Part shown: positions 1-64,000 of the stretch, piece by piece
Numbering within the stretch: position 1 is the first letter of the stretch
Layout: the number at the start of each line of letters is the position of its first letter
Assembly (NCBI GenBank): GCA_003971905.1
Contig: RSEE01000002.1
Location: forward strand, 186,001 to 250,000
DNA: 64,000 bases
Direction: 5' to 3'
DNA from: Moniliella sp. 'wahieum'
Lineage: Eukaryota
The notes under the pieces: generated by a model
Told to the model about the DNA's origin: nothing
What the model saw: the letters and a program-made list of their open reading frames with translations, nothing else
Database searches by the model: none
Position numbers and translations under genes: made by a program

Positions 1-198
1 CTCCCAACCTGCACGCTCCCAGCCTCAAGCTTTCGCCAGCGACATGCGGCTCCCTGCCCCTCCAGCCTGGATTCGGTGCGCTCGCTAATCGATAACTCAT
101 CGTTCTGCGTAGCTGTGCACAGGAAGCTTGAAGCGACAGCCACCATTGTGCGCACGAGGCTGTACATATCGTAGCCACAACGGAGGCGTGGTGTATAC

Positions 199-256
199 TG
201 AGTACTGAGTACTGAGTACTGAGTCCGCAGTTACTAGTTACTAGTAACTAGTTACT
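199..256. repeat. Heptamer arrays (TGA-GTAC)x3 then (TTA/TAA-CTAG)x3
   Basis: tgagtactgagtactgagtactgagt followed by agttactagttactagtaactagttac; 7-bp period, TNA triplet plus palindromic tetramer. Confidence 0.9.
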
Positions 257-730
257 GCGCATCTCTCCACTGATTAAATTAATGAACGTGAGCGTGTGAG
301 CACACGGCACAGGAGCTAATGCGCTGCCGCGCTGACGACGCCTGGAAGCTACCCAGGCAAACGAGGAGCAAACACGCTTCTGTGAGGCGTCGCTGCACAG
401 GCACCAGTGATGTATGATGCATGATGATGCGCAGCAAAGCGCGCAGACGCCGCACAGAGCGCACAAACAAACCCGCACGGAAACACAAGCGCAAATAGCG
501 TTGGGCCCCCAAATACATACCCACCCTACCCACTCTACTTGGCCGCCACTCCAACTGGGCTCTCGGAACCTCCCTGGTGGAGGAGACACAAATCCAAGAT
601 GCTGCTGATACAGCACGATACATCAGGCCATGGCGCAAGACTCGGCTACTCATCCTGAACTGCTGAATTCAACTGGCGCGCAAGCTAATAAACGAGAGCG
701 ACGGACCGTTCCTCCCACTCAGCCCGGGCA

Positions 731-807
731 CCTGAGCCTCAGGCCTCAGGCTGAGGCGCTGAGGCCCCTCTCTGAGATCCGAGAATCTGAGATTTGAGGA
801 TCTGAGG
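731..807. repeat. Degenerate TCA/TGA-GGCC, -GCGC and -GATC heptamer cluster
   Basis: cctgagcctcaggcctcaggctgaggcgctgaggcc...ctgagatccgagaatctgagatttgaggatctgag. Confidence 0.75.
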
Positions 808-2424
808 GTTCTGTGGCCTCACGCTGCCTCAGCCGGATTGCGCTGTAGCGGAATGCTCTGGCTGAGTATCAAGTGTACTTCTCACACGCTGAAGAGCAGT
901 TCAATGTTGCCCGCTCATCTGTTGGCGGTGGGCGGCGCATCGTACAACGCTTGAAGGAACTGTTGGGTGAAAACCCCCGCGCAATATAGGAGAGGAACTT
1001 TCTGTCGAAGCCATGGGGGGATTTGTTTATCATGGGTGTGGCTGAACCGGCGTAGCAGGGCGCAGTGCGTATATCGATTAGCACCCGCGGCTTCCACGGC
1101 GCCCTCAGCATCTCGATCTTGAAGCTTGAAGCGTATTATTCATCGATGATCATTCGATCATGGCCAATAGCATGGCGGGGAAAACGCATCCAACGATATG
1201 TGGATCCATCGCTTCGAGCTTCGCTGGAAGCTGGGCGTCCAAGGTGTTCCAACAAACGGAGAAGAGCCGGGTGGACCGGGGTGGTCGAGGGGGAATGGGT
1301 TTTCATTGGAAGTTCGAATTGGCACTTTGGCTCCAAGGCCACGCCACCCCACGCTGCGCCACCAACCGAGAGGCGGGGAAACGAGCTTAATGAGCAACTG
1401 GCTTCCTCGAGCCTGTGCACACACCACAGCAAAAGACGGGGTTCGAATGATAAATGAATTAATGAGTCAAGAGTCCAGCCATTGAACGATGTGGGTTGCA
1501 CGGTTTGTCGGGCTACACACGCAATTCCAAGCGGTAAAAAGCAGTAGTGTGCGCCCCGTTGCATCTATGCACGGGTGCTGGGGCGCTAGGCAGCACCGAA
1601 AAGGAATGCGTACTGAATACGGGGTGGTGGGAACTTATTTCCGGTTCCCCGTCCGCGCCACAGCGGTCATTATCATTGTGCCAGAGACCAAAATGTAACC
1701 CGAAATACGCCGCGCCAAGCCTGCGTTGGTCAGCTTTGCATGGCCCCAGGGGAGTAACTAGTAATTCCTGATCGATTATCGAGATTATCGATTATTTCAA
1801 GCTGCAGCAGGTTCAGTCCGGGGACGTTGTACACACCAGCGCCATGCCTAGCATGATGCATGACCACCTGTGGCCACCTGGCCTCACTAACCTCTTAACA
1901 TTACTATTGGAACCAGGTCTCGTACAGTGTCTTTAAAGCTGTGCCACGAGAGGAAAGGCTTGGAGCCAGTGTCTCCTCGACGGGTAAATATGTCCCACCT
2001 CCGTTACCGCACACGGGCAGCGTCAAGCGTTTCTGCGGACTGCACGCACGGCGCCTGTTGAGCTTGGGTTGCCTTGGATCTCAGAGACCTTTTAGGGTAC
2101 TTTTACGCTTGGCTATACAATCGGTTACCGCACTAACTCAGTACGCAGCTGTAGTCACTAGCTAGCCACTGGCATCGCCGGCCACGTGACGTCAAGCTTG
2201 ACAGTGCATGGCCTGAGCCTCAGCCCCAGGCGAGGCTGTACCGGTCACCGGCCTCACCGTCTGACCGCCAGAGGCTGGCTGTGGCTATCAAACGCGGCCT
2301 CCATTGTCCCCGGCAGAGAGATCGATGGATTAAGCAAAACCCACACCTGGGAGCCAGCTGGAGATCGAGGCAGCCGCACCCACACCAGCCGAGCCCATCG
2401 ATACAGCCCTTCCCTTGTCTCCTG

Positions 2425-2555
2425 CGTTGAATATTGACCGGTTGACCATTCAATTGAAAAAGTACGTTGAACGTGCCAGTCAGCAGTCAGCGCTCAGGCG
2501 CTCAGGGACCATCTTGAAGCTTGAAGCTTGATCGCTCAGGCGCGCAGATCTCAGG
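2425..2555. repeat. Mixed TNA-palindrome cluster (ATAT, CCGG, ACGT, GCGC, AGCT, GATC)
   Basis: tga-atat-tga-ccgg; acgttgaacgt; tca-gcgc-tca; ttgaagcttgaagcttga; agatctca. Confidence 0.75.
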
Positions 2556-3260
2556 CAAGGTCGCTCGCTATCCTCTCGACCTACCTGCCTCAACAGGGCA
2601 TTGTTGGACCACGTGCCGATCAAGCGCTGGTTGATGCAAGCGCTCAGCGCTCCTAAACGTAAACCGCACAGCTTGCATCCCCCCCTCCCTGCGCATCAAT
2701 GAAACTTGACTCTTGCAGCTTGGAGCGAAAACAGCGAGAAGCGAGAGATGTGCGAAGCGAAACCCGACATGCGCAGCGAACTGCAACCGAGCAAGGGAAG
2801 AGCAGCAGGGCGCGCAGCTTTGGCCAGCCAGTCACGCTGAGCGCTCAGGCGCCCAGGCGCCTCAGTGGACCCAGTGCCTGCCTCGTATAGGAGGACCGGG
2901 ACCTCTCACGCGCGCATGCATCATGAAGGCTTCGTCGTGTCCAACGTGCAGCTTCTCCCAACCCAGTCTCCGAGCGGCGCTAGTAAAGCTTAAAGCAAGT
3001 AACAAGTAGCCGGCCAAGGTACTCAGTACCTCCTGGCCATGGGCCTGTGCGGGGAAGACGGGATGGGGTAAACTGATCGTATCTATAGGCTTTCGAAGAC
3101 GGCCGTGGAAGGAGGCTGGCGGCCTTAAGAGATTGTCCGTCCCCACCCTACTGATGTTGCCCCCGATATCAACGGTTCGGGTCTACACTTTTCTTCCTAA
3201 AACAGGCCTATAGCCAACAAAAGGAAAGGGTACTAAGAGCCCGTAACCCAACTGCCCGCC

Positions 3261-3303
3261 CTGAGGCCTGAGGCTGAGGCCTGAGGCTCAGGCCTGACCG
3301 TCA
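3261..3303. repeat. TGA/TCA-GGCC heptamer array
   Basis: ctgaggcctgaggctgaggcctgaggctcaggcctga. Confidence 0.85.
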
Positions 3304-3441
3304 ATGAGCCGCGCCTCGATCCATCATCGGTCTGTGGGCGCCATCGTTTTTGTTCTTTTGTGCATGGGTTGCGATCCGAAAGAAGAGAGATGCATGAGAA
3401 TCCGGCGTGAGGCCCAAGGCTCAGGCTGAGCGCTCAGGGCG

Positions 3442-6400
3442 TCAGGTGAGCCGCGAGACGAGGTAACCCATCAACGCTTGTTGTTCGTCCGACGAGACGC
3501 GGAGCAAGATTTCGACCAACTGGCGCCGGACCGTGTCCGAGTGACGTTCGGCGAGCCGAGCGAGCGCGGCGGCGTCCAAGCGCCACAGAATCGCCTCCTC
3601 GGCAGCGGTGACCGTCGCATTGCGCGGTTGACGCGACAGAAACGTCATCTCGCCCGCCACTGTGCCGGGCATCATGCTCTCGTCCATCTGGAAGCCCTCT
3701 TGGGCAAACGAAAAGACCGCCTTGAGCACCCCGCGCTCAATCACATACAGCCCATCTGGCTCGTCCCCGGGCTGCCACAGTTGCGCCCCCGCGCGCAACG
3801 AGATGCGCGTAAAGTACGGCGCAATCGTACTGAAAAACGAAACTGGAAGCGAAGCGTCGGCATAGCCCCGGAACGTGGTCAAGAGTAACTGGTACGGCCC
3901 TTCGGTGGATTTGCCACCAGAGCGACCTAGCGACAGGCGCCGCTCCGCACCGGGCGGAACCGACTCGGATGTCTTGCTGTCCGACGAGAGAGGCAGATGG
4001 GGGAGGTGGTGAGGATGGTGCTGAATGGCAGTGCAAGCGGCCTCGTGGAGCAAACGGTTGCGTGGCGAGGTGGCCAGCGAGTCCTCCCCCCATCCAGGTG
4101 GGCGGACTTTGGAGGGAATGGCTTGGGCCGGGGACGGAGGCGCACTGAGGATCGAGTGCCGCCCCGTCGTCGGCCCACCACGGCCCGCTCCGCCCGCTTG
4201 GTACACTTGCAACAAGTACTCGTTCTCGGTCCATTCCAGAGCCGAGTTGAGGTTGGCAAACACCTCGACTCGGCATTCCTGTTCGGCCCACATGCCCACA
4301 CTTTGCAGCGCCACACCCACCTCACTGGCCGGCGCAACGCCACAGAAAATCAGCACCACCTCTTTGGCTTCGAGCAAGCGCTGGATCCGCGTAAATGCCT
4401 CGGCGGCCGAAAGTCGACGCCGGTCACGAGGGAGAACTACAAAGCAAGGCAAAAGAGGTCAGACACCGTACACACTGCATCCCCAAAGCGAGTGCGTACT
4501 CACATCCACAATCAGGAACCGGATCGGGTTCTGGTCCCAGGCCGCAATGTCCAGCGCGCGACGGATCAACTGTTCCACTCCATTGATCGTGCCAAAGAAG
4601 AGGAAGCCTTGGAGTTTAAGAATTTGGGTCTGGGAGCCTACCACATCAAGGAACCGGCGCTGGGTCATGTGTCTGCGCACGGGAACGGGCAATGGAGCCG
4701 TCAAACACGGCTCGGACCGTCGACCGACGCGAATTTGTACGACAAAGAAGCAGCACGCCAGGATGATCCCGACCACCAGCCCATCCACAAAGTCGCGCAG
4801 GGTCATGACAAAGATGATGACCAAGATGGTCAGGTACTCGCTCCAGCTCACCCTTCCCACCGTGTCCCACAGCGCCTCCTTGACCAGGTCGATCCCAAGA
4901 ACAAAGATCAAGGCGGCAACGACCATGATGGGCAGATAGCCAATCGTCGAAGGCCCGGCGAGAAGAATGATAAACGTGGCCCCGGCCAACATAAACCCAC
5001 TCAGCCGACTGCCGCCACCGACACGGTAAAACAACAGACTGTTAACGTAGGTAATGTAGTTGGGCGAGAGAGAAGAGGGCGCCGGCGGCCAAGTTGCTGA
5101 TTCCGTGGCCGATCAACTCGCGGTCCGTGTCAATGTTGTCCTCTCCTGTGCTGATAGCAAGAGCGGGGATGTTGAGGGGCACGTGGAGGATGCCAAAGAA
5201 GGTCAACGCCGCTTGGGTGGGCAAGGTGGCAGCAAGCGCCTTGAGGCTAGTTTTGCGCAAGTCAATGAATTGGTAAAAACGGTAAAAGGGCGCATCGGCA
5301 GCGGGACCAATGTCAAACACCCACTGGGCGGCTTTGAGGCTCTCCATCGAGTACCCCAGCCCCACGATCGTGACAAAGTAAAAGACGACAGGGATGGTGA
5401 AGAAATAGATGGGGAAGATGAGCGGGCCATCAAACTTGTGGGTAATCACCCTCAGCAAGATAGCCAGACCTAATGGGATGGTCCACAGCGCCACAACATG
5501 ACTCGACTGGAAAAGAAACGAAGGGTCTCCAAGTTCCATTGGAATCCATGCTCGCTCTTGAGCTGGCCAGCCACCTCAAAGCCCGTCACCATCAAAAACA
5601 CCCACTCCACCAATCGCGCCGACAAGCAAATGCCGTGGGATGAATTGAAGCAGCTTGCTCGTGTGCAGCCAGCCCAGAAGCAAAAACGCAATCCCAATGA
5701 ACGTACTCGACAGCGCAAAGGCCACAATCACTGTACTAATCACAGCGGCATCGTCGTTGCCCACCTCCTTCATGATGGTTTTGCTCATGATCGAGTAGAA
5801 AGGGATTACTCAATCATCATTGAACCGTTGCCGCCCCCAAACGCCGAGCCGCCGGCCGAGTAGACAAGCTGAGACGCAATGCACGTGATGAAAAACATTG
5901 ACACGCCGTCCCCGCCAAAACTGCTAAAGAGCGGATACGAGGTGGGGAAGGTGATCATACCATAACTCACTCCGTCCAGGACGTTCATCAAGACCCCGAG
6001 AAGTACGGCGGGAAGGAGGTGAACCGGCTCGGCTGCCGCATGGCGCACGTCGGTCCAGGTCAGCTTCCGAGCCGAGGCAAAAGCCTTGTCAAGAGTGAAC
6101 CGCGTAGAGTCCGCATCGGCCGGGGCGGGACTAGGTGCGCCGTGCTGCAATGGTGGTACCCGTTCCTCCGTATGAGAAGGCAGTAACAAAGTCTGTTCAT
6201 GCGCCTCTCCGTCCGCGTCGCTCGGCGGTGTCGGGCGACAACAGGAACGCTCATACCCGACTCCAACGTGGCCGACTCGTCATTGGTCAAGAGATGGAAG
6301 CCACTGCTGGCCACTTCCAGCTCCTCTTGGGCTTGTGCTAGGGCGCCCGTTCCCAGCGCATGGGAATTGATGCCGGATGAATTGGCATGCGCAGCATGGA

Positions 6401-6966
6401 GCGAAGCAAGTGATGCACGCACGCGGCTCGTGACACGCGCGCTGCCAAGCGAGGATCAAAGGCCGACTTGGACCGGCGAGGATCAGGGCCGGCCAGATCA
6501 TTCGTAGCCCCGTACGAGGGCATACGTGCATGCACCGGGTGGGCCGACTGGCTGCGCGGCCCCATTTCCCCCGTACCAGTCCCAGCAAAGTGCTCGGATG
6601 CATCAGGGGCGCAGCATCGGCGCTGGAGGAGAGCTCGGCCGGCATGCTCTGTTCGGCCTGGTGCACAAGGCGGAGAGACAGGGTACTGGACTGATCGCCT
6701 GGGGCGGCGGGGGCACTGGCATGGGACGAGTGAGAGATGTGAGAAGAAGTGTCAGCATCATCGTACGCTTCCTCGCTTGGCCCCTCGTCCTCGGCCTCCT
6801 CCTCCTCAAACGGCAGGCCGGCCAGCTGGGCGGACTGGTGACGGATGAAGCTGTCCTCGGCCGTGTACGAGGCAGCCAGGTGCGAGCTGGGCGAGTGGGC
6901 ACGGCGGAAGCCACTGCTGTCGCCGCCAAGGGAGAAGCCCGAGTAGCCGGCGCCGGGCGCAGCCAT
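3442..6966 (-). CDS. VSB1: SulP/SLC26-family transporter with STAS and C-terminal cyclic-nucleotide-binding domain (yeast Vsb1/YGR125W-like); spliced, frameshifted in this assembly
   Basis: Fragments read LPAVLLGVLMNVLDGVSYGMITFP, SAFGGGNGSMMIE, ALTFFGILHVPLNIPAL, DTDRELIGHGISN, STAS segment ILKLQGFLFFGTINGVEQ, and cNMP-like LWQPGDEPDGLYVIERG...PGTVAGEMTF. GTGAGT...CTGAC...TAG intron at about 4437-4503. Start uncertain (ATG 6966; an upstream ATG at 7242 is in the same frame). Confidence 0.88.
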
Positions 6967-7477
6967 GGCCACGGCATTGCGCGGCAGAGCCTCCGCGGCC
7001 TCGACGTCGGGCGCGGGGCGGCGGGCGGCGCTGGGGGGCGGGGGGCGGGGGCGAAGCGGTAGGAACGCCCCTCGAGCTGTTCCGGGCGGAGGGGAGGCGT
7101 GGCGCGCGCTCCGGGGGACGCCATGGGTGCGGTGCCAGCGGCTGCTGCTGCCGGGAGAGAAGGCGGCGCGCTGGAAGAATGCGGAGGTGGTGGGTGGCGG
7201 CTGGCGTGGCAGCGCACAGACAAATTCAGCAGGCGTGCTCATGCGTCGCGCACCGGTGAGCTGCCATTGCGCGTGCTGTCCTACTGCTGTGCGCTGCGGT
7301 GCCTGGCAGCGGAGATGACTGGGCTCGTCACACCACCGCCATCACACATCACGTGCCCCTCGCAGGCGCCGCCACTGCTCCTGCGCCTGCTGTTGCCATC
7401 TGCCCTTTCTCGGGCAGACGACTGGACCACCAACCATTCGTCACTTGTCGCATCTCAGATCTCCCAGCACCGGTGGT

Positions 7478-7518
7478 TATCGATTATCGAATTATCGATT
7501 GCTCAGTTACGATCGATC
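7478..7518. repeat. TTA-TCGA heptamer array
   Basis: ggttatcgattatcgaattatcgatt...gatcgatc between two genes. Confidence 0.75.
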
Positions 7519-7729
7519 CATTGCCCGCAAATCATCTTGCTGGTGAGTAGTGACAAGGGAGCACCCCCCCACCCCACTCTCTCTCGCCTGCGCCGAGGGA
7601 GCACTGCAACCGCGAGCGTCGCGCACATGCCCATGTCTTGCCACACTGCATCCCGCCTGGCCGGCCCTGTTGGGCGCTCGCTCCTCCAGCCTCCACTTCC
7701 GCCTCCGCCTCCAACGACCCGCCGCGGTC

Positions 7730-9145
7730 CTAGTCGCGTTCGCGGCTCAGCTGGAGCCAGCGGTTGTCGGGCCACCAGCCGCGCCCGGCGCTCGGGTCGG
7801 GCAGGACCGCTCCGTCGCTCGTGATGGTCTCCTGGTCGTCTACGCGCAGATCCCAAGGCAACGTGCGCGGGTACACCCCCTGCAGCCCCAGTCCGTCCGC
7901 TGGGCACCAGTCCAGCAGCCCAGCGATCCCGGGCGCCGAGGTCTATGGCGGGAAGACGCGTGCGCGGTTCCTTGCTTGCCGTTTGGCCTGGGCGGGTGCG
8001 CACGCCAGTCATGCAGGAATCAGTTAGTGCGTCGGAAGCATACACAGGTGGGACAAGCGTCGTCAGGGTAGGTAGCCAAACGTACCGATAACACTCCATG
8101 GCAGCCATACATGTCCTTGTCAAACAGCGCCAGCTCATTCTCCATTTCGTGGCGGTACTGCTCGGTCATGTCGCTTGCCTTGTCTTCAAAGCCAACAAAG
8201 GTGAAGCGGGGGGGGAACCCACCATGCCCTTGGTGGGCCAGCGCACGGCCTTGGTGTGCAACTTTTCGAACCGCTCCCGGTGCAGCTCGTCTTCCACCAC
8301 AGTGATTCGTTGCGGGTAGTGATTCGTCTTTTCGCGGAACCGCGCGATGGAGTAGACCAAATTTTCGTACGTGTCCAGCGCGTAGATCTCGGTTGTTATC
8401 CGCAACAGGTCCAACTCCGTCTCATTCCCCGCCGTTACACCCGTCGAGAGGGCTTGGGCACTGCTCTTGGTAGACGATTGTCCCGCCCCAGTGTGATCCG
8501 CCCCCGCCTCTTTACCATGTGTTGCGCCCCAGGCAGGACGGGAAGCTTCAGGGGGCTGAGGAGCGCGAGTTGCAGGTAGCTCTCTGCCTCGGTGGCTGGG
8601 GAGTGGGGGCGAGTTTGCCCGCCGGAAAAGATGAGGAGTGAGTTGGGATCTTCGTTGGCAAGCTCGATTCCCCGTTCAATCTGCTTCCAATACCTTTCCA
8701 CCGCGCCGCCCTTTTGGTAGTCCTCCAAGACCCAGTTGGCATCCACAGATCGGCCCTCAAATGATCTCCCAATCCAGATGGCCTGCCCGACCACAACAAT
8801 CAGATGGTCCAAGTTCTCGGTCCCCGGTGCTGGCGCAGGCGCCAGCGCCTTGACCGACTCGGGTAGATCGGAAACCTCGGTCGGAGGGGGCGAGGGGCGG
8901 GGTGATCGATAGGAAGTCCAGTGGCGGAAATTAAGGAATAGAGAGCCAATTCCAAAAGTGATAAGGACGAGGATGCCCAAATTGGTCACCCGGCTGCGAG
9001 CCGCCAGGCGGCCACGCCACCCAGTCTCCTCGGGAGCGTGCAGCACCGACGAATAGCGGGACTGGCGGGAGCGAAAGATGCCGGGGGCGTTCTTGCGCGA
9101 CAGAAAAGAGGTGCGGGCACTGCTCCCTTCAGGCCGGTGCGACAT
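7730..9145 (-). CDS. DUF218-like protein with N-terminal transmembrane anchor (yeast YOR238W-like)
   Basis: TM segment NLGILVLITFGIGSLFLNF; LDHLIVVVGQAIW; LLIFSGGQTR...TEAESY; ITTEIYALDTYENLVYSIARFREKTNHYPQRITVV; DMYGCH; C-terminal LPW. Frameshifts and a probable intron near 8010-8085. Confidence 0.8.
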
Positions 9146-10180
9146 GGCGAGGGGGAGAGCGCAGAGGTAGGCCAGCGCCACGTCAGGAGACAAGCGGTGG
9201 TGGGGACGAGGCCAAATGGGTTGGCCTCGGTCGCTCCCGCCTGGGCTCCACACGAGGAAGTGATGCTTACGTGATGGGGGGGCTGCATTCCGCACCGGGC
9301 GGGTGGGCAGCTGCCCAGCGATCGACAATCCATCAGCTGGAAGCGTGACGCGTGAAGCGTGACCAGCGTGAACAATAGCAGGCGACGGCCAAACCTGAGC
9401 CGCCTCTGCGCTGTCTCTCCGCTGGCATTGTCCTGGGGCCACACCTGTCGAGGATGGGCATGCCTACTGAGTGCTGACTCTACTACTCGGGACTCGTCCC
9501 TCGTCGCGGCCCAACCAGACGCGGGGAAACTCACCGATTTTGGCCGACACGCCGAGCAGCAGACCAACAGCAGCCGCCGTGTGGCAAATCCCTCTGCCTT
9601 TCAGTGTTCGAGAGTGTATTTTCGGCGTTCGCATGTCCACCCCCCGCAGACAAGAGCAGGCCTCTAGCCTCTAGCCCTAACCCTTGCACCCTCCCATGCA
9701 TGACCCTCGCATGGAGACACACGCTCGCACATTTCTACTGATTACTCTCGCGATCCCATATAATGACTGAGAGCTGGTGTCCTGATGGTCCTCCGGGGTG
9801 ATGCAATGGCACTAGTGGTAGTGGCGGTTGGGGATCGAAGAAGCCAGCCAACGACACCCCTACAGGGACATCAAAGAGTCTACCGGCCACCGGGTCTGGC
9901 TGCGGGGGGACAAGGAAAACACAGAGAAAGTGAATGGAAACGAACATCGAAGCTCTCCTAGGCCACCAACCGTACTAACCATGGGGCCTCGACCCCGCAG
10001 AGCACAGAGTGGCACCCCTCAACGGCCCCGCACCTCGTTGGGAGGCAGATACGCCCTCTTTCCCCTCCTATGTTGTGGTGCCAGAGTGACGCGCCGCGCG
10101 CGGCGGACGACGCTGTCGCCGAATGTGGTGCCACACCCTTTGAGAGTACACTAGGTGTCCAAGCCCAACACCTTGACCAG

Positions 10181-11240
10181 CATGCAAACCAAACATCCGG
10201 AGACAACGACGGGCGTGGTATGCCCCAGGAATCAGACGCAACCGAGGAGGAAGCGCCCAGGTTGGTCGCTTCGCGTGCCGAAGAAGATGGGAGCAGCGTG
10301 ATGGGCAATGACATGCGGCCGTTTCCAGGGGCCGACTACCGCAGCGAAGGCGACGACACGCCGCTCGTCCATCACTGGAAGAAGCAGTCCTATTAACCCC
10401 CCCCCCGTCTCCTCAACAAGCGCTTCCTCGACGAACGGGATACCGGCAAACCTGCGACGATGGTATGTTTGCCTGGGATCCTTCATTGGCTATCTGACTA
10501 ACGTCAACAATGCCTGCAGATCTGGGCCCTCTTTCGCGATCGAGGTGTGGTGTGCCCCGGATGCGTCGATTACCATCAATACCCATCTGTAGTCTTGCGC
10601 GTGGGACACGCTACGGCGTACGGGGACCGGTCGCTGCTGCTCATTCCTCCTGGCCTCGACCAGAGGGGAGATCTAAGTCGAAGAATTTCTCTTCGGCTCA
10701 CGAGGGTCCTGACCCCCCCTTGGCACGCTATTCGGCTTGATCTAATGTATTAAGTGCGCCTCCTCTTCCACCATGCCCAGGAACACTGCTAATCCTCCTA
10801 AGGCCTAACCCTTCCAGTACCGTAATCCAGTTCCCCATCCGACACTGTCGGGCAAGACCATCTTCACACTGGATGACTATACCTTTTCGAGACCTGGAAG
10901 ACATCGCCCCTGAGCAACGATCTCCAGCCTCATCACAGACAGCTTGGGACGAACACGTTCATCTCATCGATGCTGCACATGCTACCCAACTTGTCTCTTT
11001 GTGCCACATTTGTCATGTCTTTAGTTGGCATGCTGCATGAGCGCTGGCTGGTTGTGCTTACCACTGCCCTCATCCTATTCCCAGTTGCATCCTCCCCCTT
11101 GAGCAGGCGTACGATTGCCTTATCTACAACCTGACTGCTGTGTATATACGCCACAGGTACCGACGAAACGGCATGGGAGAATACGAGTGGATGTGAGGAG
11201 GTGAGTGGGAGCCAGGTAGGCATGTTGTACAACAGAAACT
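10181..11240 (+). CDS. Hypothetical intron-containing gene (orphan); boundaries approximate
   Basis: Canonical intron GTATGT(10463)...CTGACTAAC...TGCAG(10519); further intron-like signals near 10750-10802 and 11109-11156; short ORFs between them with no family recognised. Confidence 0.4.
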
Positions 11241-11336
11241 AGGGGAAGGGGGCCTATCGACCATACCCAGTAGCATCGGCACAAGCAAGGTCCGCTCGGT
11301 GGATATAAGATGGGGGAGCTGCCAATGGCGCTAGAC

Positions 11337-11949
11337 CTAGACTTCTTGTGCCTCCCATGGTTTCAACCGTTTGGGAAGAACGGCAGCCGTCGGTGGTTCT
11401 GGGTTGATCTTTCATCCCCAACCTACGTCAGCGACTCCAGACTCAGAAAGAAGCAAAACGAACTGGGGGGAGGGGGTGGGGGGGGACCTACCTGCAGCGG
11501 AATCTCCCGAATGCCTGGAATCATGTCTGTCCGTCCTGTGCTGATCAACTCGACGATGGCGTCAAAGGAAGGTGGATAGCGCTCGCCTTCGGGCGCACCG
11601 TTCTGGTACGGCGGCTGTGCGTGTGGTTCCTGGGCCGGAGACGGTGCCTCGGCCACGGGGCCGACGGTTGGGCCGACTTCCAGGCGAGATAGTCCTCGTA
11701 AGAAAGGGCTTGGCGACTCTGGAGAGGGTGTGCGAGGGTGTCAGTGAGCCCGCCTCTACGAGCACCCTCGGAGAGGCATACACACTTGCTCGAGAAGTAG
11801 AACGCCTTGGCGCGGTCGACGGTGGCAGCAAGCTCCTGCTCGCTCGCGCCCTGCGCTCGCTGGGCGTCCACAATGCCAGCAATGCCGCGCTGGAACTCGG
11901 CGTCGGCGGACCAGTCGTGGGCGTCAAAGTGGGTGAAGACAGCATCCAT
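11337..11949 (-). CDS. PEX39: PEX39-like peroxin (DUF5572/C6orf226 family, KPWE-motif protein)
   Basis: MDAVFTHFDAHDWSADAEFQRGI...AKAFYFS N-terminal helical domain; YPPSFDAIVELISTGRTDMIPGIREIP; after a GTAGGT...CTGAC...AAG intron the last exon reads INPEPPTAAVLPKRLKPWEAQEV*. Confidence 0.85.
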
Positions 11950-12694
11950 GTCGACGCGGACGACAGGACGACAGGATCGGACGCAGCAGGAGCAGCAGCC
12001 ATGGTGGAGGTGCGGGGGGAAGGCGACACGGGGGGACGCAGTGCTGGTGCTGGGCTGGCGCCGTAGCCAGACGCTAAATGCGCTCAGGCGGAGCCGACGT
12101 CGGGTGGGGCCGGCGAGCGCCTGCGATGCATGATCCATCATCGGTGGCGCAGGGGGCAGCGCTGCGGCAACCCAAGCGGACCTGACATGCATCACAGCAC
12201 ATGCGGGGGGCTGGTGACCCGGTGACGTAAGGCGGCATGCATTGCACCGAGCCCCGAGCAGGTGTCCTCTATCTGGGCTATCCGATGGATGCTGTCTTCC
12301 ACGCGCCGTCCTGCCGACAAGGCATCCACGCCAGGCAGGCGCCAGCCCAACGCAGCCGAGAGCAGCCGAGACAGCCCAGCGGCAGCAGCTCGCTCGTCGT
12401 TGCTGGTCGCTGCTGCCTCGCCTGTCCCTTCCACGCCACGTGGGCTCGCCCGCCTCTGCTTGCTGCCCACCCACACCTCCTCCCCTCGCCATGGCCCACC
12501 GCGCGCCCACCATGCGCGCCGCCACCACTCCGCCGCCCAGGCACCTGTCTCGGGCGCCCAGTCTGGTGCTCCCGACACTGGCCAGCACCGTTGGCAGCGC
12601 CCCCCTCCTCCGCCGCCCTGCACCAGCTCCGGCTCCAGCTCCTGCCCCCGCGGTCACGGCCATGGCCGATGCCAGTGCCGCCAGGCAGGACACG

Positions 12695-13865
12695 ATGAGT
12701 GTCCTCCTCGCCACGGGGGTACGACCAGTACGTGCGGACGGGTGCAGTCGCTTGCCTTGGCCTACTAATCCCAGGTTGTTGTCTCTCTTTTTCTCAGCAC
12801 CATCCGGTTCTGGAAGCGTGGAGCGGCCTGTGTTCGCGCACGGTGGCCTATGGCGACTCGGCGGTCAACACGTTGACCATCAGTCCCAACAAGCACTGGC
12901 TTGCGGCCGGGGGGTACAAAAAGATCCGCGTCTACGACTGTGCCATCTCTGCCCCACCCGTTCATCGACTGCCGTGGTGAATGCGAATGGAAATGTGAAT
13001 GTGAATATGAATGCGAATGCGGCGCGTTCGACCGGTGACGCGCCCGTGCTTCAAATCCCTGCCACCGACGACGGCAACGTGATGGCGCTGCTGTGGCAGA
13101 TGGACGCTCGTTGGCTCGCCAGTGGCTCGGACGATGGCACGGTCAAGATCTGGGGCATTCGCATGCCCAGCCTCAAACCTACCCGCTCCTACACCACCAC
13201 CGACGGTGGCGTGAACGACTTGGCGATCAACCCCAACCAAGGCGAGATTGTAGCGTGCGACCAAGCTGGCATGATCAAAATTTGGGATTTGGCCAAGAAC
13301 CATTGCACCCACGACATTTCGCCCGTCGACCAGGGCGTTCGGATTCCCATCCGTTCCGTCTCGGTCGCTCTAGATGGCTCGTTTCTCTGCGCGGGCGACG
13401 AGAGGGGAAGTGTATGCGTGTGGAGGCTAAGCCAATCCCAGCCCAGCGCTTCAGCGGACGCATCAGACTTGCCACCAACTACCGTACAACGCAACCGCAA
13501 CCGCAACTGCAACCGCAAGACGAGTTTCAGCTGCAACCCGCTAGCCAGTTCCGTGCCCATGCCGAACGCGAGTTTTTGACCAAGTGCCGGATCAGTCCCG
13601 ATTCCCACTGGCTCGCCACCACCTCGTCCGACAAGACGATCAAGATTTGGAAACGGGGCCGAAGTTTGAGTTTCGGCCGGACAAGGTGCTGGTGGGCCAT
13701 CAACGATGGGTATGGGACGCGGCCTTTAGCGCCGACTCGGCCTACTTGGTCAGCGCCAGTTCCGACAATACCGCCCGCCTGTGGGAATTGGCTTCGGGCG
13801 TCACAGTTCGCCAGTATACGGCGCATCGCGCGCTGGTAGCTGTCTCGCTCAACGATCATCGTTGA
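12695..13865 (+). CDS. LST8: TOR complex subunit LST8 (WD40 repeat)
   Basis: MSVLLATG(G)[90 protein letters not shown]. Intron about 12728-12797; frameshifts present. Confidence 0.93.
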
Positions 13866-13867
13866 TT

Positions 13868-13891
13868 CTAACTAGTTATACTAGTTACTAG
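13868..13891. repeat. TAA/TTA-CTAG heptamer array directly after the LST8 stop
   Basis: ctaactagttatactagttactag. Confidence 0.75.
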
Positions 13892-14287
13892 GCACTGCTG
13901 TTCCGGAGGTTCATTCCCCCTGGACCCACCCACGGCCCATCTTCCTCTGATTCTTCCCTCTCGCCCATGTCCTCGCCTTATTGAGGACGACGAATGTCAC
14001 GACCTCGCATACCCTGTACGAGACATGTGCGCCCAGGGGGCTTCCATAGCTGGTGCAAGTGTCAGGTGCCATCATATTGGATAGATACATCACACATGGT
14101 GATCCCCATGGGCCCAGACCAGCTGGACCGGCCGGCAAAACCCGGATGAGAACTGCAACACCTCCAGAGGACAGAAACTCCTACACCATGGATGGGATAT
14201 AAGACAGAATGGCATAAGAGCAGGGGGGGGGGAAGGGAAGGGAAGGGAAAAGAAGGGTGGGGGAATCCAGTAATCGAGAATCAAAGA

Positions 14288-17252
14288 CTACCCCTGGAAC
14301 GAGCGAATGGTACGGGAGAAATGCATCATACAAAGAGAGGGGAACGATGCAACACTGTGCGGGGTGTCTATGATTATCATGACAGGTGACAGGTTCGAGA
14401 GGTTAAGAGGGGTATCAGGGAGAAAGGGAAGGAATGGGTACATGGGTGAGTAAGGGTATGCAGGCATCTCGAAGCTTGATGCAACAGGCGGAACGAGGTC
14501 CTGCGTCCGGCGCGGGCCGAACACGAGAATGGCGCAGGCCCAACGAGACGAGTTGGGTGTATAAACCGGGCAACGGCGGTGCCAAGCCCCCATCATGGGA
14601 TAACTTTGAGAGGAGAGGTGAGCAAAGGGAAGAGGATGTTCCACATAGCCGAGCGAGCTCATGCAGGGATTTTCACGGTGGTGGGCAGGGGTGAAGGAGT
14701 GGGCGTCAATACACAAGGTAAGTGACCCGAGTGCGGTTCGGTCGGGCCAGCAATGGCCACGGAGTGGTTCACTTCCTAGTGGATACGAGAGTGACCTTGG
14801 CTGTGGGCTGACCTTGGTCTGAGAAGACTGGCTAGGTAAGAGGATCCTTCCGATCGACGGATCAATGGGGAAGGAAGGTCGAGGAGTGAATCGCGAACGC
14901 AGCCGCGACCGCTTCGTGCTGACCGAGGGCGCCAAACTCTCCGGACGAGGAACAGAATGAATGGTGGAATCGTTGGAGGTAGATGTGCCCAAGTTGGCCG
15001 TGTGCAAAGACGGATTATGTTGGTTGCTCTCCTCCTCCGATTCCAGGCCTGACGGAACACGAGGTGGGCGTTGAAGGAGAGAAGCCAACCGTCTCCGCGT
15101 CTGACGTGAGACGCGCGGGAGAGAAGAGGAGTAGGGCGCATGGCTTGTGCCACTCGAACAGGGGGAGAAGAAAGCGTCGTGCTCATCGGCGTCGAGCAGA
15201 CGCTGGCCGAGGGAAATGAGATAAAGTGTCCAAGTCGTTAGTGGAACGGTGCCAATGGGAGGAGTGAGAGGTGGTTCTGGCTCTTTCCTTTTCCAGGGAA
15301 CGTTGATCGCCCTCGGTTTTAGGGCGCCGCTTCATATCATCATGCTCTTCATCGGGATCACCATGGCTTTGGTAACTTCCGGCTGATGAGTACGGTGCAT
15401 AGGACGAGGAACAAGTTCCGTGGGGGTCATCTTCTGCCACCGACGACTGCGATGACCGTCGGGAAATTGGCCGATACCAGGCAGGTGAAGATAGCTGGGG
15501 CAAAGGAGGGTTGAAAGAATGACTCGCGTCAGATTCCTCCGTGTCAAAGGGTGAACCTAACACGGCGTCAGACACCGGCAAAGTGGTCTGTGCGGTTGGA
15601 CTCGACCATCCGGATGGTTGAAGATTGGGGGTCGGAGTGGGCGTCTTGGCCTCAATGTGCGAGGAGGAACTCGCGGCCTGGTTGCGCTCGGCATCCATCC
15701 TCTCATCCGAGTCAGAGCAAATAGACAAATCCGTTAACCGCATAGCATCGGTCCAGTGAGAAGCACGGGGATCGTCATCCTCTTCGGTTGTCCAGGAGCA
15801 TTCAGACAAAGAATGGTGATAGGCAGTGGATCCAGAGACTACATCCTCCTCGGAACAGCCGGGGCCGGAGACGTGCATGGATTGTCCGGTGGTACTCTTG
15901 CGAGAGGAGACGGATGGCGTGGGGGATCCGCATTTGTTGCTCCCGAACCCATTGGGTGTGCGCCCATTCACCCAGTCCTGTGCCCGATAGACGGATGCTC
16001 AGGCGGGGGGGAGCGTATCCGTCCGGTGCATGTAGGTGCACGGCTGAATGCGGCTCCGGGGCGTGCTCGCTGGCTGCGTACTCAACCTCTTCACTTGCGG
16101 CATCCTCCTGGGAGCTGCTCGGGCCAAAGGCGAGCCCAGGCCTTGGATGTCAACACTGTTGGTTTGTTCGAGCATAGCGCATTCTCGCTTTGCATCCGCA
16201 CCCCCAGACCACATGCCTGACGAAGGGAGTCCTTCAAGTGCTTGTCCCCAATTGGGGTGGCCAAATTGTCTGATAGAGGCACACATGAATGCATTAGCAT
16301 ACACAATCGTAACGGGATATAGGATCTAGAGACGCACCTTCATCAATGCAAGCAGCACCTAGTGTAGTGCAAATGCTTGAAATGGCTCCCGCACCAGGCT
16401 CGGGGACGTCGGGTTCGCCCAGACACCCAGCGGGGTGGACGTATAGGCCCACGGCGTGAAGGGTGTTGTTGCAGAGGGCAAATCAATCGGGTCCACTTGC
16501 AGCATACTGTCCCGTTCCCCTCGGCAAGCAAACGACAAAGGCGAAGAAGGTAGGATTCCCTCCGTCGACGGATCGCGCCGCACTTTATTTTCACCCGCCT
16601 CCCGCGTCTGGTTGGACCGGCCAAACAGTTCGTTGAGGAGGGTGGCAGAGCGAAAGCGAACACTCCCACTTTCTTTGTTGGCCTCCATCGAACCACCGTG
16701 AAGGTCAACTGGGCGTTTCGCCGCGTGAGAGTAAGTACTAGCTGATCTAGGCTTGGGCGTAGGACGAGCGGCGGCGGGAGTGCCGGAAGTGGAAGGAGAA
16801 AGAAGCACCAACGAGGCCAATGCTCGCAGAGAGTTGGGTGTCTTAGGGGCTTGGCGTTTGAGCCCGGGCGCGGATCGTCTGTGGTGGGAGCGGGTGGGCG
16901 AGGGGAATGCAGTCTTGGTTGACTGCATGTCGTCCTCAGAACTCAGGCGCTCGGTCGGAGAGCTTTGGGGACCTGGAAAAGCAGTGGGGTCGAAGTACAG
17001 TGGTGCGGCCAACGGCTCCTCAGTCGAAGGGGTGATGACGGCTGAGGACGAAGCGGTTGACCCCGGAGACGAAGGAAGAGTGGGCTGCATGCTGCTCAAC
17101 TTGGCGGATGGAAGCGTCAGAAGGACCTGGCGCCGTTTTTTGCGGGACGAGATGGCGGGCGACGGGAGCTGAGAGTGAGCTGGGGAGGGCGGCGACGCAG
17201 GCGGGGAGGCATTGGACTGAAGAGGGGTGGTGTCGCGGGCGCTGGTGGTCAT
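14288..17252 (-). CDS. Hypothetical Ser/Pro-rich low-complexity protein (frameshifted)
   Basis: Chain of overlapping minus-strand ORFs (16359-17252, 15183-15971, 14776-15186, 14288-15088) with consistent S/P/T-rich composition; no domain recognised; 3' end uncertain. Confidence 0.55.
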
Positions 17253-17569
17253 GCCGAGCGGAGGCGAAAGGGCAGGCGGGTGGGTCGGGGGGGCTGCGCC
17301 ATGGTGGGCCTAGGGAAAGGAGGGGCGAGCTGGAGGAGGGGCAGCAGTCGAGAGCAAAAAAGGGGCGGGCGAGACAAGGGGAGCGGCGGTCTGGAAGGGT
17401 GGGAATGCGGTGGTGGCAGACAGAGGCGGTGGGTTAACTAGGTGGCCGCGCGAAAAACATCGCAACACTAACCGAGGAGCTGACAGGCGAAGGACGTGCA
17501 CGGAGTACTGGCGTGTGGCTTCCCCAGTGTTGTATAAATTTTCTGGCTCGGGTGCGCTTTCGTGTTAGG

Positions 17570-17668
17570 CTTAGCGCTCAGGCTCAGGCGCAGCCCTCGT
17601 GCTGAGCCCAGACGTGACGCGTGATGCATGATGGTGCTGACGCACTGAACGTACTGATGCACTGATGC
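17570..17668. repeat. Mixed in-register heptamer array
   Basis: tta-gcgc-tca; tga-cgcg-tga-tgca-tga (17615-17631); followed by ctga-spaced degenerate units. Confidence 0.75.
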
Positions 17669-18963
17669 CCCCAGGGCGGCTTACCTATCGAGCAGCGGAT
17701 CGGTTGATCTCTGTAGGCTCGTAGGCTCAGTTGAGCGCTTAGTGGGAGCAACAGAGCACGGAGTTGTGCGTGTACCAATCCACATCGCGATCCCCTCGAT
17801 CGGCTTTCTCAGGATCGTGTCAGGCCCCAGCCGAGCGCAGGCGTGCGCAGGCGCAGGCTGGGCCACACGAGGCCCCAGACGACCCATGTGTTGATCGCTG
17901 TCACTCACCGGTCATATTCATCCGTCCATCATCGATCCCATGTCTTCCTCGTACCAAGAGAGATGCCGATACCCTTTGCCTAACGCCCATCACCCTTTTC
18001 AACCGACAGGGCATTGCCCTGCACCAGACAGCCGCTCGTGAGTCGCTACTTGGCGCTTGGCCCTCCTGCGTATGGCTGGCGCCGTGGGATGGCAAATGGA
18101 GGCCCCTGGAAAGCCTGACACCTGCGGGAGGTGGTGCATGGTGAGCCGGTGAGGCCTGAGGCGACGGCAAAAAAAGGCATGGCAGACATGGCCTGCGAAA
18201 CACAACATCGACATACAACTACCGTAAACCGGTTACCATACCGGTACCTAGTAACTGGTCACTACCGTCCACAGCCACTTGAAACCTGTGGGAGGCAGCC
18301 TGGACGAGTCTGGACTTGGACAGCTGTCTGTATGGGCACCGACCTGAGCGGCCTATGGCTTGACGGCCTGACGCGTGATGGATGATCGATGACGGAGCTG
18401 GATTTTGAGTCTCAAAAAGTATCGTGTGCACCTGCATGTGGATGCGCCAGCAGGCGCTAGCTCGTCCTTTTCATGTCCCACCCAGGGGACAGGCCGCCGC
18501 ACTTTTCGTACCTGACGTGGACGCGATGTGTGTTTTGGAATCCGGGGTTCTCGCTCGAGCCGACAAGGGTTTGGCGTTTCCTGTGGAGGGCGAGCAAAGC
18601 ACCCTCGTTTCCAGGGGACATGGGGCAGCCGCTGGCAGCCCAGGGGCAGTCTTGCCTGCCCACACATGTGTCAATGTCAACCCGCTTACCGGGTTCATCG
18701 GCACCGGACCAGCCCAGCAACCCCGAAGCTCGGAAGCCAGACCCTTGCCCCCGCCCCAATATGAGTTCAACAGCTTAACGTTTAACGTTCAATGTCAACT
18801 CCGTACTCAAACACTCGGTACTCGACGTCCAGCCTTTCAACCCTTCCAGCTGGCGGCGACGATGCTGCTGACGCGATGGGGTACGTACAACCACCACCGT
18901 CCCTTCTACTGCGACAGACAAGGGGTACCCGGATGATTTGCTACATCGGTCGTCTTTCAAATT

Positions 18964-19017
18964 TCACTAGTCACTAGTCACTTGTCTAGTCACTAGTCAC
19001 TAGTCACTAGGTCACTA
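18964..19017. repeat. (TCA-CTAG)n heptamer array
   Basis: tcactagtcactagtcacttgtctagtcactagtcactagtcactaggtcacta. Confidence 0.92.
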
Positions 19018-19672
19018 CACACACTATTAGTGGCTAATGGGTAATGGCCAGCACCACCACATAAACATGTCAATCCACCATCTGCGTCATCGCATCATCA
19101 CATGTTCTGGCCTACGATCCTACGACGAGACTGACAATTGCTTTTTGACGTTTCTTCTACCAGCCCGCAGTACAGAAGGCACCGGAATAGCTAGCTGCTC
19201 GAGAATGCTTTTGCCCATTTTACTGACGGCTCCTGATCTACCGGTTACCCCCCGTCGGTTACGCGCGCCTCACACATCAACGTTCAACCAACGTCGATCA
19301 GATCGATCATCATAGCTCTGGGCGAAAGGAGTGTCTAGCCAGCATTCCAGGATCCATACGCCAAAGAGTGAATGGGTGCAACGAATGCATGAAGTTTTAC
19401 TCATCAGCTTAGTTGAAAAGCGTACAAATACAGGTGAATGCGACGGATATATGAGGCACCAAAAGAGGTGGGGAAGGGGGGGGTAGCAGAGGATCATGGT
19501 ACCGGTAACCCGGTAGAGTCATGGATGCGCTTGTGCAGACAGGGGGCAGGCCCAGTGTTGAAAGAGCGGGGGGGGGCGTCCAGTGTTGAAAGGACAGGCA
19601 AGGGACACGACTAAGGAGCAGAAACCGAGATGTCCGACCAAAGGCCTTCAAACCCGAGCAGGTAGGAACCGT

Positions 19673-20986
19673 TTAGTAGCGGTAGTGGTCCGCCTTGTAA
19701 GGCCCGTCAACGTTCAGGTCGAGGTACTTGGCCTGGGCGTCGGTGAGCTTGGTGAGCTGCACACGCAGCTTAGAAAGGTGCGCCAGGGCAACTTCCTCAT
19801 CGAGCTTCTTGGGAAGCATGTACACCTCGCCCGCCTTGTACTTGCCGTCGGTGTTGTTCTTCCACAGCTCAATCTGAGCAAGGGTCTGGTTGCAGAACGA
19901 GGCACTCATGATGAACGAAGGGTGGCCCGTCGCGCAGCCAAGGTTGACCAGACGGCCCTCGGCCAGGAGAATGACATGGCGGCCCGACTTCATCTCGAAC
20001 CGGTCAACCTGGGGCTTGATGTTGACAACTCCCTTGGCGTTGGCCTTGAGCCAGGCCACGTCAATCTCCACGTCAAAGTGACCAATGTTGCAGACAATCG
20101 CGTCGTCACGCATCGCCTCAAAGTGACGGCCGACGATAATGTCCCGGTTGCCCGTGGTGGTAACAAAGATGTCGGCGTACGACGCGACATTGTCCATCAG
20201 GTCAACCTGGTAGCCAGCCATGGCAGCCTGGAGGGCGTTGATGGGGTCAATCTCGGTAACAATCACACGGCAGCCGTAGCCACGCAGCGACTCGGCGCAG
20301 CCCTTGCCCACGTCACCAAAGCCAGCGACGACGGCCGTCTTGCCGCCGAGCATGACGTCAGTGGCGCGCTTGATGCCATCCACCAGCGACTCACGGCACC
20401 CATAGTAGTTGTCAAACTTGGACTTGGTCACCGAGTCGTTCACATTGATGGCAGGCAGCTTGAGCTCACCCTTGCGCGAGGCAATGTACAGGTGGTGAAC
20501 ACCCGTCGTGGTCTCCTCCGAGAGACCCTTAATGTCCTTGAGGAGCTCGGGGTGCTCGTTGTGCACCTTCCAGGTGAGGTCACCACCATCGTCGAGGATC
20601 ATGTTGAGGGGCTTGCCCGAGGGGAAAACGTCGTTCTTCAGCGTCTGCTCAATGCACCAGTTGTACTCCTCCTCCGTTTCGCCCTTCCAGGCGAAGACAG
20701 GGATGCCAGCAGCAGCAATCGCAGCCGCAGCGTGGTCCTGGGTAGAGAAGATGTTGCAGGACGACCAGGCAACCTCAGCACCAAGAGCGACCAGCGTCTC
20801 GATCAGGACGGCAGTCTGGATGGTCATGTGGAGGCAGCCAGCCACGCGCGCACCCTTGAGGGGCTGGCTCGGGCCGTACTTCTCGCGGAGCTGCATCAGG
20901 CCAGGCATCTCGCCCTCAGCGATGGTGATCTCCTTGCGCCCGAAGGCGGCAAGGGAGATGTCGGCGACCTTGAAGTTGGTGGACAT
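19673..20986 (-). CDS. SAH1: Adenosylhomocysteinase (S-adenosylhomocysteine hydrolase), intronless and intact
   Basis: [97 protein letters not shown]-terminal HYRY*; strong codon bias. Confidence 0.99.
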
Positions 20987-21072
20987 GGCTGTGGTGTGAG
21001 GGAGGGAAAGGCAGAGGAGGAATGGGGTGCGTGGTGGGGAGACGAGAGTGCCCGCGCACGGGACGGGCGGAA

Positions 21073-21078
21073 TATATA
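21073..21078 (-). promoter_or_regulatory. Probable TATA box of SAH1 in the divergent SAH1/SOM1 promoter
   Basis: TATATA about 90 nt upstream of the SAH1 ATG in otherwise GC-rich DNA. Confidence 0.55.
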
Positions 21079-21381
21079 CGGGGCCTGTTGGCCGGGGCCA
21101 TGGCGGTTTCGGCGGGAAGAAAAATTGACTAGCCGACTGCGGCCACAGGGGCAGTCTGCTGCGGGTTCCGGGGGGTGGGAGCGTGACAGCGCCCAAGCCC
21201 CGCGCCTGCCCCGTGCACCGTGCACACTGACCCTATGCGCCGCAACCTCCACGTGCACACTCGCCCTTTTGGCGTTGAAATTTGAACGGCGAAGGTTGAA
21301 TCTTGCAGATTCTTAGGGGCCATCTTACCTCAGCAGCACCTGCACCTCCGCTTTGGTAACATTTCAGTCCATCCTCCCGCC

Positions 21382-21805
21382 ATGGACGCTTGGACATCTC
21401 GCGCCCCCCCCCCTCCTATGCAATCGCCAACCCCACCGACAGGCCTCCGCCAGTCATCCCTCCCGATGGCCTCCACGTCCACCTGCGAGCTGGCCACTGT
21501 CCCCCAATTTGACTGTGTCCTAGTGGGTGCTCGGCCTGTAGTTTCCGACGGAAAAGAGGCGCTACGAGGCGACCGCATTGTGTGCCGCCCCATCGAACGC
21601 ATCTTCCACCGCTGCCTCAACCAGCCCGCCGTCGAGGTTACGCATTTGGTCCACTTTGATGCTGCTGGCCAGCCCCATCTTCCCCCGAGGCCGCTCCCTA
21701 GCAGTATGTTCTACCCTTGCGGCGACATCTTTCTCGCTATACGTCCTGACCTATCACTTCACATGGAGGATGGCAATGAACACAAAAGAAGGAATGCGAT
21801 CGTAA
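21382..21805 (+). CDS. SOM1: Mitochondrial inner-membrane peptidase accessory subunit Som1-like protein
   Basis: Cys pattern CELATVPQFDC...IVCRPIERIFHRC...AVEVT matches the Som1 family as I recall it (CxLxxxxQ[WFY][ED]C...VCxPxxRxFxxC...EVT). GTATGT donor at 21704 suggests the real CDS is shorter than the 247-aa ORF; 3' exon uncertain. Confidence 0.72.
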
Positions 21806-22902
21806 CAACAGTGCCCCAAGTTTTGCTCGCCTTGGACGAAGACGACCGGGTACCCCCATATTATGAGTCAGGGTCTTATCGTCTACATGGATCACTGGTC
21901 TCTCTTCCCCCCCGCCCTGTGCTGTTAAGGCTTGGCGACGTCTCGGACTTCCCGGGCAAAGTGCGTTCCATGTCAGCCCAGCGGGACCAAGCCGGCAGAT
22001 GGACGTCATGTCCGGCCACTCTCCCTGCCTTCAGTGTTGTGGGAAGAGATGATGCCGCGGCTACTTTACCAGACAGAGTTCATCTCTTTAGTTTTGACAA
22101 GAGCGCGTTCAGATCTCAGACCTGAAATGGGCATGAAGCTCAGTGGGAGGAGAGTAAGCACTGACGCTCTCCGGTATGGGTGCTTTGGCGGCAATTGTCC
22201 CGGTGACGCGAGGATGAACTGATCTGTATATAGCCTTGGTGTTCTCCGATTCGTCGCTGTCTGATGAGGCGTGCCCTGCAAGGCTTCTCGCTCGATGTCT
22301 GAACCACATATGAGATCGCATCAATTTGAGCAGGAACTTGAAGCTTGAAGCTTGACAGCTTGACCCCTGACCGCGGTGATGCGGCAGAGAATCACCTTTC
22401 TCATACACTCGCACGCAGCCAACTGCATCGCTACATCCTGCTTACTCTTGCTGAATGGTAAGGCGTTGCAGGTGACCCAGACGGAACGGGGGGAGGCGTT
22501 TCTCGTTCGTTCGAAACGCCGCGAGGTGTGAAGTGGAGGACGTGCTGGGGAACAGTACTGCACACCACAGATAAGGAAAGGAGGCGCTCGTGTCGAAAGA
22601 GGAGGGTGGGCTAGAGCATCAGGCTGGCTCGGTAGGCCATCAAGCTTCAAGGCTTGAAAAGGGCCCGTGGAGGTCACGCGGAGGGGCTGGCCCGAGCTGC
22701 TGGGTGTGGTGATGACGCCGTGTGGAGCTGCCTCAGGCCGCGCATGCGACCCAAATTAATAAGCCCTACTTTGTGGGGAGGGGTTCGAACCCTAGCAGAC
22801 CCTAGCGCTCGCAGCCGTTACGTCATCCGTTGCTGGCCCCGTGCAGGGGGTGAGCGTGGCCGCTGGGCTCCTGTGCGGATTCGCTGGGCCGACGCACCAG
22901 GG

Positions 22903-23414
22903 ATGGGGGGCCGGGGACCGGGGACCGGTGACCCAGGAGAGCCCGGGCAGTCCGCCGATTGGCCGGCGGACGCCGCAGCGCAGGCCGTCAGGCAGGCTGC
23001 CATCGTTGGGCTGCGCCGCCACCGCCTCCCAGCATGCCCACCCCGTCGCCAGCAGCACGTGGCACCCGACGACGGCTTATCCACCCGCCTGGCCTGCGCC
23101 ACCCTCGACGACCCCACCCCCACCCCCACCCCCGCCCAGCACGCCTACGTTGCGCCCCAGCCGCCGCCGCTCGCGCCCCCGCGGCCCGTCGATGCCGACA
23201 CAGCCACTCGCTCCACTCGCTCGTTCTCGATCCTGCCCCCTCCCACCCTCCCCCACCCGGCCAGCCAGCGCCTTCTGCTTCCCATCCCCCTGCCCCTCCG
23301 ATCCGTCTCTCCAGCCCGAGCCCTTGAGCATTGCTGATGCCCTGAAGCACCCGTTGCATACCCCCTTGGTCGGCCCCGATGCCCGACCATCGACGCTGGA
23401 CGATGCGTACGACG

Positions 23415-23448
<34 letters not shown>

Positions 23449-24561
23449 CTCTGGATATGGGTACGGCTATGGCGGCGCGTACGATGCATACGACGGCAAC
23501 GTGTACGTGGGCAAGTATGGGCCGCTGCCGCCGGGCATCCTACCCAACAGTCGCCGAGCTCGGGCCATTGCCGATCACGATGGACGCGAAAGCATGGTGT
23601 CCGACTTGGACGTGGATACACTTCGGCTCGACGGCGCATCGACCCGCTCCCGGTCCAGTCGGTGGAGCTTCGCTGCCACTTCGGCCGCGCCCAGCGGGGC
23701 AGCGGTGGATCGGGCTCGGGCGGAGCCAGTGTGAGCGTTCCTGTCGAAGGCGTTGGCAAGGCGGCTGGGTCTCGCTCGGGAGGCCCCGGTGCACCGACAG
23801 GTCGCCAACAGGCGGCACCCAGCATCGCAACCGACTCCCAGTCGCTTTATACGGCCATGAGCCACATCTCTGCTTCCACCTCGGAACCGGGCGGTCACGA
23901 GCCACGCGGGCGTCCAAATTGGCTGGGTCCAACTTGGCTACCACGCCCGAGGAGCCGGCTAAGACGGGGCCGGCTCTGGCCGAGGAGTACCTGAGCAAAG
24001 GAATTACGTACCATGAACAAGGCGATATGACCCGCTCTGCATTTACTTTGAACGCAGCGCCAAGATTGAGGGCGGGTGCGTGGTGGGTATGTGCATGTGG
24101 GGACTCACCTTGCGCGAAGGTTGGGGCGCCCGCAAGGATCCCAAGCGTGGATTTGAATGGATTCAAATGGCCGCTGCGCGGGCCGGGGAGTTGTCGAATC
24201 GGGCCGGAACGGGTGGGGCGGAGCTCAAAGCGATACGCGTATGTGATCTGTTCTCGTTCCCTTGCGTTGATTGCTGACCTGGTTGGTGCAGTCGGAGCTC
24301 AAGCTAGCTGTGTACGAGCTTGGCAAGTGCCACTGCTATGGATGGGGCACCAAGAAGGACCCCCAAACTGCTTTGGGCTACTTTGAGCTGGCTGCTCGAT
24401 TGGGCGATGTGGACGCCCAAGCGGAGGCAGGCGCCTTGTACTATGCTGGCAAGGGCTGCAAGAAAGACCTCAAAAAGGCGGCGATGTACTATCGCATGGC
24501 GGAGAAGCAAGGGTATGACACGGTCGGTCTTTCGTGGATCTGGAAGGAAAAGTATAATTGA
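22903..24561 (+). CDS. Sel1-repeat protein, Dsf2/Nif1-like
   Basis: AEEYLSKGITYHEQGD, CMWGLTLREGWGARKDPKRGFEW, AVYELGKCHCYGWGTKKDPQTALGYFELAARLGDVDAQAEAG, C-terminal GLSWIWKEKYN*. Intron GTATGT 24239 to TGCAG 24291; start uncertain. Confidence 0.85.
23417..23473 (+). repeat. Coding (GGGTAT)n microsatellite encoding (GY)n
   Basis: gggtatgggtatgggtatgggtatgggtatggctctggatatgggtacggctatggc. Confidence 0.85.
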
Positions 24562-25220
24562 GCAGGTCCATCGCCCTGCCACCCCTGACCTCATTTTTTT
24601 CCTGCCTCGAGCGACTCCTGGTGAATGCCACCATTTTGTATTCCAAGCAGCTTCCATCTCTCTACGTTCCGGCCCAGAGCCTGAGTCCAATGCTGCTGCG
24701 CCCTTCCCTGTGTTTCCAGCGCCCTATGGGCCCATCATGCGCGGGACCCTCCGTTCTTTTCTTCCACTGCTTCCTCCTCGTGCGGTGACACAGCCCACTC
24801 CTCCTTTCTCCTCTGTCTTCATTCGCAGGTCCCTCGGCCTATCTTCGGATCAGGTACATGTGTCCCTGGCCGCGGATGGTTGATCGTTGGGTCCCCCCCA
24901 TCCATATGTACACCATCCCACAATGTGCGCGTCCTTCATTCCCGCTTTCGCATCGCACCTACATCGACCCCAAATCCCCATATTCGAATACTGTTCCTTC
25001 CAGCTCAAGCTTCCAGCTCTCTCTCAATGATCGGCGTTTGTATTGATACAGCTTTTATAGCCAGAGTACCCAGTCGCGCGTCGTAAGTTATAGAAAACGA
25101 CAAGGCACTTTTGTACATTAATCAGGTACTGCCCACAGCCCACTTGTGTCGGCACCCATCTTTCCCCGATGCACACCCAGTACAGGAATGTCGATGATTC
25201 CATGAGGGGGGTGGAGCCAA

Positions 25221-25287
25221 TGAAGCTTGAAGTTGAAATTTGAAGCTGAAGCTTGAAGCTTGAAGCTTGAAGCTTGAAGCTTGAAGC
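25221..25287. repeat. (TGA-AGCT)n heptamer array
   Basis: Five perfect TGAAGCT units at 25247-25281 plus degenerate units, including TGA-AATT-TGA. Confidence 0.95.
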
Positions 25288-25775
25288 AGCAAAGGGGAGT
25301 TGTCGCGCAAGTGTGTATCTGCATGTCTCACCTGTGTCGCGTACCTATGTCGCGTCCGGGTCATCCCAAGGGGATTGGGGGAGAGCGTGGTTGGGTCCAC
25401 ACGCTTAGGTATGCACGTTACACCACATTTTAAGAAGCTCTCCCGGGTATGTAATACGCGGTGGGCACTCTTGTGCACGTCCCCTCCCGATCGCAGTGAC
25501 TAGTGGTCCGGAATCGTGGCACGCTCTGTCGGTCGTTGTGACGGCGGGGGGGCGGAAGAAGAGAGGTGCTATGGGGCCTGTGGCGCAAAAAGGTGTATAG
25601 CAGGTGAGAAAGCAGGACGAAGACGATGAGGCTAACACGTGGATACGACGTGTCGTGATGCTGACGAATCATCTACTAGTCACTTTTCCTGCTGGTTGGA
25701 TTTGATAAAAGCGGTGCTTGAAGAGCTTGAAGCTTCCAAAGCTCCAAGGTCCATAAGGCGGCAGCGCGTTAGACG

Positions 25776-25902
25776 TTAGATCTTAGATCTTAGATGCGCT
25801 TTAATTTGCTCAAGATGCCTAGTCGGTAATCGGTAACCGGTAATCGGCAACCGGTAATCGATGATCGATGATCGATCGATGATGATGTCGATGATCGGAT
25901 CG
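25776..25902. repeat. Consecutive TTA-GATC, TAA-CCGG and TGA-TCGA heptamer arrays
   Basis: ttagatcttagatcttagat; cggtaatcggtaaccggtaatcggcaaccggtaatcgatgatcgatgatcga. Confidence 0.9.
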
Positions 25903-26813
25903 CCCCTTGCGTCGATCCACCGGCAAAATAGGCAAAACAACGCACTCGAGAGAGAGCGGGAAGCGGGCAAGATCGATCCGAGATCTGCGATCGGCCCGTG
26001 AGATCGAGATGGGGTATGGATTGCTCCTGGGGCGGCATCCTACACGCACCGCGAGCCGACAGGGTCTGCCCAGGGGGGCCGAGTGGCGGTGGCGGTGGTT
26101 GTGACAGACTGTGACTAGTAGTGACTGGGGCGGATTGCGGTGGCGGGGACTGGCGCTTGGGCTGGGTGGCTGGCACCGGCAGCTCCTGTGCGCCCACTCG
26201 CCACTAGATACCGACCGCCAGTACCGCCACCCAGCACTTGGCAGCCGCGCTGTCCAGTGGAGTAACGAAGAGCATGTGGCGACGAAAGCTAGTAGTGAGT
26301 TGGCGATTGACGTGCACGGGGCGGGCGGGGAGCGCGTACCGGTTGCGGTGCGCTGCGTTGTCACGCAGCAGTGGCCCAGCGGGCCGCTTGCGCATGTGCG
26401 GCTTACGTAGGCAGCGTTGGGTTGGCCGACGTGGATTGAATATTGACTCGGTGAAATTGAAACTGCAAGACGGTGGCGCAAAGCCCCAGCGAAAAAAAGG
26501 CATAGCAAGGGCGGTGCTGCGGCTGCACCTCGCCTCATGTCGCTCGCCTGAGCCATTGCTCGTTAGCCGGGCTCTTTCCTTGCTCTTCTCTTCGTCCCTT
26601 CGCTTCGTCCCCTTCTCGCCCCTCCCCTTCTTTCCCTCCCCCTCTCGTCCCTCCCGCCGCGCTGCAAGGATGCTGTGCGTAACTCCCCCGCCGCCGCCCC
26701 GCTGCCTGTCTGCTGACCCGTCTCGTCTTGGTGCGCTCCGCAGCAGCGACGCGTCCTCGCCCGCTGCCACGACCAGCACCACCCTCCCCTCCCCCTTCTC
26801 CTCCCACGCCGAG

Positions 26814-29800
26814 ATGCTCCGCGGCTGCGACCACCATCCCGCCGCTGCCACCACCGCCGACGCCCACCCGCCCCTCCTCCCCACCGCCCTCCCCCGCCAT
26901 GCTGCCCTCCCCCACCCGATGCGCCCCCCCAGAGCCCACATGAATGCTTCCCCACCAGCCCCTTGCCGCCCGCCCATCGTCTGCCAGCTCCCGCCACTTC
27001 ATCACCGTGCTTCCCCCGGAAGAGTACGTGTGCTGTCTCTGCTGCGCGAGCCGCGTGCGCGTTCGCCTGTGTCGCCTTGTGTTCCTCCCGTCATGCTGAC
27101 TAGCCCCGCTTCCCAGATTGGCCTCCGACGCGCTCCATCCCCGCGCTGCCGCCGCTGGTACGCTGACCAATCTAAAACGTGGCTGCCTCCTCCCGCTCTA
27201 CCCCACCCTCGGGGGCCAACTCTATGCCATTTCACGCGAGTACGGTCTGCCATCGATTGGCGGCCTCAGTGTGTATCTTGTCGACGATGGCTTTGGCTCT
27301 CTAGGGCCCTGCATCGGTGACAGTGCATGGCGCTCCATCTGGGCACCCTTTTACCGATCCCACCCACCCTTACTCGGGCCAGAGCGCGTCCTACTCTTCT
27401 GCCTCGTTGCCGCCCGCTCTGCTTCATCCACTGCCCTGGGACTTGACTCTGACCCCGGCATCGCCGTGGCCCTTCCCCGTTTGCCCATTGTCGGGCGTAT
27501 CGAATGGGCGGTAGAACCTATGCGGGCACCCTGGTGGCCCAACTGGATTGCCGAAGCGCGCGCAGCGGCGGCTGCACTCGACCCCAACCCTCCCTTGGAC
27601 TTGGCGCTCTCCAATGGCGAGACTTCTCCTTTGCCCTATACCTACTCCCCTTATACTCCGCGCACCGCCGTTGCCCCTTCTGATCGTCCTGCCGGCTGGT
27701 CCGGCCCAAAACCCTTGACACTGAGCACACCTGACTATGCCCACTCGGCCTCCGCTTCCGTCAAACCCGCCCGGATCGAGGCTCGCCGATACAAGCGGAA
27801 GCGAGAGAGGACTGTCCTCACCGCGACTGGGAATGACGCCTTCCCGGGCCCGGAACCTGGCTCGTACGCGGATAGCACGCCTGCGGTCCTTGCCACAGAT
27901 GCAGCTGCATGCCCTGGCACGAACTGCGTCCCCTGGCCGGATTCCTCTCTACTCTCCACGACAGGTTCTAGACACGTCCGCTCCACTCTCCGGTCCCGCC
28001 CCTCGGACCCCTGTCTCCGTCCCTCTTCCGCCTCGTCCCCTTCCTGACCCAGAAGCACTACCAGGCTTGCCCCACCGGACTGCCCCGGCCTCTTCTATGC
28101 CGGTTGTCGAGCAGGGCCGGTCTGCCCGCCGTCTCTGTCAGCTCAGCACCATGTCGGCAGCCCTGACCAGCTCGCCACACCACCCGAGCTCTGCGGTAGC
28201 ACTTCCGGATCGGGAATGGTACTCACAGCCTGAGACTGGAGTCCCATCCTCTTCACTTGCCTCGGGCTCGCGTGAAGCGTTGGTCCTTGCCCCAAAGGAA
28301 CCAGTTGTCGCCCCTTCTTCTCCTGCAAAGGTACATCCTCAAGCAGTGGAGAGCGTTGCCGAGCCGTCGCCCAGCAAGAACGAGGCGGCACCGAGTCGGC
28401 GGTCGAGTCAAGAGAACGACGTGCCGTCCCCTTCGAACAGTACCGTTCCTCGATCTGCCCCGGACACACGAGACATCCCAAGCGGAGAGCCGGTCTTGTC
28501 GAAAGAGCACGAGATCATTCCATCGAGGCGCTCTAGTACCACTTCGTCGTCCTCTAACGACCCGGAACCCCCGAGCCCGTCTGGACGGACACTTCATACG
28601 TTCCTCTCGACGATTCGGAGGAGGCGGGGCCAACAACCAATTCCGTCCCTACGCCCGCCACTGCGACCCCACCTGCACCCTCGCGGTCTCTTCCCCCACC
28701 ACCGCACCAGTCGTCGCTTGAGGCATGGCAGGAGTTGGGCTGGACGAGGACGAGTGGGCGGAGTTGGCCCTGGCCCAGCCCATTTCTGGGACTCAGATAC
28801 CTGGCGCGGACAGCCAAGGCCGGCACGGTCCGCACGATGGATCAAACCTGCTCACTCAACAGCAGAACAAGGACCGTCATTCGTCTGGCTTTAGCCTTGG
28901 CTCCTTTGGGTTCGGCAGTTTGGACGTGGACCCCCCTCCTGGCGTTGGGCCAGTGGCAGAGCGCGTACGCATGCTAGACTCTCCACCTACGGATGAGGAG
29001 GGCACGTTGCCTCCGACTGACGATGTCGGCGATGTCTTGTCACTCTGGGTCGATTCTGCCCAGGCCAAAGGCAAGACCTCCCTTCTTTCTCCCTTGCATC
29101 TGGCGGCGCCCCAGTTTGAGTCGACGCTGCATCAGGATGATCCTGGGGAACCCCACTTCGTTGACCAGTCGGTCCTGGGCAAGAAGGAGATTACTGAGAC
29201 CAAGCTGGTGACCGAATCCTGCTCCCCCCAACCCATCACCTTTCCCAGCCCGCACCCAGCTGAGCCCGTACCTGCCAAGGCAGTGGAGGCCAACGGGGCG
29301 TCCGAGCTGGGGACAGGTGCACTGAATGTGGTTGATGCCCCGATGCCTTTGGATCCCGCTTCCGCTGCACCTCATATTTCAGAGAAGACGGCCGAAGAGG
29401 AGGAGCCGAGATGCCCAACTCGTGGAGCGAATGGACTTTGCAACCGTCCCAGTCTGTGACCGAGGTGGACCAAGCCACTAAGCCAGAAATTCTGAACCGC
29501 CCGATCACCATTGACCCTACCAGTACCCTTCCGTCGTTTGCTACGCAGACAGGGGTCGCACAGTCCGCTACATCCCACCTTCTCGGATCTGGCAACGAAG
29601 TAGGAGTCCCGGCTCCCATTGAGTCCGAATCTGCGGCGCACCGCATGTCTTCTTCCTGTGGTTCGCAGCGAGTCAATCACCACGGATCTGAGTAGTAGTG
29701 GCAAAGGGGACCCCTTGAGCACGATTGAGAAGGCACTTCAACTCCTCTCGCCCCGCGGTGTGGACAGGGACATCCCTCCCTCCACCGCTCAAACCCATTT

Positions 29801-32800
29801 TGAGGCTCTGGTGAGCTCGACCAGCTCACACCAGATCTCGTCAAGTGCCTTGGACCGACCCATTCCCATGCGCAAGACGTCTCTGGGCCCCGAACGCACT
29901 TCGACTTCCTTTTCGGACATTATGTCTCACCCCCGAGCTCGCTCTGTTGCCGGCCCAAGCGTTTCGTTCTCGACGTCCTTCCCTCTGCGCTCCACTGAAT
30001 GCACCTCTTCGTCCACCTTGGCCGCTTCTACCTCTTCGCCTACGATGCGTCGTTGGGGTCTTCTCCCCTCCCAGCTAACCCAGCTAGTCCAGCCCGAGAG
30101 AGCCTACCCGTCGGATTCGGAGCAGGTCGGGGAGGAAGGTCTGGCAAGTTCCCAGCGAAGCCAACCAATGCTTCTTGGCCAATCACCCCAGGCGCGCTCA
30201 AGCACCCAACTTACCATGCCCCTTTCGACCCCCAACCTCTCTCTCATTCGCGATACGTTTCGCTGGAAGTGCCAATCTCTCATGCTGCCACGGACACGGA
30301 GGATGACTTCCACTCGGCCCGGGGGTCTCTGGACCAGTCGGTTCGGAGCCAACTGTCCCCGGCCCCTCACTCGCCACCATTGGGCCACCCGAGCCTCCAG
30401 AACGAGGAGTTGGTGCGCAGCCTGTCCTTGGACCAGGGAGACCCCGCCACCCCTTCTACCCCTGCGGCCCGGGAACTGGATCAAACCCGGTTGGAGCGCC
30501 CCACAAGCTCTCATTCGGACCGAGGTCCCATTCGCGATGCCAGCCAATTGGATCCAACGCAAACCCCGACCCAAGTGCCCGAATCGATCACCTCCATTGC
30601 GTTGCCAGGTCATGCTCGCCCGTTGCCATGCGATGATTTGGACCCTGACCTTCACTCAACGGATGGCGTGCATGTGCCCGCTCTGTCCTGGGAACCGATG
30701 TCAGACCAGGAGACGGATGCTGACAATGGCGACGTGACCAATGCCACTACCCTTCCTCCCTCGTCCTTTGAGCACAGCGTCAAGATGGATGATACCGACT
30801 TCAATCCGTCCCAGCCCATTCGTCGCTCTTCTCTCACCCTAGTGAACCGGTCTTTGAGGACAAGGAAGAAACAACTCCCCTTGCCCGGGCAGCTAAGGAT
30901 CAACCTCCCGTGAATGGCAAGCAAGAGGCCACCTCATGTGCTCCCTTGGTTACCTTTCCGGCTCCGGAGTCCCAGAGTTGGTCGGGGATGCAGGGTTCAG
31001 AACGACAGGATGCGTTTGATTCCCAGACCGACTCGGGCTGCAACCCTTCCCCCCCACCTGAGGCGCAAGACCCTTCGATCAAGCCCCCTTCCTTGGGGGA
31101 TGGGCCGCCCCCCATCCTCATTTCTCAACCGACCTCGGCCAGCGCCGACAGGGTAAGACTGGACCGAACCCGGTCACCCACCTCTCCTCTCGGTTCTCCG
31201 ACAGCTCTTCCGAAGAATCATATGGGCCATTCCGGGCTACGCGGGCGTCGCTCCGGGTTGGGTTGAGGATATGTCCCCCCCACTTTTGGTCAGTACCGCG
31301 CCACAACGAGCCAGCCAGCCGTCTGGATCGATTGCGGCGCTGCTGTCCAACTACCAGCGCATGTCAGCTCGCCCTCACCCCCCCTCGAACCGGCTGGGCA
31401 ACTTTCTGGAGGACGATCCCGACCCGTTCCGTCCCTCGGGCCCGGTCGTAGCCCAGAGCAGCGTGGCGAATCAAGAATCGGGGGTGATGCCCTCTTTTCT
31501 GGCGCACCTAGCTTCCCCCCATCCTGCCGTACACGTCCAATTCCGGCTCGCCGTACTCCCTACCGAGCTCAGCTATGGTCCCAACGGGGATGTACCAGCC
31601 AGGGTACTTGGTTGGCGCCGGACCGAGCCAGATGACGGCGACCCCTCTGATTGCGCAGAGTATTGAGGAAGTGGATGAACCGGCACTCTCGGCCCCGTCG
31701 TCGAGCCATTCACTTGTATCCGACGCGACTAAGGAGGGTGAGGAGGGCGCACCGGACGCACACAGTTCTTCGGCAGGACTGTACCCGTCCTCATCTACAG
31801 TGGAGGTTAACCTCGAATCGTCCCCGTCGAGTGGCCTGCTTCATGACGAGGAACCACTCAGGTTGCCTGCCACCTCAGTCCCGCAAGCTGGCCAACGGAC
31901 GCACGAGGCAAGGGCGGTCGAACAACCCAATCACATTTGCACCCGCTCCCCCTGTCGCGCCGGATCCAGAACAGAGAGAGTCATCCTCACCCGCGCAGCT
32001 GGGGAGCGAGTCGAGCCAAGTGCCCCCCCCCCTGTCCAATGACCGTCCGAGCTTGGAGGACGAGACAGCCACGGAGCCAGTTGGTGAGCGTTGCAGTTCA
32101 CGCCCCGGCTCCTGGAGCGAGTCGCTCGACACTTCAGGCATGCCTTCGATGCAGGCCTTGCTAGACGGTACCATCGCCGATCTGAGCCGTGGCAACACGC
32201 CCATCGCGCCCCAAGATGGATATCGTTCCGTTGAAGGGCGGGAGAGGGAGACCAAAGGGGAAACGCTTTCGGGGCACACTCGTTGGCGGAAACGAATGCG
32301 GTTGTGGGTGCGCGCTCCTCGCTCGAACCGGCGACGGGGGGGACAGAGGCTCGGCATGTCGCAACTGAATCGGTGGATACGTCTTGACCCAACACTGCCT
32401 ACCCGCGCGCTGGCGCCACGAAGCGTCTTCGATGGATCGTCGGCTGCCCGAAGAGATCGAGTCCATGTTGCCGGAAGCTCCTCAATCTCTGTCGCCGCTC
32501 AGGAGCAAAGGGTGGGAAGGTGCCAACGAGGCCAATGACATTATTCGTCGCGGCAGCACTGCCAGCCAATGGCACCGTTCTACTAGCACCACCTACCGCC
32601 AATCCGTCCTGACTGGCTACTCTTCCCGCCTTGGTGACGAGAGCCGGACGACGAGCCGCGCGTGGAGCCAAGACGGTTCGGAGTTTTCTACTCGGAACGG
32701 AGTGAGCGCGCCCGATCCACATTCTCCCAACGCGATTCCTCGTGCCCAGCTGGCCAGGCATTGAGATTGAACCGGCCCAGTCTAGTCCCGAGGACCGAGC

Positions 32801-33942
32801 TGAGCTCGCGTATCTGGGGCCTGCTTCTACCTACACTCGATCCGCTCGCCCTCCCCCGTATCGGCGGGCCCCCAGCCGATACTGGGGTTGGGACTTGGCT
32901 TGACGCTGGGTCAACCGTCGGTTCGGTCCAACCGGCCCCCACTGCGGCTACGCAAGGGGGGGAGTGTATCGCCTGCTACCCAGACGGCTCCGTTGCCAGT
33001 GAGAGAAGGGACCAGACATTTGAGATCACTCCCTTTAGTACCTTGTCCCTTCACAGCGACGACGACATTGAGTGTCGTCTGGACGATATGCTGTCGCTCA
33101 CGGAAGACTTGTCGGATGGCCAGCACGACATTTCCGTTTCTTCCGCCCCGTTTGACGGGGCTCAGAGGTCATCTTCGCCTGCTCGGACCACGACGTTACC
33201 TTGCTCGGTATCCAACACGACGGTCACACCCTCTGCCTCTACCCACACCATCTTGCCCCTGCGGTCCTACGCCCCGCAAGGCAACGGGCCCGAATCTGCC
33301 AAGATGACCCCCGTCTCCTCGTCGCAAAGCCATTACCACCCGCCCTATCGGACTCGGGAACGGAGCAGGAGTTGGACGCCATCTCTCGCTCAGGGCATGA
33401 AGCCCCGCTGGGGAAAGATGCACCTTTGCCACCCTCGCCGCTACCTCCCTGGGAGATCTCGCCTTTACCCCCCCCACCTCCCGGGTGGGTCCCTCCGCCG
33501 CCCCCACCTGGCTGGCAGGCGGGGATGCCGCTCCCGCCCCTCCTCCTGGCTGGCCTCCCCTCGGTCCTACCCCGTTCGAGTCGCTTTCCACTTCGCCTGC
33601 CACGCCTGGCTCGACAGGGAGCGCGCCCAGCCCATCGCAAACCACGACGGAGGGTGCACGGCCCATCCTTTGCCCTCGCCCGGCCGTCAGTCAAGGTCCG
33701 TTGGGAGAAGGGCGATCGAGTGGGTCAAAGTCGCTACGAGGCCCGACGGGCAAAGTGCACTCGCCTTCGCGCGCTCGCCGCGTGCTAGCGGCCGCCATCC
33801 CGATCCGACTCAGTTCGTCCAGCTCTTCGGTGGCTAGTCCTCCTACTTCTCGCTTCACCGACGTGTCCCCCACCCCTCACTCGGCCTTGCCCACCAGTCC
33901 CCATTTGCGCAACACCCAAACGTTGGTTCATCGCCTGGTTAA
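26814..33942 (+). CDS. Very large, mostly disordered Ser/Pro-rich protein with a structured N-terminal domain; many frameshifts, ends approximate
   Basis: Intron GTACGT...CTGAC...CAG at about 27023-27116, then LKRGCLLPLYPTLGGQLYAISREYGLPSIGGLSVYL...LPIVGRIEW...WW, resembling an uncharacterised basidiomycete family from memory; about 6 kb of tiled plus-strand S/P/D/E-rich ORFs follow. Confidence 0.65.
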
Positions 33943-34389
33943 TGTCGTGCTTCCCCCGACACCGTCCTCCCTTTGCTCCACTTGGAACGAACGCCTAAGT
34001 TTTGCGTTTGCGTTTTGCCCAAATCCTTCTCTCCACCCGCACTCATGTACTCTCTTTGTTTCTATCGCACTTTGTCTCTACCGATCCCGAAACCATCCCT
34101 GTAGTGCCAAGTAGGACAGCGCTGTCAACGCGAACGTGCAGAGAGAATCAAAACTTGTAGAGCATGGCGCCAAGGGTATCACTAGCACTCTAGACTTCAA
34201 GTGGAACCTGACGCTGCACCAATTGATGGATCACCTTGTTGATCATGTGTTTCTCTGTTCCATAGATCAACTGTTGGTCGAGGCGGTGATTCAAGGGTCA
34301 CTTGATCCTCCCGCTCATCTCGCCTGCGGCATCGCCCACGCCACCTTCTGCGCCACCTTCTCCCCAACTGTCTGAACAGATCCCCCCTC

Positions 34390-35581
34390 ATCCTACCGTC
34401 CCGGTCAACTCTGCCGCTGCCTGCGTTTAACAAACGCACTCTCTGGTCCCTCTTCTCCTTTCCACTGCCAACTCTGCCACTGCCCGCCCACCCATTCCCC
34501 ACTCCTCATTCCCCACTCTCCCCCTTTCCTTTCAGGCAACCGTGTCATCTTGGCGATCAGAGCGGCAGCCGACCAAGGCGCGACCTTCTTGCGGGTGGTA
34601 TGCAGCACGTTCTTCCTATGTCGGCGTGGGAAGGAACGGACTGATGCATGGTGGCTGACGAAAGGAGGGCAGGGCTTCGTCCCGAGCTGGTCAAGTCGAC
34701 GTAGGAGGAACAGGTGCCTGCAGTCCGGCTGTATCGTCAATGAGAAGGTATACGAGTATGCGCTTGAGACTGCCAGGGGGATGGCACACGTTGGTCTGGA
34801 TGCTGGTGTGCTGGCGTGCTGGTTTGATGGTTTGGCAGAACCTTGCTTCCTGTGGTCTGGGGACCCTGCCAGGACCACGACAAAGGCAAAGAAGATATGA
34901 CCCTTCCCCCCGTCTCATTCGCCGCGCATCGAGGTGGACCGACGTCTGGTGGCGAGTGCCTCACTGCCCCCTACTGAGGACCCAGACCATGCACCGGACG
35001 TGGTCATTGCGGGTACGTGCTTGTGCTTGGCGCTTGGCGCTTCGCTTGGGTTTACGTTTGCTCCCGGCCATCTTCTTCATATTAAGCATCTCCCTTTGCC
35101 ATGCCTAGCCGATGCGATCGTCATCAGGGACAAGGAAATCCATGAGAAGCCGTCGGACCGGAACGATGCACTACGGAGGATATGCTGATGGACTTGAACG
35201 ATGGGTCGTGCGAGGGGGTGACGGGGATTGCGGTTGTCCACCCCATCCCTGTCAGTCCTGGATTCCATGTCAAGTACGTTAGGAGCTTCAAGGTTGGATG
35301 GTCGAGGGAGCTGTGGTTTGCTACTTACTGACAACGAACATACCCATTCACATGAGCATGGCCGAAAAGGCCAAATTCAACTTTGCTTGCGACCTGTCGG
35401 AGCACCTGTTGGCCTATGCCACCTCGGGAGAAGGAATGGACAAGGCGGGCGCCTTCTTCATCCAGGCCCTGGTGCGCTCTTCATTTCGACCATCGAGAGG
35501 GCAACTATAGTAACGTGGGGGATTTCCTGCTTCTTCCACTTCCTTCACGACTTGTTGGAGAACGATAAGATTGAGCTCTAG
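34390..35581 (+). CDS. Maf-like nucleoside triphosphate pyrophosphatase
   Basis: LPAFNK|..RVILA, YEYALETA, PDVVIA|ADAIV...IHEKP, AYATSGEGMDKAGAFFIQ, IEGNYSNV; several introns and frameshifts; start uncertain. Confidence 0.82.
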
Positions 35582-35744
35582 GATTTCAGTCCCCCCGTAC
35601 GGGCTCGTTCGTTCTCCTAGTCGCTTGGTGCTATGCTGTCACCTCCTCATGGCTACCCCCCACGTTTCTTGAATCTCTATAATGCATCCCACGAACGGAA
35701 CGACCATGTGCTTCGCAAAAGGGCAGTCCTGGTGACCGACAGGC

Positions 35745-36628
35745 TTACCGGAACGGATTCGCCGCCGCTGGAGGCGGAGCCGGCTTCGAGTCGAAGTCGA
35801 ATCGCCTTGACTGAGACGGGCCTTGTTCTGCTTGCTCTGCCTCGGCACGGGGGGAAGCGCCCGAACGAGTATCAATGGTCCGTAGCGACGATGCAAGAAT
35901 GTTTGGCACAGGCAAGTCTTCTTGGGTCCGGATGGCAACTCGTTCCTTGGCGAATTCGCGCTCGGCCACCGACTTGGCAAAGTGTCCACCCATCTCTTTG
36001 GCCTCAACCATGGCGAACCGAGTAGCCGTCTCGTGTTCGGCGCGCAAAGCATAGTACGCACCCAGTTGGCGCTGGTACGCCTCGAGGAGCGACATGTTGC
36101 CCTGCTCATGCAGGGCCAGCACGGCTTGAATTAGGGGAACAACAGCAGACTGGTCAGTAGCCCGTTGAGCAGTGTGCGCCGCAAACGCAGCCCAGATCAA
36201 CGCACTCTTCCACATTCGGGTTGCGGCCATAGTCACGCAAGTTGGCGCCTTTGCGGCGCGTGTCGTACTGGGCGGCGACCTGCTCGTCGGGCTCGACGAG
36301 CGTTTGGGGCCGGCGGCTTCCCAAGGGTGGTCCTTGTAGAACTGCGTACGCACCCGGTCGGCCAGGTAGCGGATGGTAGGAAGGTTGTACATGTGGTTCC
36401 TGTGCAGCTTGCGCTCGATGCCATCGGTCTTGAGGCCCTGCTCGAGGCGGCGGGTGTACTCGAGGTGGGCGGCGGTCTTGCGGGCGCGGTTGTAGGGCGG
36501 AGGCAAGGGCGGGTTCTCGAGCGTCGCGCGCAGCCAGCTCGGCTCCTCCTTCACGTACCCGCCGCGCATCAGGCGCGAGACAAAGACGGGCACCTGGCCG
36601 CAATGTTGCGGCTTCCGTTGGCCGGCAT
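35745..36628 (-). CDS. RSM25: Mitochondrial small-subunit ribosomal protein mS23 (Rsm25)
   Basis: VSRLMRGGYVKEEPSW...ENPP, IRYLADRVRTQFYKDHPWE(ARRPQTLVE), YGRNPNVE, AYYALRAEHETATRFAMVEAKEMGGHF; one short intron near 36150-36200. Confidence 0.82.
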
Positions 36629-37688
36629 GGGGGGTAGCAGATGCGGGGCTGCGGGAGGAGGTTAGGCGGGGGGGACACACTTCACTAATACTTCTGCCCA
36701 GAGCCAGAACAGCACCAGCAGGACCTTCGCACCAGCCAGCCAGCAGCCCATTCCGCCGCTCGGCTGGCCGGTCCATTCCGCCTCTCATGGCAAATGTTCA
36801 ATTTCCCAGGTTAGTCGAACAGCCAGGCAGGTCAGCCCATGCGCCTTGTGTGGCATCCACAACCCACGCCATCTTTGCCTTGCCCCAACGAAAGCAGACC
36901 GTCGGTTGACTTGCTCGTACGCACCCATTGCATTGCCGATGTGCCGCCTCGAAGATGCAACCGCCAGTGCAGAAGGCAAACACCTTGTTCAGCTGGCCCA
37001 ACACACCTTCCTTGCGGCGCGGCGCTGCTTGCTCTCGCCACACTGCGCCCAGCGGCCGAGACGGCATCATTATCATTGCGCTCTCGGTGGTCGAGGGGAA
37101 CAGATACTGCGTGTGGCTTTGTCCCCATGCCCTGCATTCTCTCCTGCAGTGTGCCCTCACTAGTCACTGGCCCTGTGCCTAGTCGGCCTCCGATGTAGAT
37201 GCCTCTCTCTGTACCCAGACCCAAGTCTGCTCTAACCCATCACCTATTATCCTTCTGCCTGTCCGTGCTCCCTAGGCCAACATGCGGGGCTGGAAGCGCG
37301 GGCGCGGCTGAAGCAGCTGAGCCTCCGCCCCAAAGGCGCGAGGTGTTGGGGTTGGGCCGGGGGGCCTGAATATTGAATGAAGCTCAAACCCCAGAAGGGC
37401 CGACTTGGCACTGGGGGGGCCAGCGCGCGAACCGCGAGGGCAGCGGTGAGTGAGGCTGGAGGGAGGCCTGAGGCCTGAGGCCCAGTGCCATCGTCGCGTC
37501 GAAATGTCCCCAGGTTGGGTACCGCTGGGGCTGGATTTAGAGTGGGGTCTTGGGTTGCTGGCCCAGTGACTAGTGTCGGTCGTCTGTCGCAAGCCAGTGA
37601 CTTGCTCGGGAGCGCCACACCCCGCCCTCTGCCCAAGCACCCCCGTTCTCACCCCCGCCAGTCCATCTTCGCCGCCGCTCCAGGCACC

Positions 37689-39147
37689 ATGGCCTCCCCG
37701 CGTCGCCACGCCTCGACTCGTCTTCCAGAGCTTCTGATGAATCCGCAGCCGTGGCCGTCGCTAGCGTCCGCACGCCCGTCCCCAATCCCATCATCGCCCG
37801 CCCGTCAGCCCGTCCAGGGCGTGGCATCGCGGCCTCGACTATGCGGCCCTCCCAATCTCTTCCGCCTCCCCATCCCCGTACAGTACGCCAAGAGCCTGAT
37901 GGGGACGGTGAGCCATTGAGCACTGTACTTGCCACCCGCGTGGGCGCATTTCTTGGCGTCTTTGGTCGCCTGGAGGTTCCCCAGCACATGGACTCACTTA
38001 TTGCATACCTTTCCTCTTGGGGTGGCACCGACAAGGCCCTGATGATGTCCCAGTACGGGCGCGCCTTCTGGTTGCCCTTTCTGCCATCCAGCATCGGGCA
38101 CGTGCGTGGGTCTTTGCTGGATCGTCATCCTATCTTCCCTATGGCGGATCTTCCACTGCTCGTCGTTTTGCTGCCCTGAGCGATGCGTGTGCCGATGCCG
38201 TACGCTTTCCGAGTGTGGAGTGTTCTGCCAATAATTCGCTGGGTTCGTTTCTCTTCTTTGCGTGACCACTCTCTAACACACGTTCCGTTCCAGATGATCC
38301 AAATCGAGCATATTCAGCCACGAACAAGACTGCTATCCAACGTCGAGCGCCTGCAAGGCTGGTCCCTTTTTTGCCTCCCGCTTGAGTTTCTTGCTTACTT
38401 GGGAGCCCATTCGATCGTGCCCATGGGCCGCGCAGTACATCGCCGTCTCGCGCTTCTCTCAGCCCGTTTTTGGGTCGCATACCTTGTGCTACAATGCCTA
38501 CATCTGATGGAGGAGAACCGACTTTGCCGGCTGCAAGCGCGGGCCTTGGAACGAACACGTGGGCATCCCATACCGCTCCCTTCCCTTTCCCGTCGGTCCA
38601 GTAGTGTTGGCGCGTCCCAGGTACCGCTCTCCAAAGCCACACCTTACACCTCGCATGGTCGCGTGGAGCCAAGCCACCACGGTTGCATGGCTCGGCCAAG
38701 AAAGCGGCCCAGCGGGCAGCTCTTCGACCGAGATGTTTGAAGAGTATGAGAATGATCCCAAGCGGCCGAGCGCGGGCGGTGACAAGGGCGCTGTGTGGGA
38801 CGAGCTGGACGACAAGAAGTGACATTCTCGTTTCGCTCTGGCTTTGCTTAGGCTACCTTCCTCTTGTCCTTGGTTCAGCTACGGGGCTCCAGCGCGCGCC
38901 GGGCGAAGCGCCCGGTACCTACCGTGTCTCCACCTTGTCCGGCTTGGCGCAAGGCTGTCTCGGATCGCTTACTGCTCTCCTGTCCTTCCGCCATGGCTGG
39001 CGTGTGACCGCTGTCAACACAGCCGTCGCAAGCAGACGGCCTCTCCAGCTGACGAGAAGAGCAATTATGGGTATCCTGTCGATGGAGAGGTCCGCTCGCA
39101 ATGCCGGAGGAACTGGCACCGCTCTTGCCGTCGGATTTTGCCCGTAA
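37689..39147 (+). CDS. PEX11-family peroxisomal membrane protein (fungal PEX11C-like)
   Basis: MDSLIAYLSSWGGTDKALMMSQY, FRVWSVLPIIRW, ERLQGWS...PLEFLAYL, LLSARFWVAYLVLQCLHL, LGYLPL; frameshifts and introns; ends approximate. Confidence 0.7.
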
Positions 39148-39600
39148 CGCGCGCAAAAGAAGTGACAGTCACTCGTGGGGCTAATATTTTGTGATGCGGA
39201 CCTCATACTCTTCCGGTTCAACGACCTATTGCATCCAGCTCATCAATTCAAACTTGCTGGTCGTTCCTTGACAAGTATTTACACCATCAATGAAGCTCTA
39301 TTGTTACCCTCACCTCGGGCCCCAGTCTGGCGAAACGCGGTGATTTGATACCATTGGAGATCCAATCGACAACACTAACAATGTCTTTTGTTCCTGGGTA
39401 ACTTATTGTAGACTAACAAGACATAAGCACATAAGTTGCGCAGAACGGCAGAAGAGCTTATGAGCTTGCGTTGATTAAAGGCAACCCATGCGAAAAAGAA
39501 GCCCAATGAACCCGAACGTGCACCGTAGAAGCAAATAAAGACCACAACTTTTTCATTGTGATCGTATAGGAGACATCGGATCCAACAGGAACCCCTCGCA

Positions 39601-42600
39601 TCAAGCAGAAAGCCTATTCTTCACCATGGGCCATGCGGACCAACGTGTCATACACGCCCGAGTGCTGAGCCATACGGTAAAAGAAGCCGTCCTTGTTGGC
39701 CAAGAGCCGGGCGGGCGTGTCAATCGACCACTTTGCCGGCATCCAAGAGAGGACGCGGAAAAGTGAGCAATGGTGGTGAGTCGATGCGCAATGACGAGCA
39801 TGATCTGATCCTGGAATCGGTTCCGGATCACCGTCTGGATGGCCCGGTCCGCAGCAAATCGACGCTCGCCGTCGCTTCATCCGCAATGACAATGTGGTTG
39901 TGGGAGAGGAGAGCGCGGGCCATAGCAAGCAGCTGGCGTTGGCCATGCGACAAGTTGCCCCCCGAGTCAGCCACGGGCGAGTCAAGCGTCAACATTCTAT
40001 CCTCCAGCAAGTCATGCTCATCAGGGCTAGTCGGGGCGGCGCTCTCGTCCACCGAAACAGGACCACTGGACAGAGGCGAGACGGGCTTGCTGTTGGTGGG
40101 CCACGCTAGGCCAAGGCCAACCTGAGCCAAGACGGTACGACACTCTTGATCGGTGTGATAATCAAACGGATCGAGGTTGTCGCGCACGTTGCCTTGGAAC
40201 AGGACCGGATCCTGGGGGATAAACGAGATGCGAGAGCGGAGATCGTGGAGTCCCAAGGTCCGAATGTCGATTCCGTCAATCAAAATCGCACCCTTTTCTG
40301 GGTCGACAAAGCGGAGCAAACTGCTGGCACAGGTCGACTTGCCGCTCCCCGTACGGCCCACAATGGCCACCTTCTCTCCTGGGCGAACCTCAAAGAGATA
40401 CCCTTGAAACAGGATCAAACGATTGATCGTAGCGTAGCCATACATCATCAAATTTGACCGTCGCCTTGCTACTAGGCCACGCGGCAGGCGCTTCGCCGCC
40501 CTCGATATGCTGCGGCGGCTCCTGAGGTATGTTAGGAGGGAGGTAGTTGACAACTCGTTCGATCGAAGTCAGTTCCTGTTCCAGGCCAGACCAGCCACGG
40601 GAGAGCCAGTAGCACGAAACGGTAAAGTTGACCGCTTGGGTGATGGCAATCGCTGCCATTCCAGCGGACATGGCTCCGAAAGAGCCAAGAACTGGGTCCC
40701 AACACACAACCCTCCAATCAAATCAACCCGCAGCAGAATCCACCGGTTGGTGTTCCACCAGAAGTAGTGCGCCGAAGAGAATGCATCCACGTTCTGGTAC
40801 ACTTCCTCCATCAACCGATTCTCGGCTGAGAAGGCACGGATCGTTTCGATCCCCTTGAGCGCTTCGGCATAGCCACTGAAGATGGGAGAAGGTGCACCGA
40901 CTGGAGCCGGCGCAAGTCCCGCGAACAGGCAACATAGATTTTGGACACTGTGCGGAGAGGTTAGCATGGAAACCAAATAGGAATAATAACAAAGGAGCAG
41001 AAACGTACGCGAATAGTACGCCCACATTACAGCCATCGACGGAAGCACAAACGAGGGCATGAGTACGGCCCATGTGAAAGGAAGTCAACAGTGCAAAGAC
41101 CTGTTCCAAAACACTCGAGGAGGCTTCAATTAAGCCCGAGTCGAGCGATTCCACGTCCTTTCCAAACCGATTGAGAATTTGGCCCGAGGGAGTCTTGTCC
41201 AGCCAGCGAGTGGTCGCGTGACTGACAGTATTGAGCATACGACGGAAGAGAATACGTGAGCCACGGAGTGAGGCCGTGTACAGCATCAATGTACTCCCAC
41301 TGATGCCACCGAGACCATCACTTCAATAAGGGAAAAGATGGTGATGTATGGGACGGAGGTTTCCTCGGCCGGCGGCAGCCAGCAACGCGAATGAGCCACC
41401 TGCGTCCCCAGCCGGTGGAATCGAGCATACAGCCGGAGGTGCACCTTGGCCAAAACCGGAGTCCAACCAGAGTGGTATATCGCTCCTTCCGTCATGGCCG
41501 GCACTTTCGCAGCGCTCAGTTGGGATGGGTGTCTCCCACATTGACTGCCTCCCGAAGACCAATACGAGAGCCAGACCGACTCGCTTAATTCCAACCCACT
41601 TGTCAACATCAGGGCGATGAGGACCAGGACCACCATCCACCACCCAACCGCGCGGAAGTACAGCGTACACACCGCTCTTGACTCGGCCAGCATGCACTTC
41701 CTCTTCTGCGACAATCTTGTGCGTCACTTTGCTGCCGTCCACTGGACCGATCTTGCTGCCCCCCAGAGGCGAGACCGATTTTTCTCTGGGCCTCATCCTC
41801 GCTCAGGCTGGGAGATGTCTCTCGGTTGCAAGATCAGACAAGTTGGATTTGGCCTTGCCCTTGGGCGAAGGGGTTGCACCTGAGCTGGAGTGGAGCGTAA
41901 TCGCGCCCAGCTTTAGCAGTTCCGCGGGGTTCCCGTGGCTGCAATGCTCCCCTTTTCCAATTTGACCACCCGTTGGGCATGCTGCAAGACCAAATCAATG
42001 TGGTGCGTGACGAGGAAAATGCATCGGTTGCGCATCAATGGGCCCGTCAGGCAATCGTTTACCAGTTTTTGGCCGTGTGAGAGTCCACTGCCGATAAACG
42101 TCATCCAAAGAACTGTACGCGCCTTGGAGTAGACAGCACGAGCCAAAGCCACCCGGGCCTTCTGCCCACCCGAAAAGAGATTCCTCCTTCACCAATCTCC
42201 TGCAGGTCGCCGTCGTCAAAGAACTCAATATCGGGAAGCAGCGCACATGCTTCGAGCACCGATTGGTAGCGCTCCATATCCATCGGCTCGCCAAAGAGGA
42301 TGTTGTCACGGACACTCTTCTGTTGTAGCCAGGGCTGTTGAGCACAGAAAGAAATCCCACCATTGAGTCCAGTGCTGGGATCAAATAGACCCGGTTGCTT
42401 CTCCAACATCAGTTTTCCTGATACCAAGTCCATCTCACCCAACAGGCCCGACAGAAGGCTGCTCTTTCCCGACCCCGTCGGACCCGCAACAAGAGTCAAG
42501 CCCTCGTCGACGGTCAGCGTGATGTTCTTTAGAGTGAACACACTGGTGTTGGGGCAGATGTGCTGGCCGTAGATCCACTAGAAGCGTCCTCTTCCACCGT

Positions 42601-45069
42601 GGGGGCGACTGGGACCTTACGCCAAAACATTGCTTTGGACAATATGGTACGCAAAGCCGGATACCGGCCAGGCTTGGATCCAGTCTTGGGAGGATCGTAA
42701 AACGCTGGGGCACTGTGCCAGCGGAAGGAAGCATCGATCACAGCTAGGTTGTGAACCAGTGGCGCCACACCCCTGGCTACAGGCCGATGGAGCGTACTGG
42801 TACTCTCCGATACTTCGGGGTAGTCGAGGAAGCGCTGGATGCGACCCGCCGCGACAAACATGGTAGCAGTGTGATTGAGCATCATGGGCAGCATGTTCAA
42901 CGGTCGCGAGAGCTGGCGGTACAAATTGAGGGAGACGAAGGCGATCGGGACCGTGAGCTTGTTGTGGAAGAGAAGCGTGTACGAAGCCAAGCCAACGACG
43001 GCGACCATTGCGGGAGCAATCCCGTAAATCAGGCCCATGAGGCTGCTGTACATGCAACGGACAAAGGTAAGATGAAGTTCATTGCCGCGAAGTTTGAGCA
43101 CCCGTTTGCTAAAGTTGTCCTCCCAAGCCATCAGTTTGATGAGGCGCAAGTTGCCCACGTACTCCGACAGGGCCGTCATCCGGGAGTCACGCACATTGCT
43201 CATCTTGCGGTAGGTTGCGATACACTCACTCATCACGACACAGACTGCAACGGCATAGTCAACGGAATAATAGCAAATCCCAAAAAGGCCGACCAGCCGA
43301 GCTGCAAGTATAGCAAACTGAGGCACATGATCAACTGGAGCGGGGCGCCATAGAGGAGGTGCAGCATCCCAACATAGTTGCCCATCCCGTTGCAATCCAC
43401 TGACATGAGCGATACAGCCTTGCCCACCCTTGACCATTCTGCGCCTGTTCGGCCTGCTTGGACTCGGTTTGGGTTTTCGAAGCGCTCGGGCTTCCTTCGC
43501 TTTTGATTCGCCCGACTTGGACCCCCCAGCGTTATTGGTATCTCCGGTGGCAGCCGCTACGACGCCGGCAATGTCCTTGGAGCGCATGCCTTTGGCAAAC
43601 ACAGCACTGAACAACGCACCTCGGATCCGAGCCCCTGCCCGGCGGGCCGCGTAAAGATGTAAGAGATCGGCCTGGGATGAGATCACAACCAAGCCAAAAC
43701 CCAACGCGGCAATGGCGTAGGCCGCCTCGCGACTCGTATAGGACCCGCCTTTAATGAGCGCCAGCCATACCTCGCCGCGCCCAGAGGCGGATCCGTTTTG
43801 CTACGCTGCCCAGACTCAATCCCCTCCAGCACCCGCTTGAGCACCAACGGCTGGCATAGCTGAGGGTGACACTGACCAACTGTTGGAGAGATGAGCCAAG
43901 TCAGTATTTCGGGACCAACAGGAAAAAGGGGGTGGGGAGGGTACACACCGTCAGGGAAAAGTCAATAAGCAAATCGCGTGAGTTGGTGAGCCAAATACGC
44001 TTGAGGACGCCTAACCCTTGCAATTCATTCCACTTGTGGTCCAGCACACGCGCCTTGAGGTCGACGCTGAGGCGCCAAAGATCTCGGTCTTCCACCTTGC
44101 CTTTTTGGAGGATCGAGAAGCGAGTCCAGCCAGCGGAAAGTGCACCATTGCCACAGGGTACAAAATGCCTCGGGCGAGGGATAAAGCGATGCATCGGCTT
44201 CGGGATTGGCCGGAGCAGCAAAGGCAGCATCCAAATCGGTGTATCCCATCAGCGCTTGGTATTCAGGAGTAAAGACAGCCCGGGGGAGAGTGAAAATGAC
44301 AGTGATTGCATACAGACAGAGCAGCAGGCTCGTCAGGCTCGCCCCCACGTCCCATACCGGGAAGCTCGCCAAGGTGCCCTTGGCCCACGAAGTGACGAGC
44401 AGATGGAGGCGGAGGACGGGTGCGGCGAACAGGATCAAGAGGAGCACAAGCGAGCCGTAGGGAGGGGTGGCTTGCGGGAAGAAGAGAGAGCGCCACTCAA
44501 AACATAGCCCCAGCCGGCGGAATACAGCACCAGGTTCGCCAATACGTACGAGGCGGACTGGGGCGACGTGTGGTAGCCCAGCACATAGACACAGTAGCCC
44601 AGGTAGGCAACGAGGTGGGCACAGCTGGCCACGCAGAGGCCCGTCGTAACGTAGCGAGCGGGCCAGCGGGACGGGGCGGGGCAGGAGAGGTCGGAGGAGA
44701 GCAAGGGGGTGGCTTCGTCGCCCTCGTCGCCCTCGTCAGCCTGGGTGCGATCGAGTGGGCGGCTGGACGAAGCAAGGGGAGCGGGGGGGCGCCGAGCGCC
44801 AGGGCAATGTCGTCCAAGGAGGGGCGGCAGAAAGGCTTGGTGGATGGGAGCGATGCCAGGCAGGCCCAGGACAAACCGGCGCAGGGGCGGGAGCGCCCAG
44901 AGCGCAAAGAGGAGCACCAGACTGGCGGCACGACGCCTGCCACGACAGACAGCAGCCATTGCTCGGTGCCCGGCGGCAGGGCGGGGGTGTGGAGCGCCAG
45001 CGAGGCCGAGGGGCGGAGAAGCGAGCGCGCAGGCAGCGATGCGCCCGCAGCAGCAGCGTCCAGCTCCAT
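39601..45069 (-). CDS. ABCC/MRP-family full-size ABC transporter (Ycf1/Ybt1/Bpt1-like)
   Basis: NBD1 GPTGSGKSSLL, QQPWLQQKSVRDNILFG, EIGEGGIS..GGQKARVALARAVYS; TMD2 WLDKTPSGQILNRFGKD; NBD2 GEKVAIVGRTGSGKST, NLSHGQRQLLAMARA, DEATASVD, IAHRL; N-terminal TM region; many 1-nt frameshifts. Confidence 0.95.
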
Positions 45070-45861
45070 TGCCGACTGCAGTGCAAGACGACGACGGGGG
45101 CGTTCGGGGGTGTCGGCGCGTGGATGTGTGATGTCAGTGGCCGTCGAGAGCAACACTTATAGGCCTGCTCCCCAGGACTCAGAGCTCAGAATCAGATCTC
45201 AGACCGCAGAGAGACCTTTTTGGCCAGAGCACCTCGGGTGGAGGTGGAAAGTAGCGCTGGGTGGCTCCCCCACAGGCGGGCAGGGTGCGTTGGCGCGGTG
45301 CTCCGGCGCGGACAGAAGATCGAGTGCGGCGTATAGGGAAGGAGGCGGAGCAGATCGCCTGCTGGGCATGTGCATCCACTACCGGTGTGCGCTGCCCATC
45401 AGCGGCCGGAGAAGGGTGGCAGGGCCGGCGGGAGGGCGAGCACAGATGCTCCAATGCAAGCATCCAGCCATGACGCCGGCTGCCAATGTGCCCGTCGGCC
45501 GCAACAGCCGACGGAGTGTTGCGAACGGCACGCGATCAAAAAGTCGATCATATATTCGTGCCCCGCCCCAGTGGCGCACGCACTCTGTGCTGGCTGCGAC
45601 GCCCCAGCGTGGCGAGGGGCGCGAACTGCGCAGCGTTGGGCCCGCACACGGCCACTGCCCCCTGCCCCCCGGTGCTTTTCGTGCCCAGACACGCCGGAGA
45701 ACCAGCGCACACAGGATTGCTGCCCAACTGGGTGCAGCGTATCAATACACCGCCTTATCTTCCCCAATAAGATGTCTGGCATCGTCACAGTCACTAGTCG
45801 CTGTTCATAGGGCCTTAGGCGGCAGGACCACATGGTCGCCGCAGCACCAAGTCTCGCAGAC

Positions 45862-45948
45862 CGATAATCGATAACTAGTAACTCAGCCAAGTAATCGATA
45901 ATCGATAATCAACGATCTCGACCATTGACCATCGATCATCATGCATCA
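45862..45948. repeat. Mixed TAA-TCGA / TAA-CTAG / TCA-TGCA heptamer cluster
   Basis: taa-tcga-taa-ctag-taa (45865-45881); gtaatcgataatcgataatc; atcgatcatcatgcatca. Confidence 0.85.
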
Positions 45949-46542
45949 CCAACCGCCCCCCCCCGCCAACCCTACTCCTTAGCCCTGCTCTTCCCCGCGC
46001 ACCCGTGTAACCGACCAATGCACACAACTCGCTCTGCTTACCTCCAACCCACACTGCCCCCTTTTCAGCCGAGCATCCTTCTGACCAACCAATCATCTGC
46101 ACCCGCTCCAAAGCCGTGCCCAAACAGAGAACTGGGTCAGCCACGACTAACTAGCATGAATGGATGACTTCGGCCGCGAGGCCGGGCCGTTGAACCGGAT
46201 GCCCACCACCGCCTCCACTCTCTACTACACTGACAATCATTGCCCTGTGGCCACGTCCCAAAATGAAGGCGAGCCTGGGTCGTTGTGCTCCCTTGTCGAT
46301 GTTCCCGTCTCTTCAGTTCAAACTGACCTCTATTTGTACGGGCACCATGCGTATTCTCTACGCTGACAACGGCCTGCGTGTCCCAAACTGCTTGAACTCA
46401 ATAGTGCACCTCCCCGGAAACTCCATCCCGCCGATGAATCGGTCATACTGGCACAGGCTCCAGGCTCTGCGATTCCCTATCATGCCCGTGTCACAGTCGG
46501 GGCTAAGGCGAGGGAGACCAGAATCGGGACTAGGCCAAGGGG

Positions 46543-46845
46543 TGTAGCAATCGTTCGTGGGGAAGAAGCAAGAGCAGAGGACATGATGCAAAGTGGAAGG
46601 AACAGGGAAGGAGCGAGACGCTCGAGACGAAGAAATTGGAAATGATGGGAGCGAGATCAGCCAAACTATGACAGCCCCGCTCATGGCATTATAGGGAGCA
46701 TCAAAGGCCGCATCAAGACCGTTGGCTGCACACCGTAACGAACCCAACGACGCTGCCATGCTCTGCTTCTCATCGTCCAGCGGCTATTCCCATCGCGTTC
46801 GTTTTCGCCGTGAGCACCAAAAGTTACATGTTATGTGTTAATACA
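46543..46845. mobile_element. Probable solo LTR (about 300 bp)
   Basis: TGTA...TACA termini, flanks AGGGG/AGGGA (4/5 TSD match); first ~140 bp clearly homologous to 54674-54812. Confidence 0.6.
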
Positions 46846-47189
46846 AGGGAAATCCCCCATAAGTGTGTGATGCTGCAGATGCTCCTCTCCTGGCTCGAAA
46901 GGGTGGCAGGGCTAGTCTAGGGTACCGTGGGTAGGGGGTCCGGGTGCGGACAAGACGGATGCTGCTGAGCCTGACCGGTGGTGCGCGGTTGCAGATCCCT
47001 TGTTGGAAGGATGGCGTGACACAGACAGTGCCCCAACGTCCAACAGTAGCACAGCAGTCGTTTCCTGCTTTCAGCTTCAAGCTTCGCGCTTCCTCCCCCG
47101 GATTTCAGCCATACCATTTTCCCGGGGAGGCCGCAAGCGCAGACAGGCGCAGAGCAGACACACTGTCCCATGCGGGGTACTGTGTCTTT

Positions 47190-47291
47190 CATGATGCATG
47201 ATGCGGACGCTGCATGATGCATGATGTCCCCTTTGATTAACTGATCCTGAGACCGGAAGAGGCCGTGAGCGCGTCACATGTCACACGTCAG
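47190..47291. repeat. TGA-TGCA and TCA-CATG heptamer cluster
   Basis: catgatgcatgatgc twice; tca-catg-tca-cacg-tca. Confidence 0.8.
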
Positions 47292-47911
47292 GCGCCAGGC
47301 CGGGGACACGTGGACAGAGCTTGGTAGCGGGCTCTGCGGGACAAGAAAGATGGAGCTACTTGGGGGCGGGTGGGAGTACTGAGTGGCGCCAGTCCGACTA
47401 GGCAAGCCGGACACCCGCCGCGAGCGCCGGAGCACGCAACACTGGCGCCATGGCGTGGGGCGCATCTCACGCGTTGGGCAGGCGCACCCAGGGCAGGCAA
47501 TGAGGTAAGCGTCAGACGTCAGAGCATCACGCGTCAGGCGCAGGCGCCTGCCAGGGGCCATACCAACCTCACCGATCGCAGCGCATCACCCATGCGGCAT
47601 GCATGCCACCCGCCCAGAGCGCGCCTGGGCGCCCAGCGCCTGGGCCCTGTCCAAACGGAATAGTTGCGCACGAAGGCCACGGCTCGGATCCACCGCGGCA
47701 CCAGCCCACTCTCGGGCGGCGCTGCGGCCCCTCTCTCCTGCCGTCTGGGGCCGGCATGCGGGCGCGGCGCCTGGGCAGTGGCAGGCTGCCTGTCTTCCTG
47801 GCCGCGCAGCAGCTGCTCGGGCCCAGACCCCCCAACCTGCTCCGCCTCCTCACCTCTCCCCCACCACCGCTCCGCCGGCCTTCCCCACCCCCTTCCATCG
47901 GTTCCTCCGCC

Positions 47912-49378
47912 ATGGCACCCTCTCTGAGTGTTCCCTCGCCGGCCCAGCCGCCATCCAAACCTGCTGCCAACGGCGCCGCCTCCCCCGCGCCAGCACAGCA
48001 AGACCCGCTCGCCCAGATCCTCAGTGGTCTGCAAGGTCTCCAGACCCAAGTCGCCCGCCTCCACTCGCGCATGGACCACCTTGAGGAGAGCGGCTCCTCC
48101 CCATTTCTTGCACCCCAGCGCGGCCCTTCTCCCCTCCTCCAGCTCGCCCCATGGCCTTGTTCCCGTTCGCCCTGGGTTGCTTCGATCGCAGTCGGCGAGC
48201 GGCGGCAGCTTGGGTGATTCCATGGCCCCCCACCTCTCCTTGCCTAGCACGTTGAGCCACCCCGCTCCCATCCTAGCCGCTTCGCCCAAGCTCAACCTTT
48301 GTGCGTTGTGCCTGCCGGTGGAGCGGGCACACGCCTGTGGCCCCTGAGCCGCGAAAGTTACCCCAAGTTCCTCCTGGACCTCACTGGGGCCGGGCGCACC
48401 CTGCTTCAGGGAACCTGGGACCGCCTGCTTCCCTTGGCAGGACCAAGCCACATGATGATTGTCACCGGGGCGGCTCATGCGACTGCTGTGGCCCACCAGC
48501 TTCCCGACTTGGACCCGAAAACTTGCTCACCGAGCCTTCGCCCAAAGAGAGTATGGCGGCGATTGGGCTGGCCGCTGCCGTGCTTTACCATCGCGACCCG
48601 GATGCAGTCATGGCAGCTTTGCCGCCGACCACATTGTCAGTGGTCGGGACGCGTTTGAGTCGGCAGTGCGCGAGGCAACGGCCATCGCCGAACAGGGTAC
48701 CTTGTGACCATTGGGATTGCCCCCTCGAACCCAAGCACGGGCTTTGGTACATCAAGCTCGGAGAGCCTTGGTCGGGATTGAGGGGCGCCCAACGCGCGCG
48801 TGGTGGCCGACTTTGTCGAGAAGCCCGATGCCAAGACGGCGTCCGTACCTCAAACTGGCGAGTACCGCTGGAACGGGGGCATGTTTGTGGTCAAGGCCAA
48901 GGTGCTCCTGGACCTCCTGGCTCACACCAAGCCCGAGCTGCACAAGGGCCTGCTCCAGGTTGGAGCCGCGTGGGACCAGGCGAAGAGGCCAAGCAGCTGC
49001 CTTTGCCGGGATTTGGCCCCACCTGGAAAGATTGCAATTGACCATGCGGTTGCCGAGCCGGCAGCCAAGCTGGGCAAAGTGGCCGTTGTCCCCCACCTTT
49101 GGCTGGGACGATGTTGGTGACTTTGCTTCGCTCGCGGGCCTCATCCCCGCCGAAAAGGGCGAGGCCAGGGTGCTGGGCGACACATCGGTTGGTCATCACT
49201 GAATCCCAAGCCGGTGGGATCATTGTGCCCGCTGCAGGCGGCCAATAGCGTGCCTAGGGTTGGACGATGTGGTGGTCATCGACACGCCGGACGCTCTGTT
49301 GGTCACCACCGCGCGCGCAGCCAGGATGTGAAGAAGGTTGTGGCGCGCGCGAAGAAGATGTACCCGAGCTTGGGTTAA
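47912..49378 (+). CDS. Bacterial (ManC/CpsB N-domain)-type mannose-1-phosphate guanylyltransferase with a fungal N-terminal extension; no intron evident
   Basis: VPAGGAGTRLWPLSRESYPKFLLDLTG, NLLTEPSPKESMAAIGLAAA, GSFAADH, LVTIGIAP..PSTG, FVEKPD, YRWNGGMF, KIAIDHAVAE, FGWDDVGDF, GLDDVVVIDTPDALLVT, QDVKKVV; frameshifts. Confidence 0.92.
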
Positions 49379-50945
49379 CCCCCCCCCCCCCCGCCACATT
49401 GATGGTCTACTTGCCGGTAGACGGGGACCTGTGGGCTGTCTCAAAAGTGTGCCAGTTTCCCTGTTCAACAACAATTTCCCAACTATGACGTGCCCATGGA
49501 CTTTGCCTTTCCATCGATATCTCATGTCGGTTCAGACGATCGGTCCCGTTCATCTCGATCAACTGAACCAGTGCCTCTGTCCGTTTCCACTCTGTCGCTC
49601 CTTTACCAAAGCCTGCATTCGCAAACCCAATCCTGGTCCAGTGTCTTGTTTTGTTCCTGCACTCGTATGACTAGATGACTGCTCCCAGTGGGGGGACCCA
49701 CATTCGAGCTAGGTTTTATGGGTAGTAGTAATCACCATCAATCCAATTGAGAGGAAACTGGGGGTTGGGGAGGTGGTGGTTGACACATTCTTGTAATGCA
49801 AGGAAGTTGATCGGAAAGCAGGAACAGGAGCAGGAACAGGAACAGGGGCTGCGACCTATGCTACGCCGCCAGCGTCCACTCTCAGCCACAATTCGGATAG
49901 CGAACAGCAACCGGGTGTCCATTTTCCAAACGCCGAATTAAACGCAACAAACAAGGCCCCGTCTACTGGTGCTCCACCAGTATGTTTCAAGTTTCATTGG
50001 TTCAAATGCATAGCAACTTGCCTCGCGCCGTGCCCCCAACCCCATTGCCATGGCGAGGCCTACTAGACCTTAAGCCCGAGCAGAGACACATTTTTGGTCG
50101 CCTTTTGAAGATGGCCGGGCCAAAGTCATGAATTAATGGTGCAGGTTCTGACCTGGGCTGGCTTGCTCTGGGACTTGGTATTCATCACAAATATATGAAG
50201 GTAGTGGCTAATACTAAAAGCTGTGTGGGAGCGAATAGATCGTATACTAAACAACCCGGCGTCTCTCTCGGCTTCGTGGCACTAGAGCTGAATCACCAAC
50301 TGGATTAGTCGGCTTGGTTGCGTGCTGAGAACGACTATGCACTGTGATTACATCTAGTATGTAAGCGAGATAGGGATGACCTCTCTTTTCGTATTCCTTC
50401 AAGCGGAGGAAAGAAGCGGTCAACTGACTGTCACGACGACTATGTCTCCTCTCCATCACAACTGTCGCCCGTCAAAAGAGCGTCAGTATAGGTTTGAACA
50501 TCATTTTGTACTCTCCCTCCAAAAAAACACCCACAACTACGAGTGATGTACTTGGCTATAATTTGCGTGAGATGCCGAAGAGGAAACGATCGCCCCGTAA
50601 CCAAATTAGCTGAACATTGTCACCTATGCTGGAGACGTAATAACTGTGAGGTATATTGACGCTATAACGCCTAGTCGACCAAACAAATACGAGTACCACC
50701 AATGGATGAAAATGTCTTCGTGTCCCTGTGTAGAAGTGGAGACTTTATACTGAGCGTACTGAGTGATATGAATAGAGACTCGAATAAGACCAAAATGAAA
50801 GGGGTCCAGAAGACAAGAAGACAAAAGAGAAAAGATTGGTTAAGAGAAGTGGAAGCCCCCCGTCTCACTGTGGCAGGGGTCTCTGGAGAAGCATGGTCCG
50901 AATTTCCCAGCGTTAATAGTGGGTCAAGGCGGGTTTGCCTGTAAA

Positions 50946-51925
50946 TTAAGGCGCCTTGATAGCTGGGCCATTGGTGACCGAGGCGTAGTGGCGGCAGTTG
51001 GAGCTGGCGCCAGCAGGCTGGGCCGAAGGGTGGGGTTAACGCCCTGGTACCAAGTGCTGGTTCCGTAGACACCAGGGGGGTGACCCGACTCGCCCTCGCA
51101 TTGCTCAAAGATATGATTGGAGTAGGATGCAGGCTCGTTCCAGTAGCAGCCCATCGTGTCGTAGATGTGCGGGCAAAGCGGCGTGCTGCGTTCGACTCGC
51201 CAAAGCAGGCGCGGAAGCAGTACTCGTTGTCCGAAATGAAGGATTGCCATTCGGGAAGACGCTCCCAGTTGCCTGTCCGCGCACGGCTGAACACCAGACC
51301 ACCCACAGGGTTGCCTGTGATCCGGTGGCACCGTGGGGGTCAAGCTCGCCACCCTCGTCACCACGCTGGACATTGATCTTGGTCAAGTCACCATGGCCCG
51401 TGACCTGTACAAGTGCGGTGTCTTGGGAAGTGGGCACCGTGGATAGTGCCTTCGGGAATGAGGCGAGTACCGTAGCCCGACTGAACAACAAGGACAAGAA
51501 AAAGGAAGAGAAGTTAGCAATAGTCCTACATGATCAAAAGGGATGCGTTTCGCACCTTGAGACAATAAGAAATAAGCTTCTCGACCGCACCAATGGTGCC
51601 GTCTTCGCCAGAGCGAGCCTTCCAGGGGGCCCAAAGACAGAAATCTTTCACACTGTCGCGAAAAGTGAGGTGGCATGATCAGCATATTGTACAAGGGATA
51701 AGAGCAGAGGGAGGCGTACCTGTTGATGTACGCGTTCTGGCAGTGACCCTTCTTAGTAGAGGCGCCGTAGCGTTTCGTGCAGTCATTCCAACCAAACTGA
51801 CCGCCGGCTTGGTCAACCTTGGCGGGCAGATTGCCCGGATCCTGGTACTTGTTGCCATACTGGTCTTGCCCAAGGACGGAAGCAGCACCGAGGGCAAGGA
51901 CTGAGAGAAGGTGGCACAATTGCAT
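50946..51925 (-). CDS. Secreted Cys-rich protein, basidiomycete MP88/'macrophage-activating glycoprotein'-like family
   Basis: Signal peptide MQLCHLLSVLALGAASVLG; GQFGWNDC, CQNAYIN|SVKDFCL, GTRLIPEGTIHGAH, VQVTGHGDLTKINV..GDEGGELDPHG, GNPVGGLVFS, EWQSFIS...CFRAC, CPHIYDTMGCYWNEP; two introns. Confidence 0.82.
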
Positions 51926-52473
51926 ATTGGGGGTGGCAGACAGACAAGAGAGTGTGTGGGGGTGGGCGGTTGGAAAAACGAGAGAGGAAGGTGGGGGGGA
52001 GGATACGACGGTTCACGGTATGGCTCCAGGTAATAGTTTTGCTTTAATACCATTAGTATAGAGGCCAGGCCACTAAAAGAGCGCGGTACAACACTGTCGG
52101 AGATGGGCGTGTAACCAGCGTGTTGGTGGCTCGGTGGCCACCTGGAATGTTCGGCATCGATTCTGCGTTTCACCGCGGCTCCGTAAAACAGGCGCACAGA
52201 AGACGCGCGCTGACTGGTCAGGTGCCGTGTTGAGAGGCTGGTTTGAGGTAGCGTGTGGTGGGCGGTCGGTGGCCTGTGGTGGTCGACGGGGCAGTGAGAA
52301 ACCTGAGAGCTTGAGGCTTGAAGCTGAACCACACAAGCGCTGCGATGTGTTTGAAGGGCCGGGCGCCTGCGGAGAGATGCGGTGTGCGATGTGACGACGC
52401 GTGGCAGTGTGTGACAGGTGACATGTGATATGTGACAGCAGCGCGGCGCTGTTGCAACCTGCTGGGCCTGCTG

Positions 52474-52686
52474 CAGCTTCAAAAGCTTCTTCGTCTTCAA
52501 GCTTCACCAACTCTCCACGAGCCACTCTCGTCACTAATAGTCACCAGTACCTAGCTTCAAGGGCTTCAAAAGCTTTAAGCGTGAAGAGCTGCAAAAAAGC
52601 TAGTTCAAAAGTTCGTCAAGCTAGTTCAAGAGCTCCAAGCTTCGAGATCGCCGAGCATCTGAAGCTTCAAATGGTTCCAGTTGAAG
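52474..52686. repeat. Dispersed AAGCTT/TCAAG-rich degenerate heptamer field
   Basis: Many agcttcaa / aagctt / tgaagct units upstream of the secreted-protein gene. Confidence 0.65.
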
Positions 52687-52940
52687 CTGTGTGGAAGAGC
52701 GCTCGGCTTAAAGATCTGCGAGGCGCGAGCGCAACCGGATCACAGTGGTTGGCGGGATGTGTGAGGCCTGTGAGGCGATCAATCTCTATACCACAATCAT
52801 GTACATGATCGACAGTAGGATAGCCCGCTGTAACATGTAACTGAGAAACCGGCGTGAAACGTTTACTAATATGGAGAAGACTAGAATATGCTCTGAGATG
52901 ATTTGACGCGACATCCTATAGCCCCTCTCCTCCTCTCGAA

Positions 52941-52991
52941 GCCTAAGGCCTAAGGCCTAAGGTTTGATATCTGAGATCCTGAGAGCTCTCA
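52941..52991. repeat. (TAA-GGCC)n array followed by GATC/GAGCTC units
   Basis: gcctaaggcctaaggcctaagg...ctgagatcctgagagctctca. Confidence 0.85.
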
Positions 52992-53743
52992 ACAGCTCGC
53001 TCGGCGCTTATAAACGCTCTGCTTTGACTGGGTACTTCGTTCGCTTGCGAGCCTGCGTTGTTTCTTCGCTGACTCTTTAAGTCACTGTGGGTCCGTGTCT
53101 TCGGGGCCCCGTGATTAATGATTGAGGGTTGTGGTGATTGCCGTCACCGGTCAGGTGATGTGGTCACAGAGTCGCGGGGTCACGCTGGTCAAGGCGCAGA
53201 GTAAAAAGCTGCCATTATTAAACAAGTAGTACGTCTCAACGCTCAGTCGGAAGCGCGGAAACGCGAGGGCAGCCAGAAGCTGTGAAGATCTGAGAGGATA
53301 TTATATGAGATCTTTTTGAGGCGACACGTTATCTTCAGGATTATCGATGGTCTCGAGGATCTCGATGGTGGCAACAAAATCGCGGTATATACTCCTCCCC
53401 ACAGAAGGATTGTTTTTGTGATGGTACTAGAAGAAACAAAGACTTGGGTTCCTTAGGGCGACAAAAGGCAAGGAGAACAGAACAACTAAACAAAGCCGGT
53501 TTGTTCCAATAGTTCTTCGGCGTGAAGCCGGAAGCAAAGAGCAGAAGACATATGGGGCAAGGGGAGAAGGACAAGAGGAAAAGCGAGAGACGGGAGGCAG
53601 AGAAAGAGGGCATGTAAGAATATTAGAATAACGGCGTGACCGTATCATAAGCAATTCGCTCTTCTATACTCGGCATCATCATATTCGTTTATCCGCAAAA
53701 CCCATGCGACAGTGATCGGACTCGAAAAGACACTACTCTTCTG

Positions 53744-54475
53744 TGTCACGGGGCGACGGTTACGTCGCGCCACCTCTACTTCTTCATTGTCTCTCCCGCT
53801 TCTCGGCTTCTCTTCCTATCACTACTCAAGTTTTCTATCCTTCGCTCTCATGACTCGGATTCTCAGCACATCTACAAATCCATAACAAATCGTCTCTTCT
53901 CCTCTCGCGCTGGTCTAAAATCCAAACACTATACACATGACTTCGGCTGGCTCTCTCGTGTCGTTTCTCGTCTCGGGTCCGCTTGGCCCTTGACCCTCGC
54001 CTCGTCTCTCACCTCGTGCCTCTCGCGCTTGATCCTCACTTCTTCAATTTGACTCGTTTCCCTTTTGCTGTAGACCTGTTGGTCTTCTCCTTTTGTTCCC
54101 TTTATCTTCTATATAACCTGCCTGTTCTTAGATCCAATCGTGATGACCAAAGCCGCCCACCATTCTGATTCCTTCCATTCCCCTCATCCTTCTTCTAGGC
54201 AAACTCCACTCTAGAAGAACCACCTTTCCGATCAGCACGCTTGCCCTCCCTCGCCCTTCGGGACTCCCCGATTTCTCGTCCGGCCCCTAATGTGTAACCT
54301 CCCCGCGGACGCTGTCTGCTCTGCCCAACGAACACCAAGCACTACTCACGACCCACCAACGTTCACGCCAGTGCGCCCTGTGGACTTTGGATCTGAAACG
54401 CGTTCAGTCCTCCGTGAGTCTTGTCCCGATGGGCAGGGAAGGTCTCCGCCTGGGAAAAGCCAGCAACCCGTCACA
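53744..54475. mobile_element. Probable LTR (about 730 bp)
   Basis: TGTCACGGG...CCCGTCACA inverted termini (8/9); pyrimidine-rich non-coding interior; flanks TTCTG/TTGGG do not give a clean TSD. Confidence 0.55.
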
Positions 54476-54673
54476 TTGGGGGGGGGGGGCTCTCAGGGGA
54501 GATATCTAGTATCTTTCCCATTATATTACGAGTGTGTTAATCCACGTCTATAATAAATCCAGTTTGGGTCTCTTCCATCAGTATTAGGCCACACTGTTCA
54601 AGAAACTCCCCGGTGGTCTATTCCATCAGGAGTCCCTATACGCACCCATTCTTCGCCTTAGACCCTTCCTAGA

Positions 54674-54903
54674 TGTCGCAATCGTTCGTAGGGAAGAAGC
54701 AAGATCAGAGGACATGGTGTGAAGCGGAAGAGAGAGGCGGAGCGAGACGCTCGGGGGACGAAGAAATTGGAAGTGGGAGAGAGATCAGCCAAAATATGAC
54801 AGTAACGCTGCGTCAAGCGATCGAGGGAAGTTTTACGCTCGAGTGGGTCAAGCATATAGAGGAAAGGACGCCGGCAGTGCGAGGAAAGGGAAAGACTTCG
54901 ACA
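54674..54903. mobile_element. Second copy of the short LTR-like repeat seen at 46543
   Basis: TGTCGCAATCGTTCGTAGGGAAGAAGCAAGATCAGAGGACATG...GACGAAGAAATTGGAA...GAGATCAGCCAAAATATGACAG aligns by eye with 46543-46674; TGTCG...CGACA possible termini; no TSD. Confidence 0.6.
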
Positions 54904-55679
54904 AAGAGGAAGATCGCCTTACAAATGCCACATCAATGGAAAGCCGTCCGAAAACGACGGTATAAAGCAGGGAAGATATTAGCGGCCCGTCCCTGTGCCA
55001 CCAAATGTGTCGCCCAGGTGCCCTCCGGGTGCCTGTCAATTGGATGCCTGGTCGGTAGCCAGACTGGAGGGATACACGACGGCTGATCCTCCGTAGGACG
55101 GGATTATTTAGAAGCAGCGACGGGAGCACAGCCGGTCGACGATGTGTGAGAGAGAGAGGTATACTAGGAAAGGGTCGGTGCGGCACTAACACCGATGCCA
55201 ACACCGGAACTAGCACCCGCAGAGAGGGATGAGGCAGAGACGGATAGACGGGCTCATATGACGACGATAGCAACAGCAACGGTCAATGGTGGCAGGCAAG
55301 GAAGGCAGAAGTGCCGCCGCTCCATGCCCGGTACCAGCCTCTCCGCGATGTCACTGATGCATGTGCCAGGACGAAGGAAAAGCATGGATGTTTCGTGGCC
55401 ACGTTCTTCAGCGCTCCCCGGCTGAACTGAGCCTCAGCCTCACCAGCTGGAGCTACAAACTGCATCATCATGGTATGAGACTGCCTTCTCACGTTTTCAC
55501 CTCCCTCCTCTCAGTTGGCTTTCAAGCTTCAAGCTTCTGCTTCGAGCAGCTTCATGTATAAGCAAATGATGCCACATCAAAGGGCAATCAGAACCGGTAA
55601 GGCAGAACTCCGTTTCGCATGTCCCCCGTCAGGCCCGAGGGCCTCAAACTCTGAAGCTGAACCGTCATTTACCAATTAA

Positions 55680-56624
55680 TCATTCAGCAAAGGGAGCACC
55701 CAGCTCCTCCACAATCTGCGCCGCGCTCTTGATAGAGTTGATCCCTCCTGCCGACTCGGAGACGGCCCGCGGTACCATGGACTAGGTCCCCGTCCAGCAT
55801 TCCGATCTTGTACCCGCTGATGCCTTGATCAAGTGCCTCGACTCCTTGGAGTGGCGGGACAATACGTGTCCAGCCAGCCGCGTCAGAACCGATTTGGATC
55901 AAGTCCTCCGATTTGACCGCCAAAATGGCGTCCTTGCACGCCTGGGCCGCCCGGCACTCATTCGACATGACAAACCGGGTGCCCGCGTAACACCTTCTGC
56001 CCAAGGGCTTTGACTGCTGCCGCGCTCTTAGTCGAGATGCCGCCGGTCGCCATGACAGGGATGGTGAGTGCCTCAGAAATCTGGGAAACAATAACCAACG
56101 TGCTGATGTTGTTGAAGCTCAGCGATCCCCCAGATTCGGGCCCGTGGCCACTACATGTCCACGCCAGCCCGCTCCGCTTGCAGTGCCTTCTCGACGTAGG
56201 CGACAAATCCCGCCAAACAACCGTAACACCTGCATCCTTGAACGTCTTGATCTCATCCAGGTGTTCATTCGCTTCGGTAAGCTGACAATGCACACGACAG
56301 GAATGTGCTCTTGGATAATGACGTCCCGCATCGCAGCGACGAAAAGGCCTCGGGGAGCTCCTCCAGGGATGCCGGGGATACGAGTGATGTAGTTGCAAGC
56401 AAAGGGCTTGTCAGTCAATTGCCTCACCTTGCGGACCTCCTCCCGAAGATGCTCGCGAACGGCATCTGGGTCTGTTAGTGGCCCATAATACCCGCTTGGG
56501 GCCGAGTGTGCCCAGACCGCCCGCATTGCTCACAGCAGCAACCAAATTAGCATCCGTAATCCACGAGGGGGGCTTGGATAACGGGGTACTTGGTGCCCAG
56601 GATTTCAGTAACGCGGTTGCCCAT
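55680..56624 (-). CDS. Nitronate monooxygenase / FabK-like FMN TIM-barrel oxidoreductase, bacterial type, intronless
   Basis: MGNRVTEILGTKYPVIQAP..WITDANLVAAVSNAGGLGTLGP, EEVRKVRQLTDKPFACN, VATGPESGG, IPVMATGGI, AGTRFVMSNEC, GGINSIKSAAQIVEEL...AE*; several 1-nt frameshifts. Confidence 0.9.
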
Positions 56625-56652
56625 GATGGCTGATGAAGAAGTTGAGTATTGG

Positions 56653-56721
56653 TTGAAGGTTGAAGATTGAAGGTTGGAGCTTGAAGGTTGAAGATTGAAG
56701 GTTGGAGCTTGAAGCTTGAAG
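56653..56721. repeat. Degenerate (TGA-AGCT)n array containing an exact 28-bp duplication
   Basis: ttgaaggttgaagattgaaggttggagc x2 (56653-56708) then ttgaagcttgaag. Confidence 0.92.
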
Positions 56722-56945
56722 GGGGATTGGTGAGGCGCGAGGGAATGGCACTGAGAACACGAGATGAAGAAGAAAGCCAAGCTGTTATTATATTGTGCTC
56801 TAGTACTACTCACCCGAGTTGGGCTGAGACTCCGTTGTGTCGGTGTTGAACCGCCGACATTGACATGCGCTGACATAGAGGCGCCTGAAGTTCATGTTCA
56901 AGGAGCACGGGGGCGCAGCACCGCAAGCGCCGCAGCTGCAGCACC

Positions 56946-57206
56946 ATGCATCATGCATCAGTCGCAATCACATTGGGCCTTGGGCCTCGGGCTTTGAAAT
57001 TTGAGAGGTTAATCGATAATCGATAGCCTGCAGTGTCAACATGTCAACGTAGTCAACACATTGATGCATGGTGCATGATGCGTACGCGTCCAGACGCCTG
57101 GGCTTGCTCTCGCGTCTAGGTGTGGCTTAGCGCCGATAGACCCTGGGATGGCGTGACTGGGCTCACCGGTCACCGGTCAGCAGCACCATGCATCATGCAT
57201 CATGCA
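56946..57206. repeat. Cluster of TCA-TGCA, TAA-TCGA, CATG and TCA-CCGG heptamers
   Basis: catgcatcatgcatca; taatcgataatcgata; caacatgtcaac; tcaccggtcaccggtca (57163-57179); catgcatcatgcatcatgca. Confidence 0.85.
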
Positions 57207-57498
57207 ATCCAGGGATGCTTGGCCCGCAGGTGGAACACAAAAAATTAATCAAGCGTATGACACAGGAGCTGCCTGCGGTAGTCCGCGGTAACGGGTCGAT
57301 GTCCTGGTCTGCGAGAGCAGGACAGAGTCTGGTAGCCGGTAGAGCCGTGGACGCGTCTAGCGGGTAGGATACAAATCACAACTATTGGCTTGCAGTAACT
57401 AGTAACGTACAGAGTGTTCCCCACAGGCGCCGGTACTGGATGCGGCTGAAGCGCTGGAGCTATAGTGAAGCTCTCTTTTAGATATGACATCCTGGAGT

Positions 57499-57700
57499 CT
57501 GATCGATCTGAAGATCTGAAGCTTCCTTGAAGCTTGAAGCTTGAAGCTTGAAGAGAAGAGGAGGCGGTGCCGCGGTGATCCTGCCGCAGAGGCAATCGAT
57601 CGATGATTGATGACGCGAATGATCGATGACCCATGACGCGTGACGGCTGGGAGTGGCGCGTGACGTCGATGATCGACGACGCTCAAGGCATTCATTGATC
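57499..57700. repeat. Cluster of AGCT, TCGA and CGCG heptamers
   Basis: tgaagcttgaagcttgaagcttgaag (57528-57553); tgatcgatga; tgacgcgtga. Confidence 0.85.
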
Positions 57701-58463
57701 GACGAAAACCACAGAGCAGTAGCGGTTAAGTCAATTAACGCCTAGCGATATACAGTCTGACGGTGGCAGCAGTGTATTAGATGTCTGAGCATATGTTTTT
57801 CCAACGTTGCGTATTGGCTTTTCATTCATGCTGAACAACATGCTTACCGCTTAATACCTTCTCTGTCTCCTTCTCTCTGCACACCAGTTGCGTTAACGAC
57901 CAGGTGTGTGTGACCGCCATTATGTGGCCTTCTGACAGTCTCTATATCGCCCAGCCACCACTAGCCACTCTCGCTCCCCCCTCCACTCCGAACCAATAAC
58001 CAGTAACTTCGTTCCCCGCTGGCTCGCGCTGATAGCAACCGTAGCGACCAGCACCGCATCGAGCTTCAAGCTTCAGGAGGCTGAAAGCGCGCCTGAAGCT
58101 TCAGCCTGAGAAGCTTCAGAGCCTCAAGGGCGGGCCTCATCAATCATCAATCATCACGCATATGCCACACAACCGCGGCACACACGTCGACGGAAAGCGC
58201 TCTGTTCTTGTACACGACGCCTCAGAATACCTGTTCTCCTCAAGACCGCTCATTATCGACTCAAGCTCTGGCTCTTCGGGGTGATAGTTGGCACTCGATA
58301 TAATTATTATGATGCACGATGGGGGGATTTTCACAAACTCTGCTCCTCCGCAAAACGGAAACGTTCTGAACTGATTTGTTCTTGCCAGATTCGGATGGAG
58401 TGCGCTGTTACATGTTACATCTCACGATACGGGGACGAAGAGGATAAGGCAGTCGACCGCCTT

Positions 58464-59280
58464 TGTTACGGGCCGCGTCGGATCCAAGATGGTCTGATCC
58501 AAGCTAAGGCCCGCCTGCTCTGCACCAGCCCAGTGGAGCGCGCCCCCAAGCCCAACCAAGATTGACGATGGTTGGTTGTACCCTGTACGGTGGTCCGAGT
58601 TGACATGCGTACGCGCGACAGCAGTCGCCTCCCGCCCAAGTCCAAGTCGGTGGTCAAACAAGACCACCAAGTATTCAGTATCTTTGCGACGTCCGTCGCC
58701 CGTCACCACTTATTTCCTTTCTCGATCGCGCCTGCGGCGATCAACCCCTCTTTTGACGTGCCTTTCTTTCTACACCCCCTTGGTGTCTGTTTCCCTTTTT
58801 TTGATTAAGCCTGTACCCCCGGTTGGTGGGGATCTTTTCCTCCACCTCCATTTCGTCCCCTTTCCCGCCTATCCTGTCCGACTCCTGCCCGTTTCCAGCC
58901 AATTGATCCAGTACAGGCAGCTCTTCTTGTTAGCGTCCGACTTCTCCTCCGACCTCGTCCTCCAGCCCTTCGTCAGTCCAGTCGCGCGAGCCCTCCTTTG
59001 GCGGCGGCGATTCCCAGTCTCAGTTAAGGCAGTGTTTGTCCGCCGCTGCCTCCTCCCGTCCCTAAGTCCCGGAGGCTTCAGACACGTTACTACGGCCCAA
59101 GCCGTGCAGACGCAGCCTTGCCACACGTGCAGCCGCCCCACCAAAGGCCTCTCCTCGTCCCTAGCTCCGCTCGAATACACCAACCAGCCCAAGCCCGAAA
59201 CTACCGTGAGTCGTCCTTCCGTCTCCTAAGGGATGTACCCCAAGAACCTGGGTGAGCCCCCTGGCGGCCCGCCCGTGACA
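58464..59280. mobile_element. Solo LTR (817 bp) with perfect 5-bp target-site duplication
   Basis: Starts TGTTACGGGC, ends GCCCGTGACA (9/10 inverted match), flanked on both sides by GCCTT (58459-58463 and 59281-59285). Confidence 0.85.
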
Positions 59281-60206
59281 GCCTTGGATTATCGATTCGA
59301 TTATATGACTTTGAGCGCATGACTCAGATATACACAGCATCCACGTATAGCGAGAGAGCGCCACTTCGACTATTTGGTAAACACCAAAAAGTATGGATAT
59401 GAGGGATTTTTTGATGATAGTATAAGAAGAGCCGCGCGTTTGTCATTGAGTGGAACGGAGGTAAATATACACGTAAAACGCTGGAAGTGACTATGGTGAA
59501 CGACTGTACCGAAAAAAGCCGAAATAATGTGAGCAGAAATCCGGAGAGCAAAACGGTAGGGAGGGCACACACAATACACAACTATTATGAATGTTGGTGG
59601 TGTTACCTCTGTCACGGGCCAAGACGGGCTGGCAGATCGCAGCTTGACGGGCCGCACCAAAGAGAGGTGCTGTCGATCCGGGGGCGACCCAGATGGCTCA
59701 TCAGTATGTATAACTTGGAGGAGATAAACTTCGTTCATTGATATCATTACCGCACCTTTTCTAGAGAGAGACCGGGTATGAGAGTAGGAACCCAAAAGGA
59801 AGAATTCTTGCGCGTGTGAGTGGAGGACCTCTGTGAAGAAGAAGAGCAAAATGCAATGGCGATGGTGGTGGTTGATTTCTAAGCCTCACATGCCACACCT
59901 GGAAGAGACATGGGTTCAAACAAACCGGGGTGTAATGCACACGTGTCGGCTTCGGGGGTCAAAGGGGGAACGCAAGGTGCTTATATATAGGCTCTAGGCC
60001 TTAGGCCTTGTATTAGGAAGCCTCTCGGCCTTTCAGTTAATTTCATGCAGTTAATTTCATGCATACGAACGAATGCATCACTTTCAATGTTGCAATGAAA
60101 TTGCCTGGGCACGTGAATGTTAAAAAGTCAATCGCGTTTCTACTGAAATCCATTCAAATCATCACATTCAAGGCGCACAGAACTTGTAACGCCACCATCG
60201 CTCGCC

Positions 60207-61154
60207 ATGGCCACCACGGCCTTGTGCTGGCCATTGGCATCCAAAGTATCAGATCCACCTGGCATGCTCTCTGATGGTCCCCGAACTGGTATCCGCCGCC
60301 GCATACGCTCCTTGGGCCGCTCCACTGCTTCACGTCCTGGCCCCCGGGCGCCTGCTCGCCGCATTGGCCCGACGCGCCGTCGCGCCATGCTTCGCTCTCG
60401 GCTGGCTGGTGCAGCAGCATTGGCCTTGATTCAGTTTGCTGCCCCAACCTTGGTACGGGGTGTAGTACGTGAAGATGGGAACTGAGCCAAGTGGTGTCCC
60501 TCACCTTGCTTCGTACCATCTTGCCTCATACTTTGGTACCCGGTGAAGGGGGCCTCGCTGACTGGACGTTTGGGCTGCCGTGTCGCCTGTGCGAGGAGTC
60601 TGGCAGGCGTTTAACCAGGTCCCCTGGGCATGGGTTTACGCTGGGTATGCTGCCAGCTGTGCGGGCTTTGCCCTCTATCTCAGCTGGTTTGGTCACGTAT
60701 TGGCATTCTTGGTCCCGGGCTTACTTCCTGTTGGCCTCCGCGCTTGGGATGGCGCCGCCTTGGCCATGGGACGAACCATTCTACAGGACTATATTCGACC
60801 TTTGGAGCCCCAGTTGGATGCAATCTTTCAGCCCTCAAATTTGGACGCGATGCTTCCACCACAAGTGCGCCAAGCCCTGGAAAGGGCCACTGGCCCAGTT
60901 CGCACTTTGCTGCGCGGTGCATCTCCCGCCGCCGAAGCATTTGCTACTGCTGCGGCCAGTTTTGCCCGAGAGCATGGCCGCCCGCAGTGCACCGCATCAC
61001 TCGTCATATTGCTCACCGCGTGGCGGTGATGCTGGGAGCACCTGCGGTGGCTGTGAATGACGAGGGTATAGGGGGACTTTGCCCACCACCCCAACTCATC
61101 GCCGACGCTCCCTGTATCGACCCCCAGGGGACAATACTCCACCTCCCCCTATGA
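60207..61154 (+). CDS. Hypothetical membrane protein (orphan, frameshifted or spliced)
   Basis: Tiled ORFs with hydrophobic helices AGAAALALIQFAAPTL and [44 protein letters not shown] at about 59982 upstream. Confidence 0.45.
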
Positions 61155-61291
61155 AGCCATTGAACCTCATCGGCCTCGCGCCTCACTCACTCCTCATCCT
61201 CCGGGCATGCGGCTTTTCAGACCCGTACCCCTGCAAGGAGGAGTGCACATCTTGGGTGGGCGCATAGACCTGATTTCCCTCTGGGGAAGAC

Positions 61292-62133
61292 ATGGCCCCT
61301 GGATCTTGGTCCAGCGAGGTGGCTCGGATGATGTCCGCCGTTAACCAGCGTGCCACTGAGATTATGGCCCAAGGCCATGTTCCGGTGCAGGAGGCACTGA
61401 ATTCACCTGATCGATCCAATATCGGGACTTCCCGCCCTCCCCCAGCCACCGAGGCGATCGATCTAACCCTCGAAGAGGAGGATGACGAAGACACCAGTTA
61501 TGCTTTTCGTCGGGCATATGCGTTTATGCATAGCGATTCTCATCCACGTCCGAGGGCTGGAAATTCCCACAAAGAAATCGGGCGACTGACCACGAAGACG
61601 AGATCGAGATCAATACTGCCCCGCCTCGGACACGCCCTCGGCGCGCCCCTTCTACTCCTAATGGTGGAGCGTCACGCACCGGCGTAGCACGGAACGGCCC
61701 GGCATCTCCTTCCTCTGCTAGAGAGGCTGGGAGAGCAAAAACTCAGGGTGCTACTCGTGGCGGCGGTCGTGGGAGTCAGAACGCTGGTCGTGGTGACGGT
61801 TCTACCTCGAGCCAACGTAACAATGGTCGTGCTGCGACCTCACACCCATCTCCCTCGTCAGGGTTATCAAGGGGACGGGGACGGGGACGGGGACGGGGAA
61901 GAGGAGGAGGAGGAGCTGATCGGACCGCTGCCTCGTCCCGTGTTCAGGCAAATAGCGGAACGGACAGGGCAAGAGCGGGGACTGTCCGGCGAAGGCCTGC
62001 AACTGACCCACCACAGGATGGACTAAGCCAACCCCCTCGCCAGCGAAGGAAAGTGCGAACAACTGACCTGGATGAATTCATTGTCTCCGACCCTGGGTCG
62101 GACGACAACGATGATAGCTCGTATCAGGAGTAA
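61292..62133 (+). CDS. Hypothetical disordered protein with SIM-like motif and RG repeat
   Basis: 61292 ORF (MAPGSWSS...EAIDLTLEEEDDED) appears to continue in another frame as a stop-free stretch 61534-62133 absent from the ORF track: ...SRGRGRGRGRGRGGGG...PRQRRKVRTTDLDEFIVSDPGSDDNDDSSYQE*. Confidence 0.55.
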
Positions 62134-63096
62134 TTCTCGCTTCGGTATCAACCTCCATTCAACGTTCTACACTCATCGTTCCAACTGGTTTGGCATGACC
62201 CACCATCGCCCCCGACGGTCTGGGGCTGGACCCAAGACCCACCTGTCAATCCATGTACATTGATTACGGCTAACAGAATGTCAACAACCCCCTTTTCTCG
62301 TATTCTAATAGCAACACTCATCGCTACAATCCACGAGGTTATTGCTTCACAGGCGATAGACTGATTGCAGCAGTGATCTCTGTCATGGACGAAGAGCAGC
62401 CGCAACTCTGGCCAGTGTGGGACAGTCAACCCGTGACGACCAGCGAGCGAGACGAGGCGGGGAAAGCGTGCATCGTTGTGCCGTGGTCCGCGAAGTGTAA
62501 CAGCAAATGTTATGCCAGAGGGAGGTACTCGGCGTAAGAAGGGTGTCGAGCGCAAAAGGATCTCAGACCCGATTCTCTCTCTTTACTCTGCACCCAGCGA
62601 AAAGCGGGAAGGATATAGTCTGTAGAAAGGTAGTGAAAACAGAGATGGCTATCGATGATCCAGAGGAAAAGAAACCACCTCAAGGGTAAGTTTACAATGT
62701 CTCGCTCGCTCATTTGTCTCGCTACATCGTGTTTAGAAGCGAACTATGGCAGGAACGGTAGCAGAGGGCCTCGAACTGCTGGCGACTCCATTGGTCTCCT
62801 AAATGGGTCGGCATGAACAAGCCGCACACACTGGGTGAGGAAGCATAATAGGCGCAGCGTTTCTATGTCCTAGTCTTAACGTCTGTAAATGATATTATGG
62901 ATACAAAGGGAGCGATGAAGAGGGGAAAGGGATCAAAAGTGGTGGAAAACTCCCTGTAAAAGCTGATTCCGACTTGATCAACAACCAAAAAAAGGAATGA
63001 CGAAGCCTGAGCTCCAGTGACCCTAGAGGGCAAAAGAGGGCATCGAAACTCTGCCTTTACCCTTCCACTTTTGTCGAAATGGCAAAGGCAGCACTG

Positions 63097-64000
63097 TTAG
63101 GTCGAAGGCCTAGCTTGGGGGCTGAGGCTCAGTGTAGGGCTGACTGCAAACCAGTCGCTCTCGGAAGAGAGAGCCCTCGAATGCGGAGTGGAAGGTCCCG
63201 AAACCAACTCGTTACGATCGATCGGCTGCAGGGTCTCCAACTGGTGGACACTTGTGGTTGAGCTAGAAGGAGACCACTGGTGGCGTCTATCATCCGCCGG
63301 GCCCAGGTCAAGTTCCGTGGGAGACAAGGGCGGGCTCACGTGGCTCCATGCAGCCGAGGCGGCCATATCGACAGAAAGGTGAACACTGTGGGTAGGAGTA
63401 CTTGACGGGTGGGGCTTGATCAAAGTTGTCTCCCGAAAAGCTGTCCGTCCCCTGGCTCGTACGACTTTGGACACGGGTCAAAGTTTGGCGCTGGGTAGAA
63501 TTGGCCTCTTCCACGGGAGGGGGGAGCACCAAGCTTGCATCGGAGACGACTGATTCAGTTCCCGTGAACGTTGCCGAGGCATCTGAGCGAGGGGGCATAT
63601 CCACCAGGGAGCGGTACGGAGGTGAAACTGAAGGCGGCATAGCAGCCACCCTCTGCTCTATACCCAAACCGTCAGAAACGTCTTGGTCGACAATATCTAG
63701 TTCCGCGTGCATTGCAGACGTCCAAGCGTCGACACCGTTGTCCGGACCGGCATTATTCCCGCGGCGGCGGGGAACAGCTCCCAAAATCCGATTAACCCCT
63801 GAGGCATGGGCAGCCGTGCGCGAAGCCAAAATAGCAGCTCCTTGAGAGGGGGTGAGGCCGGTTGCAGTTCGAGTAAAGGGGTTGCGGGGAAGAGGCGGAG
63901 GCGGAGGACCACGCACATGAGGTGGCAGAGGCGGAGGGGGCGGTCCGCATTCCCATGTATCCGGAGAAGTGGGTGAGATAGAAGGCGCCTGGTCAGCCGC
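63097..64000 (-). CDS. C-terminal part of a Pro/Ser-rich protein, truncated by the window edge
   Basis: Overlapping ORFs 63308-63916 and 63097-63474 (GPPPPPLPRNPF...SESDWFAVSPTLSLSPQARPST*); 5' part lies outside the window. Confidence 0.55.

Follow-up and report, generated by a model that had tools for sequence, protein, structure and literature searches.

The short tandem arrays of 7-bp period in the non-coding DNA of this stretch, from a smut-related fungus, are probably scars left by an insertion process that is site-directed and lineage-specific, rather than unrelated microsatellites or a protein-binding motif. In its minimal form, the event converts NAXY into NAXY + Y'X'T + NAXY (primes denoting complements), so that the 7 added nucleotides are composed of a 3-nt inverted copy (A-X-Y to Y'X'T) and a 4-nt direct copy (N-A-X-Y). 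At a T-N-A site, or minimally N-A, ab-TNA-XY becomes ab-TNA-XY-Y'X'-TNA-XY, always with a net difference of 7 nt, and the other strand yields the mirror product ab-TNA-b'a'-ab-TNA-XY. One half of each palindromic tetramer is thus original flank and the other half its inverted copy, and the second T is complementary to the A. We infer that the change runs as a gain rather than a loss. All counts derive from one 64-kb window, which is the whole stretch of DNA analysed.

How strict is the rule? Ten-mers in which a palindromic tetramer lies between two T.A triplets occur 105 times, where Markov simulations of order 1, 3 and 5 give 7.2, 6.0 and 15.9, and they join into 82 chains. The palindromic share of tetramers between such triplets is 48% versus 6%, and none of the 15 other outer-base pairs is comparably raised, CNG being the sole mildly raised one (45 versus 24-30). 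A palindromic spacer is strongly enriched only at 4 nt (about 18-fold); at 2 and 3 nt the rise is 1.5-1.7-fold, and the remaining lengths lie near background. Fifteen of the 16 palindromic tetramers are present, and the usage of XY is broad and near the dinucleotide spectrum found after TNA in general. Consistently, the proposals of the first-pass annotation that most of these tetramers are used, that the arrays have symmetry and spacing in common rather than sequence, and that on this ground a dedicated mutational process is to be favoured over a transcription-factor motif are borne out by the counts; the unit it named was found at all 19 positions it cited, from the chain list and by sequence inspection.

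The arrays themselves obey the same grammar. Exact period-7 arrays of at least 14 nt number 49 (one of them a poly-C run), compared with 10 at period 8 and 3 at period 9, and 31 of the 49 parse as TNA plus a 4-bp palindrome. Their ends are quantised, falling 0 or 2 nt past the last TNA rather than at an arbitrary phase. At N, G and C predominate (139 of 187 triplets are TGA or TCA), in keeping with background TNA usage (61:21 versus 1695:532). N is identical in 89 of 105 adjacent pairs and flipped in 11, where base-frequency estimates predict about 2 by chance; longer inverted tracts would give such flips. Once chains are masked, single TNA-centred 7-bp palindromes occur at expectation (144 versus 150), and the signal is therefore an event, not a favoured word. 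In 488 kb of metagenome DNA, picked for carrying (TGAAGCT)3, a sequence found in at least 121 metagenome stretches, the grammar appears only at chance level, with 3 grammar arrays against 143 other heptamer arrays. A literature search found no published description of the TNA plus 4-bp palindrome rule.

Where does the tetramer come from? At 77 of 164 chain ends the two flanking bases are identical to the half-tetramer next to them; 5000 permutations gave 13.2 such ends on average and 29 at most, and a control with the wrong half of the tetramer matches at 14 of 164. Among isolated same-N single chains, 24 of 32 are flank-matched on at least one side, and all three two-tetramer chains fit ab-TNA-b'a'ab-TNA-XYY'X'-TNA-XY, with each tetramer matching its own flank. 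Counted on both strands, the 11-mer N-Z-X-Y-Y'-X'-Z'-N-Z-X-Y occurs 127 times for Z=A (1.5 expected), and 12 times for Z=C, G and T summed (about 7 expected). The A is essential, and a T before N is favoured about tenfold: in 38 isolated events the base at this position is T in 26, G in 6, C in 4 and A in 2, with T at 18.5% in the background. V-N-A sites are also hit, and the second triplet is still T-N-A there; 12 isolated events at such sites are the basis for assigning 3 nt to the inverted arm. Given a net gain of 7 nt and a direct repeat of 4-5 nt, the event may have left a 7-bp duplication with 2-3 nt exchanged in one copy, but a 4-5 bp duplication with added bases fits equally well. Chains with at least two tetramers match at both ends in 8 of 16 cases, which calls for a symmetric site already in place or a different route of growth. 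No 2-nt match is seen at either end of 22 of the 82 chains, although chance would supply only about 6-7 chains; some of the 22 are visibly decayed arrays, which does not account for all of them.

Table 1. Arrays and chains along the window
Positions	Units	Remarks
197..256	(AC TGA GT)x4, then (AG TTA CT)x4 with flipped centre (TAA) in unit three	both arrays with 2-nt half-tetramers at each end; DNA fold -14.2 kcal/mol, z -4.6
736..765	TCA/TGA-GGCC array	spacer variants of 3, 4 and 5 nt (GGC, GGCC, GGCGC)
1118..1149	TGA-AGCT units, then TCA-TCGA-TGA	
1755..1794	TAA-CTAG-TAA, then TGA/TTA-TCGA units	
2428..2531	cluster: TGA-ATAT-TGA-CCGG; AGTCAGC, then GC-TCA-G units; TCA-GCGC units; (TGA-AGCT)x2	AGTCAGC is a simple duplication
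3260..3297	TGA/TCA-GGCC array	includes units short by one base (GGC)
7477..7500	TTA-TCGA array	
17613..17633	two-tetramer chain CG TGA CGCG TGA TGCA TGA TG	consistent with reflection of one original CG-TGA-TG site to both sides
18955..19012	chain TT TCA AATT TCA CTAG TCA CTAG TCA CT; second TCA-CTAG array	fold z -4.1
22337..22355	(TGA-AGCT) array	
25221..25287	TGA-AGCT array with one TGA-AATT unit	longest array, 9.9 copies (TRF); two units one base short; fold -13.9 kcal/mol, z -2.7
25767..25897	CGTTAGA x2, then TCTTAGA x2; TAA-CCGG / TCGG / TCGA and TGA-TCGA units	CGTTAGA a plain duplication, TCTTAGA palindromised
37463..37482	(TGA-GGCC) array	
45863..45948	chain GA TAA TCGA TAA CTAG TAA CT; (TAA-TCGA)x2; TCA-TGCA-TCA	
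47190..47283	two TGA-TGCA arrays; TCA-CATG-TCA	
52941..52962	(TAA-GGCC) array	fold z -2.0
56651..56722	degenerate TGA-AGCT array (AGGT, AGAT variants)	duplicated again in units of 28 bp
56945..57025	CCA-TGCA-TCA-TGCA-TCA; GGCC-TTG units, TGA-AATT-TGA, TAA-TCGA units	initial triplet non-TNA
57163..57206	(TCA-CCGG)x2; second CCA-TGCA-TCA array	
57526..57553	(CT TGA AG)x4	
58062..58103	TCA-AGCT-TCA; TGA-AGCT-TCA	the latter a 10-bp palindrome
58406..58420	TG TTA CATG TTA CAT	
59995..60009	CTA-GGCC-TTA-GGCC-TT	initial triplet non-TNA

How might such an insertion arise? We envision a staggered break at the site, whose ends would pass through a hairpin, as the combination of a direct and a short inverted flank copy suggests. 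Opening would occur 3 nt away from the hairpin tip, in the manner that creates P nucleotides, and the ends would be rejoined by end joining. Repair of the hairpin or fold-back type at TNA, the second candidate of the first-pass annotation, fits the flank-templated inverted copies. The product would be a fully symmetric site, Y'X'-TNA-XY, whose opened ends would presumably bear identical self-complementary overhangs, and the +7 outcome would be favoured there again. Because each event would yield a symmetric TNA site, events could recur into arrays, which may grow by repeated events together with some slippage; a later amplification by slippage is possible as well. By analogy, the better-precedented candidate for the agent is a cut-and-paste transposon that repeatedly inserts and excises, makes TNA-centred 7-bp duplications and forms hairpins on the flank (hAT- or MULE-like); otherwise, a host nuclease may be responsible. 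A scan of 182 ORFs in the window revealed no transposase domain, nor was any inverted-repeat element with a TNA duplication seen in its 64 kb. Chain densities that reach about 6 per kb of non-coding sequence would, moreover, demand very many cycles of insertion and excision.

The hairpin chemistry of hAT, MULE and Transib elements is also that by which V(D)J coding joints acquire P nucleotides, and the usual hAT target pattern, unlike the one seen here, has T and A four bases apart. According to excerpts of the respective reports, hairpins form on the flank during hAT, Transib and MULE excision (PMC5499845), Ac/Ds footprints in a fungus carry palindromic P nucleotides templated by the flank (PMC5873905), and the hAT7 and Kyakuja elements of basidiomycetes make 7-bp duplications (PMC12730594). 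The scars described here share with the excerpted footprints what may be a retained target duplication and a short palindromic insert from the adjacent flank, templated by the bases beside the break, as well as, by our reading of the product, end joining after hairpin opening (PMC5499845; PMC5873905). They differ in following a single dominant geometry, with a 3-nt arm and a net gain of 7, whereas excerpted experimental hAT footprints are heterogeneous, with 28 types in 128 events and the top two accounting for 41% (PMC5873905); this speaks against a hAT-like agent. Further differences are the T-N-A site, the iteration into arrays, a density of several per kb, and the lack of any visible element or transposase in the 64 kb.

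Alternatively, the insertions may stem from template switching during replication, which involves neither a double-strand break nor a transposon and which we regard as unlikely. Synthesis would start or stall at a nick 5' of A, copy A-X-Y and double back along the displaced or nascent strand to give Y'X'T; the terminal T would then realign on the T before N, N-A-X-Y would be re-copied, and the 7-nt loop would be fixed. Such a course yields exactly the observed product. It keeps N as frequently as seen, because N is re-copied from the original template, and it accounts for a second T that is complementary to A even at V-N-A sites and for the roughly tenfold benefit of a T before N, as one nucleotide of realignment homology. 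It also needs no element, in agreement with none being seen in the window. What it leaves unexplained is why A/T is used exclusively, rather than C/G, G/C or T/A, and why the inverted arm is constantly 3 nt, given the spacer spectrum above; a site-specific nick must still be postulated. Quasi-palindrome and template-switch mutations and snap-back end-joining insertions similarly produce short inverted copies of neighbouring sequence in one step. They are, however, variable in length and not bound to one trinucleotide, whereas the insertions here are 7 nt and specific to TNA.

Ordinary microsatellite dynamics are quite improbable as a source. On that account, self-complementary chance proto-repeats would form slipped hairpins and expand by slippage, so that only palindromic heptamers grow. 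The arrays indeed resemble heptanucleotide microsatellites in being short and of 7-bp period; they fold as hairpins of 6-bp blocks and single mismatches (z -1.9 to -4.6), some copies are degenerate or of higher order (the 28-bp unit at 56653-56721 is an example), and TTG-type arrays with palindromic tetramers suggest some TNA-independent growth. Slippage cannot, however, create an inverted half-tetramer at a single site, as in the 38 isolated events, nor does it explain the exclusive A/T requirement, since palindromes flanked by G/C would pair better. Under slippage any motif should expand and arrays should end at any phase, which is at odds with a single grammar in the majority of exact arrays and with quantised ends. 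Also unexplained is why, in other genomes, heptanucleotide microsatellites show the grammar only at chance level.

Very improbable is the first candidate of the first-pass annotation, namely excision scars of a PIF/Harbinger-like element, in which a 3-bp TNA duplication encloses 2+2 nt of element-end remnants that form the palindrome. Termini of the GG...CC type are typical of Harbinger-like elements and would yield the common GGCC unit; excision of this type is mostly precise. The canonical Tc1/mariner footprint is TA plus 2-3 nt of each end plus TA, with an element-derived palindrome that is constant per family. With the latter our scars share a fixed geometry and a target duplicated around a short palindrome; here, in contrast, the palindrome varies and stems from the flank, and T-N-A rather than TA is the constant part. 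The Harbinger model correctly predicts a direct TNA repeat around a 4-bp palindrome in fixed 2+2 geometry, with the same N on both sides in most pairs; Harbinger relatives have been described as making 3-bp duplications (PMC12730594), and a quasi-palindromic T-N-A target read symmetrically is also a feature of PIF/Harbinger and IS5-group insertion. Remnants of element ends, however, should be unrelated to the flank and belong to few families, and this is contradicted by 77 flank matches where about 13 are expected, by the mixed chains that match their own flanks, and by the use of 15 tetramers at frequencies near those of dinucleotides after TNA. Unlike in PIF/Harbinger insertion, the direct repeat spans 4-5 nt (N-A-X-Y) and not just TNA, V-N-A sites gain a T-N-A second triplet instead of a V-N-A copy, and the window holds no such element.

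Selected cis-elements (binding sites, nucleosome exclusion or all-frame stop codons in untranslated regions) are scarcely credible: although the arrays keep to non-coding DNA in the neighbourhood of genes and any TNA reads as a stop codon on one of the strands, with period 7 placing stops in all three frames, the tetramer is free and drawn from the local flank, N tracks background, point changes erode many arrays, and a protein would find no conserved word to recognise.

Along the window the 82 chains fall into clusters, with entire 4-kb bins devoid of them, and their density in non-coding DNA rises to as much as about 6 per kb. Chain-free DNA totals at least 34.1-35.7 kb of the window. The 5.1 kb with Pfam domain matches contain none of the chains, and 4 of 82 lie within the 11.5 kb of ORFs with Pfam hits. 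The degenerate array at 56651..56722 is situated directly upstream of a minus-strand ORF that matches nitronate monooxygenase.

The heptamer grammar of the intergenic DNA, in which T-N-A triplets alternate with a self-complementary tetramer X-Y-Y'-X' (X' and Y' being the complements of X and Y), is clearly present in the counts. The unit named by the first-pass annotation was found at 19 of 19 coordinates, and 31 of the 49 exact period-7 tandem arrays of at least 14 nt follow this grammar; periods 8 and 9 account for 10 and 3 exact arrays, respectively. Palindromic spacers are specifically enriched: the single 64-kb window contains 105 T.A-palindrome-T.A 10-mers against 7.2, 6.0 and 15.9 expected from Markov simulations (not exact shuffles) of order 1, 3 and 5, whereas T.A-nonpalindrome-T.A stays near expectation (114 vs 83–107). 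A mild excess is otherwise seen for just one of the 15 remaining outer-base pairs, C.G (45 vs 24–30). Only a palindromic spacer of 4 nt is strongly enriched, about 18-fold, with 2 and 3 nt up 1.5–1.7-fold. As to the breadth of tetramer usage, the annotation was right, since 15 of the 16 palindromic tetramers occur, AGCT being the commonest (23 units). The 105 units form 82 chains, defined as runs of perfect matches and hence biased against old events: 66 hold one tetramer, 11 two, four three and one five. Chains are strongly clustered, with none in 5.1 kb of Pfam-matched sequence and four in 11.5 kb of ORFs with Pfam hits, coding DNA being defined by such hits only (codon-bias gene finding was too weak for gene models). 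The chain-free 4-kb bins are three in gene-dense stretches and the last one (60–64 kb). Two equivalent parsings of the unit are a 6-bp palindrome, A-X-Y-Y'-X'-T, with one free base, and a 7-bp odd palindrome, Y'X'-T-N-A-XY. With the chains masked, TNA-centred 7-bp palindromes standing alone are as frequent as expected (144 vs 150), so that no word is favoured in itself and the signal is that of a duplication event.

Where does the tetramer come from? Beyond the outermost TNA, chains match the adjacent half-tetramer over essentially 0 or 2 nt (counts for 0 to 4 nt: 33/12/22/8/7 on the left, 30/12/22/10/8 on the right), the 1- and 3-nt matches being as expected from chance extension of the 0s and 2s. 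Both flanking bases equal the adjacent half-tetramer (a flank match) at 77 of 164 chain ends, against a mean of 13.2 and a maximum of 29 in 5000 permutations of flanks among ends; with the wrong tetramer half as a control, 14 of 164 ends match. Isolated single chains with the same N on both sides (n = 32) show a flank match on one side in 20 cases, on both in 4 and on neither in 8. All three chains with two different tetramers read ab-TNA-b'a'ab-TNA-XYY'X'-TNA-XY (a' and b' again complements), i.e., each tetramer mirrors its own outer flank and the presumed original site, ab-TNA-XY, is central. The palindromic tetramer thus derives from the flank. A tetramer built from transposon ends, as the first-pass annotation had suggested, predicts neither the flank matches nor the structure of the mixed chains, and we consider it very unlikely.

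The minimal rule of the event follows from the 11-mer N-Z-X-Y-Y'-X'-Z'-N-Z-X-Y, counted on both strands. With Z = A there are 127 hits vs about 1.5 expected, with C, G and T together 12 vs about 7. Of 38 isolated events, 26 have a T before the first N, 6 a G, 4 a C and 2 an A, on a background of 18.5% T. Thus the A is essential, and the preceding T is favoured about tenfold yet dispensable. At V-N-A sites, where the first base is not T, the second triplet is still T-N-A; its T complements the A instead of being copied. The event accordingly reads NAXY -> NAXY + Y'X'T + NAXY, a 4-nt direct copy with a 3-nt inverted copy, and its mirror image arises on the opposite strand. N is used in chains (G/C:A/T 61:21) as at TNA sites generally (1695:532), and the XY dinucleotides are varied, deviating moderately (AG 2.45-fold up; TT, GT and TA low). 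Of the adjacent N pairs, 89 are identical, 11 complementary and 5 neither; about 2 complementary pairs would be expected by chance, as estimated from base frequencies, and such flipped Ns are what would be produced by a longer inverted tract inside a palindromic array. Plain 7-bp TNA-centred duplications with a non-palindromic junction occur in six sequence windows vs 0.07 expected. We do not take them as support, because T.A-containing units among the 18 period-7 arrays outside the grammar are no commoner than composition predicts.

How might such an event come about? Classically, a direct duplication with a short inverted flank copy attached indicates a hairpin at a staggered break, and the arrangement seen here would point to such an intermediate. 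We lean towards a flank-templated duplication-inversion at TNA, iterated, as the probable process. We envision a scenario whereby the 7-bp ab-TNA-XY would be present on both ends of the break, as in a target duplication, and each end would be closed into a hairpin. Opening of the hairpins 3 nt from the tip would leave the overhangs A-XYY'X'-T and A-b'a'ab-T, and direct ligation of one strand with trimming of the other would yield exactly the two observed products, with a net gain of 7 bp. A product retaining both overhangs, with two adjoining palindromic tetramers, is not enriched in the window (1 vs 0.47). At a symmetric site, the two overhangs would be identical and self-complementary, favouring the +7 joint; because every event would create a new symmetric site, arrays might grow in this way. 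The same preference might account for the excess of flank matches at both ends in longer chains (8/16 vs 9/66 single chains).

Alternatively, the same product would result, with no element involved, from template switching during replication at a site-specific nick, but this leaves unexplained both the specificity for A/T and the constant 3-nt length of the arm. Pure slippage cannot produce the inverted half at single sites, and it accounts neither for the fact that only A/T is accepted nor for the lack of the grammar elsewhere. Hairpins with mismatches do form when the arrays are folded, and slippage and larger duplications have evidently contributed some growth, as in the 28-bp unit at 56653–56721. 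A selected motif is unlikely, because tetramer and N are both free and many arrays are decaying. Models based on bZIP-type half-sites, telomere-like repeats, and topoisomerase or Spo11 staggers were rejected for their unfit spacing or direct-repeat geometry.

Of the candidate agents of the duplication-inversion, a hairpin-excising transposon is slightly favoured over a host nuclease. Excision of hAT, Transib and MULE elements is documented to proceed via flank hairpins (PMC5499845), and Ac/Ds footprints in Candida albicans contain flank-templated P nucleotides of up to 3 nt (PMC5873905). Basidiomycetes carry hAT7 and Kyakuja elements with 7-bp duplications (PMC12730594). The experimental footprints of hAT excision are, however, far more varied than those seen here (PMC5873905). 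No transposase domain was detected in the 182 ORFs (32 + 150) scanned within the window, and a search of the window for elements with inverted ends and a TNA duplication returned only chance-like pairs and array-to-array matches. Together with the very high density of scars, these points argue against a transposon. It is possible, if doubtful, that this Exobasidiomycete lineage is home to an endogenous T-N-A-directed nicking or cutting activity which processes the ends via a 3-nt hairpin. Such an activity would add 7-bp near-palindromic units to open non-coding DNA in a self-reinforcing and site-specific manner, and microsatellites would be born, by a hitherto undescribed route, without a resident mobile element; a domesticated transposase would be a candidate.

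As an outside control, metagenome contigs were scanned for (TGAAGCT)3, giving at least 121 loci (488 kb). The loci listed hold 3 further grammar arrays vs 143 other period-7 arrays, and their 89 non-AGCT chains are chance-like, with a repeated N in 28 and flank matches at 22 of 178 ends. The grammar thus belongs to this genome and is not a general trait of heptamer repeats. Homology to the window beyond the repeat itself was absent among the listed loci, which were accordingly rejected as its relatives. (TGAAGCT)3 itself is common in public metagenome contigs, its stretches (at least 121) spanning a G+C content of 28% to 67%. Four of the contigs, L034 (1996–2012), L062 (685–704), L100 (438–451) and L091 (479–495), carry one further grammar array or chain each (TCA-GGCC, TAA-CCGG, TCA-GATC and TCA-GCGC-TCA-GGCC-TAA), and might belong to organisms with a weaker form of the same process.

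Full-text searches of articles, in which the smut-genome literature was incompletely covered, turned up no description of the rule. If it applied genome-wide, one simple rule would explain a large share of the intergenic repeat content of this fungus. NAXY -> NAXY-Y'X'T-NAXY would then be a signature searchable in any genome, with which events could be dated and counted and the enzyme behind them found, and the arrays would provide a clear case of microsatellite birth via break repair rather than slippage. Because every added unit carries a stop codon and a 6-bp palindrome, they would also illustrate the reshaping of promoters and untranslated regions by such a process.

The window is fungal nuclear DNA with a G+C content of 58.7%, and its features are collected in the table. 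The S-adenosylhomocysteine hydrolase (SAHH) protein shares 85% identity with its Tilletiaria anomala counterpart and 83–84% with Tilletia, Jaminaea and Malassezia entries, and exceeds 85% identity to no named protein among the matches listed. On these identities, the source was placed in the Exobasidiomycetes (Ustilaginomycotina). Close relatives have already been sequenced, because two proteins from assembled public runs, on contigs of 5.3 and 6.7 kb, are 96–97% identical to it. For the mS23 ORF, a word-indexed protein search returned no homologues at E<=1e-10 despite the clear Pfam match. The long ORF run at 26204–34111 may represent a single large gene interrupted by introns or frame changes.

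Features of the window (window-relative coordinates)
Feature	Position	Strand	Remarks
Sulfate permease with cyclic-nucleotide domain	~3.4–5.6 kb	minus	Pfam-matched ORF
G-rich period-7/17 tract	7008–7053		GGGCGGC-like; unrelated to grammar
WD40 protein	12.2–13.8 kb		Pfam-matched ORF
S-adenosylhomocysteine hydrolase	19679–20995	minus	Pfam-matched ORF; appears intron-less
Long overlapping ORFs	26204–34111	plus	~8 kb; no Pfam match, no chains
C/T-rich low-complexity repeats	26585–26930		inside the run of long ORFs
Mitochondrial ribosomal protein mS23	35745–36788	minus	Pfam match, E 4.8e-29
ABC transporter	~39.8–43.8 kb	minus	Pfam-matched ORF
C14 run	49379–49392		unrelated to grammar
Degenerate TGA-AGCT array	56653–56721		AGGT, AGAT, TGG variants; 28-bp unit re-duplicated, 2.5 copies, 97% matches
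Nitronate monooxygenase		minus	Pfam-matched ORF
Som1			Pfam-matched ORF
Nucleotidyl transferase			Pfam-matched ORF

The rule does not account for every observation. A 2-nt flank match is lacking at both ends in 22 of 82 chains, where about 6–7 chance chains are expected; several of these are visibly mutated longer arrays, and matches of one of the two flanking bases are in excess (48/87 vs 40% expected). Variants with 3- and 5-nt spacers cluster in GGCC and GCGC arrays. Relatives of the grammar with period 8 occur at 750–765, 2490–2506, 2841–2861 and 57505–57521 (TGA or TCA with a 5-nt spacer, for instance GGCGC, or AGATC plus TGA) and may represent joints one base longer. At 35025–35042, 56973–56996 and 18050–18059, GCGC or GGCC tetramers alternate with TTG or TCG rather than TNA, in some cases with flank matches; these may be mutated arrays that continued to grow, or low-rate half-site events. 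The degenerate TGA-AGCT array lies upstream of the nitronate monooxygenase ORF, within about 100 nt of its likely start. Finally, the arrays at 56936–56960 and 57181–57206 have a common left flank and first unit (GCAGCACCA-TGCA-TCA...); a segment of about 25 nt that contains the start of the array has apparently been duplicated at a distance of about 245 nt.
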